From Gemmatimonadota bacterium (lineage in GTDB: Bacteria; Gemmatimonadota; Gemmatimonadetes; Longimicrobiales; Gaopeijiaceae), in contig JBDHHQ010000047.1 of NCBI GenBank assembly GCA_039589315.1, positions 1 to 51,507 on the forward strand: a DNA stretch of 51,507 nt. Direction: 5' to 3'. A program made the translations under genes and the position numbers. The stretch's first letter is position 1. Every line of letters begins with the position of its first letter. The notes below the pieces were generated by a model. That model worked only from the letters and a program-made list of their open reading frames with translations. It was not told the origin of the DNA and ran no database searches. This document shows, in pieces, positions 1-51,507 of the stretch.

Positions 1-506
1 CCTCCAGGAGATCCACGACCGGTCGCTGTGGCAGGTGCTGGGCATCTACCTCGCCGGCTCGTGGCTCGTGCTCCAAGTCGTGGACACGCTGAACTCCACC
101 GTCGGGATGCCCGAGTGGGTGATTGTCCCGCAAGCTCCGGGAGCGCATCGGTGAGTCGCTGCGAGATATCGGTGCCAGCCCTCCTCTGGCGCGGGTCACC
201 ACGGATAACCTCGCGGCACTGCGCAAGTTCTCGCAGGGCATCCGGCTCAGCCATGCACTCGGACCGAACGACCGGTCGCGGGCGTTCTTCGAAGAGGCGG
301 TCGCCATCGATACGGGATTCGCCAGCGCCTGGCGGGCCATCGGCATCGATCTCCGTAACACCAACCAGGAGCCTGCCCGCATGGTCGATGCCCTCGCTCG
401 CGCGGTGGCGCACGAAGACCGGTTGACGGAGGCCGAGCGGTATGGGGTGCGGGGCATCTACTTCGATATCGAAGCGACCCGCGCTGGTGCGGCCCTACCC
501 TCATGA
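1..506 (+). pseudogene. Remnant of a membrane-anchored TPR protein (TolB-N/TPR type), internally deleted and frameshifted
   Basis: Frame from base 2 reads LQEIHDRSLWQVLGIYLAGSWLVLQVVDTL...MPEWV (typical N-terminal TM segment), then near 123 another frame reads SRKLRERIGESL...TTDNLAALRKFSQG...FEEAVAIDTGFASAWR (TPR-like) and stops at 506. Confidence 0.6.
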
Positions 507-545
507 TCCCCTGGTGAGGGACGTCCTCCTCCGAGGAGTCACCGC

Positions 546-2387
546 GTGACCCATCTGCACCAGCTGACAGCCACCCTGGTGATGCTGGCCCTGGTGGCCT
601 GCAACTCGCCCGAGGCCGACTCGGACCGCACGGCGTCCGACGCCTACGAGTTCGGCTCGTGCGGATCGCCTTTCGAGGGTCCCTACGGCACGTCGGACGT
701 CAAGTCCGTCTACGTGCCGATGCGGGACGGCGTGCGGATTGCCCTCGACGTGGTGTTGCCCGACGGCGTTCCCTCGGGGGAGCGCGTGCCCACCATCCTC
801 ACGATGACGCGCTATTGGCGCTCGTGGGAGGGTGACGGACCCAACGATCTGCAGCGCTTCTTCACGAGCCACGGCTACGCGGTCGTATGGGGTGACTCCC
901 GGGGCACGGGCGCCTCGTTCGGTGTTTGGCCCCATCACCGGTCCAGGGAAGAGACACTCGATTTCCGGGAGATCATGGATTGGATCGTGGCCCAGCCCTG
1001 GTCGGACGGGACCGTCGGGGGCTGGGGCAACTCCTACACGGCCAATACCAACGACTGGTTCGCGGAAGTGGGACACCCGTCGTTCAAGGCGGGAATCTCC
1101 CGCTTTCCCGACTTCGATCCCTACACGGATCTCTACTTCCCCGGCGGAGTCCCCAACGCCTACATGGGCTCGAAATGGGGACTCAGGGTCAAGGAGATGG
1201 ACCTGAACACGCCCCGCTCGAGCGAGGGTAGGATGGTGGGCGTGAAGCCGGTCGACGAGGACACGGACGGGAGCCTGCTCGCGGCAGCGGTGGAGGCGCG
1301 GAGCGACGTCCCCTCGGTCTGGGAGTCGTTCCGGGTCCTGGTCTACAAGGACGAGCCCATGCCCCTCTGGAACGGGGTCTCGATGGACTGGTGGGGCATT
1401 CACTCGCACACGCCTGCCGTCGAGCGCTCCGGCTCCGCCGTGTATTCCTGGGCGAGCTGGATCGACGCTGGAACCGCGCAGGGGGTGCTTCACCGCTTCA
1501 TGACGCTCTCGAACCCCCAGAGGGCCGTCATCGCGGCCTGGAGCCACGGGGCGCGGGAGGACGCGAGCCCCTACAATCCTCCGGACCATCCGCTCGAGCC
1601 GCCCATCGAGGCCCAACGTCTGGAGGATCTCTGCTTCTACGAGCAGTATGTGAGGGGCGACGGGGGCGCGCAGCACGAGCTCGTGTACCGCACGATGGGG
1701 GAGGACGGCTGGAAGCGGACCACCGACTGGCCGCTCGCCGAGACCGAGCACCAGGACTGGTATCTCAGGGAGGGTGGTCGTCTCTCACGGTCCGGCCCCT
1801 CGGCGGCGGGAACCGACGAGCACCGGGTGGACTTCACGCACACGACTGGCTCGCGAAACCGCTGGGCCACCAACAACGGCGCGGGAGACGTGGTCTATCC
1901 GGACCGCGCTTCGGCCGACGCGAAGCTCCTCACCTACACCTCGGAGCCGCTCGAACGGGACCTGGAGGTCACGGGACATCCTGTGGTGACGCTCCACATG
2001 CGCTCGAGCCACGAGGACGGTGCCGTCTTTGTCTACCTCGAGGACGTCACGCCGGAGGGGCGCGTGCTCTACGTCGGAGAGGGACAGCTTCGCTTGATCC
2101 ATCGCAGGGTTTCGGACGAGGAGCCGCCTTTCACCGCCGCGGGCCCGTACCACTCGTACAAACGAGCCGACGCCGAGCCGATGCCGCCGGGAGAGGTCGA
2201 GGAGGTCGCGTTCGCGCTCTTGCCGACGTCCGTCCTTTTCCGAGCAGGTCACCGGATCCGCATCGCCATCGGCGGAGGGGACGCTGATACGTTCGCGAGG
2301 ATCCCGGCCGAGGGCACGCCCGTCTACACCGTGGAGAGAGGGCCGGACCGTCCCAGTCGCATCACCCTGCCGGTGATCCCGCGGTAG
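546..2387 (+). CDS. CocE/NonD family hydrolase, probable lipoprotein
   Basis: VPMRDGVRIALDV, DSRGTGASFG, nucleophile motif GNSY, C-terminal TYTSEPL...VTGHP jelly-roll segment; lipobox-like LVAC; GAGGAG upstream of GTG. Confidence 0.92.
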   Translation: MTHLHQLTATLVMLALVACNSPEADSDRTASDAYEFGSCGSPFEGPYGTSDVKSVYVPMRDGVRIALDVVLPDGVPSGERVPTILTMTRYWRSWEGDGPNDLQRFFTSHGYAVVWGDSRGTGASFGVWPHHRSREETLDFREIMDWIVAQPWSDGTVGGWGNSYTANTNDWFAEVGHPSFKAGISRFPDFDPYTDLYFPGGVPNAYMGSKWGLRVKEMDLNTPRSSEGRMVGVKPVDEDTDGSLLAAAVEARSDVPSVWESFRVLVYKDEPMPLWNGVSMDWWGIHSHTPAVERSGSAVYSWASWIDAGTAQGVLHRFMTLSNPQRAVIAAWSHGAREDASPYNPPDHPLEPPIEAQRLEDLCFYEQYVRGDGGAQHELVYRTMGEDGWKRTTDWPLAETEHQDWYLREGGRLSRSGPSAAGTDEHRVDFTHTTGSRNRWATNNGAGDVVYPDRASADAKLLTYTSEPLERDLEVTGHPVVTLHMRSSHEDGAVFVYLEDVTPEGRVLYVGEGQLRLIHRRVSDEEPPFTAAGPYHSYKRADAEPMPPGEVEEVAFALLPTSVLFRAGHRIRIAIGGGDADTFARIPAEGTPVYTVERGPDRPSRITLPVIPR

Positions 2388-2606
2388 CGCTTCTCGGGCG
2401 CTTCCCGCCGAGCCTTCTCCACTCGGCTGATCGCCCCTTCCCCCACCCGGAGCTCGAGATGAACTCGACTACCGTGGGGTCCAGCAGCCTTCTCCTACTC
2501 GCGATCCCGATCCAGGCTCAGAAGCTGGCCTACCCCGGTCCGGTTCCCGGCGGATACCCCTCGATGGACCGCATCACCGGCTGTGGCCTGATTGCGTTAA
2601 GCATTC

Positions 2607-2653
2607 TTGACCCCGGGGCGGCTCCCGCATATGTTGATGAAAAATTTATTTCA
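2607..2653 (+). promoter_or_regulatory. Sigma70-like promoter with downstream inverted repeat
   Basis: TTGACC (2607-2612), 17 nt, TATGTT (2630-2635); TGAAA-N6-TTTCA at 2638-2653 in an AT-rich patch upstream of 2685. Confidence 0.6.
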
Positions 2654-2684
2654 AGAAGTGCCACGGCGCTGTTAAGAGGGTGAG

Positions 2685-3926
2685 ATGGGGGTGGAGAGCA
2701 GGAGCTTGGGACCGGGGGCCGCTGGCGCGGTCCTGCTGATAGCGCTGCTGGGGATCGGGGTGGCGGCAGGCCGGAACGCGCGCGACGCCACCGCCTGGGC
2801 AGGGACCGACCCGTGGGCCGTCACGGCAGGCGTGGTCTCCCCCTCCGGTCACGTCGAGGTCCGTGGCCTCCCGCCTCGCACAGTGGCACGGCTGGTCCGC
2901 GCCGCCGCGGACCGGCCGGAGCGTCCTCCGCTCCGGCTTTATTCCGACCAGGCCGCGGTCTCCGACCCGGACTTCCCCCATGCCAGGGGCAGTGTGACCG
3001 CAGCGGAGGGGGTGCTGGTCTTCGAGCCCCACTATCCGCTGGCGCCCGGTGCCACGTATCAGGTGGTCCTGGATCCGTTGGACGCGCCCTCGGTCGGACG
3101 CCCGCTGGTGTTGCGGGTCGAAGTGCCCACCCCGAGCGGCGCCGAGCCGGCCTCCGTGGTGGCGATCTTCCCCAGCGCCGCCGAGCTGCCGGCCAATCAG
3201 CTCAAGCTGTATGCGCACTTCTCCCGGCCCATGAGGCGCTGGGACCCCTACGCGTTCATCCGTCTGGTCGACGAGGACACCGGTGAAGTCGTGGCCGACG
3301 CATTCCACGCAATGCGGGGAGGCCTGTGGGATGCATCGGGCACCCGGCTCACCGTGGTTTTCGATCCGGGGCGCGTCAAGCGCGGCCTCGCCAACAACCT
3401 CGCCCTGGGCCCGCCACTGACGGCGGGTGGGCGCTACCGGCTCGTCGTCGACGCCGACTGGCTCGACGCGTCCGGGCAGCCGATGGAGGCATCGTTCGAA
3501 AAGCGCTTCCGGGTGACCCATGCAGATCGTGCGGCCCCGGATCCACTCTCGTGGCGCATCGAGGCGCCGCGTCCCGGAACATCGACACCGCTGATCGTGC
3601 GATTCCCGGAGCCCATGGATCACGCGCTGGTGGAGACCTCCTTCACCGTCTACGACCCCACAGGACGGTCGATGATCGGCCGAGGCGAGGCCATCGCCGA
3701 GGAACGGGCCTGGCAGTTCAGACCTGCCGAGCCCTGGTCGGAAGGCGCGTACGAATTGAGGGTGGACCCCGAGATCGAGGACCTGGCCGGGAACAACGTG
3801 CGCCGTCTCTTCGACGTCGACCTGGATCAGGCAGAGCCGGCCACGCTGGAGCCGGGTGTAGCGGAGCAAGACGGAATCCGAATCCCCTTCGCGGTCGAGG
3901 GCCCACGGGCCCCGGCCGCGTCCTGA
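2685..3926 (+). CDS. Hypothetical membrane-anchored/secreted protein with Ig-like (Big_5-like) domains
   Basis: N-terminal hydrophobic segment; beta-rich blocks LKLYAHFSRPM, LTVVFDPGRVKRGL, LIVRFPEPMD, IEDLAGN; host-like codon usage. Confidence 0.75.
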   Translation: MGVESRSLGPGAAGAVLLIALLGIGVAAGRNARDATAWAGTDPWAVTAGVVSPSGHVEVRGLPPRTVARLVRAAADRPERPPLRLYSDQAAVSDPDFPHARGSVTAAEGVLVFEPHYPLAPGATYQVVLDPLDAPSVGRPLVLRVEVPTPSGAEPASVVAIFPSAAELPANQLKLYAHFSRPMRRWDPYAFIRLVDEDTGEVVADAFHAMRGGLWDASGTRLTVVFDPGRVKRGLANNLALGPPLTAGGRYRLVVDADWLDASGQPMEASFEKRFRVTHADRAAPDPLSWRIEAPRPGTSTPLIVRFPEPMDHALVETSFTVYDPTGRSMIGRGEAIAEERAWQFRPAEPWSEGAYELRVDPEIEDLAGNNVRRLFDVDLDQAEPATLEPGVAEQDGIRIPFAVEGPRAPAAS

Positions 3927-3978
3927 TCGACTCGTTCCCACGAGCCGATGGCGCAGACCCGAGAGATGGGAGGATGAG

Positions 3979-5118
3979 ATGAAGAGGCTCGGTATGGTGG
4001 TGGCGGCCCTTGCCGCCACGATCCTCACGGGCGGATGGGTCCTGGCCCTGGACGCCGGCCCTCCGGGAATGGTGCGCGGCGTGGTGGAGCTGACTTCCAT
4101 CGGCGCCCTGACGTTCAGCCCGGGCGGCACCCTGTTCATGGGCGATTCGTACGGCGGGGCCGTGTACGCGGTGGAGCTCGAGGAGGAGCGGTCCGCTGCG
4201 CCCGTGGCCGGAGTGTCGGAGCTGAATGAGCGCGTTGCGAGCCTCCTGGGCACCAGTCGGGAACAGATCCGGGTCCACGACCTTGCGGTGAGCCCGGTTT
4301 CGCGGGCCGTCTACCTTTCGGTATCCAGGGGCGATCCCACCGACGATCTGCGCCTTCGGACGCGTCCGGTGGCGGGCGCTACGCCGCACCTGATTCGGCT
4401 ATCCTCGGATGGTGAGCTGGAAGAGGTGGATCTGAATGACGTGCATCATGCCCGGGCCGAGCTGCATGACGTTCGACCCGCGGAGACGGATCGGCGCGGC
4501 TGGGACCGGCGCGCCTGGAACGTCCTGGATATGTCGTTCGTCGACGACGTGCTCTACGTCTCCGGCATCTCCAACGAAGAGTGGAGCTCGAAGCTGCGCA
4601 GGCTTCCCTATCCGTTCGTCGGTGAGGCCCGGTCGAACGCGCTCCGGATCTTCCACACCGCACACGGACGGTACGAGACCTACGCGCCGGCCCGGGTGTT
4701 CGTCCCCTACGAGCACGACGGCGAGATCCGGGTGTTCGCGGGGTTCTCGTGCACGCCCCTGGTAGACTTCTCCATCGAGGAGATGAACGAGAGCGAGCGG
4801 GTGGAGGGGCGTACCATCGCCGAGCTCGGACCCGGGAACCACGTGCTGGACATGATCCAGGTCCGCCACGACGGCGACACCCACTTCCTGCTGGCCAACC
4901 ACCTGCACCCGTTCATGCGCCTGGCCCTCTCGGACTTCGACGGCGCACAGGCCCTGACCCAGCCCACGACCCGGGCGGGCATCGAGCGGTCCGCCTTTGA
5001 GCCCGACGGAATCATCCGCCTGGCCAACGACCGCGACGAGCAGGTCGTGATGCTTCAGGAGCGGGGCGAGGACAGGCTGGATCTTCGCGTGGTGGAGGTC
5101 GCGGATCTGCTGGACTGA
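3979..5118 (+). CDS. Secreted hypothetical protein, probably beta-propeller-like
   Basis: GGAGG SD; signal peptide MKRLGMVVAALAA; blocks SIGALTFSPGGTLFMGDS, IFHTAHGRYETYAP, AGFSCTPLV. Confidence 0.8.
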   Translation: MKRLGMVVAALAATILTGGWVLALDAGPPGMVRGVVELTSIGALTFSPGGTLFMGDSYGGAVYAVELEEERSAAPVAGVSELNERVASLLGTSREQIRVHDLAVSPVSRAVYLSVSRGDPTDDLRLRTRPVAGATPHLIRLSSDGELEEVDLNDVHHARAELHDVRPAETDRRGWDRRAWNVLDMSFVDDVLYVSGISNEEWSSKLRRLPYPFVGEARSNALRIFHTAHGRYETYAPARVFVPYEHDGEIRVFAGFSCTPLVDFSIEEMNESERVEGRTIAELGPGNHVLDMIQVRHDGDTHFLLANHLHPFMRLALSDFDGAQALTQPTTRAGIERSAFEPDGIIRLANDRDEQVVMLQERGEDRLDLRVVEVADLLD

Positions 5119-5222
5119 GCACGGGTGCGTGGAAGGTCGCGCTCCGACATTCGTGAAGCCCGGGGGTGGCGGCGGAAGACCCGCCCCACCCCCGTCGCGT
5201 TTCGTGGGTGGGCGGTACGGGC

Positions 5223-5366
5223 ATGAAGCCGGTCGACCGGTCATCCGCAGTCACGGCGGTCGTGCTTGGAGTGCTGATTGTCGGGATGACGGCGTGCATG
5301 GTGCCGACGCACCGGGGCCTCGGGATTCGGCCGGTGGAGGCGCTGAAGGGAGGGGTAGCGGGGTAG
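5223..5366 (+). pseudogene. C-terminal remnant of an ADOP-type permease
   Basis: VLGVLIVGMTACMVPTHRGLGIRPVEALKG resembles the A..PARRA.RVDP..AL C-terminus of the intact permeases in this window. Confidence 0.6.
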
Positions 5367-5857
5367 GAGGTTTCAAGAGCTTCCCATTTCGATTGGGCGC
5401 TCGTCTACACGAACGCTGGCCCCCGCGATCCTTTTCTCGCCGTCTGAAGGGCGATGCTCAATTCCAGCACATGATGAAGGAGGTGCGGGGCAACGTATGG
5501 CGGGGCCGGCCCAGTCGAGGCTCCCTCAACCCGGCCACAGGACCCCTTCCCGCGAGGCGTGGTCAGCCTCCCCAACTGCCCCGTTTCGGGGTATCGCTGG
5601 AGGAGTTCCTGTGCTCCGGCGGATTCCCGGGCGCGGCTCCGTTGACGAGTGACGTGGATCGCTGGGCGGCCCATATCGTGACTCTCTGATCGAAACAACG
5701 ATTCTGCGGGACGTGCTATTTCTCACTAGCATCGATCGCTTGACGCATGCCGAAGTGGGGCAACCCCTGACGCCGATTTCATCCCGTTCCCCACGCCGCA
5801 GAGGGGCGGGGGGGACTACCTTCAAACTGGAGAGAGTAGCATGGCGGCGGCGGGCTG

Positions 5858-7123
5858 ATGAGCGAACACGTCAGCGAGGTTCTTGCGAGCAGTAGGGCCG
5901 TCAGGCAGATGAAGACATGCAAGATCTGCGATGCCGGGCTGAACACCTGCATCATCGACTACGGCTGCACTCCGCTTGCGAACAACTTCCTTCGCAAGGA
6001 GCAACTGTCACAGCTGGAACCGGTTCATCCTCTCAACCTGTATCTCTGCACAGCTTGTGGTCAGGTGCAGTTGGGTGACGTAGTTCCCGCATCGCAATTG
6101 TTTGATAGCTATCTTTATCTGTCCTCCACGCAACAGTTTCTCCCCGCTCATTTCAAAGACCTGGCGGAACAGATCAAGACCGAGCTCGCCGAGCCGTCAT
6201 TCATTGTCGAAGTGGGAAGCAATGACGGCGTCTTCTTGAAGAATCTTGTCGGAACCGATCACAAGATTCTCGGTGTTGAGCCTGCAGCAAATGTAGCCGC
6301 AATTGCAAGGACAATTGGCGTGCCGTCCGTCGTCGCGTATTTCGACAGTCATACAGCTGCGACAATCAAAGCCGAACACGGAGCAGCTGATGTCATTGTA
6401 GGCGCCAATGTCATTGCCCACGTTTCTGACATCAGGGATTTCGTGAAGGGCGTGAATATGCTGCTCTCGCCAGACGGCACAGCAGTCTTTGAGAGTCCTT
6501 ACCTCGTCGATCTCCTTGAGGGCACATTGTTCGATACGGTGTATCACGAGCACGTTCTGTATTTGAGCTTGAAGCCATTGATGACGCTGTTTGCACGTAG
6601 CGACATGGCAATCATCGACGCAGAACGCACTAAGATGCACGGTGGAGCGATCCGATTCTCTGTGATGCATGAAGGAGTGCAAGTGCCTTCTGAGGGCGTA
6701 AGAGAACTACTCGATCTCGAGGCGTCGTTGAAACTGGGGAAGGAAGACGGCTGGCGTGACTTCTCGACCAAGGTGCGTCGAATCAAGAATGATCTGCTCT
6801 CCCTGATCAGGAAGATCGAAACGGAGGACGGCACTATCGCCGGATATGGAGCAACGGCGAAGGGAAACACGCTCTGCAATTACTTCGACATTGGGCCTGA
6901 AGAGATCGTTTGCATCGGTGACATGAATCCGTTGAAGCAGAACCGGTACACGCCTGGGAAGCATATTCCTGTCGTCTCGCCAGAGGCCATGGCGGAGATG
7001 AAACCGGACTACGTCCTCATTCTGGCATGGAACATCGCCGATGAGATCATGGAGCAATTGCACGACTTCAAGGAAGAAGGAGGGCGTTTCATTATCCCGC
7101 TGCCCAAGCTGAGAGTCGTCTGA
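5858..7123 (+). CDS. NDP-sugar C-methyltransferase-like class I SAM methyltransferase (start may be ATG 5909)
   Basis: Zn-site CKIC...CTAC, PLANNF, VEVGSNDG, YHEH, HGG, GYGATAKGNT, LILAWN, GGRFIIPLP. Confidence 0.92.
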   Translation: MSEHVSEVLASSRAVRQMKTCKICDAGLNTCIIDYGCTPLANNFLRKEQLSQLEPVHPLNLYLCTACGQVQLGDVVPASQLFDSYLYLSSTQQFLPAHFKDLAEQIKTELAEPSFIVEVGSNDGVFLKNLVGTDHKILGVEPAANVAAIARTIGVPSVVAYFDSHTAATIKAEHGAADVIVGANVIAHVSDIRDFVKGVNMLLSPDGTAVFESPYLVDLLEGTLFDTVYHEHVLYLSLKPLMTLFARSDMAIIDAERTKMHGGAIRFSVMHEGVQVPSEGVRELLDLEASLKLGKEDGWRDFSTKVRRIKNDLLSLIRKIETEDGTIAGYGATAKGNTLCNYFDIGPEEIVCIGDMNPLKQNRYTPGKHIPVVSPEAMAEMKPDYVLILAWNIADEIMEQLHDFKEEGGRFIIPLPKLRVV

Positions 7124-7131
7124 TTCGACGG

Positions 7132-7250
7132 TCACTCTCCCAGCAAGCACCGCACCGGATCCACCTGCGTAGTTCGCCGAGCCGGCAACCGGCTCGCCGC
7201 GACGGTTCACGCGTGCTCAGGGGGCAGCGGCCACTGACACGGAGAAGGTG
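7132..7250 (-). pseudogene. C-terminal remnant of an ADOP-type permease
   Basis: Minus strand reads AASRLPARRTTQVDPVRCLLGE-stop (TGA 7132-7134); the frame is broken upstream. Confidence 0.65.
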
Positions 7251-7294
7251 AGTACGCCCCTCAGCCTTGCCAGCGCTTCCCGTGTTCTCGCCTC

Positions 7295-8250
7295 GGCCTT
7301 CCAGCCTCTTCAGCGCCTCGTTGGCCTCCACGATCTCCGGGAGGTCCTGATCGCCCTCCTGGGTGATGGTCAGGAGGCTGCGGTAGTAGGGGCGGGCCTG
7401 ATCCGAGTCACCCCGGTCGTCGTGGATGCGGGCCAACTCGAGCAAAGCCTGGGAGCGGCCGTAGTTGGAGAGGTGTTCGGAGTGGTGGTGAATGGTTTCC
7501 GCCACGTTCTCCTTCGCCAGCTCCACCGCGGCGAGGGCCGTGCGTGCCAATGGCTTCTGGTTCCCGGTCCCGGCGGCCACGGGGCTTAGGAGGCGACGCG
7601 CGTCGGCCACCCTCGCCTCCTCGGCAGCAATGGTGCCCTCGACCGCGTCACCGAAGCTCGTCTGGATCTCGGCGGTGGGTCCCTCTGCCTCCGCCGCCCA
7701 CCTCCGGATCTTGCCCAGCGTCTCCCGGGCACCGCCAACCTCTCCGCTGCGGGCCAGCCCCCAGCCGACGAAGAGCAGGCACTGTGTGCTCAGGGCCGGC
7801 CGTTCACAGGCGCTGGGCCGCGCATGCGGTGTCAGGCCCGCCACCCCGGCTGTCGACCACTTCCCGAGCATCCAGCCGGCTCCCAGGCCTCTGATGGAGA
7901 CCTGAAGGTCCAGCGAGTCGGCAACGCGCGCGGCCCGATCCAGAGCGCCCTGGGCATCGAGGCTGTAGAAGATCCACTGCTGGTCCGCGCCGGCCCGGTC
8001 GCGATTGGCCCAGAGAGGGTCGAGGAGGCGGTCGTATCGGTCCTGGCGGTTCGTGAGGGAGATCCGGATTCGATCGAGGACACCGATGTCCACGTCACGT
8101 GACGCCGCCACCGCCTCTGCGGCCTCTTCGTCACTCCCGAGCAGGAGGGGAAGGGCCAGGGAGAACTCCGCGACGTTGCGTACGTCCTCCGTGGAGGTCC
8201 GGTTCTGCTCCAGATCGGTTTCTGCGGCGGCGCATCCCCGCTGGCGATGG
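7295..8250 (-). pseudogene. C-terminal TPR region of a truncated membrane/kinase-associated TPR protein
   Basis: Part of ORF 7092..9263: helical repeats ending ALLELARIHDDRGDSDQARPYYRSLL...DQDLPEIVEANEALKRLEG; no credible start and no stop at the expected end. Boundaries approximate. Confidence 0.55.
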
Positions 8251-8429
8251 TGAGCTCCGGGGCGTGCACTCGATAGGGGTCTGCCATTCTCGAGCGCCAG
8301 AGGCGACGACTCGACGGACTGCCGATCTCGGTCTGGCGAGCTCGCCCCTGAGGCCGTGTGCTCCCACTCCGGGTGCAATCGAGCGGCCCGTCCGTGCCGC
8401 CCGCTCCCGCCACCACTACCTTCCCGGGC

Positions 8430-9842
8430 ATGGCGCCTGCTCCTGTCTACTACTACCGAAGCGGCCTCGCGGTGCTCAGGCACGTCCGGGAGGCACCCGA
8501 GTGGATGGCCTACGATCCCCGGGTCGACGGTTGGGTGGCTCCGGGCCATCGCCTTCCCGAGCTCCGGGATTGGGCCCGGGGAACCGATGCGGTCGAGACC
8601 GGCCCGGGGCCCGAGGCCCTGGACGCGCCCCTCTTCGATCCCCGGAGTCCCCGGGACTACCAGGCCGAGGCGCTCGACCGTTGGTTCGGCGCCGGAGGCC
8701 GGGGCTCGGTCGTGCTCCCCACCGGGGCGGGGAAGAGCTTCGTGGCAGTGCTGGCCATCGACCGGGTGGGTGCGGGTGCGTGCGTGGTGGCGCCGACCCG
8801 GGCTCTCCTGGGACAGTGGTTCGGCCAGTTGGCCGACGCGTTCGGCGCCGAGCGGGTAGGCGCGTTCTACGGAGACGAGAAGTCGCCCCGGCCCATCACC
8901 GTCACCACGTATCACTCCGCGTTCGCCCTGCTCGAGCGTTACGGAGAGCGCTTCGACCTGCTGGTCCTGGACGAGGTCCATCACCTGGCCGACGACGCCG
9001 AGGGCGGAGCGCGGAGCTGGCACGACGCCCTGGCCATCGCGCCCGCGACCCGGCGGCTGGGACTCACGGCCACCTACCCGGACGGTCGCGACGCGGAGCT
9101 CGAGCGCCTGGTTGGCCCCGTGGTCTACCGCCGTCGCGTCGGCGAGATGATCGATGCCACACTGGCCGACTTCGCCGTGGAGCGCCGCTTCGTGCCCTTG
9201 ACCCCCGACGAGCGCGGGCGCTACGACCGGGCCACCGAGCTGTATGAGGGGTTCCAGGCCCACCGCGCCTACAAGGAGCGGTACCCCGAACCGGGCGACG
9301 CCTGGCGCGTGTTCATGGCCGAGACGCGGACCTCGCCGCCGGCGCGCCGGGCGTTTCGGGCCTTCCTGGAGCGCGAGCGCATCGTGGCCATGTCCCGGTG
9401 GAAGATCGCCGAGGCGGGACGGCTCCTCCGCCTATTCCCGGCAGAGTCAACCATCCTCTTCGCCGGAAGCTCCGAGGCGGCCGAGACGCTGTCCCGGAGG
9501 TTCGCGGTGCCGCTGGTACGTGCCGGTACCCCGGCCTCCGAGCGCCGGAACATCCTGAAGTGGGTTGAAGAGGGCCACGTCCGCGCCGTGTCCACGGTGC
9601 GGGTGCTCGACGAGGGCTGGGACGTGCCGGGGGCCAAGCTCGGCATCGTCCTTGGAGACACGACGCGGGGCGGCCGCCGGCAGCATGCCCAGCGGCTGGG
9701 CCGGCTGCTCCGGAAGCAGGGCGACCAGATCGCTTCGCTGTTCGAGATCGTGGTCAGCGACACCCATGAGTTCTTCGCCTCGCAGAAGCGGAGGGCGGGT
9801 CTGCGGCAGTCCCGGGACCGACAGCTGGGGCTCGGGATTTAG
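8430..9842 (+). CDS. XPB/Rad25-like DEAD/DEAH-box SF2 helicase
   Basis: PRDYQ, Walker A LPTGAGKS, VVAPT, DEVH, GLTAT, VLDEGWDVP, QRLGRLLR. Confidence 0.92.
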   Translation: MAPAPVYYYRSGLAVLRHVREAPEWMAYDPRVDGWVAPGHRLPELRDWARGTDAVETGPGPEALDAPLFDPRSPRDYQAEALDRWFGAGGRGSVVLPTGAGKSFVAVLAIDRVGAGACVVAPTRALLGQWFGQLADAFGAERVGAFYGDEKSPRPITVTTYHSAFALLERYGERFDLLVLDEVHHLADDAEGGARSWHDALAIAPATRRLGLTATYPDGRDAELERLVGPVVYRRRVGEMIDATLADFAVERRFVPLTPDERGRYDRATELYEGFQAHRAYKERYPEPGDAWRVFMAETRTSPPARRAFRAFLERERIVAMSRWKIAEAGRLLRLFPAESTILFAGSSEAAETLSRRFAVPLVRAGTPASERRNILKWVEEGHVRAVSTVRVLDEGWDVPGAKLGIVLGDTTRGGRRQHAQRLGRLLRKQGDQIASLFEIVVSDTHEFFASQKRRAGLRQSRDRQLGLGI

Positions 9843-9951
9843 CCGTGGTGGTCTGCGGTCCTCGGGGAGCACGAGGGCGACCAGCCGACCCGATTCCTCT
9901 TCGAGGCTCGGTCAGCGGCCTACGCCGCCCCCTTCGGTCCGGCCGCTAGCC

Positions 9952-11181
9952 GTGCTCCGTCGCACGCACGTCGCGCCCTTCGTGCGAACGGCCGGCGGCA
10001 CTGTGGAGGTGGACTACCTCCGGGACCCGGACGGGCGAGTCGCCGCCCTTCTGGACCGGCTGGCGCGGCTGGTTCGCCGGCTGGAGGGGTGTCCGCGCCC
10101 GGTGGTCTCGGAGTCGCTGAGGCGGCAGGAGCGGCGGGTCCGGGATTCCCGGCGCCTGGCCGGGGTGTCGAAGACCCTGCTGGACCTGTGCCGCTTCCGT
10201 CCGCCGGACGGATGGGGGCAGGCGCCGGAGGTGCGCGAGGCCCTGTTTCGGGCCAGGGGGGAGATGTGGCCGCCCGTCCCCGGCGACGAACGGCTCCCCT
10301 ACCGGCGGGTGGACGAGGCCCTGGGCCTGGCCGAGGAAGACGTCGACCGGCTGCTCTACGCGGACGATCCCGGCGCCGTGCTCCTCGAACGGGCTCCACG
10401 TGTGAGCGGAGCGGAGCTGCTCGACCGCTACAACCTAGAGCTCGCCCGGGCCGTGCTGCTGGATGCCGAGCGCGTGGAGATCACCGCCCGGGGCGGCTGG
10501 CGTGGGATCTTCCGCGCGGTCAAGCTCGCGGGCCTCATGTACGAGGTCGAGCGTGTGTCGGCCCGGAGGTACCGGGTCACGCTGACCGGACCGGCGGCGG
10601 ACTTCGTGACGCATCCCCGGCGCTACGGAGCGCGCTTCGCCCGGGTACTGCCGGCGGTCGTCCGAGCTCCGGGCTGGCGCGTCGAGGCGCGGGTCCTGAC
10701 CCACGGGAAGCCTCACCGCTACGTGCTCGACGCCTCGCGACTGCCCGCCCCGCCGAAGCGGAGGCGGTCCCGGCGCTACGATTCGACCTGGGAACGGAGC
10801 CTGGCCGATCAGTTCGCCGCACGCGTGGGCCCGAAGCGGGGGGGATGGACGTTGATCCGGGAGGAGACGCCCGTCGCCCTTGGCGAGAGCGTGTTCCTGC
10901 CCGACTTCACCCTACGCCACCGGGACGGCCGGGAGGCCCTGGTGGAGGTGGTCGGTTTCTGGACCCCGGAGTACCTCGACGCAAAGGTCGCCAAGGTCCG
11001 CGAGGCGGACCTCGAGCACCTGATCCTGGTGGTGTCAGGGACCCTGGCCGCCGGCGAGCTGACCGAGGCGTCCCGGGGTCCGGTTCTCTGGTTCAAGGGG
11101 AAGCCGAAGATCGCCGAGGTGCTGGAGGCTGCGGAGAAGGTGGCGCGGCGGGATCCGGGCATTCGGTCCGGAGGGTCGTGA
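9952..11181 (+). CDS. DUF790 family (Bax1-like) endonuclease
   Basis: GTG start VLRRTH; LYAD, LLDRYNLELARAVL, GP...RYGARFA, YDSTWE, nuclease motif PDF...VEVVGFWTPEYL; directly follows the XPB-like gene. Confidence 0.85.
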   Translation: MLRRTHVAPFVRTAGGTVEVDYLRDPDGRVAALLDRLARLVRRLEGCPRPVVSESLRRQERRVRDSRRLAGVSKTLLDLCRFRPPDGWGQAPEVREALFRARGEMWPPVPGDERLPYRRVDEALGLAEEDVDRLLYADDPGAVLLERAPRVSGAELLDRYNLELARAVLLDAERVEITARGGWRGIFRAVKLAGLMYEVERVSARRYRVTLTGPAADFVTHPRRYGARFARVLPAVVRAPGWRVEARVLTHGKPHRYVLDASRLPAPPKRRRSRRYDSTWERSLADQFAARVGPKRGGWTLIREETPVALGESVFLPDFTLRHRDGREALVEVVGFWTPEYLDAKVAKVREADLEHLILVVSGTLAAGELTEASRGPVLWFKGKPKIAEVLEAAEKVARRDPGIRSGGS

Positions 11182-11241
11182 GGGGGGGTGGGACTGGGCG
11201 TCCGTCCCAGGCGTTGGGCTCGCCGTCTCCCCCCCCTCTCA

Positions 11242-11531
11242 CCGAAGGCCGAGGATGCGGGCGAGCGCTGCGGGTCCGACCCCGACGGTGGCGCGGAAGC
11301 GGCGCTCGAGGGTGCGGCGGCTCATGCCCATGCGGTCGGCGATCGTGCCGCTGCCCGGCGAGCCCTGGGTCTCTCTGATGCTCGCGATGGCGCGGGCCAC
11401 GAAACGGTCGGGTGCGAACCGCGACAGACGTGCGATGAGGATCCGGTCCGCGAGCCGAGGACGGTCTCCGACCGGCACCTCGTCCAGTGGACGGAACGCC
11501 GCGAGATCGGTGTGCTTCGCGACGTCAGCCA
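11242..11531 (-). pseudogene. Internal fragment of an AraC-family gene, paralogous to 27782..28071
   Basis: Ungapped 290-nt match with about 39 mismatches by hand count; lacks the N-terminal domain and the second HTH. Confidence 0.85.
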
Positions 11532-11601
11532 TCAACCTCAGGGCGCAGGAAACAAAAGACCGCTCGACTGGTCTCGGGAACCCCTCACCACTTGTGCGCA
11601 T

Positions 11602-11630
11602 TCATTCTACAAATGACATTGATAGAATGA
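11602..11630. promoter_or_regulatory. Inverted repeat, putative repressor operator
   Basis: TCATTCTACAAATG-A-CATTGATAGAATGA, 12/14 arm match, containing a TAGAAT -10-like hexamer, at the start of permease 1. Confidence 0.6.
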
Positions 11631-11729
11631 TAGTGGATCCCTCGACGCGCCCAGGCTCCTCGGACCCCGAGCGACTCGGGTCACTGGCTGTCCGCGTGTA
11701 CCGGCTGTGCCTGTTCGCGTTTCCGCGCG

Positions 11730-14381
11730 GTGTTCGCCGTGTTCGAGGCGCTCGTGGCGAGGCGACGCCGGAAGGCCGGCGCGTTCCGGGCCGCTTTCTT
11801 CGCGATCCGCATGTGGATCGATGCCCTGAGCGAGGGCTGGGTGGCCCGGATACGACTACGGGACGACGGGAGGAGGGGAAGGATGCTCGACGATCTATGG
11901 ACCGACCTGAGGCACTCCATACGCGCCTTGGCCAAGTCTCCGGTGCACGCGTTCGTTCTGGTTGTGACGCTTGCACTCGGGGTCGGAGCCACCACCGCGA
12001 TCTTTTCGTTGTTGTACGGCGTTCTGTACACGCCCCTGCCGTACGACGACCCGGGCGAGCTCGTCTCGGTGGTACACCGCGCCACGAACGTGGAGGGTGT
12101 TGCCCCGCGTGGTCCCGGCGGGACCGACCTGGTCGATTACATGGACGGCGTGCCGTCCATCGACGGCCTGGGCGGGGTGCAAACCCTCGAAACCAACCTC
12201 AATGACGACGACGGCGCTGCCCGCGTCGTCATGGGCTGGACCACGCCGGACTTCTTTCAGGTGATCGGCGTCCAAGCCTCGCTGGGTCGTGTGCTGCGAG
12301 CCGACGACTGGGCCGGTGCGGACCGGGCCCGAATGGAGGATCCGGACTTCACGCCTCCGCCGATGGCGGTCCTGCTGAGTCACGGGCTCTGGGCTCGTCG
12401 CTTCGGCGAGGACCCGGACGTGCTCGGCCGCACGCTACGGCTCAACGGGCAGGCGATGAACGTGGTGGGAGTGCTGCCGCCGAGCTTTCGGTTGCACATG
12501 AGGGCCGACGCGGAGATCTCGCCTGACGTAGACGCGTGGGCGCTGATGCCCGTGCCCTTGATCGATGCCGGGCGGGGCCTCAGCGGACTCACCGTGATCG
12601 GTCGGCTGGCCGATGGGGCGACTCTCGATCGAGCCCGAGCCGAGATGGAGGGCTTGCTGGAGGAGCTGACCGCGGCGCATGAGGTGCACGCTCGGCTGGG
12701 GACCGTCGTAGAGGTCGATCCACTTCACGACCAGGTGGTCGGTCCCGCGAAAGCCCTGTTGTGGCCCCTGTTCGGAGCGGTGAGCCTGCTCCTCCTGATC
12801 GCTTGTGTCAACGTGGCCAACCTCCTTCTCGTACGGGCGTCGGCTCGGGAGCGCGAGTTCGCGGTTCGCGCGGCGCTCGGCGTAGGGCGTGCCCGCGTTG
12901 TGCGCCAGCTACTCACGGAGAGCCTGGTAGTAGCGCTCCTGGGGACGGGCGCAGGCGTCGTGCTCGCGCTGTTGGCCGTCGAGGGTCTGGTCGGGCTGGG
13001 ACCGGCCAACCTGCCCCGGCTCGAGGCGGTCTCCCTGGAGGGTAGCGTGCTCTGGATCAGTGTGGTCGCGAGCGTGATGGTGGCCGTGACGTTCGGGCTC
13101 GCCCCGGCGCTGACGTCGGCGCGCGTCTCCGGCCAGTCACTCCTGTCCACGCGGGGAGTCGGCACGGTGGGGCCAGCGGGAGTCCAGCTGCGGCGCTGGC
13201 TCATCGTGGGCGAGCTCGCCGTCTCGGTGGTCCTGGTCGCCGGCGCCGGCTTGCTGGTCAGGAGCTTCGCGCAGCTTCGCGCGGTCGACCTGGGCGTCGA
13301 CCCTGAATCGGTCGTCGCCGTCGACGTTGCCGTCCCCTTCTTCAGCTATCGTGACGACGCGACCCGGTCGGCGTTTTTCGTCCAACTGGCCGAGCGAGCG
13401 CAGACGATCTCCGGCGTGAAGGCCGCGGGGGTCACGGCCCGATTGCCCCTCGAGCCGGGGAGCGGCGGTACGTGGAACGCCCCCTACGCGCCCGTCGGCG
13501 AGGTCATAGAGGCCGAGGACGCACCGCGTGCCCGGTACCGCTCGATGACGCCGGGCGCCATGGAAGCCCTCGGTCTCCGTTTCCGCGAGGGCCGTGGCTT
13601 CGTGGCCGCGGACGAGCAGCCAGGTGACCTGGTGAGCGTGGTCGTGGACTCGGGGCTGGCGGGCCGGTATTGGCCAGACGGCGCGGTCGGTCAGTCGCTG
13701 GAGATTCGTGTGGCCGGCTACACCGGGCAGCCATCCACCGTCCAGGCCCGCGTGGTGGGCGTTACGGAGCCAGCACGGTTCACGTCCGTCGCGGAAGCGG
13801 ACGAGCCCACGATCTACGTACCTTACCACCAGTTCACCCCGGTCGACGGTACGCTCGTCCTCCGCTCCGATCGAGATGCCGCCGAGATCGCCGCTGAGGT
13901 GCGCTCGATCGTCGGTTCACTGGACGGAAGCGTTCCGGTCTTCTCGGTACGCACCTTCGGCGCGGTGGTCGACGGAGCAACCGCGGAGGCCCGCCACGCT
14001 CTCTGGCTCATGGGGGCTTTCGCGGTCACCGCGCTGATTCTCGCAGCCGTGGGTCTGTACGGCGTAATCTCGACGCTGGCGCTTCAGCGCACCCGTGAGA
14101 TCGGTGTGCGGCTCGCGCTGGGCGCGGTCGGCGGCGACATCGCCCGGATGATCGGGGTCGACGGAGTCAGGTTGGTCGTGCCGGGCCTGCTCGCAGGGCT
14201 GGTGCTGGCGTTCCTGGCCAGCCCGCTCCTGCGCGCGTTGCTCTACCAGGTCGAGCCCGTCGATCCCGCGACCCTTGGCGTCACCGTGATCGTATTGGGA
14301 ACGGTCGGATTGGTGGCGAGCTTGCTCCCGGCGGCCCGTGCCGCCCGAATGGACCCGGTGGAGGCGCTCCGTGAAGAGTGA
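11730..14381 (+). CDS. ADOP-type duplicated ABC permease 1 (N-terminal extension frameshifted; internal ATG at 11883)
   Basis: DLRHSIRAL...VTLALGVGATTAIFS, LLIACVNVANLLL, R.REFAVRAALG, second FtsX half GLYGV...REIGVRLALGA, PAARAARMDPVEALREE. Confidence 0.92.
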   Translation: MFAVFEALVARRRRKAGAFRAAFFAIRMWIDALSEGWVARIRLRDDGRRGRMLDDLWTDLRHSIRALAKSPVHAFVLVVTLALGVGATTAIFSLLYGVLYTPLPYDDPGELVSVVHRATNVEGVAPRGPGGTDLVDYMDGVPSIDGLGGVQTLETNLNDDDGAARVVMGWTTPDFFQVIGVQASLGRVLRADDWAGADRARMEDPDFTPPPMAVLLSHGLWARRFGEDPDVLGRTLRLNGQAMNVVGVLPPSFRLHMRADAEISPDVDAWALMPVPLIDAGRGLSGLTVIGRLADGATLDRARAEMEGLLEELTAAHEVHARLGTVVEVDPLHDQVVGPAKALLWPLFGAVSLLLLIACVNVANLLLVRASAREREFAVRAALGVGRARVVRQLLTESLVVALLGTGAGVVLALLAVEGLVGLGPANLPRLEAVSLEGSVLWISVVASVMVAVTFGLAPALTSARVSGQSLLSTRGVGTVGPAGVQLRRWLIVGELAVSVVLVAGAGLLVRSFAQLRAVDLGVDPESVVAVDVAVPFFSYRDDATRSAFFVQLAERAQTISGVKAAGVTARLPLEPGSGGTWNAPYAPVGEVIEAEDAPRARYRSMTPGAMEALGLRFREGRGFVAADEQPGDLVSVVVDSGLAGRYWPDGAVGQSLEIRVAGYTGQPSTVQARVVGVTEPARFTSVAEADEPTIYVPYHQFTPVDGTLVLRSDRDAAEIAAEVRSIVGSLDGSVPVFSVRTFGAVVDGATAEARHALWLMGAFAVTALILAAVGLYGVISTLALQRTREIGVRLALGAVGGDIARMIGVDGVRLVVPGLLAGLVLAFLASPLLRALLYQVEPVDPATLGVTVIVLGTVGLVASLLPAARAARMDPVEALREE

Positions 14382-14429
14382 TCCATGAACGACCCGGTGG
14401 AGGCGCTCCGTGAGGACTGATCCATGAGC
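14352..14429 (+). repeat. 39-bp imperfect tandem duplication of the permease 3' end/PadR start
   Basis: GACCCGGTGGAGGCGCTCCGTGAAGAGTGATCCATGAAC then GACCCGGTGGAGGCGCTCCGTGAGGACTGATCCATGAGC (3 mismatches). Confidence 0.9.
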
Positions 14430-14780
14430 GACGCGAGTCCCGAGTCCTTCTTGCCACTCAGCGCGCCTGTGTACGGCGTGCTGCTGACACTGGGTGAGCA
14501 GGCAATGCACGGTTATGGCATCATCGTCGAGTTCGAGGCGCGGACCGGGCAGGAGGGAGCGCTCCTGCCCGGGTCCCTGTACAACACGCTGGCCCGCATG
14601 CTTTCACAGGGTCTCGTGGAGGAGGTCCCGCCCCCGGAGCCCGGCCGGGACCCCAGAAAGCGGTATTACCGAGCCACGGATCTGGGTAGGAACGTCGCGA
14701 AGGCCGAATCGGAACGACTACGGTCGTTGTTGCGGTTGGCGGAGGAGCGAAATCTGGGCGGGCAGCCGTCGACGGCGTAG
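14424..14780 (+). CDS. PadR family transcriptional regulator (type A, FLPL)
   Basis: FLPLS...VLLTL...HGYGII...PGSLYNTLARM...RKRYYRATDLG. Confidence 0.93.
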   Translation: MSDASPESFLPLSAPVYGVLLTLGEQAMHGYGIIVEFEARTGQEGALLPGSLYNTLARMLSQGLVEEVPPPEPGRDPRKRYYRATDLGRNVAKAESERLRSLLRLAEERNLGGQPSTA

Positions 14781-14915
14781 CGCCCTTCAGCGTCCCTACC
14801 GGACGGAGCACGAGCTCGGTCCTCAGGGAGGATGGCTAGGTCCCAAGCTGACCGAGGACGAGCTCCCGACCTCCGTCGGACCCGGACGGGCCGCAACGCT
14901 GCCGGGACGGGTCCC

Positions 14916-17645
14916 CTACTCCACGGACATCGCCCGCACCGGATCCACCCGCGTAGCCCGGCGGGCCGGGAGGTACGCAGCCACGGCCGCAACCGCCAGC
15001 AGAAAGGCAGAGACGCCCACCAGCACGACGGGGTCCGTCGGAGATACCCCGAACAGGAGGCTTGCCAACGCACGGGTCCCCGCGAGCGAGGCCAGAAGGC
15101 CCAGGACGAGCCCCACACCCGTGAGGGCGAGCCCCCGGCCCACCACCAGGCGCAGCACCGAGCGCTTGTCGGCCCCCAGCGCCATGCGGATGCCGATCTC
15201 CCGGCTCCGCCGACCCACGAGCTGCGAGAGCACGCCCTGAATGCCCACCGCGGCCAGCAAGAGGGCGAACCCGGCGAAGGTCACCAGGAGCAGCGCGTTG
15301 AAGCGGGGCTGTGCCAGCGAGGCGGAGATCACATCCTCCATCGGCTGGATCTGATACAGGGGCTGATCGGGGTTGATGCGGCTGACCGTGGTCCGGAGGG
15401 TTGCCGCCAGGGCCGCGAAATCGTTGGCGGTCCGGACCAGTACCGCCATGTCCCTCGGTGTGAGTTGTCCGACGGGGAGGTACATGTGGGCCTGGGTCTC
15501 GCGGTCCAGCCCTCCGTGCTTTACGCTCCCGACAACGCCGATGATGCGGCGGGACCCGGCCCGGTCCACCCGTTGACCGATGGGATCCTCGCCGGGCCAG
15601 AACCGGCGGGCGGCCTCCTCGTCGATGACCGCCACGGGCTCGCCGTCGACGTTGTCGGTGGCGTCGAAGTCGCGGCCCCGGAGCAGCGGAATCCGGGCGG
15701 TCTGGAAGTAGTCGCCCGCCACGTAGCGCATGTTGGCCAGGTAGTCCTCCCCCGTTTCGCGCCCCTCGATCGTGAAGGATGCCGTGTTGTTGCCCGCGGC
15801 CAGGGGCAGCCGGTTCACGGCGCCGACGCTGCTGACCCCCGGGAGCCCGGCGATCCGGTCCAGGAGCTCGGCGTAGAACACCCGAACGTCCTCGGTCTCG
15901 GGGTAGCGGATCTCGAGGGGCGCCACCCGGAAGCTCACGGTGTTGGCCGGATCGAAGCCGGGAGCGACGTCGACGATGCGGCCGAAGCTCCGGAGCATCA
16001 GTCCCGAGCCGACCAGCAGCAGAAGCGCCAGTGCGATCTCGGCGACGACGAGCCCGTCCTTGAGCCGATGGCCCCGGCGGCTGGAGGCGCCCCGGCCGCC
16101 GCCTTCCTTCAGCGTCGCCTGGAGGTCCGCGGCGGACGCCTGGAGCGCGGGAAGGGTCGCGAACAACACACCGGCCAGGACCGAAAGGGCTGCGGTGAAG
16201 GCCAGCACCCGCCCATCCAGAGCCACCGCGTCGAGACGAGGGATGTCCGCCGGTCCGAGGCGCACCAGTACGCGGTTCAGGCTCCCGCCCAGGGCCAGGC
16301 CGAGCGCTCCGCCGGCCAGAGAGAGCATGACCCCTTCGGTGACCAGCTGCGAGCTGATGCGTCCCCGGCTCGCACCCATCGACATGCGGACCGCGATCTC
16401 GCGCTCCCGGCCGAGGGACCGGGCCAGGAACAGGTTGGAGACGTTCGCACACGCGATCAGGAAGACCAGGCCCACGGCGCCCAGCAGGACCAGGAGCGCC
16501 GTCTCGACATCCCCCACCATCTCGTCCCGGGCCGAGAAGACCCCGACGTTCCATCCCGAGTCGTCCAGGAAGGTGGTCTGCTCTCGGGCCATCTCCCGGA
16601 CGTTCCCGGCAAGCACGTCGGCGTTGGCCTGCGCGGCGTCGAACGAAACCCCGTCGGTGAGTCGCCCGATCACCTGCAGGTACTCGTTGGTCCACCGATT
16701 CGGGTCCAGCTCCTCGGGGGTGAAGGAGAGGGGCACCAGGAGCTCGGCCTGGCTCTCGAGGTCCTCGGGCACGACGCCCACGACCGTGTACGCCTCACCG
16801 CCCATCCGCATCGAGGTGCCCACGACCCCGGGATCCGCACCGAACCGGCGCTGCCACAGCTCGTGGCTCAGCACCACGACCCGGTCGTTGCCGGGCTCCG
16901 CTTCCTCCTCGAGGAACGTCCGGCCGATCTCTGCGTCGATTCGGAGGACCTGGAAGTAGCCCGGCGTGACGGCGGCGCCCAGAATGCGCTCCGGACCCTC
17001 GTCCCCGCTCACGTCGTAGCGGCCGAAGTCGATGGCGGCGAGCTCCTCGAAGACCTCGTTCTTCTCGCGATAGTCGACGAAGCCCGGGGCCGAGACGGAG
17101 GCGATGAGATCGAACTTCTCGTACGTATGGTGCAGGGTCGCGAGCCGGTCCGACTCGGGATAGGGAAGCGCGTTCAACAGGACCGAGTTGACCACGCTGA
17201 ACATCGACGTGTTGGCACCGATCCCAACGGCCAGCGTCAGGACCACCACGAAGGCGAATGCCGGGTGATGCATCAGATGTCGCCAGGCGTAGCGCGCGTC
17301 GGCAAGTAGATTCTGGAACACGGTCGTCCTCCCTCTCCCCCTCATCGATGACGGTGGCTCCGGACCCGCCGAACCCGGAGGTCCGGAGCGTTCACTGCGG
17401 CCTGTCCCGCCCCCACGAATCCGCTCGGTGAATGCCGTGGCCACGAGATCCGTCCCACCGCGAAGCCACGCCCGGGGCCATCCGGCGAGCCGTCTCCGGG
17501 TCGTCTCGTCCCGGAGCAGGTCCCGGAAGTCCTCGGCCATCTGGTTCCGATAGGCCGCGCGGAACGGGCGAGGCAGCAGCACCAGCAGCGTGCGATAGAC
17601 CGCGACCGATGCGCGCTCGACGACGGATCCCACGTGGTGGGTCAT
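14916..17645 (-). CDS. ADOP-type duplicated ABC permease 2
   Basis: TLAVGIGANTSMFSVVN, LIACANVSNL, REIAVRMSMGA, PARRATRVDP; ATGA overlap with PadR stop. Confidence 0.95.
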   Translation of the reverse strand: MTHHVGSVVERASVAVYRTLLVLLPRPFRAAYRNQMAEDFRDLLRDETTRRRLAGWPRAWLRGGTDLVATAFTERIRGGGTGRSERSGPPGSAGPEPPSSMRGRGRTTVFQNLLADARYAWRHLMHHPAFAFVVVLTLAVGIGANTSMFSVVNSVLLNALPYPESDRLATLHHTYEKFDLIASVSAPGFVDYREKNEVFEELAAIDFGRYDVSGDEGPERILGAAVTPGYFQVLRIDAEIGRTFLEEEAEPGNDRVVVLSHELWQRRFGADPGVVGTSMRMGGEAYTVVGVVPEDLESQAELLVPLSFTPEELDPNRWTNEYLQVIGRLTDGVSFDAAQANADVLAGNVREMAREQTTFLDDSGWNVGVFSARDEMVGDVETALLVLLGAVGLVFLIACANVSNLFLARSLGREREIAVRMSMGASRGRISSQLVTEGVMLSLAGGALGLALGGSLNRVLVRLGPADIPRLDAVALDGRVLAFTAALSVLAGVLFATLPALQASAADLQATLKEGGGRGASSRRGHRLKDGLVVAEIALALLLLVGSGLMLRSFGRIVDVAPGFDPANTVSFRVAPLEIRYPETEDVRVFYAELLDRIAGLPGVSSVGAVNRLPLAAGNNTASFTIEGRETGEDYLANMRYVAGDYFQTARIPLLRGRDFDATDNVDGEPVAVIDEEAARRFWPGEDPIGQRVDRAGSRRIIGVVGSVKHGGLDRETQAHMYLPVGQLTPRDMAVLVRTANDFAALAATLRTTVSRINPDQPLYQIQPMEDVISASLAQPRFNALLLVTFAGFALLLAAVGIQGVLSQLVGRRSREIGIRMALGADKRSVLRLVVGRGLALTGVGLVLGLLASLAGTRALASLLFGVSPTDPVVLVGVSAFLLAVAAVAAYLPARRATRVDPVRAMSVE

Positions 17646-17995
17646 CCCTCGGGTACCAGGTCCTTGGCACGCGCCAGGTCAGCCAGGTACGCCAGGCGCC
17701 CCCCTTCGGCCGTGAGCACCTGCTGGCCCAGCTCGGTGATCTCGAACAGCTGACGGGGATGACGCCCCCGCTCGGCCTCGCGCTCCTCACCCTCCCGGAC
17801 CAGCCCCTCCTGGGCCAGGCGCCGGAGTGCGCCGTACACGGTGCCGGGCCCCACCGCCTTCCCGGAGGACGCTTCCAGCTGCTTCATGATGCCGTAGCCG
17901 TGGCGCGGCTCGTCCACCAACGCCAGCAGCACGTGAAACGTGGTGGCGGTCAGAGGAAGGAACGCGTCCAGCGAGCGTTCGGATCGTGCTGGCAT
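17642..17995 (-). CDS. PadR family transcriptional regulator (type A, FLPL)
   Basis: FLPLTATTFHVLLAL...HGYGIM...GPGTVYGALRRL...RQLFEITELG. Confidence 0.93.
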   Translation of the reverse strand: MPARSERSLDAFLPLTATTFHVLLALVDEPRHGYGIMKQLEASSGKAVGPGTVYGALRRLAQEGLVREGEEREAERGRHPRQLFEITELGQQVLTAEGGRLAYLADLARAKDLVPEG

Positions 17996-18037
17996 GGGTG
18001 TGGCCTCGTCGGTCGTGGCTGGGGTGGCCCCCGTGAT

Positions 18038-18081
18038 TATTACGTCGTGCTGAATATTACGTGCCACATAGCAATAGACAA
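18038..18081 (-). promoter_or_regulatory. Promoter/operator region of PadR-permease 2
   Basis: Minus TTGTCT-N16-TAATAT; direct repeat TATTACGT at 18038 and 18055. Confidence 0.5.
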
Positions 18082-18211
18082 GGCGATGGCGCTGAGGGTT
18101 GGAATGGTGGGCCGGGGTGGTGTGCGACAGGAGCTCGTCGAAGAGCCGTGGGGGCCCGAGATCAGGCACTCGGGGCGGCGCCCGGGGCCCAGTCGGACCC
18201 CGGGGCTGCTC

Positions 18212-20860
18212 TCACTCCCCTTTCAGAGACGCCACCGGATCCACCCGTGCCGTTCGGCGCGCCGGCAGGTAGGTCGACGCCATGGCAGCCAGCGCCAGCA
18301 CTCCACCCGCGGCAAGGAACGCCAGCGGATCCCTGGCTTGGACATCGTAGAGCATGGAGCCCAGGAGCCCGACGGCCCAGAACGCGATGCCGATTCCGGC
18401 CGCCATCCCCAGCAGCACGGGGGCGAGTCCCTCTTGGACGAACATGCGCGACAGCGCCGCGCTGCTCGCGCCGACCGCCATGCGGATCCCGATCTCCTTC
18501 CTCCGCAGCACAACCGAGTACGCCACGACGCCGTACACGCCGAGGATCGACAGAAGCAACGCCGCGAGGGCGAATCCGCCGAGAACGTGTGCGCTGACTC
18601 GCTCGGTGGCGATGGCCACCCGGCGGTCCTCGAGGGCGGGACCGATGTCGTACAGCGGCTGATTGGGGTCGAGCTCGGCCAGGGCCGTGCGCACCGGGCC
18701 CACCTGGTCGTCGGACGCCGCCGTGCGAAGCAGGAAGACCTGCCCGAGCCACGGCTCCTGGGCCATGGGCGAGAAGACAGCCAGGAGGGGAGGCCCCGGT
18801 TCGATCCCCACACCCTGGAGATCCTCGACCACGCCCACCACCTCACGCAGAACCGGATCAGTGCTCACGCCGGTTCGAATGAAACGACGCCACGAACCCG
18901 TGCTGATCCGCTTCCCGATCGCGCTCTCGCCCGGCCATGCCCGCTCCGCGAGGGCCCGGGTCATGATCACGACCGGCGTCGAGCCTGCCACGTCCTGCTC
19001 CGTGAAGCCCCGGCCCTCGATCACCTCGATTCCCATCACGTCGAAGTAGTCCGGGGATACGGCGTTCTCGGTGGCGGCACTCCGGTATTCTTCGCCCTCG
19101 AGCCCATCGATCTGGAATAGCTTTCGCGGCCCGACCGTGGGGTTGGGCATCGCGGCCACCGCCGCCTTCTCCACGCCTGGAAGGCCGCGCAGCCGATCCA
19201 GCGCGGACGCGGAGAACTGCGCGATCTCGACGTCGAAGGAATACCGGTCGTCATCCAGCTCGGTCTGGGCCCGTAGCACTCCGCTCAGCGAATAGCCGGG
19301 GTCCCGATCCAGCAGGTTACCGAGACTGCGGAGCAGCACGCCGCTTCCAGCGAGGAGCACGATGGCCATGGTGACCTCGGCGGCCACGAGGCCCCTGAGG
19401 AGCCGCCTGCCCCGGGCGGTCAGCGTCTGGCGACTGGTGGCCAACGCGGCGGCCGGCGGCCGGCTGGCCGCCGCGTGGGCGGGCAGCAGTCCGAACAGAA
19501 TCGTCGCTCCGACGGCCAGGCCGGCCGAGAACAGGATCGTGATGGCGTCGACCGACAGCTCTTCGACCCGGGGCAGGGTGCTCCCGGCCCCCCTTTGGAG
19601 CACTTCGACCCCGCCGTAGGCCAGGACCAGGCCCACGAGTCCGCCAGTGCCCGAGAGCAAGAGCCCTTCGGTCAGGAGCTGGCGCGTGATCCGCAGGCGG
19701 CTCGCGCCCAAAGCTTTTCGGGCGGCCCACTCTCCGGACCGGCCGACGCTCCGGACGAGCTGCAGTCCGGAGAGGTTCACGCACACCATGACCAGCAGCA
19801 GCCCTGAGGCGCCCAGCAGAATCCACAGCGGACGGCGGACCGAGCCCACCAGCCGGGTGCGGAGGTCGTACGCCCGGGTGATCCATCCTTCACTGCCGCG
19901 AGATTCCAGGAACTCCGTGAGAACGCCCTCGGCTTCGGCCCGAGCCTGTTCCAGCGATGTCCCGGGAGCCAGCCGCCCGATCATCCGAAGGGTCGAGACG
20001 AGGTCGCCCTGCAGCGATGCGAACGCTTCCAGGGGAAGGTATATATCGACCGGCCGGTCGCCGGCTCCGCTTCGGGCGTCGAGCTCTTGAACGAGGCGGA
20101 CCTCGGGAGGCATTACCCCGATCACCTCGTAGCTCTCACCCCCCAACGTCAGCGTCCGGCCCAGGGCGGCCGTAGGGCCTGACAGGTGCTGGTCGGCGAA
20201 CTCGTGACTCAGGACCGCCACCCGGGCACCCGCGGCCTCTTCCGCTCGGTTGAAGACTCGGCCCACGACCGGCTGCAGACCCGTGATGGGAAAGAACGTG
20301 TCGCTCGTGCGCGTGGCCGTGACCCGGACCGCCCGGTCCGCCGTAGCCAGGTTGAATGCCGTCGTCGAAAACACCGCCAAGTCCACGGACCGCAGCCGCT
20401 GGCCCAGCTCGCGGAACTGGGCGTAGGAGTACTGCCAGTCCTGGATGGACCGCTCGGGCATCTCCTGGCTGAAGTAGACGAGTCCCTCGGGCTCGGGAAG
20501 CGGCAGCTGCCGAAGCACGACTCCGTTCACGACGCTGAACAGCGCCGCATTCACCCCGATTCCGAGCCCCAGCGTCACGACCATAACGGCCGTGAGTCCT
20601 GGCGATCTGGCCAACGTGCGCACGGCCGCTCGCAGATCCCCGTTCCATCCGTTCATCATCCCCTCCCGTCGCCACAGCCAAACCGCATCGATGAAGCACG
20701 TGCATGTCCTGAACAGCATTCCTGGACCCGATCGGCCGGACCGGATCGCGAATCCCACCTCACCCTCCCACTCCCGTCGCCAGTCCTCACGGGCGCCGGG
20801 CGGCGCCAGGCGCGAGGCCACGTCGAACAGCCACCGGTAGGGGTAGGGTAGGGGGGACAT
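18212..20860 (-). CDS. ADOP-type duplicated ABC permease 3
   Basis: Start MSPLPYPY overlaps PadR stop (TGATG); TLGLGIGVNAALFSVVN, GVYGVVAY...EIGIRMAVGA, PARRTARVDP. Confidence 0.95.
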   Translation of the reverse strand: MSPLPYPYRWLFDVASRLAPPGAREDWRREWEGEVGFAIRSGRSGPGMLFRTCTCFIDAVWLWRREGMMNGWNGDLRAAVRTLARSPGLTAVMVVTLGLGIGVNAALFSVVNGVVLRQLPLPEPEGLVYFSQEMPERSIQDWQYSYAQFRELGQRLRSVDLAVFSTTAFNLATADRAVRVTATRTSDTFFPITGLQPVVGRVFNRAEEAAGARVAVLSHEFADQHLSGPTAALGRTLTLGGESYEVIGVMPPEVRLVQELDARSGAGDRPVDIYLPLEAFASLQGDLVSTLRMIGRLAPGTSLEQARAEAEGVLTEFLESRGSEGWITRAYDLRTRLVGSVRRPLWILLGASGLLLVMVCVNLSGLQLVRSVGRSGEWAARKALGASRLRITRQLLTEGLLLSGTGGLVGLVLAYGGVEVLQRGAGSTLPRVEELSVDAITILFSAGLAVGATILFGLLPAHAAASRPPAAALATSRQTLTARGRRLLRGLVAAEVTMAIVLLAGSGVLLRSLGNLLDRDPGYSLSGVLRAQTELDDDRYSFDVEIAQFSASALDRLRGLPGVEKAAVAAMPNPTVGPRKLFQIDGLEGEEYRSAATENAVSPDYFDVMGIEVIEGRGFTEQDVAGSTPVVIMTRALAERAWPGESAIGKRISTGSWRRFIRTGVSTDPVLREVVGVVEDLQGVGIEPGPPLLAVFSPMAQEPWLGQVFLLRTAASDDQVGPVRTALAELDPNQPLYDIGPALEDRRVAIATERVSAHVLGGFALAALLLSILGVYGVVAYSVVLRRKEIGIRMAVGASSAALSRMFVQEGLAPVLLGMAAGIGIAFWAVGLLGSMLYDVQARDPLAFLAAGGVLALAAMASTYLPARRTARVDPVASLKGE

Positions 20861-21177
20861 CAGAACGCCGCGTCTCCTGCCAGGTCGGTGGCTCGACCGA
20901 GAGCAGGGAACCGACGCAAGGCCTCCAGGGCCGCGTCCGCGCCCAGAGGAGTGAGCTCGTAGTACCGGCGTGGAGGCCGGCGGTCGGCCCGAGCCGTCTC
21001 GTCGGCCTCCCATCGGCCTTTCAGCGCACCGCGGTCCTCGAGCCGTCGGAGGATCGGATAGACGGTGCCGTCCGGAAGCCCGGTCACGTCCATGATGTCG
21101 AAGCCGTACCGATGGCCCGCGCGCACGGCGAGCAGGACTGCAGCGGTCGGGAGCGTCATTCGAAAGGGCGTGGCCAC
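20860..21177 (-). CDS. PadR family transcriptional regulator (type B, TGLPxGTVYP)
   Basis: GAGGAGG before GTG 21177 (alternative ATG 21159); AVRAG.RYGFDIMDVTGLPDGTVYP...RRYYELT. Confidence 0.93.
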   Translation of the reverse strand: MATPFRMTLPTAAVLLAVRAGHRYGFDIMDVTGLPDGTVYPILRRLEDRGALKGRWEADETARADRRPPRRYYELTPLGADAALEALRRFPALGRATDLAGDAAF

Positions 21178-21326
21178 CGGGCCTCCTCGGGCTTGATGGA
21201 GCTCGCTGTTGAGCTGAAGCGTCCGCCCCATGGACCGGCGCGACTCCATAGTTGGGCTGACACGTCCATGCCGTGCCGACGGGTCAAATTATGGGTGCGC
21301 GTCAGGTTATGAGTCGGCGCGACTCT

Positions 21327-21384
21327 CTATCTATAACTCTAGGTAGCTATCTAATACTCTAGGTAGCGGATTGGGTTCCCGCAA
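21327..21384 (-). promoter_or_regulatory. Promoter with two tandem 20-bp palindromic operator-like sites
   Basis: CTATCTATAACTCTAGGTAG (21327-21346) and CTATCTAATACTCTAGGTAG (21347-21366); minus TTGCGG-N17-TAGAGT overlaps them. Confidence 0.7.
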
Positions 21385-21542
21385 GGCTCTTTAGCCCTCG
21401 GGTCTTCGCCCGCGCGCCGGTCCACGGTGCTGGCTGGCACATGGCGCTGACATGTCTTCACGCGCCGTCTCATTCCCGGCTCGCGAGTCGTTTCATTGCC
21501 GAAGACTCGCGCACACAGGTCATCCCACCGCCACTGGGAGCC

Positions 21543-21998
21543 ATGGGGACGACTCGACGGGCGACCCTCACCCTGGTCCTTGGCTGGACATCGGCAGCGG
21601 CCTGCGGCGAGGGCGTCAGTGATCCGGAGTGCAATCTCGTCGATCCCTTCCCGTACGCGATCCTGGTGGACGTCCGATCGCGGGTTACGGACGAGCGGAT
21701 CACGGAAGGCGTGGAGGTCCGGTTGGTAGGTGGGTCGATGGAAGTACTCCTGACGCCGTTGGTGACCGGAAAGTGGTCTGCCATGGTGCCGGCGGGAACC
21801 TACGACGTCTTCGTCCAGGCCGAGGGATTCCGTCCCTGGGAGGCTCGCGGCGTGGAGACGCGGTGGGGCGCATGCGGTGGCTTCGATCCCGTCGAGCTCG
21901 AGGCGCGCCTGGACCATGCCCCGCGACAGCGGAGTGCGGTTCCTGAGCGCTCGCAGCGACTCCCGCCTCGGCCCTCATGTACCGCTCGGCCGATCTGA
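21543..21998 (+). CDS. Hypothetical lipoprotein, carboxypeptidase-regulatory-like beta domain
   Basis: GGGAG SD; lipobox-like AAAC; PAGTYDVFVQAEGFRPW. Confidence 0.7.
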   Translation: MGTTRRATLTLVLGWTSAAACGEGVSDPECNLVDPFPYAILVDVRSRVTDERITEGVEVRLVGGSMEVLLTPLVTGKWSAMVPAGTYDVFVQAEGFRPWEARGVETRWGACGGFDPVELEARLDHAPRQRSAVPERSQRLPPRPSCTARPI

Positions 21999-22305
21999 AA
22001 GCTCCGCGCATCCACGGGACCTAGGTCGGCTCGTGTCAGGTCCTGTGCGTTTCGATCGTTCTTCCGGACGGCAGAGTGCCGCCATCGAGGACGGGGGTTG
22101 TGAGAACGCGGCGTGTGTTTCGAGGAGCCCTGGGGACGGTCCCGGTGGCGGCTGCGCAGGACGTCGAGGTCGTAGCAGGCGTCTACACCGAGGTCGTCGT
22201 GACCTTCGAGACGGGGATAGCGTGGCGCGACCCCGGGCGGCCGTTCCCGGTCATTAGATGGACTCCGTGCCCCGAAGAGCACGGTCCGTGCGCAGGAGCC
22301 CCGCG

Positions 22306-23628
22306 ATGAACGTTCGAGAAGCTGTCCGACGCCTCAGGCCGTTCGACCTTTCGTGGATGGCCACCGTCTGGCTCGGCATCGGGTTGATCGGGTGCGGCGA
22401 CCCGGCCGGGCCGGAGCCTCCCGGAGGGCCCGTAGAGCCGATCACCGTGTTGCCGCGGGCTCTCACGGCATCGGAGACCGAAGTCATCGGTCGGTCCAAC
22501 GCCTTCGGCTTCGAGCTCGCCCGACAGCTCGCCGAAAGGGACGATCGACCCAACGTCGTGCTGTCACCCCTGAGCGCCGCCATGGCGCTGGGCATGACCT
22601 TGAACGGAGCCGCGGGCTCCACCTTCGCTGACATGCGCTCGGCGCTGGCTCTCGACGGGCTGAGCCAGGAGGAGATCAACGAGGCGTATCGTGGTCTTCT
22701 CGACCTGCTCACGTCGCTGGACGGGACCGTCGATCTCTCCATCGCCAACGCGGTCTGGTCCAACCAGGAGGTGGAGTTCCACGCGGCATTCTTCGAGGCC
22801 GTCCAGACGGCGTTTGCCGCGACCGCGGAGTCAAGCGACTTCGCGGATCCTGGGACGCTCGACGAGATCAACCGCTGGGCCGCCGAGCAGACGCACGGCA
22901 AGATCGAGAAGATCCTGGATTCGCTGGACCCGGATCTTGTGATGCTCCTGCTGAACGCCATCTGGTTCGACGGGCAATGGACGACTCGCTTCGATCCCGC
23001 CGATACCCGCCGCGCCCCGTTCCTACGTGCAGACGGATCGACCGTCGACGTCGACATGATGAACCTCGACACCGGAGAGTTCCCGCTGGCTTTCGGGGCC
23101 GATTGGAGCGCCGCCGAGCTCCCGTATGGCGGCGGGGCATGGTCGATGGTCGTGGTCGTTCCAGTGGGTCAACGCTCCGCCCGGGAGCTGTTCGGGCAGC
23201 TCGACGGGGAGGCGTGGAACGAGATCGTCGGCCGTCTCACGCCCCTCGAGGTGGATCGGCTTTCGCTGCCCAGGTTCGCCCTCGAGTACGATGCCTTTCT
23301 GAACGAGGCACTCGACGCCATGGGCATGGGAGTCGCCTTCGGCCCGGCGGCCGACTTCACTCGGCTCTCCCCCATCGGTGACCGCCTGTGCATCGATTTC
23401 GTCCGGCAGAAGACGTTCATCGAGGTCGATGAAGCGGGCACACGAGCGGCGGCGGTGACGGCGGTCGGCATCGGACTCGAGTCGTTCATCGGGCTGGTGG
23501 TTGACCGCCCGTTCGTTTTCGCCCTCAGGGAGCGACTGTCCGGGACCATCCTGTTCATCGGACTGGTAGAGGACCCCACGTTCGGGGGGGAGCCCGCGGA
23601 GCCCTTCGTGGGACAGTGCCATGGGTGA
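22306..23628 (+). CDS. Serpin family lipoprotein
   Basis: AGGAG SD; LIGC lipobox; NVVLSPLS, INRWAAEQTHGKI, NAIWFDGQW, hinge DEAGTRAAAVT, DRPFVF, ILFIG.V.DP. Confidence 0.95.
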   Translation: MNVREAVRRLRPFDLSWMATVWLGIGLIGCGDPAGPEPPGGPVEPITVLPRALTASETEVIGRSNAFGFELARQLAERDDRPNVVLSPLSAAMALGMTLNGAAGSTFADMRSALALDGLSQEEINEAYRGLLDLLTSLDGTVDLSIANAVWSNQEVEFHAAFFEAVQTAFAATAESSDFADPGTLDEINRWAAEQTHGKIEKILDSLDPDLVMLLLNAIWFDGQWTTRFDPADTRRAPFLRADGSTVDVDMMNLDTGEFPLAFGADWSAAELPYGGGAWSMVVVVPVGQRSARELFGQLDGEAWNEIVGRLTPLEVDRLSLPRFALEYDAFLNEALDAMGMGVAFGPAADFTRLSPIGDRLCIDFVRQKTFIEVDEAGTRAAAVTAVGIGLESFIGLVVDRPFVFALRERLSGTILFIGLVEDPTFGGEPAEPFVGQCHG

Positions 23629-23732
23629 GCCGGGGGACTCTCGGCGTCGATTCTGTCGGGCCTGCCACGTCGATCGCCCATGCGAGGCATGGCTTCGCCG
23701 GTCCTGCGAGAGCTCGGCCCCGTGAGACCGGC

Positions 23733-26405
23733 CTACTCTTCCCGGAGCACCGCCATGGGATCGGTCCGTGCGGCTCGGCGAGCCGGAATCCAACAGGCCG
23801 CCCAACCGACGAGGCTCAGCAGGATGGCCACGGCTCCGAAGGTCGCCGGGTCCGTGGCCGGGACGCCGAAGAGCAGGCTCTCCAGAAGTCGTGTGGCGCC
23901 CAGCGCACCGACGCCCCCCAGCACGAGCCCTATCAGCACGAACCGCAGCCCCTGACCCAGCACCAGGCCCGACACGTCGCCGGAGCGGGCGCCCAACGCC
24001 ATGCGCACGCCGATCTCGCGCCGTCTCCGTCCCACCACGAACGCCAGCACGCCGTAGATGCCACCGACCGTGAGGGCCAGTGCCACCGTACCGAACACCG
24101 CGAACAGCATCATCGTGAACCGACGGCCGGCCAGGGCCAGGTCGACCAGGCCGTTCAGCGTGCCCACGTCGTACACGGGCACGAGGGGGTCCAGAGACCG
24201 GACCACGTTGCGGGCTGGGTCGACGATGGCCAACGGATCGCCGTCGGTCCGGACAACCACGGCCATCTGCCGGACGGCAGACTGAGGGTGGGCCTGGTAG
24301 AGCTGCGGATCGGGGACGGCCTCGACCTCGGTGTAGCGGACATCTCCGACGACGCCCACCACTGTCATCCAGTCGTCCTCGTCGGGAGCGCTGCCCCATC
24401 CGATCCGCTGGCCCACGGCTTCGCCGTCGGGAAACAACGTTCGCGCCAGCGATGCGCTGATGATGGCAGTGGTTTCACCATCGGCCCGGTCGCGGCCGTC
24501 GAACTCACGGCCCGAGAGCAACGGGGTCCCCAGGGCCCCGAAGAAGCCGGCGGTGGCCCGGCGCTGGAGCACGGTCACCGCTTCGTCGACGCTCGCCTCG
24601 ACACGGGCCGCGGTCGTGACGGACGCCACGGCGCCCTCACCCGACACCGGCAAGTCGGATCCCGCCCCCACCGCCGTCACCCCGGGCAGGGACATGAGCT
24701 CGGCCCGCAGGCGCGTGTAGAAGTCGTGAGTGTCCGCGGAAGTGGGGTAGCGGCTGGACGGAACCGACACCCGGAACGTGGCCGCCCCTCCGCGCTGGAA
24801 GCCCAGCTCCTGACGGTCGAGCTCGGCGAGCGTGCGGACCATCAGGCCGGTGCTCACCAGCAGCATCAGCGCCAGGGCCACTTCGGACACGACCAGCCCG
24901 CCCAGGAGTCCCCCGCGAGAGGGGGAGCCCCCGTCGCCCCGCCGGGCGAGTCCGGGATGCATGGCACCCCGGCCGGCCTGGAGCATGGGCGCGAGCCCGA
25001 ACAGCACGGCCGTGGACAGCGTCACCGTGGCCGAGAACCCGAGCACGAGCGGGTCCAGGGCCACGTCGGCGATCCTCGGGATGGAGGGTGGCGCTGCGGC
25101 CACCACGGCCCGGAGGCCCACCATGGCCACGCCCAGACCCAGCACGCCGCCCACTGAGGCCACGGCCAGGTTCTCGACCAGGAGCTGCCGCGCCAAGCGC
25201 CCGCGCCCGGCCCCCAGGGCCCGCCGGACCGACAGCTCCTCGGTACGGGTGGTGGACCGGGCCAGCGTCAGGTTGGCCACATTCACGCAGGCGATCAGGA
25301 GCACCAGCCCGACCATGGCGAAGGTGGCCCAGATCGCGGGTCGCACGTCGCCCACGACCATCTCGTGGAGCTCCTCCACGGTGGCGTGCCAGCCCGCGCT
25401 CCGGCGATCGGTCTCGCCGATGGCGTCGAGCACCGCGTTGATCTCGCCTTGGGCCCGGTCGGCCGCCACCCCCGGCTGGAGCCGCACGAACAGATCGAGC
25501 CAGTGGGCGATCCAACCCGAGGTTCCCAGGGTGAACGGGATGAAGATCTGGGCGTCGGTACCGCTGATGTGGGCGTACGATTCGGGGAGCACGCCCACCA
25601 CGGTGAACGGGTTGCCGTTGATGTCGATGGTGCTCCCGAGGGCGGCCGGGTCCCCACCCAGGAACCGGGTCCAGAAGCCGTGGGTGACGACCGCCACCAC
25701 CCGGTCGCCGGCGGCGATCTCGTCCGGCGAGAACATGGTGCCGAGCTCCGGCACCGTCCCGAAGACGTCGAAGAAGTCGCCGGTGATCATTCGACCCTGG
25801 ACCTGGTGGGCTTCCTGACGGTCGATCAGCACGGTGAAGCTTGCAGGGAACTCGGCGCCCACCGCCTCGAATACGTCGCTTCGGCCTCGCAGCTGCTCGT
25901 ATTCCACTACCCGGAAGCTGAAGTCCGTGATGTCGCCGTCATCGGTGTGGGCCCAGGCCCTCACGATCCGTTCCGGATGGTCGTACGGAAGGGCGTCCAG
26001 CAACACCGTTCGAACCACGGAGAAGATGGCTGTGGTAGCCCCGATGCCCAGGGCCAACGTGAGCGCTGCGGTCAACGTGAAGGTGGGTGACCTTCGGAGC
26101 TGCCGGAACGCGTACCCGACGTCGCGTGCGAGCGATTCGATGCCCATGCTTCCTCCCGTAACTCCCCCTCCACCCTGGGCCTTGAACCCCCGGGTCCGGG
26201 TAGCACTCGTGCGGCGGAGAACCCATACCGAGGTCAGGACCTGCCGGAGGTACCACACGTCGGCCGCCAACCAGAGTCGGTGGGGCCTCTGGAACTCGGC
26301 GTATTCGTCCGCGAGATCATCCAGCAGGCGCCTGGCGTCGTCGGCCTCCAACAGCAGACCGGCGATCCAGTCGGCCACCCGGGGCGGCGTGGCCCTGCGG
26401 GTCAC
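23733..26405 (-). CDS. ADOP-type duplicated ABC permease 4
   Basis: GTGA overlap with PadR stop; TLALGIGATTAIFSVV, LLIACVNVANL, REIGVRMALGA, PARRAARTDP. Confidence 0.95.
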   Translation of the reverse strand: MTRRATPPRVADWIAGLLLEADDARRLLDDLADEYAEFQRPHRLWLAADVWYLRQVLTSVWVLRRTSATRTRGFKAQGGGGVTGGSMGIESLARDVGYAFRQLRRSPTFTLTAALTLALGIGATTAIFSVVRTVLLDALPYDHPERIVRAWAHTDDGDITDFSFRVVEYEQLRGRSDVFEAVGAEFPASFTVLIDRQEAHQVQGRMITGDFFDVFGTVPELGTMFSPDEIAAGDRVVAVVTHGFWTRFLGGDPAALGSTIDINGNPFTVVGVLPESYAHISGTDAQIFIPFTLGTSGWIAHWLDLFVRLQPGVAADRAQGEINAVLDAIGETDRRSAGWHATVEELHEMVVGDVRPAIWATFAMVGLVLLIACVNVANLTLARSTTRTEELSVRRALGAGRGRLARQLLVENLAVASVGGVLGLGVAMVGLRAVVAAAPPSIPRIADVALDPLVLGFSATVTLSTAVLFGLAPMLQAGRGAMHPGLARRGDGGSPSRGGLLGGLVVSEVALALMLLVSTGLMVRTLAELDRQELGFQRGGAATFRVSVPSSRYPTSADTHDFYTRLRAELMSLPGVTAVGAGSDLPVSGEGAVASVTTAARVEASVDEAVTVLQRRATAGFFGALGTPLLSGREFDGRDRADGETTAIISASLARTLFPDGEAVGQRIGWGSAPDEDDWMTVVGVVGDVRYTEVEAVPDPQLYQAHPQSAVRQMAVVVRTDGDPLAIVDPARNVVRSLDPLVPVYDVGTLNGLVDLALAGRRFTMMLFAVFGTVALALTVGGIYGVLAFVVGRRRREIGVRMALGARSGDVSGLVLGQGLRFVLIGLVLGGVGALGATRLLESLLFGVPATDPATFGAVAILLSLVGWAACWIPARRAARTDPMAVLREE

Positions 26406-26743
26406 GCCTCGCCCCCTTCCGGCTCCGGCAGCTCGATCCCCGTCCACATCGTGTCGCGGATTCGCCGCGTCCGATGCAGCTCGGCGGCGCCGGTCGGCGA
26501 CAGCTCGTAGTACCGGCGGGGCCGGCCACGACGGGCCGCTGTGCGGTCGCCCGAGCGCGACCTGATGAGACCCTTGTCCTCCAGACGGTCGAGGGTGGCG
26601 TAGACGGCCCCCATGGAAACCTGGGCGCCCGAGCGTGCCTCGAGCTCCCTTCGAATCGGGACGCTGTATGCGTCAGGACCCTGGTGCAGCAACGCGAGCA
26701 GCACCAACTCCTCGAACGAACCCAGGACTCCGGTCTTGCCCAT
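26402..26743 (-). CDS. PadR family transcriptional regulator (type C, LGxFE)
   Basis: GGAGG SD; LGSFEELVLLAL...GAVYATLDRLEDKG...RGRPRRYY. Confidence 0.93.
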   Translation of the reverse strand: MGKTGVLGSFEELVLLALLHQGPDAYSVPIRRELEARSGAQVSMGAVYATLDRLEDKGLIRSRSGDRTAARRGRPRRYYELSPTGAAELHRTRRIRDTMWTGIELPEPEGGEA

Positions 26744-26820
26744 CCACGTCCCTCCGTGCACCTAATGGGTCGTCCCCGCCGACCTCGCGGATTAAAACTA
26801 TTTAGTAGAGAAACTGTTCC

Positions 26821-27060
26821 GTGCGCAAGGTCACGAGTGCGCCTCGCCGCTTCACCCCTCCCGGGCTCCCTCTCACCGTCCCCATGGTGCTCGGGACGTG
26901 CGCATTCTGTGTGGGCGGCCCGGCCGCCGCGCAGAATGGCCATCCCGAGTGGTCGCCCGACGGGAGCTGGGTGGCGTTCCGGTCCGACGTGTCGGGAGAC
27001 AGCCAGATCTGGATCATGCGGGCCGACGGAACCCGTGTCCGGATGCTCACCCGTCCCTGA
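26821..27060 (+). pseudogene. Remnant of a TolB-like PD40 repeat protein
   Basis: Signal-like segment followed by a single blade HPEWSPDGSWVAFRSD...QIWIMRADG; too short for a propeller. Confidence 0.65.
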
Positions 27061-27067
27061 GCCGGGC

Positions 27068-27520
27068 TCAACCTTCCACTGAAGCGGCCAACCCCACGAT
27101 CGATCCGCACGGCGCGCGGACGAACACTTCGTCCATGCCGTAGAAGGTCTGTCTCCTCGGTACCAGCACGTCTGCGGTGAGCGTCTGCAGGTAGGGCTCG
27201 AGCGACTCCACCTCGATGAACAGCGTGGTGGCGCCGTGGGAGACGTCATCCAGGAGCGCGGGGACGTCGTCGGCCACGCTCTGGCGCGTCTGGTACATGA
27301 GCTCAATGGGCCCGCGCTGCAGGATCGCGAAATCCAGCCGGTCGTCCCGGGGCACGGTCACGGTGACCTCGAAGCCCAACCAGTCAGTCCAGAACGGCAG
27401 GCAGGGCTCGATGGCCTCCACGAACAGGATCGGGGTCATCTTCTTCACGCTCGGTGCCTCCTCAAGGGGCACGGCCGCCATCACGATCACGGCCAGGGCG
27501 ACGAATGCGGTCTTCGGCAT
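27068..27520 (-). CDS. VOC/glyoxalase-like protein
   Basis: TPILFV...FW...LGF, LFIEV, TFYGMDEVFVRAPCG; GGAGG SD. Confidence 0.85.
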   Translation of the reverse strand: MPKTAFVALAVIVMAAVPLEEAPSVKKMTPILFVEAIEPCLPFWTDWLGFEVTVTVPRDDRLDFAILQRGPIELMYQTRQSVADDVPALLDDVSHGATTLFIEVESLEPYLQTLTADVLVPRRQTFYGMDEVFVRAPCGSIVGLAASVEG

Positions 27521-27625
27521 GCAACCTCCACTGCCTTGGGGTCAGGCGACGAAGATCGCGCTCGATGATCGGAAGCGATTGAACGAATGCGTCACGGGTG
27601 GGGACGCGTCGGCAGGGAGTGTGGG

Positions 27626-28390
27626 TCAGGAGTCCCAGTACAGCCGGCGCAGCTGTCCGGGCGTCACTCCGGCCAGGTCCCGCACGTCGCGCGTGAAGTG
27701 GGATTGGTCGGCGTATCCCGCCTCCTGCGCGATCCGGCCCAGCTCCAGGTCAGGCCGCGTGGCCATCCGGTTCGAGGCCCGCCGAAAGCGGAGGATCCGT
27801 GCGAGCGCCCCCGGTCCGATCCCGACGGTGGCGCGGAAGCGGCGCTCGAGCGTGCGGCGGCTCATGCCCAGCCGGTTGGCGATCATGCCGGCGCCCGGCG
27901 CGCCCTGGGCCTCTCGTATGCTGGCGAGCGCGCGGGCCACGAAACGGTCGGGTGCGAACCGCGACAGGCGTGTGATGAGGATCCGGTCCGCGAGCCGAGG
28001 ACGGTCTCCGAGGGGCACCTCGGCCAGGGGACGAAGATCCGCGAGGTCGTCGTGTCCCGCGACGTCCGCCAACTCCGGGGCCTCGTCGACCAGCTCGCCA
28101 GCGTAGACCGGCAGGAACGCCGGCAGTCCGGCCGGCCGGAAGCGGATCCCGAACGCCGCCACCGGGCCTGCGAGCGTGATCGGCGCCGCGTGCCGCTGCG
28201 TCCCGATCACGCGCGCGCACGTATGGCCCCCGGGACCGTCCGAGACCAGGAGGTCCATGCAGCCGTCAGGAAGCACCGGCCGAACCGTGGGCGCCGGCAC
28301 GAAGCCCTCGACCGACCAGTAACACTCGACCCAGGGCCGGAGCGGCGGGGCGGGCCGGGTTTCGCGGTAGTCGAGGGGCAGGGGACTCAT
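27626..28390 (-). CDS. AraC family transcriptional regulator
   Basis: P.PPLRPWVECYW, VLPDGCMDL, SRRTLERRF...G, AGYADQSHFTRD. Confidence 0.93.
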   Translation of the reverse strand: MSPLPLDYRETRPAPPLRPWVECYWSVEGFVPAPTVRPVLPDGCMDLLVSDGPGGHTCARVIGTQRHAAPITLAGPVAAFGIRFRPAGLPAFLPVYAGELVDEAPELADVAGHDDLADLRPLAEVPLGDRPRLADRILITRLSRFAPDRFVARALASIREAQGAPGAGMIANRLGMSRRTLERRFRATVGIGPGALARILRFRRASNRMATRPDLELGRIAQEAGYADQSHFTRDVRDLAGVTPGQLRRLYWDS

Positions 28391-28472
28391 GCTGGGAATG
28401 TCTGCCGGTGGGTCCGGCCACACCAGGGTCGGGGTGCCGGCTCCTCGCGCAAACCGCCCGGAACCTGTCGCG

Positions 28473-28565
28473 ATGATCCTGCCCGAGGTGAACTTGCTCT
28501 TGCACGCGGACCGCGCGGCATCCACCTGGCACGCGCCTGCGAGTCGTGGTGGGAGGGAGCCCTGC
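28473..28565 (+). pseudogene. N-terminal remnant of a VapC/PIN-domain toxin
   Basis: MILPEVNLLLHADRAASTWHAPA then, after a frameshift, SWWEGAL; resembles the MILPDVNLLLYA...H..AR.WW..AL start of VapC proteins. Confidence 0.55.
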
Positions 28566-28604
28566 CCCTCAGGCTCGCTCGCTGCCGGGGCGCCAGCCGT
28601 CTCC

Positions 28605-31208
28605 TCAATCCCGCAACGATACGGTAGCGTCCACCCGCCCCGCCCGCCGAGCCGGCATCCACGCCGCGACGCTCGCCGTTCCCAGCAACACGACAGATGC
28701 CAGGGCCAGCGCCCACGGATCGTGGGGCGCCACATCGAACAACAGCCCCTGGATCGCATGCCCGAGTCCCAAGGAGAAGACGACTCCAGCTCCGATCCCG
28801 AGAAGCGCGATGCCGAGACCACGGCCCAGAATCAGCCGCCTGAGCGACTGCGGGCGCGCGCCCAGGGCGATGCGGATGCCCATTTCGCGCGTTCGCTCCG
28901 ACGCCCCGAACGACACCAGGCCGTACAGGCCCACGGCCGCCAGCACCAGGGCCAGGAGCGCGAAGGCCCCGACCAGGTAGCCGATGGTGCGGGTCTCGCC
29001 CATCGATGCGGCCACACCCTGTCTCAGGTCGCTGATCCTGAGCGGGATGCCCGGGTCGGCCCCGGCCACCGCCGCCCGAATCGCTTCGCCGTCCGGGGTC
29101 CGGCCTCCCTGGCCCCGGGCGTGAAGGACCATCGACGCCGAGGCGTGCTCTGCCGGAAAGTAGACGCCGGGCTGGGCGGGTGAGCGCAGCGACCGCATCT
29201 GGACGTCGCCAACCACGCCCACGACGGTCCAGGGCGGGTTGCCGGCCAGCTGCTGGCCGATCGGGTCCTCACCCGGCCAGAACAACTTCGCCAGCGACTC
29301 GTTTACCGCGACCACCCGAACCGGCTCATCGTGGATGCCCGCGAGCGTCCGCCCCCGGAGAATCGGAATCCCGAGCGTCTCGAAGTACCCGGGCCCCACG
29401 ATGTTGTACTCGGTCTCGAGCTCCACGTCTTCCCGACCCAGGGGCTGCATCGTTGCCCGCGCATGCCCCCCGACGATCGGCGTCGAGTTGGCAACGGTGG
29501 CGTGACGCACGCCGGGCACCTGTTCGACGGCACGGACGACCCGGTCCAGAAGGTCAAGGCTGGTCTCGTCGTCGTAGCGCCTGGTGGATTCGATGTCGAG
29601 CACGCCGATCGCCAGGCCGGTGGGATCGAATCCCGGATTGGCCGACGTGGCGTTCATGAGGCTCCGACCCAGAAGGGCTGCGCTCGCCACCAGCGCGACG
29701 GACAGGGCGAGCTGTGACGCAACGAGCACGTCGCGGAGCCGCGTGCGCGTTCGCCCGCCCGTGGTCCCCCCTTCCTTGAGCGCTCCCAGGACGTCGCTCC
29801 GGGCTGCCGTCCAGGCGGGCGCGGCCCCGAAGAGCAGCCCGGCTACGATCCCGACCGCGGCCAGGAACAGCAAGACCCGACCGTCCGCGCCGACCGGGAC
29901 CGACAGGGTGTAGGGGAACAGCATCGGCAGGAACCGGTCCGCCGAGAGAACGACCGGCACGGCGATCAGCGAGGCGAAGCCGGCCAGCACCAGGCTTTCG
30001 GCCATGAGCTGCTGAATGAGCCGGCGCCGTCCGGCTCCGAGCGCCCGGCGGACGCCGATCTCGGTACGGCGGCCCGCTGCCCGGGCAAGACAGAGGTTGG
30101 CCACGTTCGTACAGGTCAGCAGCAGCACGACGCCCACGACGAGGGCGAGGATTCCGGCCAGCGTCCGAGCCTCCCGCCGGCCCTCGGGATCGAGTCCGAC
30201 GCCCTGGGTCAGGCGGATCAGGATCTGCTCGTTGACCGGGTCCGCGTCGCGGAGCCGCGCCGTCACCACGTCCATCGAAGCCAGAGCTTCGTCGAACGTG
30301 ACTCCGTCCTTCATGCGGCCAAACGCCTGGATCCAACTCCATCCCCACTGCGCAAAGGGAAGGTCTCCGTGGAACCCCGGGTTCTGCATCGCGGGCACCC
30401 AGAGGGCCGGGGGAGTGCCGATCGCTTCAACCCCGGCGAAGCCCTCGGGCGCGACGCCGACGATCTCGTACGGTGCGCTTCCGATCGGGATCGTCTGGCC
30501 CACGACCGAGGGGTCACCGCCGTACAACCGAGTCCAGAGCGCGTGGCTCAAAACCGTGACGCGGTGCGCGCCGGGCTCGACGTCGTCGGTGGGGTGAAGC
30601 AGCCGTCCGACCAGAGGGCGCACGCCCAGCACCTCGAAGTAATCGCCCGTCACCTCCTCGCCGAGCACGCGCTCGGTGTCGGCGCCGGTTCCCAGCGTGA
30701 ACGACTGCGCCGTGTAGCCGGCGACGCCGGTGAAGGCCTCCGCCTGGTCCCGGATCAGTCCGAGGGCTGGCCAGGACCAGTTGTCCCAGCGCGGATCGGT
30801 CTCGTACGAGCGTGCGATCTGGATCAGTCGCTCAGGGGCGTGAATGGCGGCGGGGGACCGCAGCAGCAGACCGTTCACCAGCGAGAAGATCGACGCGTTC
30901 GCGCCGATCCCGAGCGCCAGCGTCAGCGCTGCGACCAGCGTGAATCCGGGGCTCAGCCCGAGCACGCGCACCGAGTACTTCACGTCCTGCAGCAACCCGT
31001 CCAACGTCCACCCCTCCGTCCTCGTCCACACCGCGTGCGGTAACGCGCCCACAGCGAACGACAGCTGTCCCGGCACGTCTCGGGCGCCGGCCGCCCGCGC
31101 TCGGTCCAGGGCCGCCAGCTCCGACTCCCACTCCTCGAGCCATTCCTGACGCCGAGACGGGGGTACGAGGGCAGCTGCGGCGCGAATGAGCAGTCGCTCG
31201 AGCTTCAT
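28605..31208 (-). CDS. ADOP-type duplicated ABC permease 5
   Basis: TLALGIGANASIFSLVN, CTNVANL, EIGVRRALGA, GLYGLV...REMGIRIALGA, PARRAGRVD. Confidence 0.95.
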   Translation of the reverse strand: MKLERLLIRAAAALVPPSRRQEWLEEWESELAALDRARAAGARDVPGQLSFAVGALPHAVWTRTEGWTLDGLLQDVKYSVRVLGLSPGFTLVAALTLALGIGANASIFSLVNGLLLRSPAAIHAPERLIQIARSYETDPRWDNWSWPALGLIRDQAEAFTGVAGYTAQSFTLGTGADTERVLGEEVTGDYFEVLGVRPLVGRLLHPTDDVEPGAHRVTVLSHALWTRLYGGDPSVVGQTIPIGSAPYEIVGVAPEGFAGVEAIGTPPALWVPAMQNPGFHGDLPFAQWGWSWIQAFGRMKDGVTFDEALASMDVVTARLRDADPVNEQILIRLTQGVGLDPEGRREARTLAGILALVVGVVLLLTCTNVANLCLARAAGRRTEIGVRRALGAGRRRLIQQLMAESLVLAGFASLIAVPVVLSADRFLPMLFPYTLSVPVGADGRVLLFLAAVGIVAGLLFGAAPAWTAARSDVLGALKEGGTTGGRTRTRLRDVLVASQLALSVALVASAALLGRSLMNATSANPGFDPTGLAIGVLDIESTRRYDDETSLDLLDRVVRAVEQVPGVRHATVANSTPIVGGHARATMQPLGREDVELETEYNIVGPGYFETLGIPILRGRTLAGIHDEPVRVVAVNESLAKLFWPGEDPIGQQLAGNPPWTVVGVVGDVQMRSLRSPAQPGVYFPAEHASASMVLHARGQGGRTPDGEAIRAAVAGADPGIPLRISDLRQGVAASMGETRTIGYLVGAFALLALVLAAVGLYGLVSFGASERTREMGIRIALGARPQSLRRLILGRGLGIALLGIGAGVVFSLGLGHAIQGLLFDVAPHDPWALALASVVLLGTASVAAWMPARRAGRVDATVSLRD

Positions 31209-31294
31209 GGCGTCCGCGCCCTCACGGTGGTCGAACGGGTGCGGGCTGCCTCGTGGGTCCGCGGAGCTCGTGGCCCGGTGCTCCCGACGTTCAT
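31205..31294 (-). CDS. Possible 29-aa linker ORF between PadR and permease 5
   Basis: ATG overlaps the PadR stop (ATGA 31294-31291) and its TGA overlaps the permease ATG (ATGA 31208-31205). Confidence 0.4.
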   Translation of the reverse strand: MNVGSTGPRAPRTHEAARTRSTTVRARTP

Positions 31295-31602
31295 CGCGCG
31301 CCTTCCACGCGTAGCCCGAGCGATTCGGCCAGACCGGCGACGCGTCCCGCTCCGGCCTCGAGCGCCTTCACCCCGTCTCCGGTCAGCTCGTAGTACTTTC
31401 GCCGTGGCCGACCCTCGCGATCGGCGGCGCGCTGGTCCTCCCACCGGGAACGCACGAGGCCGCTCCGTTTGAGCCGCCCGAGAGTGGGGTACACGGTCCC
31501 CGACGGCAGACCGGTGCGCGTCACGATGTCCAGGCCGTAGGCGTCGCCGGCCCGGACTGCTGCGAGGATCTGGAGCGAGGTGATGCCGAGGGATCGAGGC
31601 AT
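31291..31602 (-). CDS. PadR family transcriptional regulator (type B, TGLPxGTVYP)
   Basis: AVRAGDAYGLDIVTRTGLPSGTVYP...RPRRKYYELT. Confidence 0.93.
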   Translation of the reverse strand: MPRSLGITSLQILAAVRAGDAYGLDIVTRTGLPSGTVYPTLGRLKRSGLVRSRWEDQRAADREGRPRRKYYELTGDGVKALEAGAGRVAGLAESLGLRVEGAR

Positions 31603-31622
31603 GAGGGCGTGGTCACCAGTTG

Positions 31623-31673
31623 GGTTGATAGAAGTGTAAGGTATATAGTATTCAACCTTCACGCTGGTGACAA
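31623..31673 (-). promoter_or_regulatory. Sigma70-like promoter of PadR-permease 5
   Basis: Minus TTGTCA (31673-31668), 17 nt, TACTAT (31650-31645); GGTTGA...TCAACC inverted arms bracket the AT-rich patch. Confidence 0.65.
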
Positions 31674-31779
31674 GGATCCCCCGATGGCCATTCCACTGCC
31701 CGAGAGGGCACACGAGGATGAGGGAGCTCAGATCGCGGATGTCGGCGGGCGTGCGGCGAGGATCACGCTCGCGCGCATC

Positions 31780-31890
31780 CACTCCCGCCGGAGCACCGAT
31801 GCCGGATCCGTCCGCGCCGCTCTACGCACGGCCGGATAGGCCGCCACAAGGGCGATCCCACCCACAAGGGCGCCGCTCTCTGCGCAAGAA
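31780..31890 (-). pseudogene. C-terminal remnant of an ADOP-type permease
   Basis: GALVGGIALVAAYPAVRRAARTDPASVLRRE within ORF 31728..31964. Confidence 0.6.
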
Positions 31891-31932
31891 GACGCCGCCG
31901 ATTTCGAGGAGCGGTCGAACCCTGCTGCTGGC

Positions 31933-32814
31933 CTACAATCCCTCGGCGACCCGCTTGAGCTCACCCATGAAGTGCGCCCAGCCGAAGGGGAAGTCGCTCA
32001 CGTCCACGGCCCGGATGAACCCGGAGTGGACGAGCGTCACCCGAGTCCCGTCTCCATCGGGCTCCAGCATCCAGGTCACCGACTGGGTAGGCACCGAGGT
32101 GTCCCCTCGCCAGTCCGGCCACGAGATCGTGAGCTTGCTGTTGGGCTCGAGCTCCAGGATCTCCATCGCCGGACCCTGGTGCTCGATCTCGTCAGGAGCC
32201 TGCCAGCCCAGGTCGAAGGTGCCTCCGACGCGAAGGTCGACAGTGGCGTCCCTGGCCATCCACTGGTTCAGCGCCTCAGGCTCGGTCAACGCCCGGAACA
32301 CCTTCTCGGGTGGCGCGTCGATTTCGATGGAAAGCGTCACCTCGGGACTCGGATCGGCGAAGTCGGGGCGCATGATCTGGCCATGGCCGGCCGTGTGGGC
32401 CGTCAGGTTGCCCAGCGTGAACCGCCACCAGTCGTCCACGAGCTCTTTGGGGCGCGGGCCGTCGATGACCCGGTCGAACGTGTGCTCGACCGCGACCCTG
32501 GTCGCCGAGCCGTGGTCGATCTCCTCGGGCGTGAGCGTGATTCCCACCCGTGTGGGCACGCCGAACATGGTCCAGTCGAACGCCAGCCGCGCGTCGGGCT
32601 CGATGTCCACGACGGATCCCATGGCATCGGACTCGTCGGGCGTCCCGACCGTGTGACGTCCCCAGAACCGGAACGCGCCGCCCGGCCTGGCCTCGACGCG
32701 GGCGTGCTCCGCGAACCACTGCTCGAGCTCGGCGTCCTTGGTGAGCGCCCGGAAGATCCGGTCCGCCGGGGCAGGGATGGGGAACGAGTACTCGTACGTC
32801 CAGCCGTCAGTCAT
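31933..32814 (-). CDS. Tandem SRPBCC (AHA1-like) domain protein
   Basis: Two repeats I.AP...[IV]FRALT...L.QW, each followed by GG.F and T.V...H. Confidence 0.9.
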   Translation of the reverse strand: MTDGWTYEYSFPIPAPADRIFRALTKDAELEQWFAEHARVEARPGGAFRFWGRHTVGTPDESDAMGSVVDIEPDARLAFDWTMFGVPTRVGITLTPEEIDHGSATRVAVEHTFDRVIDGPRPKELVDDWWRFTLGNLTAHTAGHGQIMRPDFADPSPEVTLSIEIDAPPEKVFRALTEPEALNQWMARDATVDLRVGGTFDLGWQAPDEIEHQGPAMEILELEPNSKLTISWPDWRGDTSVPTQSVTWMLEPDGDGTRVTLVHSGFIRAVDVSDFPFGWAHFMGELKRVAEGL

Positions 32815-33130
32815 CGGAGCTCTCCACGAAGCGTTTGAGGTTCTGCAGGCGCGCCGCCCAGAAGACGCGGTAGGCGTCCAGCCACCGATCGATCTCGCGC
32901 AGGGCCTCCGGGTTCAGCCGGTAGACGCGCCACTGCGCCTCCTTCCGCTGCTGCACGAGCCCGGCGTCCCGGAGCACCTTGAGGTGCCGGGAGATCGCGG
33001 GCCGGCTGACGGGGAATCGATCTGCCAGGTCGCCGGCCGAATGCTCGCCGTGCGCGAGAAGGTCGAGGATCTCGCGACGGGTCCCATCAGCCAGGGCATC
33101 GAACAGGGCTTCTCGGTTGTATGTAACCAT
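32807..33130 (-). CDS. ArsR/SmtB family transcriptional regulator
   Basis: FDALADGTRREIL, SRPAISRHLKVLRDAGLV, W...YR.FW..RL..L. Confidence 0.93.
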   Translation of the reverse strand: MVTYNREALFDALADGTRREILDLLAHGEHSAGDLADRFPVSRPAISRHLKVLRDAGLVQQRKEAQWRVYRLNPEALREIDRWLDAYRVFWAARLQNLKRFVESSDD

Positions 33131-33167
33131 TTGGTTAAATACTATGCAAGGGTGTCACATAACGCAA
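33124..33167 (-). promoter_or_regulatory. ArsR promoter and operator (probably leaderless transcript)
   Basis: Minus TTGCGT-N17-TAGTAT; perfect TAACCA-TT-TGGTTA (33124-33137) overlapping the start codon. Confidence 0.75.
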
Positions 33168-33357
33168 TCCCCCAGAGGGAGGCCGATGGACCTTCCCGGC
33201 CTTGGCCGTCTCGCCCGCCCACTACCTCGGGGCCTGACGGGGCAACCTGGCCTCCAGAAGGAAGAGGCCGGACGACCCGTGGGGATCGCCCGGCCTCGGC
33301 ACACGTGGCGGATGGCCTAGCGCCGATCCGCGAGACGCGCGCGGACGTTGAGGTCCG

Positions 33358-36300
33358 TTACCTCTCCGTGTCGTCCGCCACCGGCTGGGTGAGCTGTCGC
33401 AATCGGTCGAGCACGTCATCGAGCTGCTCGCGCAGCTCGTCGTACCGGACGTGCGCGTCCCGGTTCGGACGGCTGTCGGCCTTGGTCACCATGCCGTAGA
33501 GGTAGTCCACCTGGTCGAGGAGCATGGGCGGCGGGTAGCTCCCGGTCCGCCGAGTGACCAGCTCGGCCCAGAGCTGACCCGCCTGCTCGGCCGCCTCGCT
33601 GTCCGGCGCGACCTGCTCCCGGAGCGCCTCCAGCTCACTCACCGCCTGACTGCCCTCGGCAAGCGCGTCCCGGATCCGGAGCGACAGCTCCTCCTGCTGC
33701 TGGAGGTCAGCGAGTGTGGTGCCGTCCGCGGCCACGCGCGGATCGATCAGGACCTCCAGGTCACGGGTCTGGCTCCAGTCGCCCATGGTGAGTCGGACCT
33801 GGTACCGTCCCGGGGCCACCAGCGGCCCGTCACTGCCCGGTCGGCCGTAGAGACCGGTGGCCATGACCGGAGCGCGCACGCCCGGATGACGCAGGTCCCA
33901 GGTGAAGCGGTGGTGTCCCACCCCCGCTTCGAGCCTCGGCTCGCCCTGGCGAGTCGGATAGGGGGCCCTCATCTGCTGGTCCTCGCTGTACGTGTACCCC
34001 TCCGACGCGCTCGTGAAGCCCCGGATCACCCGACCGGATCCGTCCAGGATCTCCAGCGTGAGCTCGCCGGAGGCGGGCCGGGCGAGTCGGTAGTCGATCA
34101 TGGCCCCCGGCTCGGGGAACTCCGGGTCGTGCGAGCGCACGCCCTCGCGCAGCATGGTGGATTCGTACCGCATGCGGTACGCGGCCCGGGGCTCGAACAG
34201 GTGGGCGTCGGCGGTCATGGCGGCGCCCTCGAGTTGTTGGAGAAGCGTCACGTTGTCGAGGATCCAGAAGCCCCGGCCCATGGTGGAGAATGCGAGGTCG
34301 TTTTGGACCCATTCGATGTCGGTGATGGGTGTCCTGGGCAGGTCGAGCTGGAGCTCCTGCCAGCTCTGCCCGTCATCGAACGACACGAACATGCCGTACT
34401 CGGTCCCCGCGTAGAGTAGTCCCGGCCTCACTTCGTCCTCGCGCACCACTCGCACGGGGAAGTCCTCCGGAATGCCGTTGGTGCCGTCGGTGAGCCGCGT
34501 CCAGGTCTGCCCGTAGTCGGTCGTCTTGAAGACGTAGGGGCTGAAGTCGTTCAGCCGGAAGCGGTACCCGGTCACGTAGGCCGTGCCCGCCGCGTGAGGA
34601 GACGGGTCGATGGCGTTGATGCGACCCTCGGCCGGCCACGGGGGCGTGACGTCGGTCCAGCTGGCGCCGTTGTCGCGGGTGACGTGCACCGGGCCGTCGT
34701 TGGACCCGGACCAGATCACGCCCGGCTCCACCGGAGACTCCTCGATCACGTAGATGACGCTGAAGTGCTCCTCACCGGTGATGTCGTTGGTGATGGGCTC
34801 GCCGGAGCGGATCTGCCGCTCGGGGAGGTTGGCGGTCAGATCGGGCGAGATCTCGTCCCAGGTGAGCCCGCCGTCCGTCGTCCGATGCACGAACTGCGAG
34901 CCGTGATAGACCACGTCGGGGTCGTGTGGCGAGACCTCGACCGGGGTCGTGCGCTGGAAGCGGTACTTCAGCTTCGCGGGGTTCACCCCGTACAGGTGCT
35001 GGGCACCCACGTAGCGGCCCTGGGCCTGGCCCGTGACGAAGCTGAACCGATCGAAGGTGCCCTTGCAGGGCGCGTACACCACCTCCGAGCCGGGCTTGGG
35101 CACGGCCGGGCCCGTCTCGCAGCCGCCGATGGCCTTCCACCATGCGGTGGGCCCTCCAGGCGCGGGCTGGGCCGGGGGCAGGCTGGGCACGCCGATGGTC
35201 GTGTTGTCCTGCTGTCCCGCGTAGAGCCAGTAGGGGAAGCGGTCGTCCACGTCGACCTGATACAGCTCGGCGGTGGCCTGGTTGTGCTGCGAGGACCAGC
35301 TCTTACCGCCGTCCTGCGTGACGTTGGCGCCGCCGTCGTTCGACTGGATGAAGATGTCCGGATTCTCCGGGTTGATCCACATGTCGTGGTTATCGCCGTG
35401 AGGCGTCGAGACGATCTCCCAGGTGCGTCCGCCGTCGACCGACTTGAAGAAGCGCTCGTTGTTGACCCAGACGACGTCGGCGTTCGTGGGGTCGGCATCG
35501 ACGTTCGTGTAGTAGAAAGGCCGTTCCGTGAGCTCGACGAGGCCGCCCGGATCGTCTTCCGGATAGCGGCCGCCGCTCATGCGCTGCCACGTCTCGCCCC
35601 GATCGTCGGAGCGGTAGAGCCCCTCTTCCGGCTCCGGCGCCTCCACCAGCGCGTAGACGCGGTCCGGATCCGCCGCCGAGACCGCCAGGTCGATCTTCCC
35701 GATCAGGCCGGGCGGGAGCCCCTCTGTCACCTGGCGCCACGAGTCACCTCCGTCGGTGCTCTTCCAGATGCCGTCACCGCAGTCGGGACCGCAGCCGCTG
35801 ATGATCGTCCATGGCTTGCGCTCACCCCGCCACATGGCGGCGTAGATGACGGTGGGGTCGGCGGGGTGCAGCTCCAGGTCGATGGCGCCCACGGAGTCGG
35901 AGACGAAGTGCACGTTCTCCCACGTCGTGCCGCCATCGGTGGAGCGATAGAGACCGCGTTCGTCGTTCCGCCCGAACGGCGAGCCCAGGGCCGCGACGAA
36001 GACGTGGTTCGCATCGTCGGGGTGCACCTCGACCGCCCCGATCTGCCCCGTGTTCTCGAGGCCAAGGAAGTCCCACGTCTCACCGGCGTCCGTGGAGCGG
36101 TAGATGCCCCGGCCGCCGATCACGTTGCTCCGTATGCCGTCGGTGCCGGTGCCGGCGTAGACGACGTCGGGGTCGGAAGGTGCCACGCGCACCGCGCCCA
36201 TGGTGGACGAGGTCCTGATGAAGCCGTCGGTGGTCGGAAACCAGGTGATCCCGTAGTTCTCGGTCTTCCACACCCCGCCGCCGCCTCGAACGCCGAGGTA

Positions 36301-36495
36301 GAAGGTGCCCGGAGTGGCGGGATGCCCCGCCACCGTCGTCGAGGCCCCGCCCCTCGACGGCCCCACCTGGCGGTAGGACAGGTCCTGGAAGAGAGAGGGG
36401 TCGACGGTCCCGCTCGTGTCCTGAGCCGCCACGAGGCCGGGGATGGTGCTGAGGCTCATCCAGGCGAACGCCAGGCCGGAAAGGAGCGAGCGCAC
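33358..36495 (-). CDS. Secreted BNR-repeat/VPS10 (sortilin)-like glycosyl hydrolase-type protein
   Basis: GTG start with signal peptide; many S.D.G.TW Asp-boxes; HGDNHDMW, QSNDGG, GQQDN, LYAGTEYG, TMGRGFWILD. Confidence 0.9.
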   Translation of the reverse strand: MRSLLSGLAFAWMSLSTIPGLVAAQDTSGTVDPSLFQDLSYRQVGPSRGGASTTVAGHPATPGTFYLGVRGGGGVWKTENYGITWFPTTDGFIRTSSTMGAVRVAPSDPDVVYAGTGTDGIRSNVIGGRGIYRSTDAGETWDFLGLENTGQIGAVEVHPDDANHVFVAALGSPFGRNDERGLYRSTDGGTTWENVHFVSDSVGAIDLELHPADPTVIYAAMWRGERKPWTIISGCGPDCGDGIWKSTDGGDSWRQVTEGLPPGLIGKIDLAVSAADPDRVYALVEAPEPEEGLYRSDDRGETWQRMSGGRYPEDDPGGLVELTERPFYYTNVDADPTNADVVWVNNERFFKSVDGGRTWEIVSTPHGDNHDMWINPENPDIFIQSNDGGANVTQDGGKSWSSQHNQATAELYQVDVDDRFPYWLYAGQQDNTTIGVPSLPPAQPAPGGPTAWWKAIGGCETGPAVPKPGSEVVYAPCKGTFDRFSFVTGQAQGRYVGAQHLYGVNPAKLKYRFQRTTPVEVSPHDPDVVYHGSQFVHRTTDGGLTWDEISPDLTANLPERQIRSGEPITNDITGEEHFSVIYVIEESPVEPGVIWSGSNDGPVHVTRDNGASWTDVTPPWPAEGRINAIDPSPHAAGTAYVTGYRFRLNDFSPYVFKTTDYGQTWTRLTDGTNGIPEDFPVRVVREDEVRPGLLYAGTEYGMFVSFDDGQSWQELQLDLPRTPITDIEWVQNDLAFSTMGRGFWILDNVTLLQQLEGAAMTADAHLFEPRAAYRMRYESTMLREGVRSHDPEFPEPGAMIDYRLARPASGELTLEILDGSGRVIRGFTSASEGYTYSEDQQMRAPYPTRQGEPRLEAGVGHHRFTWDLRHPGVRAPVMATGLYGRPGSDGPLVAPGRYQVRLTMGDWSQTRDLEVLIDPRVAADGTTLADLQQQEELSLRIRDALAEGSQAVSELEALREQVAPDSEAAEQAGQLWAELVTRRTGSYPPPMLLDQVDYLYGMVTKADSRPNRDAHVRYDELREQLDDVLDRLRQLTQPVADDTER

Positions 36496-36945
36496 CGTTC
36501 GTGGCCTCTCGGGCTGGGGCGTGCGGGGCGCCGTTGGCCGTGACGTGCTTGGCCCGGCCAGCCGGGGCGCGCAGGGCGACGTCCGCACGAATAGACGCGA
36601 CCGGCGCGTGGAGACGTGTTGAGGAGTGGTCTGGGTCGTGTGATGCGTTTCCGTGCTCATGGCACCCCCGTGGGTCCGAGATCCGTCACCCTGCCGACCT
36701 ACCGAGAGCGTTGCTAGCGGAGGGAAGTCCCGAGGCTCGTTGTCGAGTCCGGCAGCTCTGCGTCCAGCGAGCCGAGGTGGCATCGCCGCCGCATCGGCCT
36801 CGCCATCGTCACGTCCGCCAAGTTGGACTCGGGTGCCGGGTCCCGGCAAGGCGAGGGGAGAGTAGACGGGTGCATGGCCAAGTCCCGGCCGCCCCAGCCC
36901 CGGCGCGGCATGACCGTCCCAGACCGCGGAATCGGCCGGGGCTGC

Positions 36946-39645
36946 TCAAGCAGGAAGGATCGTCCGCGGATCGATCTCGGCGGCTCGGCGCGACGGGAGA
37001 TAGGTGGCGCACATCCCGACCAGAAGGAGGAAGGCTCCCACCGCCACATACGTCCCGGGGTCGGTCGGCTCCGTTTTGAACAGCAGGGCAGACAGCACGC
37101 GTGACGCCGCCAGCGCCACCGCCGTCCCGAGCAGAACACCCGTAATCACCAGCCGGGCACCGTGCTTGACCAGCATGAGGACGATGGAGTTTGGTCTGCC
37201 ACCCAACGCGAGGCGGATCCCGATCTCGTGGCCACGTCGCCTCACGGTGAACGACACCAGCCCGTAGACCCCGAAGGCGGCCAGCATCACCGCGACCGCC
37301 GCCACGACGGTGAGGAAGGTCGGCAGGAAGCGGTCGAGCACTACGACGTCGGAATAGCGCTCGTCGACTGCGCGGAGCTGGGACAGGGTCGCTTCGGCGT
37401 CGATCTTCCTGATTTCGCGCCGAACGGATGCGGCCAGATCGGAGGGCAGCGAGTCGCAGCGCAGAAGGAGCGTCATGCCTCGGGCAGGGACGTTCCGGTG
37501 CCACACGTAGACGCTCGCGACCTGTGGAAGCACAGGGTGCACGTCGGACACGTCGCCCACGACACCGATCACACGGCTCGAGGGTCCGCTCGGCCCCTCC
37601 CAGCGAAGGAGCTGTCCCACGGCTCCTTCTCCAGGCCAGAGGCGGCGCGCGAGGGTCTCCCCCACGACGACCTCCGTCTGCCCCACGACGACTTCCGCCT
37701 CATCCGCTACCACCGCCGCCTGAGCCGCGGTACGTCCGGTTTCACCGAAGACCGTCCCCGCGAGTACCGGCACCTCCGTGGTCCGGAAGTAGTCATCCGT
37801 AACGACGCGCCAGTCGGCGGTGACGTACTCCTCGATCGCCGCGTCCAGGCGACCCAGCTCCGTGAACTTCCTCGGGGAAAGGTCGAAGAACCGCATGTCG
37901 GTCGCGGCGACGCCCGTAATGCCCGGGATGCCCCGCAGTCCCTCCACCACCTCTCGGTACCGCGTCGGCACCTCTGCGCCGGCGTGCCGTGTGGAGAGCT
38001 GGACTTCCACTGCCATCAGCCCCTCTGTCCTGAACCCCGAGTCCACGCTTTGGAGCTGCTGGAAGGATCTGGCGAGCAGCCCCGCCACCACCAGGAGCGT
38101 CATGGCCATGGCCACCTGCCCGACGACCAGCCCGTCCCGGATCCGACGGCCCGACCTCGAGGTCCCCCCACCGGTCTCCGAAAGGGCCCGCTGGAGCCTG
38201 AGGCGGGCCGCCTGTAGGGCAGAACCGAGCCCGACCCCGAGTCCCTCGAGCGCCGATGCGAGCAGCGCGAAGGAAAGGACGCTCCAATCCAGGGTGACTT
38301 CGCTCATCCGCGGCACGAGCTCCGGCTGGGCGGCAACGATGGGGATCAGCACGTAGGCGGCCGCGATCCCCACGACGGCTCCGCCGAGGCCGACGATCGC
38401 GCTCTCCGAGAGCAGCTGCCGGACGACGCCCCACCTGCCGGCGCCGAGGGCTGAGCGCACCCCGATCTCCGTTTGCCGCGCGGTGGTCCGCGCCATCAGG
38501 AGATTCGAGATGTTGGCCCCGATGAGCAGGAGCAGAAGGCCCAGGGAAGAAACCAAGGTGACTGCGACCAGCCTGACCTGAGGCCCTACCAGGTAGTCGG
38601 TCAGGGGGATCAGATGCGCGCTCCAGCCTGCGTTCGAGGCCGGGTAGCGCTGCGAGAGGTCGGCTGCGATCCGCTGGACTTCGTCCAGGGCCTCGGGCAG
38701 TGCGACCCCGGGACGGAGTCGCCCGTACACCTGGAGCCTGTGGTCCTCGCGCGGCACATTGGGATCCGGTGCCCTCGGTAGCCAGACATCCACTCCCTGG
38801 AGCACCGAGAGCTCCTCGGGTGCGACGCCGACGATGACGAATGAGCCTTCATCGAGGCGTAGCGTCCGCCCCACGACTTGCGGATCCGCGCCGAATCGCC
38901 GTGCCCAGAGCTCGTGGCTCAGGACGGCGGTGGGCGCAGCCTGCCCCGGAAGCCCCTCTCCCGGAAGGAACAGCCGGCCGTGCGCTGGAGCCACCCGCAG
39001 CACCCGGAACAGGGACGACGTGACGAAACCGGCGGCCAGCGACTCCGCGTCGTCCTCGCTCAGGAACGTGACCTCTTCCTGGTGCACGGCGGCAAGGTCG
39101 AGAACGCCCTGGCCTCGGTCCCGGAAATCGATGAAGTCGGGCTGCGAAGCGTGGAAGTCCACTCCCTGTGGATTGATCTCGGAGAGCCGGACCAATCGGC
39201 CGGGCTCGGGGAAGGGGATCGGCCGAAGGACGACGGCGTTGAAGGCGCTGAAGATCGTGGTGCTGGCTCCGATGCCCACCCCGAGGGCAATCATCAACGC
39301 GATCGTGAAGACGGGGCTCCGCGTCAGCGTCGTGTAGGCGTACTCCAGGTCGCGAGCCACGGCGCGCCCTACGGCGAGCCCGCGAAGTTGGGGAAGGTCC
39401 TGCGTGTAGTCGGAGGACTGAGGTGGTCCCAGGCGTGCGGCCACGTATCGCAGGGCGATCCGCATCACGCACCACCAATACCATCCGGTCGCGTAGCTGT
39501 GGGAGCGCGCCTCGGCGGTCTCGTGGTACTCCTCCCACAGATCGCCGAGGATCCCTTCTCGCGCTGTCGGGTCCGCCAGGACCAGGCTCAGGAGGCGCTC
39601 GGCCAGCTCGGGCGGGCCGCGGCCTCCCCCCAACCATGGGCTCAT
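36946..39645 (-). CDS. ADOP-type duplicated ABC permease 6
   Basis: ATGA overlap with PadR stop; ALGVGIGASTTIFS, ANISNLLMAR, EIGVRSALGA, EIGIRLALG, PSRRAAEIDP. Confidence 0.95.
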   Translation of the reverse strand: MSPWLGGGRGPPELAERLLSLVLADPTAREGILGDLWEEYHETAEARSHSYATGWYWWCVMRIALRYVAARLGPPQSSDYTQDLPQLRGLAVGRAVARDLEYAYTTLTRSPVFTIALMIALGVGIGASTTIFSAFNAVVLRPIPFPEPGRLVRLSEINPQGVDFHASQPDFIDFRDRGQGVLDLAAVHQEEVTFLSEDDAESLAAGFVTSSLFRVLRVAPAHGRLFLPGEGLPGQAAPTAVLSHELWARRFGADPQVVGRTLRLDEGSFVIVGVAPEELSVLQGVDVWLPRAPDPNVPREDHRLQVYGRLRPGVALPEALDEVQRIAADLSQRYPASNAGWSAHLIPLTDYLVGPQVRLVAVTLVSSLGLLLLLIGANISNLLMARTTARQTEIGVRSALGAGRWGVVRQLLSESAIVGLGGAVVGIAAAYVLIPIVAAQPELVPRMSEVTLDWSVLSFALLASALEGLGVGLGSALQAARLRLQRALSETGGGTSRSGRRIRDGLVVGQVAMAMTLLVVAGLLARSFQQLQSVDSGFRTEGLMAVEVQLSTRHAGAEVPTRYREVVEGLRGIPGITGVAATDMRFFDLSPRKFTELGRLDAAIEEYVTADWRVVTDDYFRTTEVPVLAGTVFGETGRTAAQAAVVADEAEVVVGQTEVVVGETLARRLWPGEGAVGQLLRWEGPSGPSSRVIGVVGDVSDVHPVLPQVASVYVWHRNVPARGMTLLLRCDSLPSDLAASVRREIRKIDAEATLSQLRAVDERYSDVVVLDRFLPTFLTVVAAVAVMLAAFGVYGLVSFTVRRRGHEIGIRLALGGRPNSIVLMLVKHGARLVITGVLLGTAVALAASRVLSALLFKTEPTDPGTYVAVGAFLLLVGMCATYLPSRRAAEIDPRTILPA

Positions 39646-39971
39646 GCTTCGTCCAGAATCGCCTCGAGGCCGTCCCAGAGGTTCTGCAGCGCCGCCCGGG
39701 ACTCCCTCAGCGCCGTCACTCCCGCGGGAGTGACCTTGAAGTACCGCCTGGCCCGCCCGCCTCGATCGGGCCCCGCCTCCCGAAGCTCGGACTCGAGAAG
39801 CCCCTTGGAAACCATGCGATCCAGCGTGATGTACGAGGCCCCGTGAGTCACCGTCCGGTTGGCCCGTTTCTGCAGCTCCCCCCGGATCGCACGCCCGTAC
39901 GCCCCGTCACCGAGGCGCAGGATCGCGAGCAGCACCATCTGCTCGAATTCGCCGAGAAAGCCGTTGCCCAT
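39642..39971 (-). CDS. PadR family transcriptional regulator (type C, LGxFE)
   Basis: LGEFEQMVLLAIL...GASYITLDRMVSKG...RGGRARRYF. Confidence 0.93.
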   Translation of the reverse strand: MGNGFLGEFEQMVLLAILRLGDGAYGRAIRGELQKRANRTVTHGASYITLDRMVSKGLLESELREAGPDRGGRARRYFKVTPAGVTALRESRAALQNLWDGLEAILDEA

Positions 39972-40039
39972 GTTTCGTCCTATGGTCCACAGGATCTGCG
40001 GGACGGCTCCGTCCGGTAGCCGTCCCCCACAATCATGAT

Positions 40040-40071
40040 TGTTACATAGTAGCACCGCAACCGGGAGTCAA
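40040..40071 (-). promoter_or_regulatory. Putative operator/promoter of PadR-permease 6
   Basis: TGTTAC-ATA-GTAGCA (40040-40054) imperfect palindrome; minus TTGACT at 40071-40066. Confidence 0.5.
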
Positions 40072-40191
40072 CGCCACGCCGGGGCGACTCGTGATCGCGT
40101 GGGTCGCGACTCGCTCTTACGTCGAGAGCACCTCGGCCGAAAGACGGTGGCGCAACGTCAGCCAGGAAGACGTTGCGTTACCGTCCACCTC

Positions 40192-41088
40192 TCATTCCAG
40201 GAAAGCCCGAATCCGCTCCCAGAACTCCTCCTCGTACCGCTGCAGGCTCAAGCCGAACCGTTCCTCGAACAACGTCTCGAACCGGGCGCCGTTCCGGACG
40301 TCGAGGTAGATATCCCGAATCGCGGACTCGGGCCGGCCCAGACCGTCGGGATCCAACAGGTACTTCGTCGCCAGCTCGAACATGGCGTACAGGTACTTGT
40401 ACCCGAGGTTCTCCACGTCCGGGTAGTCCTCGTACCGGTGCATGGCAACAGGATTGACACCACCATACGTGGCCACGAGCGAGTCCAGCGTCGCGAGAGA
40501 CGTGATGCTCCCGGAGCTGCTCGTGCCTCCGGCCACGTACTCGGCGATTCCCTCCGTCAGCCAGACGTCCACCAGTCGCGGATTGTCCGTCCCCTTCAAC
40601 AACCCCTCGGTGGCGTGCATGAGCTCATGGGTCACGACCCTGGTGTAGTTGCCCAGCTCGGTGCTCCGAATCGGATGATCCAACGAGTAGATCATCAAGC
40701 CGCCGTAGTAGCCCCATCCGCCCCACGACTGTTCGTAACGGTCCCTGTACGTGTAGATGTGGAGCTTCGATTGACTCGGGGGCCATCTGAACATGGTCGC
40801 GGGATCGATCTCGAAGTCGTCGATGAGCTCGACCATGAGGCTCTCGCCGATCTCCGACAGCTTCTCGCGTGCCTCGAAGCTCGCCGCGTCGCTGTACACG
40901 ATGAAGTTGGCGCTCTCGTACGGTGCGCCATCGTGAGGCCACCGGAACCCGGTTCGGTACCAGGAGCCGCTGTCCACCATCCCGTCCTGGTCCGTGGGCG
41001 AGTCGCCACATGCGGCACCGGAAAAAAGGACGAGCGCGAAGACCAGGACGTGCGGCGCCGCGCCATCAGTCTGCCGTCTCATGCCCAT
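40192..41088 (-). CDS. Lipoprotein, putative gluzincin (clan MA) zinc metallopeptidase
   Basis: GAAC lipobox; HELMH followed by WLTEGIAEY; AGGAGG SD. Confidence 0.85.
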   Translation of the reverse strand: MGMRRQTDGAAPHVLVFALVLFSGAACGDSPTDQDGMVDSGSWYRTGFRWPHDGAPYESANFIVYSDAASFEAREKLSEIGESLMVELIDDFEIDPATMFRWPPSQSKLHIYTYRDRYEQSWGGWGYYGGLMIYSLDHPIRSTELGNYTRVVTHELMHATEGLLKGTDNPRLVDVWLTEGIAEYVAGGTSSSGSITSLATLDSLVATYGGVNPVAMHRYEDYPDVENLGYKYLYAMFELATKYLLDPDGLGRPESAIRDIYLDVRNGARFETLFEERFGLSLQRYEEEFWERIRAFLE

Positions 41089-41097
41089 GCCTCCTTC

Positions 41098-41952
41098 TCA
41101 TCCGTTCCCGCTGATGGTGATGTCGCCGGCCGCCGTGTGGACACGAATGGTCCCGTCGCCGTCCCCCAGCGTGCCACGGACGGCCGAAGTCCGGGGATCC
41201 AGGTCGTTCACGGTGAGGTCGACGACGTTCACCCGGCCCGCGGCGGAAGTCGCCTCCAACCACGCCGAAGTGCCCCGCGGGATGCTCAGCCGGATCTCAC
41301 CCGCGCCTGTGCCCAGGTCGACGATGCCACTGGGTTGCACCTCGGTGGAGACCGCGATTGCGCCCGCAGCCACGGCGACGCGCACGTTCCCGTGCAGGTC
41401 TTCGAGGGTGACGGAGCCCGCGGCGATTTGCACTTCGACGTCCGCTCGAACAAAGCGCACTTCGACCGGGCCGGCTCCCTGCTCGAGCGTCAGGGCCACG
41501 CCATCCGGAACGGTCATGCGGTAGTCGACTTGATAGGTCCGGCCCTGGCCACGACTCGGCTGCACGGTCTCGAGAAAGAGCGTCTGGCCGGACTCCCGCA
41601 CCTCGACCCGTAGCTCGGCGAGGGCGCTCGTCGCGTCCTCGACACTGTGAGAGCGGACCCGGCGGGTGCCCTCCACCACGACCTCGGTGGCCGATAAGAT
41701 TCCGACGATCTCGACGGAACCAGCCACGCCCACCAAAGCGAGCTCGGGCAGGGCCACTGCCCGGAGCTCGAACGACTCCTGCGCCTGATACGCCGGGGTC
41801 GAGGGCTCGCAGAAGCCATCGCTCCCGCACAAATCAGGTCCTTCGATGGTCACGTCGCCGCAGCCTGCCAGCGCCATGCACCCTGCTACCAGGGCCACGT
41901 AAACAGGATTGCGAAGCCCGCTCATGCGGATCCGCTTCGTTGCATCGGTCAT
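41098..41952 (-). CDS. DUF4097-like beta-strand repeat lipoprotein
   Basis: LAGC lipobox; VDYRMTVP; repeated T/V.AG.[IV] units; GDGDGTIRVHTAAGDITI; GGAGG SD. Confidence 0.85.
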   Translation of the reverse strand: MTDATKRIRMSGLRNPVYVALVAGCMALAGCGDVTIEGPDLCGSDGFCEPSTPAYQAQESFELRAVALPELALVGVAGSVEIVGILSATEVVVEGTRRVRSHSVEDATSALAELRVEVRESGQTLFLETVQPSRGQGRTYQVDYRMTVPDGVALTLEQGAGPVEVRFVRADVEVQIAAGSVTLEDLHGNVRVAVAAGAIAVSTEVQPSGIVDLGTGAGEIRLSIPRGTSAWLEATSAAGRVNVVDLTVNDLDPRTSAVRGTLGDGDGTIRVHTAAGDITISGNG

Positions 41953-42033
41953 TTGTCTTCACCTCCCGTCGGTCACCACTCCACACCGCCGTGCGGCATC
42001 GCCTCGGGAGCTGATACCGCCGGACGGTGTTAG

Positions 42034-42080
42034 CTACATTGTAGTATGTTACAATGTAGTCAGTTTTGGAAGGACGTCAA
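42034..42080 (-). promoter_or_regulatory. Promoter with perfect 10-bp inverted repeat operator
   Basis: CTACATTGTA-GTATGT-TACAATGTAG (42034-42059); minus TTGACG-N16-TACATT. Confidence 0.75.
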
Positions 42081-42243
42081 GCCCGGTCAATCGGGTGGTG
42101 GCGGGACGACTTCCACGCCGGTCCGTATCGCCGCTCGCACGCCTCAGAGGTGCGGTGTGCTCTCGCGTTGGTTCTTCGGTGTTCTCGACGACCGAGGTGA
42201 CGCCGACAACGCCCGGTGACGATCGTTGGGCAGAGGGCGTGGC

Positions 42244-43131
42244 TCAGTCGTCGGAGGCGAGAAAGTCCTGCAGGCGTTGGCCTACGACGCCTTCCGGCTC
42301 GGCGAAGTACACGTGCCCGGCCCTCGGAACGACGATCGCTTCGCGCAGGCTGGGGATCACGGCCTGGGCGCGGCGGGCCACTCGGTCGCCGGGGAACAGC
42401 ACGTCCTTCTGGCCTGCCACGACCAGAACCGGCGCCCGGAGCTCGCGCAGCTCTTCGGCCTGGAGGAGCGGAGCGGGTTTGGGAGGTCCCGTCACGTATC
42501 TCATGTAATGCGTCATCTGCTCCAGGAATGCTTCGGGGATGGCCGCGTCGTCACCGCTCAACGCGCGAACGAACCGGTGAGCGTTGGCCTCTGACCGGGA
42601 GATCAGGTAGCGAATTGCCGGCCACGTCACGGACCGGACGAACGGGATCATGCGTGGCTTGGCCAATCCCTCGGGTACGAGCAGCGTCATTCGCGCGATT
42701 CGGTCGGGCATTGCTGCCGCGGCCTTCAGGGCGACGAACCCCCCCAGCGACAGTCCGAACAACCGGACCCGGTCCAGACCGAGTGCGTCCAGCGCGTCCC
42801 ACATCCAGTGACCGTATCCGGGTCCAGTCTTGTCCGGGCGGGCCTCGGAGCTGCGACCCGGCTCTCCCGGGAGATCGAGGAAGTAGCGGCGAAACCCCAG
42901 CCCGACCCAACCGAAGGTGTCTGCGAGGTCCGGAGCGCTGCTGGCCGCGCCATGGAGGAGGACCAGAGGCGGACCTTCACCAGCTACCAGGGCGTGAGCC
43001 CGGCCGAAACGGGTCGTCACCCAGCGTGACTCATACGCGGGGCCCAGGCGTGCGAGCCGGCGAGAGTACAACTCCGCCAGTGCCTTTCGGCCTTCGGGGG
43101 ACCGGTAGATGGATGGCGTCGAGGCGGTCAC
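42244..43131 (-). CDS. Alpha/beta fold hydrolase (start uncertain, GTG 43131 or 43173)
   Basis: PLVLLHG, DLPGEPGRS, GLSLGG, GQKD, AGH. Confidence 0.9.
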   Translation of the reverse strand: MTASTPSIYRSPEGRKALAELYSRRLARLGPAYESRWVTTRFGRAHALVAGEGPPLVLLHGAASSAPDLADTFGWVGLGFRRYFLDLPGEPGRSSEARPDKTGPGYGHWMWDALDALGLDRVRLFGLSLGGFVALKAAAAMPDRIARMTLLVPEGLAKPRMIPFVRSVTWPAIRYLISRSEANAHRFVRALSGDDAAIPEAFLEQMTHYMRYVTGPPKPAPLLQAEELRELRAPVLVVAGQKDVLFPGDRVARRAQAVIPSLREAIVVPRAGHVYFAEPEGVVGQRLQDFLASDD

Positions 43132-43214
43132 GGGGCGCGATGGCTGAGGTGAACAGCTGTGTATAGTATTCACCTTCCCGATGCGGATTCGCCCCCTCTT
43201 TCTGGAGAGACCCC

Positions 43215-43562
43215 ATGAGCGAGATCCAAGTGACCGCCCGGCTGAGGATCCACGATGGGAAGCTCGAGGAGTTCAAGGATGTGGCGGAGAAATGCATGGA
43301 GTCCGTCCGTACCAAGGATACGGGCACGCTCCAGTACGATTGGTTCTTCAACGCGGATCACACCGAGTGCGTGGTGCGGGAGACGTACCGCGACTCCGAG
43401 GCCGTCCTCGAACACATGGCCAACCTCGGCGGTGAGCTGATGGAGGCGCTCTTGGGGGTTTGCGACTTGGAGGTCGAGTTCTTTGGCGCTCCGAGCGAGG
43501 AGCTACTCGAGGCCTTGTCCGGCTTCGGCCCCGGCGTCTATTCCGCGTACCAGTCGATCTAG
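43215..43562 (+). CDS. ABM/putative quinol monooxygenase family protein
   Basis: KDTGTLQYDWF...VRETYRDSEAVLEH; GGAGA SD. Confidence 0.85.
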   Translation: MSEIQVTARLRIHDGKLEEFKDVAEKCMESVRTKDTGTLQYDWFFNADHTECVVRETYRDSEAVLEHMANLGGELMEALLGVCDLEVEFFGAPSEELLEALSGFGPGVYSAYQSI

Positions 43563-43566
43563 GACG

Positions 43567-44331
43567 ATGCGCGGCTTGAAAGGCAAGAACGTAGTGGTGA
43601 CCGGTGGGGCCAGTGGCATCGGCCAGGCCACCGCGACGCGCTTTCTGGAAGAGGGTTGCAGCGTCTGCGTTCTGGACCGCAGCGACGAGGCGTTGGCCAG
43701 GGTCTCCGCCGAGCTGCCCGACCTGGCCGCGGCGATCAGGGCGGACGTTTCGAACCTCGAGCGGGTACGAGCGGCATTCACCGAAGCGATCGACCACATG
43801 GGTTCCGTCGACGTGCTGATCAACAACGCCGGTATCAGCATCCGCCACGACTTCCTCGACATCACGCCGGAGGAATGGGACGAGGTGCTGAACGTGAACC
43901 TCAAGGGCGTCTTCCATGCGGCGCAGACCGCCGCACGACACATGATGGCCAAGGGCTCCGGCGTGATTCTCAACACCGCCTCCACCGCGGGATCCACGGG
44001 GTACCCGCACTACGCCGACTACAGTGCCAGCAAGGGGGGTGTGATCGCGCTGACTCTCGCCATGGCGCTGGAGCTGGCACCCGTCGTCCGTGTAAACGCG
44101 ATCTCCCCCGGATACGTGCTCACCCCGATGCAGCGCGCCGAGTACACGGACGAGATGCTGGACGCGGTGAACCGCAAGATTCCGCTTGGACGGCACGCGA
44201 AGCCCGCAGAGATCGCCGCGCTATTCGCGTTCCTGGCGTCCGAGGATGCCGCGTTCGCCACCGGGCAGGTCTATGTCATGGATGGTGGGGAGACGACGGG
44301 GGGGTTGTGCAGCCAGTGGACGCATGAGTAG
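43567..44331 (+). CDS. SDR family NAD(P)-dependent oxidoreductase
   Basis: TGGASGIG, NNAG, YSASK, VRVNAISPG, TGQ...DGG. Confidence 0.95.
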   Translation: MRGLKGKNVVVTGGASGIGQATATRFLEEGCSVCVLDRSDEALARVSAELPDLAAAIRADVSNLERVRAAFTEAIDHMGSVDVLINNAGISIRHDFLDITPEEWDEVLNVNLKGVFHAAQTAARHMMAKGSGVILNTASTAGSTGYPHYADYSASKGGVIALTLAMALELAPVVRVNAISPGYVLTPMQRAEYTDEMLDAVNRKIPLGRHAKPAEIAALFAFLASEDAAFATGQVYVMDGGETTGGLCSQWTHE

Positions 44332-44518
44332 TCGGGTGGGCGCTGTTCACGATACGGACAAGGACCTGGGGAGGAACGAGCGGACGATGGAGGTGGGGCG
44401 GTTGGGGTGGGGGGATGCTGTAACCGACCCGTGTTGCCCCCGGATACGCGGATCTCGGCATCGGTGAAGTGGTGGAGCTGGGAACCCGTAACCGCGCGGA
44501 AGCGAGGAGGCTGGTCCG

Positions 44519-45720
44519 ATCAGAATCGCACTGATGCTGCTGAACGCCGGGCGCGGCAGCGGCGAAGTCGCTCGTCAACAGGCGCGCGAGCTCATAGATC
44601 GCGGGAACGAGATCGTCTTCATGCACCCGGGGGTGGGCGACGGAGTGGCGGGCGCTCTCAACGTGGGTGTCTCCCTTCCTGGAGACATCACGCCGGTCCA
44701 CGAATACCTGCCGTGGGCCGAGGAAGCCCAGAAGGCCGTCTCGGCCATGACGTACGAGGAGGCGCTCGCCTACGTCCCCCACCCATGACGTACGAGGAGG
44801 CGCTCGCCTACGTCCCCCACTACGAGCGTGCGCTCGAGGGGGTGATCGAGGACGTGGACATCGTGATCGGCCACCATGGCAACCTCGTTGCGATTGCCGT
44901 GGCCGAGACCTGTCGTCGCGTCGGAAAGCCCTTCGCCCTGTTCCTGCACGGGACCGGCGTCGAGCCCAGACACCACGGCGGATACGACGATCGGCTCTGG
45001 GAGAGGATCGAAGCGGCCATCCGGGACGCTGCCGGGTTGTTGGTGACCACGGACTACGTCCGCGACTCCCTCGTGCGGCCCCTGGTCGACGTGGATGCCG
45101 AGCGATTCCTGGTGCTTCCCTGCGGTATCGACCTGGAGGAGTTCTCTCCCGCGCGGCTCCCCACCGCCACGCGGCGTTACGATCTGCCGGACCGGTACGT
45201 GATCTGCCCCGGCGCGCTGACGGCAGCGAAGGGGCCTCAGAACGTGGTCGCCGCGTCGGAGGAATATGCCGATCTGGCTCCCACCATCTTCATCGGATCC
45301 GGGGAGCTGCGGCCCCGGTTGGAGCGGGAGCTCGAGGACCGGGGCCGCTTCCTGGGCTTCGTGTCCTCGGCAGACAAGGCCGATCTGATTTGTGGCGCGA
45401 CGCTCCTCGTGGCCGCTCCCGAGAAGAACGAGCACTTCGGGATCATCTACGCCGAGGCACTGGCCGGAGGAACCCCGTGCGTCGCCTATCAAGGCGGTGG
45501 TGTCGACACCATCGTGACCCCGGACGTGGGAATCCTGACTTCCCGCGATCCTGCCGTTCTGGGACAAGCGACTCGCCGGCTACTGCAAGATGAACCGAGG
45601 CGCGAGCGGATGGCGGAGATGGCTCGCCGTAGGGCCGAAGAGAAGTTCGACAGCGTCAAGCTCGCGAGCCGGCTCGAGGCCTGGCTGGAGCAGCTCTGCA
45701 CGGAGCACGCTCGAGTCTAG
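44519..45720 (+). pseudogene. Glycosyltransferase family 4, split by a 38-bp duplication (ORFs 44534..44788 and 44785..45720)
   Basis: IRIAL...GRGSG N-terminus; HGT, PCGIDL, KG, EHFGIIYAEALAGGTP. Confidence 0.85.
44745..44820 (+). repeat. Perfect 38-bp tandem duplication
   Basis: CCATGACGTACGAGGAGGCGCTCGCCTACGTCCCCCAC twice (44745-44782, 44783-44820). Confidence 0.97.
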
Positions 45721-45979
45721 CGCACCTGGCACGGTTTGGACGCTTCGGGGGGCGACGCCGGTCGCTGCCCCCCTTCTGCCGGTTCCTCCGTGCCCTCAGG
45801 ATCGCCGGGGCCCCGTCCGTCGTCGGATGAAGGGCAGTCTGGACGCGGTCCAGGTGTCTTCGTCCGCGCTACGGCCCACATCCTCTTCCGGGAACCCCGA
45901 CAGGTGCACCATCCGCCCCTCGTGAACCAGTTCCGCCCCGGTTGCGCCGCTGGAGAGAACGGAGTATTCGCCCAGTCGG

Positions 45980-46120
45980 AGGCCGTGCCCTCGGTCGGAA
46001 AGGCCGGCGTGCTGATGCCCGAATGTGCTGACAATGCCCTGCAGAGGGAACTCTCTGGCAATCCAAGCGACCGATTCCCGAGCGTCGTGGCGTTCGTCCG
46101 GGCGTTGCAGAGCGGCGCGG
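45980..46120 (+). pseudogene. Remnant of a Ser/Thr kinase domain C-lobe
   Basis: PECADNALQRELSGNPSDRFPSVVAFVRAL parallels PHWLEEVIDRSLEKQPKDRYQSAAELLDAL in the intact kinase at 47032..49917. Confidence 0.5.
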
Positions 46121-46542
46121 ACCTACGGGTGGCCGGGGGGCTTTCGGCCCGTGCGTCGTCGCCCTTGCAGTCTGACTCCGACGCAGGCGGAGCCGCCGCA
46201 CAGTCACGGGCGCCGGGTGTCCGCTCACTCGCTGTAGGAGGCTCGGCGTCCCCGGTGTCGATGGCGGCACACAGCGGTGATCGCTCCCATTCCATAAGGT
46301 TGGCTGTTAGGCGACGACGTGGGAAGCTCGAGTCGGATATCTGGTAGTGTCGTCGGTCAGTGGCAGTCGTCCCGAGGGGGGTACCAGCGCGCCGGTATAG
46401 GCTAGACGCGTTGGCGACCGTTCAGCGCACAAGAAACTCCTTGACTCCCGATCCATTGCAGTGAAAGCGTGTTAGGCCAACCCGAGCGCGGCCCCGGATC
46501 CCGCCGGAACCTCGGTATCAGCCCTCCCGCACGGAGCTTACC

Positions 46543-46989
46543 ATGGGACTCATCGAGGAGTTGTCAGTCTCAGTCACGCCCGAACAAGAAGCCGCGATTC
46601 AGGCTATCGACGATCTGGATCTGGGCGAAGCGAAGGAAGCCTTGGTGCGGAGTGGGGAGGTCGATGAGGACGACGTGGACGCCGTGGAGCAGGAGTTCAA
46701 GCGGTTCTTCACGATGAAGGTCCTCTATCGGGGCACGGAGCACGAAGGGAGCTTCGGTCCCTCAAAGCCCATCGATGACCTCTGGCATAACTTCATTCTG
46801 GAGACCGAACGATATATGCCTTTCTGCGAGCAAAACCTCGGATTCCAGGTTCATCATCGGCCTTATACTCCGGCTAGGAGTCGCTCCGAGACCATAGAGC
46901 TCCTCGAAGACACGTGGACGACCTTCGACGAACACACTTGGGAGGGTCCCCTGCGAGACTGCATCGCTCCGGTAGTCGACCAGTCGTGA
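46543..46989 (+). CDS. GRDP-like (DUF1399-related) small protein
   Basis: E[FY]KRF, PSKPIDDLWHNFILET.RY..FC...G..VHH.P; GGAG SD. Confidence 0.8.
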   Translation: MGLIEELSVSVTPEQEAAIQAIDDLDLGEAKEALVRSGEVDEDDVDAVEQEFKRFFTMKVLYRGTEHEGSFGPSKPIDDLWHNFILETERYMPFCEQNLGFQVHHRPYTPARSRSETIELLEDTWTTFDEHTWEGPLRDCIAPVVDQS

Positions 46990-47031
46990 TCGGTGGGAGA
47001 CGAGTGACGGCAGGGCCCGTAAAGCAACGCC

Positions 47032-49917
47032 TCAATCAGGGTCGCCGAGCGTTCGACGCGCTTCCACCATGGGCCACCCGGCGGTGAGGTCCGCATCGGC
47101 CTTCCCCCAAAGCCGGACTACCTGTCCGTAGGCCACGGCGGCCTCGTCGACGCGGTCCTGGTGTACGAGAGCGCCGCCCAGCAGCCCGAAAGACTGCGCC
47201 AGGTACTCGTAGTCCGGAAGTGAGGTCTGCAAGAGACGGAGGCCCTCCGCCCTCGTTTCCTCCTCGCTCACGAGGGCGAGCGCAAGCCGGTACCGGAGAG
47301 GGCCCGTGCTTATTCGATGCCCCGCCTCGACGAGGCCCGCCCGATTACCGGCCTCGAGGAGGCCAGTCTGCAGTTCGACCGCAGCCGCAGCGGTGTCCCC
47401 AAGTAGCATGATCCGCCATCCCTCCAGCGCGCGGGCCAGACTCGCGTAGAGGTCCGCTCCCTCGGGGGCGTCGGTACTGTCTGTGGCGTCGCCAACAGAC
47501 AGCGCCTCGACCTTTCCACTGGCCAGAGCGTAGAGATCGGCCCAATACGCACCGACGAACGGCTGAGTGCGAGTCGAGATGACCTGGAGCGCTTCCAGGT
47601 CATCGGGTCGTGGACCCCTCATCTCTGCGATGACTGGTTTGAGGTACATGGTGGCGGCGAGAAGAGGGTGCTCGAACTTGAGGGCTTCGATGACCCCATC
47701 GGCCTCGTCCAGCCTTCCCAGGGCCTGCAGCACGGAGACCCTCAGGCTGTCGATGCGGCGTTGGGCCGGGTCTTGGGCTTGATATGTCGCAGAAGCGGTC
47801 TCCAACGCGGCGAGGATGACGCTCGGGTCTACAGCTGATGCAAACAGCACCCCCACGATGGGAGGCATCCACGAGCGTGGTGATGCTTCACGAAGAGCAG
47901 CCACGAGAGCTTCCTCTGCTCGGTCTCCATCTCCCCAAATCGTTTCCCGCCAGTTCCAGTACCGCTGGCCCCGCTCGCCAAGGGCCTCCAGCTGGTCGAG
48001 GTAGCCCGCGAAGCGCAGGCTGTCCCCGAACATGGCCGTCATTTCAAGGGGGTGAATCAGAACAGTTGGAATCCGGGGTTCGATGGTGAGTGCTCGATCG
48101 AACGGTCTGAGTAATTCGGGGAGGGTGATACCGAGGAGACGCCAACCGTGAAACTGCACATCGCCAAGGTAGTACCAACCCTCCGGGTCGTCCGGATATC
48201 GGCCGACGTAGGCTGTCATGGTGTCGATCGATGCCAGGTTGCCTTGCCGGTCCAGCAACTTGGCGCGCACGATCGTGCGATCCCGCATAGGAAGGCGCTC
48301 GATATTCTGGAACGCCCGACGCTCCGCCTCGACTGCGGCGGCCGACCCCAACAGATCTCTCCAGTTCAGGGCTTCCGAGAGTCGATGATAGGCCAGGGCG
48401 AAGGTGGTATCGTGCGCAGTGGCTTCTTCCAGAGCCGCAACGGCAGAATCCCAGCGTAGTCCGCGGTAGTGCCGCTCCCCACGGAGGTAGGCGCCGGCAG
48501 CCGGGAGGGACCTGGTCGTGATGGCGGCGACCCGGAGCCTCGGCATAGGCTCCTGAGCCGACCAGGCTTCTCTGATCAGCTGGAGCGCGAGAGAGTCGAC
48601 GAGCGGGAGTAGCTCCGGCCTTGGTCCGGTGACCGAGGCCTCGGCCATACGAATGCCATCGACACTCGTTATCTGCGCTCGGAGCCAAACGTCGGGGCCC
48701 GTCGAAACGACACTGCCCGTGAGCGCAAGCCCTGCGCCCAAACCTCTCGCGAGGTCGAGAGAGCCAGCGAACGCCACGCCCTGCTCCGAGACCTCGGTCC
48801 GCCACCTGTAATGGACCGATCGCGGAGGTACGATGACGATCTCTCCCATCCCGTCCAGCTTCGCCGAAAGGAGATCGACCATTCCGTCACCGAACTCATC
48901 GATGCCCACGCCGGAGCTCTCGAAGGGAAGGACGGCGAGCACCGAAGGAGCGGGTCCAGGCGGCGCAGGGTCTCGACCGCCAAAGGCTGCCCAGGACAAT
49001 AAGCCTAGCGCAGAGATGGCGACGACAACGCCGGCAGAGACGCCTGTGCGCCTTCGTGTAGAATGGGCCTCTACACTTTCCGGCCCTCGCTCAGCGAGCG
49101 CGTCGAGCAACTCGGCGGCCGATTGGTACCGGTCCTTCGGCTGTTTCTCCAGGGAGCGGTCGATCACCTCTTCCAGCCAATGTGGAATGGCTGGAACGGA
49201 CTCCCGTGCAGATGTGTGGCGGGCGGTAAGGTGCTGTGACAGCACCGCTTGTACGGAGGGTCCGGTGAACGGGGGAGCACCCACCAACATCTCGTAGAGA
49301 ACACAGCCGACGGCGTAGACGTCAGATCGGCCATCAACCTCGCCCTTTCCTACCACCTGCTCGGGACTCATGTACTGGGGGGTCCCGATGGACAGGCCTT
49401 CAGCGGTTAGTTCCCTGGTTCCTGCCTCCGAAGCGGCGAGAGCCACGCCGAAGTCAGCGATCACGGCATGTCCGGCCTCGAGGAGGATGTTCTCCGGCTT
49501 GATGTCACGGTGGACGACCCCAGCTTCATGAGCGTGAACGAGCCCGTCGGCGATCTCCGTCGAGATCTTGACCGAATCCTCCACGCCGAGCCGCTGGTCT
49601 CGGGCGATGCGGTCTCGGAGACTCTCGCCCTCCGCGTAGGGCATCACGTAATAGAGGAGCTCGTCTACCTCGCCCGAGTCATAGAGGGGGAGGATATTCG
49701 GATGGGTGAGCCGAGCCGCAATCCCGATCTCTCTGAGGAACCTCTGACGTCGGACGGTAAGGGCGAACTCACGGCGGAAGACCTTGATCGCGACCCTGCG
49801 ACCGTGTTTGAGATCTTCCGCCAGATAGACCGTCGCCATCATACCTGCGCCCAACTCGCGATCGATCGTGTAGCGGCCTTCGAAGGCGGTGTTCAGAAGG
49901 TCTGCAGGGTCGGCCAT
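47032..49917 (-). CDS. Ser/Thr protein kinase with TM helix, TolB-N-like and TPR regions
   Basis: VAIK, HPNI, HRDIKPEN, DFG, GTPQYMSPEQ, DVYAVG; TM helix; LAVLPF; TPR-like C-terminus. Confidence 0.93.
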   Translation of the reverse strand: MADPADLLNTAFEGRYTIDRELGAGMMATVYLAEDLKHGRRVAIKVFRREFALTVRRQRFLREIGIAARLTHPNILPLYDSGEVDELLYYVMPYAEGESLRDRIARDQRLGVEDSVKISTEIADGLVHAHEAGVVHRDIKPENILLEAGHAVIADFGVALAASEAGTRELTAEGLSIGTPQYMSPEQVVGKGEVDGRSDVYAVGCVLYEMLVGAPPFTGPSVQAVLSQHLTARHTSARESVPAIPHWLEEVIDRSLEKQPKDRYQSAAELLDALAERGPESVEAHSTRRRTGVSAGVVVAISALGLLSWAAFGGRDPAPPGPAPSVLAVLPFESSGVGIDEFGDGMVDLLSAKLDGMGEIVIVPPRSVHYRWRTEVSEQGVAFAGSLDLARGLGAGLALTGSVVSTGPDVWLRAQITSVDGIRMAEASVTGPRPELLPLVDSLALQLIREAWSAQEPMPRLRVAAITTRSLPAAGAYLRGERHYRGLRWDSAVAALEEATAHDTTFALAYHRLSEALNWRDLLGSAAAVEAERRAFQNIERLPMRDRTIVRAKLLDRQGNLASIDTMTAYVGRYPDDPEGWYYLGDVQFHGWRLLGITLPELLRPFDRALTIEPRIPTVLIHPLEMTAMFGDSLRFAGYLDQLEALGERGQRYWNWRETIWGDGDRAEEALVAALREASPRSWMPPIVGVLFASAVDPSVILAALETASATYQAQDPAQRRIDSLRVSVLQALGRLDEADGVIEALKFEHPLLAATMYLKPVIAEMRGPRPDDLEALQVISTRTQPFVGAYWADLYALASGKVEALSVGDATDSTDAPEGADLYASLARALEGWRIMLLGDTAAAAVELQTGLLEAGNRAGLVEAGHRISTGPLRYRLALALVSEEETRAEGLRLLQTSLPDYEYLAQSFGLLGGALVHQDRVDEAAVAYGQVVRLWGKADADLTAGWPMVEARRTLGDPD

Positions 49918-50132
49918 GGGGCAAAGATCCCACCCGCCTGACTCGGGACGCAAGAAAACCGATGAGGGTGCGTAGCCGCTCCGTGTCACAGTCACACTCA
50001 AGCCTGCGACGGTTGATCTGACTTCTGGAGCTGCCGGAGGCGGAGTCGAGTGCCTCCCGTCGCACTCAGAGCAGAGCGAGCCGCATGATGATGCGTCAGA
50101 TGGCAGTTCCCACTGAGACAGGGACCCCCAAC

Positions 50133-50631
50133 ATGAAAGTCTGCATCGTCGGAGCCTCCGGTAAGCTCGGCAAATACATGGTGCAGCACGCCCTCGACCG
50201 GGGATACGGGGTGGTCGGCGTGTGCCGGGAGCGGAGTGTCCAGAAGCTCGACGAGTTCGAGGGGCGCATCACGATGATCCCGGGAGCCACGAACGACCGC
50301 GAGGCCATCAACAAGGCGGTTGCGGGGTGCGACGGGGTTCTGACCGTCCTGGTCCCGTGGGGCGTCCAGGGGTACTCGTGACACGCTATGGACGGTCGTG
50401 CGCGGAAGCGATCTCGAAGAGGGCGAGAGCCAGGGCCTTCCCGTGTGGTGCCGGCACGTGGGTGACCCCATCCTCGAGAGCAATCTCACCCGCCGCGTGG
50501 ACTTCGCCCCGTTCATGGTCGAAGCACTCGAGAACGACGAGCTGATCCACGAGGCGCCAGCGATCGTCGGACGCGAGACTCCGTCGGCGCTTGCGCATGC
50601 TAATGATTCCGGGAGACTGATGGACCGATGA
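50133..50631 (+). pseudogene. NAD(P)H-binding oxidoreductase with internal deletion/frameshift
   Basis: MKVCIVGASGKLG Rossmann start stops at 50381; C-terminal part VRGSDLEEGESQG...TRRVDFA.FM resumes in another frame at 50398. Confidence 0.75.
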
Positions 50632-50764
50632 CACGTGGCGGAAGTCGAGGAGGCACCTCATGGGAGTTGCCACGGGATCTGGCTCATCCGAGACCCCACC
50701 TCCCATCCCACCGCCCGGCAGCTTCGTCGAGGTTGGAGCGAACGCCTCGCTCCAGGAGCCTCGA

Positions 50765-51004
50765 CTGCCCACCATTCTCCAGACCGGTCCGTACCGCTTC
50801 TTCTTCTACTCGTCCGACGGTGACGAACCTCCGCACGTCCATGTCGAACGTGACAACAAGCGAGCGAAGATCTGGCTGGCGGCAGCGGCCATCGCTCGTC
50901 CGGGTGGCTTCAAAGGCAGGGAACTCAGGAGGATTCAGCGCATAGTTGAAGACAACCATGACCCTCTCATCAGCCGATGGAATGAGTACTTCCTCCGAAG
51001 ATGA
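50765..51004 (+). CDS. DUF4160 domain protein (putative toxin), CTG start
   Basis: AGGAG SD then CTG-PTIL..GPYRFFFYS....EPPHVHV...AKIWL...WNEY. Confidence 0.8.
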   Translation: MPTILQTGPYRFFFYSSDGDEPPHVHVERDNKRAKIWLAAAAIARPGGFKGRELRRIQRIVEDNHDPLISRWNEYFLRR

Positions 51005-51275
51005 TCCTCGGAATCTGGCCCGAACGGTCCGGTTCACCGAAGACCAGATGAGCGTCGAGCTCGCCGACGGCCGCACGATAACGATCCCGCTGGAGTGGTA
51101 TCCTCGGCTCCTCGAGGCTTCTCCGGAGCAACGGAGTCACTGGCGGCTGATCGGTGGCGGCCATGGAATCCACTGGCCCGACGTGGACGAGGACATCCGC
51201 ACCATGGCATTGATCGAAGGCAAGCCGTCCTGGGAGTATGTGCTGGCGCACGCATCCAAGGGGCCCAGGGGCTGA
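50982..51275 (+). CDS. DUF2442 domain protein (putative antitoxin)
   Basis: VELADGRTITIPLEWYPRL..AS.EQR..W.LIGGG.GIHWPDVDEDI; overlaps the DUF4160 gene. Confidence 0.9.
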   Translation: MSTSSEDDPRNLARTVRFTEDQMSVELADGRTITIPLEWYPRLLEASPEQRSHWRLIGGGHGIHWPDVDEDIRTMALIEGKPSWEYVLAHASKGPRG

Positions 51276-51412
51276 GGTCGCGCCAGTTTCGCTGACCCTC
51301 CAAGCGCCGCGATCCCCCCCGTCGCAACCTCTCCCCCTTTCCACCCGTCCAATCCTACGGAGTCGCTGACGTGGCGGCACGCCGGGAGGCAACGACCGTT
51401 CGAGGAGGGGGC

Positions 51413-51507
51413 ATGCTGGGGATGATCGAGGACGTCAAGGTCGCGACACGCTCCCTCATCAAGCGGCCGGGCTTCGCCGCCGCGGTTCTCCTGACGCTGG
51501 CACTGGG
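51413..51507 (+). CDS. ADOP-type permease 7, 5' end only (runs off window)
   Basis: GAGGAGG SD; MLGMIEDVKVATRSLIKRPGFAAAVLLTLAL. Confidence 0.8.
   Translation, partial: MLGMIEDVKVATRSLIKRPGFAAAVLLTLAL

Follow-up and report, generated by a model that had tools for sequence, protein, structure and literature searches.

The window analysed here, a stretch of 51,507 nucleotides from a Gemmatimonadota bacterium (assembly GCA_039589315.1, contig JBDHHQ010000047.1), holds between positions 11627 and 39971 six small PadR genes (PF03551) and six genes encoding ADOP permeases, which are duplicated MacB-like proteins (TIGR03434). Five of the six units lie on the minus strand in the order PadR then permease, and in four of the six pairs the start of the permease gene is overlapped by the stop of the PadR gene, as in translational coupling. 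The permeases begin with an N-terminal extension (here called the head), which, like the PadRs, comes in types. The features are as follows:

11627..11882, plus strand: type-A head of pair 1, broken across two frames, ATG at 11627 (from motif search and sequence)
11883..14381, plus strand: ADOP permease core of pair 1, which has a strong SD-like run and an ATG (11883) of its own
14424..14780, plus strand: type-A PadR of pair 1, 3' of its permease (reversed order), found by profile match
14916..17645, minus strand: ADOP permease of pair 2; type-A head at about 17406-17645, internal SD and GTG at 17321
17642..17995, minus strand: type-A PadR of pair 2, ATGA stop/start overlap with the permease; the protein used in the complex model
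18212..20860, minus strand: ADOP permease of pair 3; type-B head at 20660-20860, internal SD and ATG at 20659
20860..21174, minus strand: type-B PadR of pair 3; start approximate, the ORF being open to 21249
21327..21346, no strand: type-B palindrome, putative operator of pair 3 (19.5 bits)
23733..26405, minus strand: ADOP permease of pair 4; type-C head at 26148-26405, internal SD and ATG at 26147
26402..26743, minus strand: type-C PadR of pair 4, GTGA overlap with the permease start
26793..26813, no strand: type-C palindrome, putative operator of pair 4 (15.4 bits)
28605..31208, minus strand: ADOP permease of pair 5; type-B head at 31005-31208, no internal restart detected
31291..31602, minus strand: type-B PadR of pair 5, 82 nt upstream of the permease start
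31641..31660, no strand: type-B palindrome, putative operator of pair 5 (14.1 bits)
36946..39645, minus strand: ADOP permease of pair 6; type-C head at about 39427-39645, no internal restart detected
39642..39971, minus strand: type-C PadR of pair 6, ATGA overlap with the permease start
40037..40057, no strand: weak type-C palindrome upstream of the pair 6 PadR (7.8 bits)

Each of the six PadRs exceeds the PF03551 cut-off of 27 (40-61 bits), and their lengths from likely starts, 103-118 amino acids, are those of the small single-domain type (about 100-120 amino acids). A preliminary description of this DNA had named TIGR03433 and TIGR03434 for the known association of PadR genes with ADOP permeases. 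The second name fits, since all six permeases exceed the TIGR03434 cut-off of 622.3 (709-918 bits), but the first does not, since none of the six PadRs, at 31-41 bits, reaches the TIGR03433 cut-off of 101.8. Each permease shows the duplicated Pfam domains, two stretches of MacB_PCD and two of FtsX, and among the 64 matches listed for the contig there is none to the ABC ATPase (PF00005). The permease cores of the six pairs are 32-38% identical to each other, without any pattern by type. Close relatives of the pair 5 PadR are present in Gemmatimonadota assemblies; a metagenome scan with the PadR of pair 1 gave no match.

The same description had recognized three types of PadR in the window, two members each, every type beside its own type of permease extension, and the motifs on which this was based are found where it placed them. 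Profiles made from other genomes only assign the six PadRs to types A, A, B, C, B, C, with 109-153 bits for the own type and at most 51 for any other, and assign heads 2 through 6 to types A, B, C, B, C, with 67, 56, 41, 73, and 68 bits for the own type and at most 11 for any other. Both fragments of head 1 score as type A, at 18 and 19 bits. Its 5' part, VYRLCLFAFPR (11696-11728), had been taken as the extension of the pair 1 permease; the type is right, but this stretch is out of frame with the permease body, only the 3' part sharing the permease frame. The frames cross near 11729-11740, and about ten codons of conserved stretch seem to be missing; the frameshift may be biological or may be an assembly error. 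No orthologue of head 1 was found in the one genome of the same genus. Pair 1 also has its genes in reversed order, the permease (11627-14381, plus strand) coming first and the PadR lying downstream at 14424.

Six pairs alone are weak evidence, as a perfect match of two, two, and two would occur by chance once in 15 times. The entire genome, however, provides 73 PadR matches and 97 ADOP starts, and when its PadRs and heads are clustered separately, PadR type agrees with head type in all 67 adjacent pairs (22 of type A, 6 of type B, 27 of type C, and 12 of a fourth type, D, which corresponds to TIGR03433 and is absent from the window). The adjusted agreement of the two clusterings (ARI) is 1.0 at K=4, falls from 0.99 to 0.87 at K=5-7, and is 0.78 for Ward clustering at K=5. 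In relatives, chosen by PadR score only and typed with profiles built on this genome, the types agree in 255 of the 255 pairs in which both partners could be typed (A 110, B 38, C 88, D 19); these come from 274 typed PadRs, for 19 of which no head was called. Because kin are not independent, 67/67 and 255/255 should be taken as counts and not as a p-value, but they make the type match firm, and the correspondence between PadR and head types is real and general. Two circumstances had been named in advance as speaking against a cognate code, and the first, that mixed pairings are common, is rejected: there is no mismatch in the 322 pairs of this genome and its relatives. At one locus (L312), a type-A PadR directly precedes a head-less ADOP permease.

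The second circumstance, that head type merely follows the phylogeny of the permease core, is likewise rejected. Types are compact on the PadR tree (3 changes) and the head tree (4 changes, the minimum being 3) but scattered on the core tree, with 29 changes as against 30.9±1.9 after shuffling (p=0.22); the core tree was made with FastTree from 91 of the 97 cores (those of at least 600 amino acids, 64 of them typed), and its deep branches are weak. Among well-supported sister pairs of typed cores, five of seven differ in type, no segment of the core shows excess identity between members of the same type, and past the first residues of the core no type signal is left. Two loci (L130 and L138), compared with one pair of this genome, have 75-80% identity in PadR and 49-56% in the head yet only 31% in the core. 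Furthermore, permease starts with no PadR upstream are head-less in 27 of 30 cases (at most 5.1 bits, with fewer than 300 nt visible in 3 of the 27), the remaining three being window pair 1 and two cases at contig edges. Since types ignore the core tree, L130 and L138 carry a similar PadR and head on a divergent core, and orphan permeases lack heads, PadR and head are evidently gained, lost, and moved together. The trees, the orphans, the pairs in reversed order, and the fusions to other proteins all bear out the earlier view of the head as a module linked to PadR and independent of the permease core.

Reversed order is not confined to the window. Sixteen regions upstream of PadRs with no head call or a weak one were inspected, and four showed a permease with a visible start; in three of the four, the visible head matches the PadR in type (56, 51, and a weak 13.8 bits), and in the fourth, at locus L358, no head was found. 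To these can be added pair 1 of the window, whose types also agree in this order. Nor is the head confined to ADOP permeases. The type-A head matches 12,002 clusters at E<=0.001, and among the best 150 the sequence following the head is ADOP in 33, belongs to a different protein, usually a multi-TM one, in 67, and is short in 50. Pairs of type-A PadR and type-A head occur on TMEM260-like proteins and in a metagenome locus (L378), and at locus L118 the head stands alone. In plasmid records of Actinomycetota, B-type PadRs lie beside unrelated proteins that have B-like stretches at their start, end, or middle; in Nonomuraea it is found some 200 residues into an HD-type protein (17 bits). Outside the phylum, B-like heads reach no more than 13-17 bits, one from Deinococcus having no score. 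Plasmid searches with the type-A PadR, the type-A head, and P0082 yielded nothing useful. The parts of the cassette always match in type, and the cassette is transferred from one permease core to another and also to membrane proteins of unrelated kinds. Several database proteins appear to be natural fusions of a B-type PadR, a head, and a core, but in most of them the frame is lost close by, which suggests indel artefacts.

What, then, are the heads? They are helical, not hydrophobic, and 60-70 residues long. Transmembrane segments are unlikely, as median peak hydropathy is 0.1-0.9, with 0-11% of heads above 1.6. Comparison by hhalign gives probabilities of 86-92% between A and C, 39-60% between B and C, and 21-44% between A and B, but less than 1% between any of these and D, so that by profile comparison heads A, B, and C form one divergent group and D is separate. 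Type-C heads correspond to NF038404 (perm_prefix_2), which matches 24 of the 26 members in this genome (best E 7.6e-14), although of the two in the window head 6 falls below the cut-off of 35 (30.9 bits) and head 4 does not match. No Pfam or NCBIfam model matches heads A and B. The type-D head is NF038403 (perm_prefix_1), with a weak match to HAAS, and the type-D PadR is TIGR03433 (128 bits). Heads A, B, and C do share the context of HAAS modules, lying beside a stand-alone PadR gene and fused to varied membrane proteins, but we do not file them as HAAS because the sequence tests failed: the HAAS profile (PF22564) finds 2 of 26 C heads, at E>=0.03, and none of 22 A heads or 2 B heads, and the consensus lines of all three types lack the GxP kink in the third helix (the GxP/FG motif). 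Modelled alone, the C head has three helices (pLDDT 89) and the A head two (pLDDT 75); fold searches with these models returned only generic helical matches, with no HAAS or DUF1048 structure among them, and a search by sequence gave no solved structural relative.

Binding of head to PadR was modelled for type A, the only type folded, with two copies of PadR 2 and head 2. The complex scores 0.74, whereas the best control scores 0.01. Among solved complexes 116 of 157 attain the mark set for this score, and among mismatched pairs 2 of 215, though a run with its own alignments and 2+1 stoichiometry lies outside that calibration. Between runs, at least 95% of contacts recur, with a partner pLDDT of at least 84. 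In the model, the helices at 28-43 and 62-74 of the head lie over PadR residues 32-37, 47-58, and 74-82, placing the head on the HGY motif, recognition helix, and wing of one subunit, that is, on the DNA-binding face. The tightest contacts are at Y34 and Y54, which motif mapping suggests are equivalent to Tyr20 and Tyr42 of BsPadR from B. subtilis, where these two tyrosines and a wing lysine are reported as the hot spot for DNA binding (PMC5728393). Since the head covers that hot spot in the model, a bound head should exclude DNA. The model with its controls supports direct binding of head and PadR in type A, as the preliminary description had proposed; it does not speak to specificity, close cousins passing the same test (10 of 12 colicin pairs). 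Co-variation between the two proteins adds support that is weak at best. Inter-protein DCA does not, overall, rise above shuffled pairing (maximum z for type A 6.2 versus 4.8-6.7, for type C 5.9 versus 4.4-7.7; Meff 89-111). For type A, 7 of the top 20 couplings fall on the predicted interface as against 0-2 in shuffled pairings, but this enrichment is not independent of the model, which had seen the same alignment; for type C, the interface count is 1 versus 0-3, and the mean z 0.135 versus at most 0.07.

One might argue that PadR and head are merely shuffled as one block of DNA, the head serving to anchor or target the protein and never touching PadR. The two genes are adjacent and in order in 66 of the 67 units of this genome, the type signal stops exactly where the core starts, and the global DCA is negative, all of which would be expected if this were so; and since PadR and head adjoin in most pairs, linkage does account for part of the type match. 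On the other hand, types match also in reversed order and where the head lies at an internal position, mismatches are entirely lacking, heads are missing where PadR is missing, and the complex score stands far above its controls. We consider linkage as the whole explanation very improbable.

Upstream of the cassette lies a palindrome particular to each type. A palindrome of at least 9 bits precedes 43 of the 64 own-type cassettes of this genome, compared with 5-13% after local shuffling and 1 of the 25 orphans; the motifs were refined on other genomes, from seeds that came out of a pooled search including this one. In the window, pairs 3, 4, and 5 have a clear palindrome and pair 6 a weak one, and pairs 1 and 2 lack a good one of their own type (3.5 and 4.3 bits). 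The palindrome is likely to be the operator of its PadR. A second recurrent element is an in-frame SD and start codon inside the permease gene at the boundary of the core, present in 42 of 67 headed genes here versus 117 of 1365 controls, and in relatives in 120 of 221 versus 138 of 1713 and 11 of 221 in two sets of controls. Unpaired permeases (a group that includes pair 1) have it with the same frequency, 14 of 28. In the relatives, 218 of 221 heads are in frame with the core. The internal restart may be a relic of grafting, but because the cassettes are so divergent, we favour a maintained second, head-less form of the permease.

Taken as a functional unit, the palindrome, the small PadR gene, and the helical head of 60-70 residues at the front of a membrane protein would probably constitute a portable operator-repressor-antirepressor cassette grafted onto membrane proteins, the head being a membrane-tethered antirepressor. 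At rest, PadR would repress its own operon at the palindrome. A signal at the permease would make the head available, and the head would bind the DNA-binding face of PadR and pull it off the DNA, thereby inducing the operon. The internal restart would yield a second permease without a head and keep the level of heads below that of the repressor at rest. A type code would arise from such an arrangement, because one surface of PadR must fit both the operator and the head.

Related systems provide some guidance. The preliminary description knew of no described mechanism, but Ravi et al. (2024; PMC11237479, bioRxiv 10.1101/2020.09.24.301986) had put forward HAAS-PadR dyads as an alternative two-component system, including fusions to FtsX-TM and MacB/PCD, and proposed that signalling occurs by release of PadR, a proposal repeated in the Lipocone paper (PMC12419801). 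Their dyad, like the pairs described here, has a stand-alone small PadR and a short cytoplasmic module of three helices at the N-terminus of diverse membrane proteins, and type D of this genome is a HAAS-PadR system (PF22564, NF038403). The window differs in that its heads A, B, and C are not detectably related to D, and the account of Ravi et al., as far as its sections on the dyads go, mentions neither a type code nor an operator, an interface, or an internal restart, and invokes release instead of capture. Compared with established TIGR03433/TIGR03434 pairs, the window has the ADOP permeases, the NF038404 heads in type C, and no ABC ATPase match listed on the contig, but it departs from them in its sub-threshold PadRs and in heads A and B, for which there is no model. 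In Listeria, LftS carries DUF1048 (PMC4517056), a domain placed in HAAS by Ravi et al. (PMC11237479), and is encoded bicistronically with the small PadR LftR, whose derepression requires it; the LftRS system responds to a specific compound (bioRxiv 10.1101/2023.07.27.550809). LftS, however, is annotated as a DUF1048 protein and not as a MacB-like fusion. Closest to the proposed way of working is perhaps SdpI of Bacillus, a membrane protein encoded beside the autorepressor SdpR, which it sequesters upon a signal, derepressing the operon (PMC2910880). The likeness would lie in membrane capture of an autorepressor encoded alongside; SdpR is related to ArsR, SdpI is an unrelated small membrane protein, and that pair has no detachable typed head and no code among paralogues. 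By analogy, the window system may work as HAAS-PadR and SdpI-SdpR do, with derepression as in SdpI/SdpR, which would also fit LftS/LftR. A search of mostly non-subscription literature turned up nothing published about a PadR/head type code, the function of ADOP permeases, or a PadR-HAAS structure.

Capture and the published release (PMC11237479, PMC12419801) share the same binding and differ in the sign of regulation: in the latter, the head holds PadR at the membrane until a signal frees it to act on genes. The predicted interface is compatible with either sign, and translational coupling of PadR and head, as in four of the six window pairs, suits a standing 1:1 complex. We nevertheless think release unlikely here, since related small PadRs repress at rest (the operon rises more than 100-fold in a Listeria lltR mutant; PMC6624303), since LftS is needed for derepression, as cited above, and since an internal restart would lower the amount of head relative to permease. 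It is also conceivable that the permease senses nothing and the head binds constitutively, titrating PadR in a positive-feedback toggle or rheostat that operates stochastically among about 70 permeases. The presence of the same head on many unrelated membrane proteins, and even alone as at L118, is a poor fit with a single conformational relay, and the linker between head and core is variable (56% identity versus 73% for the head). The response of LftRS to a specific compound (bioRxiv 10.1101/2023.07.27.550809) argues against titration free of signal, and we judge it to be slightly less probable still than release.

The HAAS-PadR dyad is already published as a proposed alternative to two-component signalling, and here there are three head families missed by HAAS models, two of them unnamed. 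Such cassettes offer a possible reason for the expansion of ADOP "orphan permeases" to about 100 copies per genome together with PadR genes, and they could supply orthogonal repressor/antirepressor parts for engineering. The dyad proposal can now be tested directly, as the analysis supplies specific residues on the DNA-binding face, a candidate operator for every type, and, within one genome, naturally occurring sets both cognate and non-cognate. We venture with considerable doubt the broader view of a very large and mostly unnamed class, to judge from the number of type-A clusters, in which the head would occupy the recognition helix, operators, repressors, and heads would form orthogonal typed sets, a conserved internal restart would make headed and head-less forms, and one genome would have about 70 individually addressable, kinase-free switches from membrane to gene.

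How finely such switches are separated is another matter. Each pair had been supposed to be an insulated switch, and this part of the cognate-module idea fares less well than direct binding: the types amount to four channels, each common to 6-27 paralogues with one palindrome per type, and insulation of each pair is doubtful. Same-type PadRs average only 35-40% identity, so finer specificity within a type is possible. A mirror test within types gives r=0.24 for C (p=0.008), r=0.06 for A (not significant), and r=0.65 for D, but it is no proof of insulation at the level of pairs because it is confounded by the adjacency of PadR and head. Shared types and palindromes make "insulated pairs" an overstatement, as does the arrangement in Chondrinema (Bacteroidota), where one PadR precedes two C-headed permeases.

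The type-A head, the short helical N-terminal extension of the paired permeases, also occurs away from ADOP permeases. At one locus from elsewhere, it lies without any attached membrane protein:

L118, 1990-2496, + strand: short ORF encoding a type-A head by itself, with a type-A PadR upstream of it

The type-A cassette is borne by TMEM260-like (PF11028) glycosyltransferases (L098, L100, L173-L177, L185, L186 and others) and by small two-TM proteins (L170, L172, L182, L209), while Clp_N repeats and other soluble domains are fused to the head in P0123 and other type-A matches. A methionine immediately follows the head in several non-ADOP type-A fusions as well, hinting that the internal restart is a general feature.

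A B-like stretch is internal to a protein of another kind:

L162 (Nonomuraea), 2722-3777, + strand: HD-type protein, adjoining a type-B PadR

In G000, the genome carrying the window, the permease at C17:22109 (- strand) is the only one lacking both head and PadR that is preceded by a strong type-B palindrome, scoring 15.4 bits, and it is possibly a target regulated in trans. PadR-permease cassettes also stand back-to-back, divergent and with a common intergenic region, on contigs C61 and C66 of G000 and in L138, L288 and L308.

Within the window, the neighbors of the pairs include:

546-2387, +: S15 peptidase
11239-11601, -: truncated AraC-type HTH remnant
22258-23628, +: serpin
31933-33130, -: ArsR and double SRPBCC/AHSA1 gene
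33358-36849, -: Vps10/BNR repeat protein

Over 11400-11531, the AraC-type remnant shares 87% identity with 27940-28071, a segment of the DUF6597-AraC gene that adjoins pair 5 and is intact; the remnant and this identity suggest local rearrangement upstream of pair 1. At 14352-14427, the final codons of permease 1, including its stop, are duplicated in tandem with a period of 39 nt, producing a tiny ORF between permease 1 and the PadR gene at 14424.

Follow-up and report, generated by a model that had tools for sequence, protein, structure and literature searches.

Candidate internal translation start at the head/core junction of PadR-associated ADOP permeases in a Gemmatimonadota genome

[quoted passage not shown] The locus analyzed here has in common with this dyad the standalone PadR beside the membrane protein and the three-helix head, whereas neither an internal start nor a headless isoform is mentioned in the part of that paper considered here. 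In Listeria, LstR and LltR are PadR regulators that autorepress an operon whose membrane protein carries a DUF1700/HAAS-type head (PMC6624303). Their partners carry other membrane domains than the ADOP modules, and the sections of this paper considered give neither an inducer mechanism nor a second isoform.

In-frame internal initiation is known from infB, clpB, mrcB and arcB (10.1101/520783) as well as from cheA, ccmM and spaO (PMC13515050). They resemble the genes described here in that a Shine-Dalgarno (SD) sequence and an in-frame start lie at a domain boundary and yield a product that lacks the N-terminus and has another role. These known cases are single genes with direct evidence, whereas the ADOP trait is a candidate seen in sequence; in contrast to them it is family-wide, is shared by dozens of diverged paralogues within a genome and by several phyla, and would strip a membrane protein of its putative repressor-binding head. 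The PadR-ADOP pair, the signalling idea and internal starts as such are known already, and a description of the ADOP junction start was not found among the open-access main texts searched.

The analyzed window comprises 51,507 nucleotides of a Gemmatimonadota bacterium (GCA_039589315.1 JBDHHQ010000047.1:1-51507) and contains the permease genes p1 to p7 (Table 1). With 709-918 bits, p1 to p6 were assigned to the ADOP family (TIGR03434; curated cut-off 622.3), and each contains two MacB_PCD and two FtsX stretches. All five regulators (5/5) were identified as PadR (PF03551) with 40-61 bits compared to a gathering score of 27, and all five fall below the curated cut-off of padR_acidobact (TIGR03433; 31-41 bits versus 101.8). 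The window agrees with the described set of ADOP (TIGR03434) and perm_prefix (NF038403/NF038404) families in its permeases and in the head of p6, which on its own reaches 36 bits for perm_prefix_2 (NF038404, curated cut-off 35). It differs from the TIGR03433/perm_prefix set in its PadRs and in the head types of p1, p2, p3 and p5, for which no NCBIfam match was obtained.

Table 1. Coordinates of permease genes, PadR genes and junction start sites in the window.
Feature	Position	Strand	Basis or remark
p1 head, LYRLLLR-like first helix, broken by frameshifting deletion near 11730	11627..11882	+	three-frame translation; intact heads in L344-L346
p1 junction, AGGAGG-6 nt-ATG (11883)	11871..11885	+	probably the working start of p1
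p1 ADOP core	11883..14381	+	TIGR03434, 739 bits (cut-off 622.3)
p2, headed ADOP, long form 909 aa	14916..17645	-	TIGR03434
p2 junction, GGAGG-6 nt-GTG (17321)	17319..17332	-	sequence
PadR for p2	17642..17995	-	PF03551; stop shares 4 nt with p2 start
p3, ADOP with type B head (68 codons)	18212..20860	-	TIGR03434
p3 junction, GGAGG-5 nt-ATG (20656), tandem second ATG 20659	20654..20666	-	sequence
PadR for p3 (start inferred)	20860..21159	-	PF03551; stop shares 1 nt with p3 ATG
p4, headed ADOP, perm_prefix_2-like head	23733..26405	-	TIGR03434; structure model of head
p4 junction, GGAGG-4 nt-ATG (26147)	26145..26156	-	sequence; missing in 2/2 orthologues found
PadR for p4	26402..26743	-	PF03551; GTGA overlap; binding of p4 head predicted (recognition helix and wing)
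p5, ADOP with type B head (68 codons)	28605..31208	-	TIGR03434
p5 junction, GGAGG-8 nt-TTG (31004)	31002..31017	-	sequence; orthologues: ATG in three, GGAGG invariant
Mini-ORF, 29 codons, out of frame, between PadR5 and p5	31205..31294	-	read from sequence
PadR for p5 (start inferred)	31291..31602	-	PF03551
p6, headed ADOP, NF038404 head, without junction start signal	36946..39645	-	TIGR03434; orthologue; folding
PadR for p6 (start inferred)	39642..39971	-	PF03551
p7, headless ADOP, own SD and ATG 51413 at equivalent position	51404..51507	+	gene cut by window end

In total, 97 ADOP N-termini were found in the genome. Among these are 67 ADOPs that have a head in frame and are located downstream of a PadR, p1 being an exception to this coupling, and in 42 of the 67 the stop and start codons overlap by 4 nt. 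The heads were sorted into four groups of 27 perm_prefix_2-like, 22 unnamed p2-like, 10 perm_prefix_1-like and 6 type B heads, with two singletons left over. Upstream of p5 the two genes are separated by the mini-ORF, the ATG of which overlaps the PadR5 stop and the TGA of which overlaps the p5 ATG (two ATGA overlaps); it is a possible coupling relay from PadR5 to p5. In the p5 orthologue L252, PadR and permease overlap directly.

The relationship of the heads to HAAS was examined for the window's head types. One head, that of p4, was modelled with AlphaFold and consists of three consecutive alpha-helices (9-18, 21-39 and 45-75; pLDDT mostly 82-92) followed by a low-confidence linker, which is the HAAS arrangement. 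The GxP kink conserved in HAAS helix 3 is absent from the alignments of the window's head types, and the Pfam HAAS cut-off of 27 (PF22564) was missed by all of them: the p5 head reached 13.3 bits (E 0.11), and the other window heads gave no match. The best of the perm_prefix_1 heads reached 22.4 bits. The window heads thus differ from HAAS in sequence, and the model presented below places the head on the DNA-binding face of PadR. In a fold search with the p4 head, the top match was an ECF sigma region with a Z score of 8.0 (rmsd 3.4, 73 aligned), a value usual for helical bundles; the DUF1048 structure 2O3L was not among the 50 matches listed. The p4 head gave no NF038404 match, although it can be aligned with the perm_prefix_2 group. 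Profile-profile comparison between head types found weak similarity (E 0.003-0.4, probability at most 11%). A head-only profile searched against 1.84 billion proteins matched 9,474 representatives at E<=0.001, and on the breadth of these matches the heads are an old, widespread domain. The perm_prefix_2-like head was also seen joined to small non-ADOP membrane proteins (P0014, P0025, P0069, P0087, P0122, P0126, P0128, P0135, P0138 and others), as tandem repeats (P0004, P0006) and in C-terminal position (P0050, P0149).

Five of the six permeases had initially been annotated with an internal SD and start codon between head and core, and on re-reading the coordinates and spacings of all five sites were found to be exact. 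The sites are in frame and just before the core, the start codons lying 7-9 codons ahead of the residue after the conserved D. The equivalent site of p7 is a true gene start (ATG 51413) at the same position. The p6 gene, for which no clear site had been reported, carries a nearby GTG that reads GTC in the same-genus orthologue. The folding energy of the 50-base junction windows of p1 to p5 ranges between -6.2 and -11.5 kcal/mol, compared to -9.9 kcal/mol for the true start of p7 and -20.9 kcal/mol for p6, while eight core windows gave -9.9 to -25.5 kcal/mol in the same computation. The weak folding is a composition effect, since the z-scores against shuffles of the same composition are around zero or positive, that is, the folding is not below that of the shuffles. 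The initial annotation had also pointed out that both type B heads are 68 codons long. This length is correct for p3 and p5 but carries little meaning, and the equality is partly chance, because orthologous type B heads vary in length.

For the census of the own genome, 66 of the 67 headed genes were analyzed by hand for ATG, GTG or TTG in frame within codons -12 to -4, preceded by an SD word that ends 4-10 nt earlier. The strict signal (GGAGG and start) was identified in 28 of 66 junctions and the loose signal (any 4-mer of AAGGAGGTG and start) in 45, and an ATG is present in the junction window of 38 genes. About 30% of the headed genes are without a junction signal. As a negative control, the strict pattern was found in frame twice in about 4,860 core codons of p1 to p6 (frames assigned by hand), a rate that predicts about 0.2 matches in 66 nine-codon windows versus the 28 observed; it occurs once more in frame within the p3 head. 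As a positive control, the true starts of headless paralogues were used (29 rows, from which three headed genes were removed, and in which a few poorly anchored rows were scored as misses). Here, the strict signal was found in 10 and the loose signal in 13 of 26 sequences, so that by these counts the internal junction sites are as good as real starts. A 16S tail with the anti-SD CCUCC was found in 9 of 21 relatives and was not found in the own assembly. Several genes have SD-like purine-rich words but carry ATA, CTG or ATC where the start codon would stand (G000 C27 (-), C191, C16 (-), C11; L272, L292, L353). Of these codons, CTG and ATC recur in orthologues of the same genus. Such sites may be non-canonical starts or the outcome of decay.

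The reading that we favor, and consider fairly probable, is that, within three head types, the majority of headed ADOP genes retain a junction start that works and is under selection, and would thereby yield two in-frame products. Translation of the long form would be coupled to the PadR stop, and the three-helix cytoplasmic head of this form would bind the DNA-binding face of the cognate PadR, by which the long form could serve as a membrane-tethered anti-repressor or sensor. The short form would start at the internal SD. It would be headless and a plain permease, because its architecture equals that of the natural headless ADOP paralogues. The internal start would thus supply permease without extra anti-repressor, and the core would survive the loss of the head. 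Initiation at the junction, the anti-repressor role and the dosage logic are what we infer from these patterns, whereas head-PadR binding is a structural prediction.

This prediction was obtained for one pair, the PadR4 dimer and the p4 head, for which the model score was 0.61 compared to 0.30 for the best control. In a benchmark of this score, 116 of 157 solved pairs attained the mark, compared to 2 of 215 mismatched pairs, although these figures can be transferred to the present case only approximately. The runs share at least 90% of the contacts, the pLDDT of the partners is at least 74, and the model may echo a solved complex. PadR residues 26-28, 41-52 and 70-77 contact residues 23-38 (an acidic helix) and 54-66 of the head. 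These PadR segments are presumably the recognition helix and the wing, going by the known winged-helix layout. The model supports binding of the head on the DNA-binding face of PadR. A wider version of the two-product reading can be held tentatively: across the family, expression would be split between a PadR-coupled long anti-repressor, the acidic three-helix head of which covers the PadR recognition helix, and a headless permease, and their ratio could set the feedback gain of dozens of envelope-sensing modules per genome, with the junction as the hinge for loss or swapping of heads.

Distant orthologues were used for the analysis of conservation. For p5, the signal was found in 3/3 orthologues from other genera and families (60, 52 and 51% identity) with an unchanged GGAGG and differing third positions nearby; the start codon is TTG in the window versus ATG in all three. 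The headed orthologues of p1 (49-52% identity) carry SD and ATG in 3/3 cases, in different codons, and its fourth orthologue is headless and begins at the same SD and ATG signal. In an Acidobacteriota gene with a stop within the head, the SD and ATG at the core are intact. In the p4 orthologues at 61% and 46% identity, the junction site is present in 0/2. No orthologue was found in the genomes searched for p3 or for p2; the top match for p2 was a headless gene at 44%. Since 6 of 8 distant orthologues (46-61% identity) keep the signal, the junction start is, judged by this comparison, probably under selection in many lineages and dispensable in others.

These data bear on the alternative that the junction signal is a relic of fusion, in which PadR-head cassettes were repeatedly recombined in frame onto headless ADOPs with their own SD and start, and the signal now decays without making a needed product. 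It would fit that headless genes begin at the same position with equal signal strength, that the linkers are variable, of low complexity and UTR-like, and that decayed look-alikes (ATA, CTG, SD without start) exist beside clear losses such as in L276 and the p4 orthologues. We consider it unlikely, because the distant orthologues retain the signal despite differing third positions and with other codons and frames in use, the exchange of ATG and TTG in p5 preserves a start codon, the closest paralogues of p2 do not exceed 44% identity, and the frequency at junctions is not decayed in comparison to true starts (45/66 versus 13/26). Shuffling of heads and bodies may nevertheless explain some genes. 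The initial annotation had offered two explanations for the extension: a long isoform coupled to PadR with a short core-only isoform, or a recently fused small gene. The latter is rejected as a general explanation, given the old and widespread head domain, the co-inheritance of head and core across families in the orthologue comparisons and the p2 gene, for which the lack of a close paralogue argues against recent fusion. The former gains partial support from the enrichment at the nucleotide level, the conservation in distant orthologues and natural cases in which the head was lost while SD and ATG remained the same.

The p1 copy of the window is a special case. No PadR lies upstream of it or next to its headed orthologues, and near 11730 the reading of its head changes from one frame to another. 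This frameshift had escaped the initial annotation, as had the relation of the heads to HAAS/perm_prefix-type partners of PadR. It carries a frameshifting deletion, either real or an assembly error, because the orthologues keep an intact head. ATG 11883 is probably the main, working start of p1 rather than an internal one, since the head is frameshifted and there is no PadR upstream; as a two-isoform gene, p1 was rejected for this genome. Just before the head, p1 and its headed orthologues contain an AT-rich, promoter-like stretch (window 11600-11630 (+); upstream in L343-L345). In p1 this stretch includes a short inverted repeat, and in the headless L343 a palindrome that is repeated twice. 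The inverted repeat or palindrome before p1-type genes is a possible operator for a trans-acting PadR.

A second alternative is that the internal start is used mainly on a separate transcript, arising from an internal promoter or from mRNA processed within padR or the head, which would give a PadR-independent basal level of permease instead of two products of a single mRNA. The internal sites often have a better SD and are less folded than the overlap-dependent long starts, and expression of the core by itself is possible, as seen from genes with a missing or broken head. This explanation is rather improbable; against it, no sigma-70-like promoter was found in 11300-27200 (0.8 expected), which is a weak test.

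The wording of the signal at the codon level was compared with that of the core. Among the 28 positives, GGAGG is found in all three reading frames (8, 7 and 13). AGG accounts for 39 of 124 Arg codons at -16 to -8 of 65 headed genes, compared to 4 of 84 in a baseline of two genes only (0/27 in the p2 core, of which the first half was used, and 4/57 in another core). Val at -7 is encoded by GTG in 10 of 11 junctions versus 18 of 44 in the p2 core. In perm_prefix_1 junctions position -7 is also hydrophobic, with GTC, ATT, ATC or CTC, and Val is encoded by GTG in 0/4 cases; for these heads, SD and start were found in 3 of 25 junctions from four Acidobacteriota genomes. The junction start signal thus appears to be mostly head-type-specific and tied to heads other than perm_prefix_1. 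It is very improbable that the signal is a protein-level artefact, in which a linker rich in G, R and E and a hydrophobic residue needed at the start of the amphipathic helix, as present at -7 in all classes, give SD words and Met by chance or the SD-like word only makes elongation pause ahead of the first membrane helix, because perm_prefix_1 genes fill the same position without an SD, AGG, GTG and TTG show a rare-codon bias, GGAGG is spread over three frames and only about 6 GGAGG are expected among the 28 positives by a rough hand estimate from codon shares that is conditional on the positives and assumes the Glu share.

Beyond the own genome, the loose signal was identified in 20 of 29 junctions of a same-genus genome, the genes of which were chosen by head-only profiles. 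Retention in same-genus orthologue pairs was 16 of 18, although these are kin and not independent. In L276, the same-genus orthologue of one positive gene, the signal was removed by an in-frame deletion. Another same-genus orthologue (L270:214-288) contains an 18-nt tandem duplication that spans the junction ATG. Among 86 junctions in further genomes of the own class and in Acidobacteriota, Gemmatimonadota and Verrucomicrobiota, 54 have an ATG and 49 an SD and start; this set was hand-picked from a longer match list with profiles that contain the junction Met, and it includes near-duplicates. The signal is present in none of the approximately 11 perm_prefix_1-like junctions (typed by eye) of this set. 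From the best 150 of the 9,474 head-only profile matches, 58 were examined. Of these, 33 are fused to ADOP and show the junction; a Met at -12 to -4 is present in 18 of the 33. In approximately 17 others the head is joined to a small membrane protein, and at most 3 of these have a Met in the linker. For distant type B heads, the count at the junction was 4/6.

ADOP permeases are among the largest uncharacterised families of the Acidobacteriota and Gemmatimonadota, and the printed HAAS-PadR model is a proposal. A conserved second start would add a concrete mechanism to it, with a sensor form and an effector form, which could be checked by two point mutations. It would render the start codon calls of ADOP genes ambiguous and could explain why headless and broken-head genes continue to be expressed. 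The predicted contact between head and recognition helix would furthermore offer a direct hypothesis for the release of PadR.

In addition, a tandem ADOP pair joined by a TGATG stop/start overlap was observed in L351:1590-1640, the second gene of which is headless and without SD. Among the permeases of the window, a long VPS10/glycosyl-hydrolase-like repeat protein (33358-36849 (-)) and a Ser/Thr kinase-like protein whose tail is TolB/TPR-like (47032-50001 (-)) were recognized by eye. Two small overlapping ORFs before p7 (50660-51275 (+)) resemble what we take to be a DUF4160/DUF2442 toxin-antitoxin-like pair.
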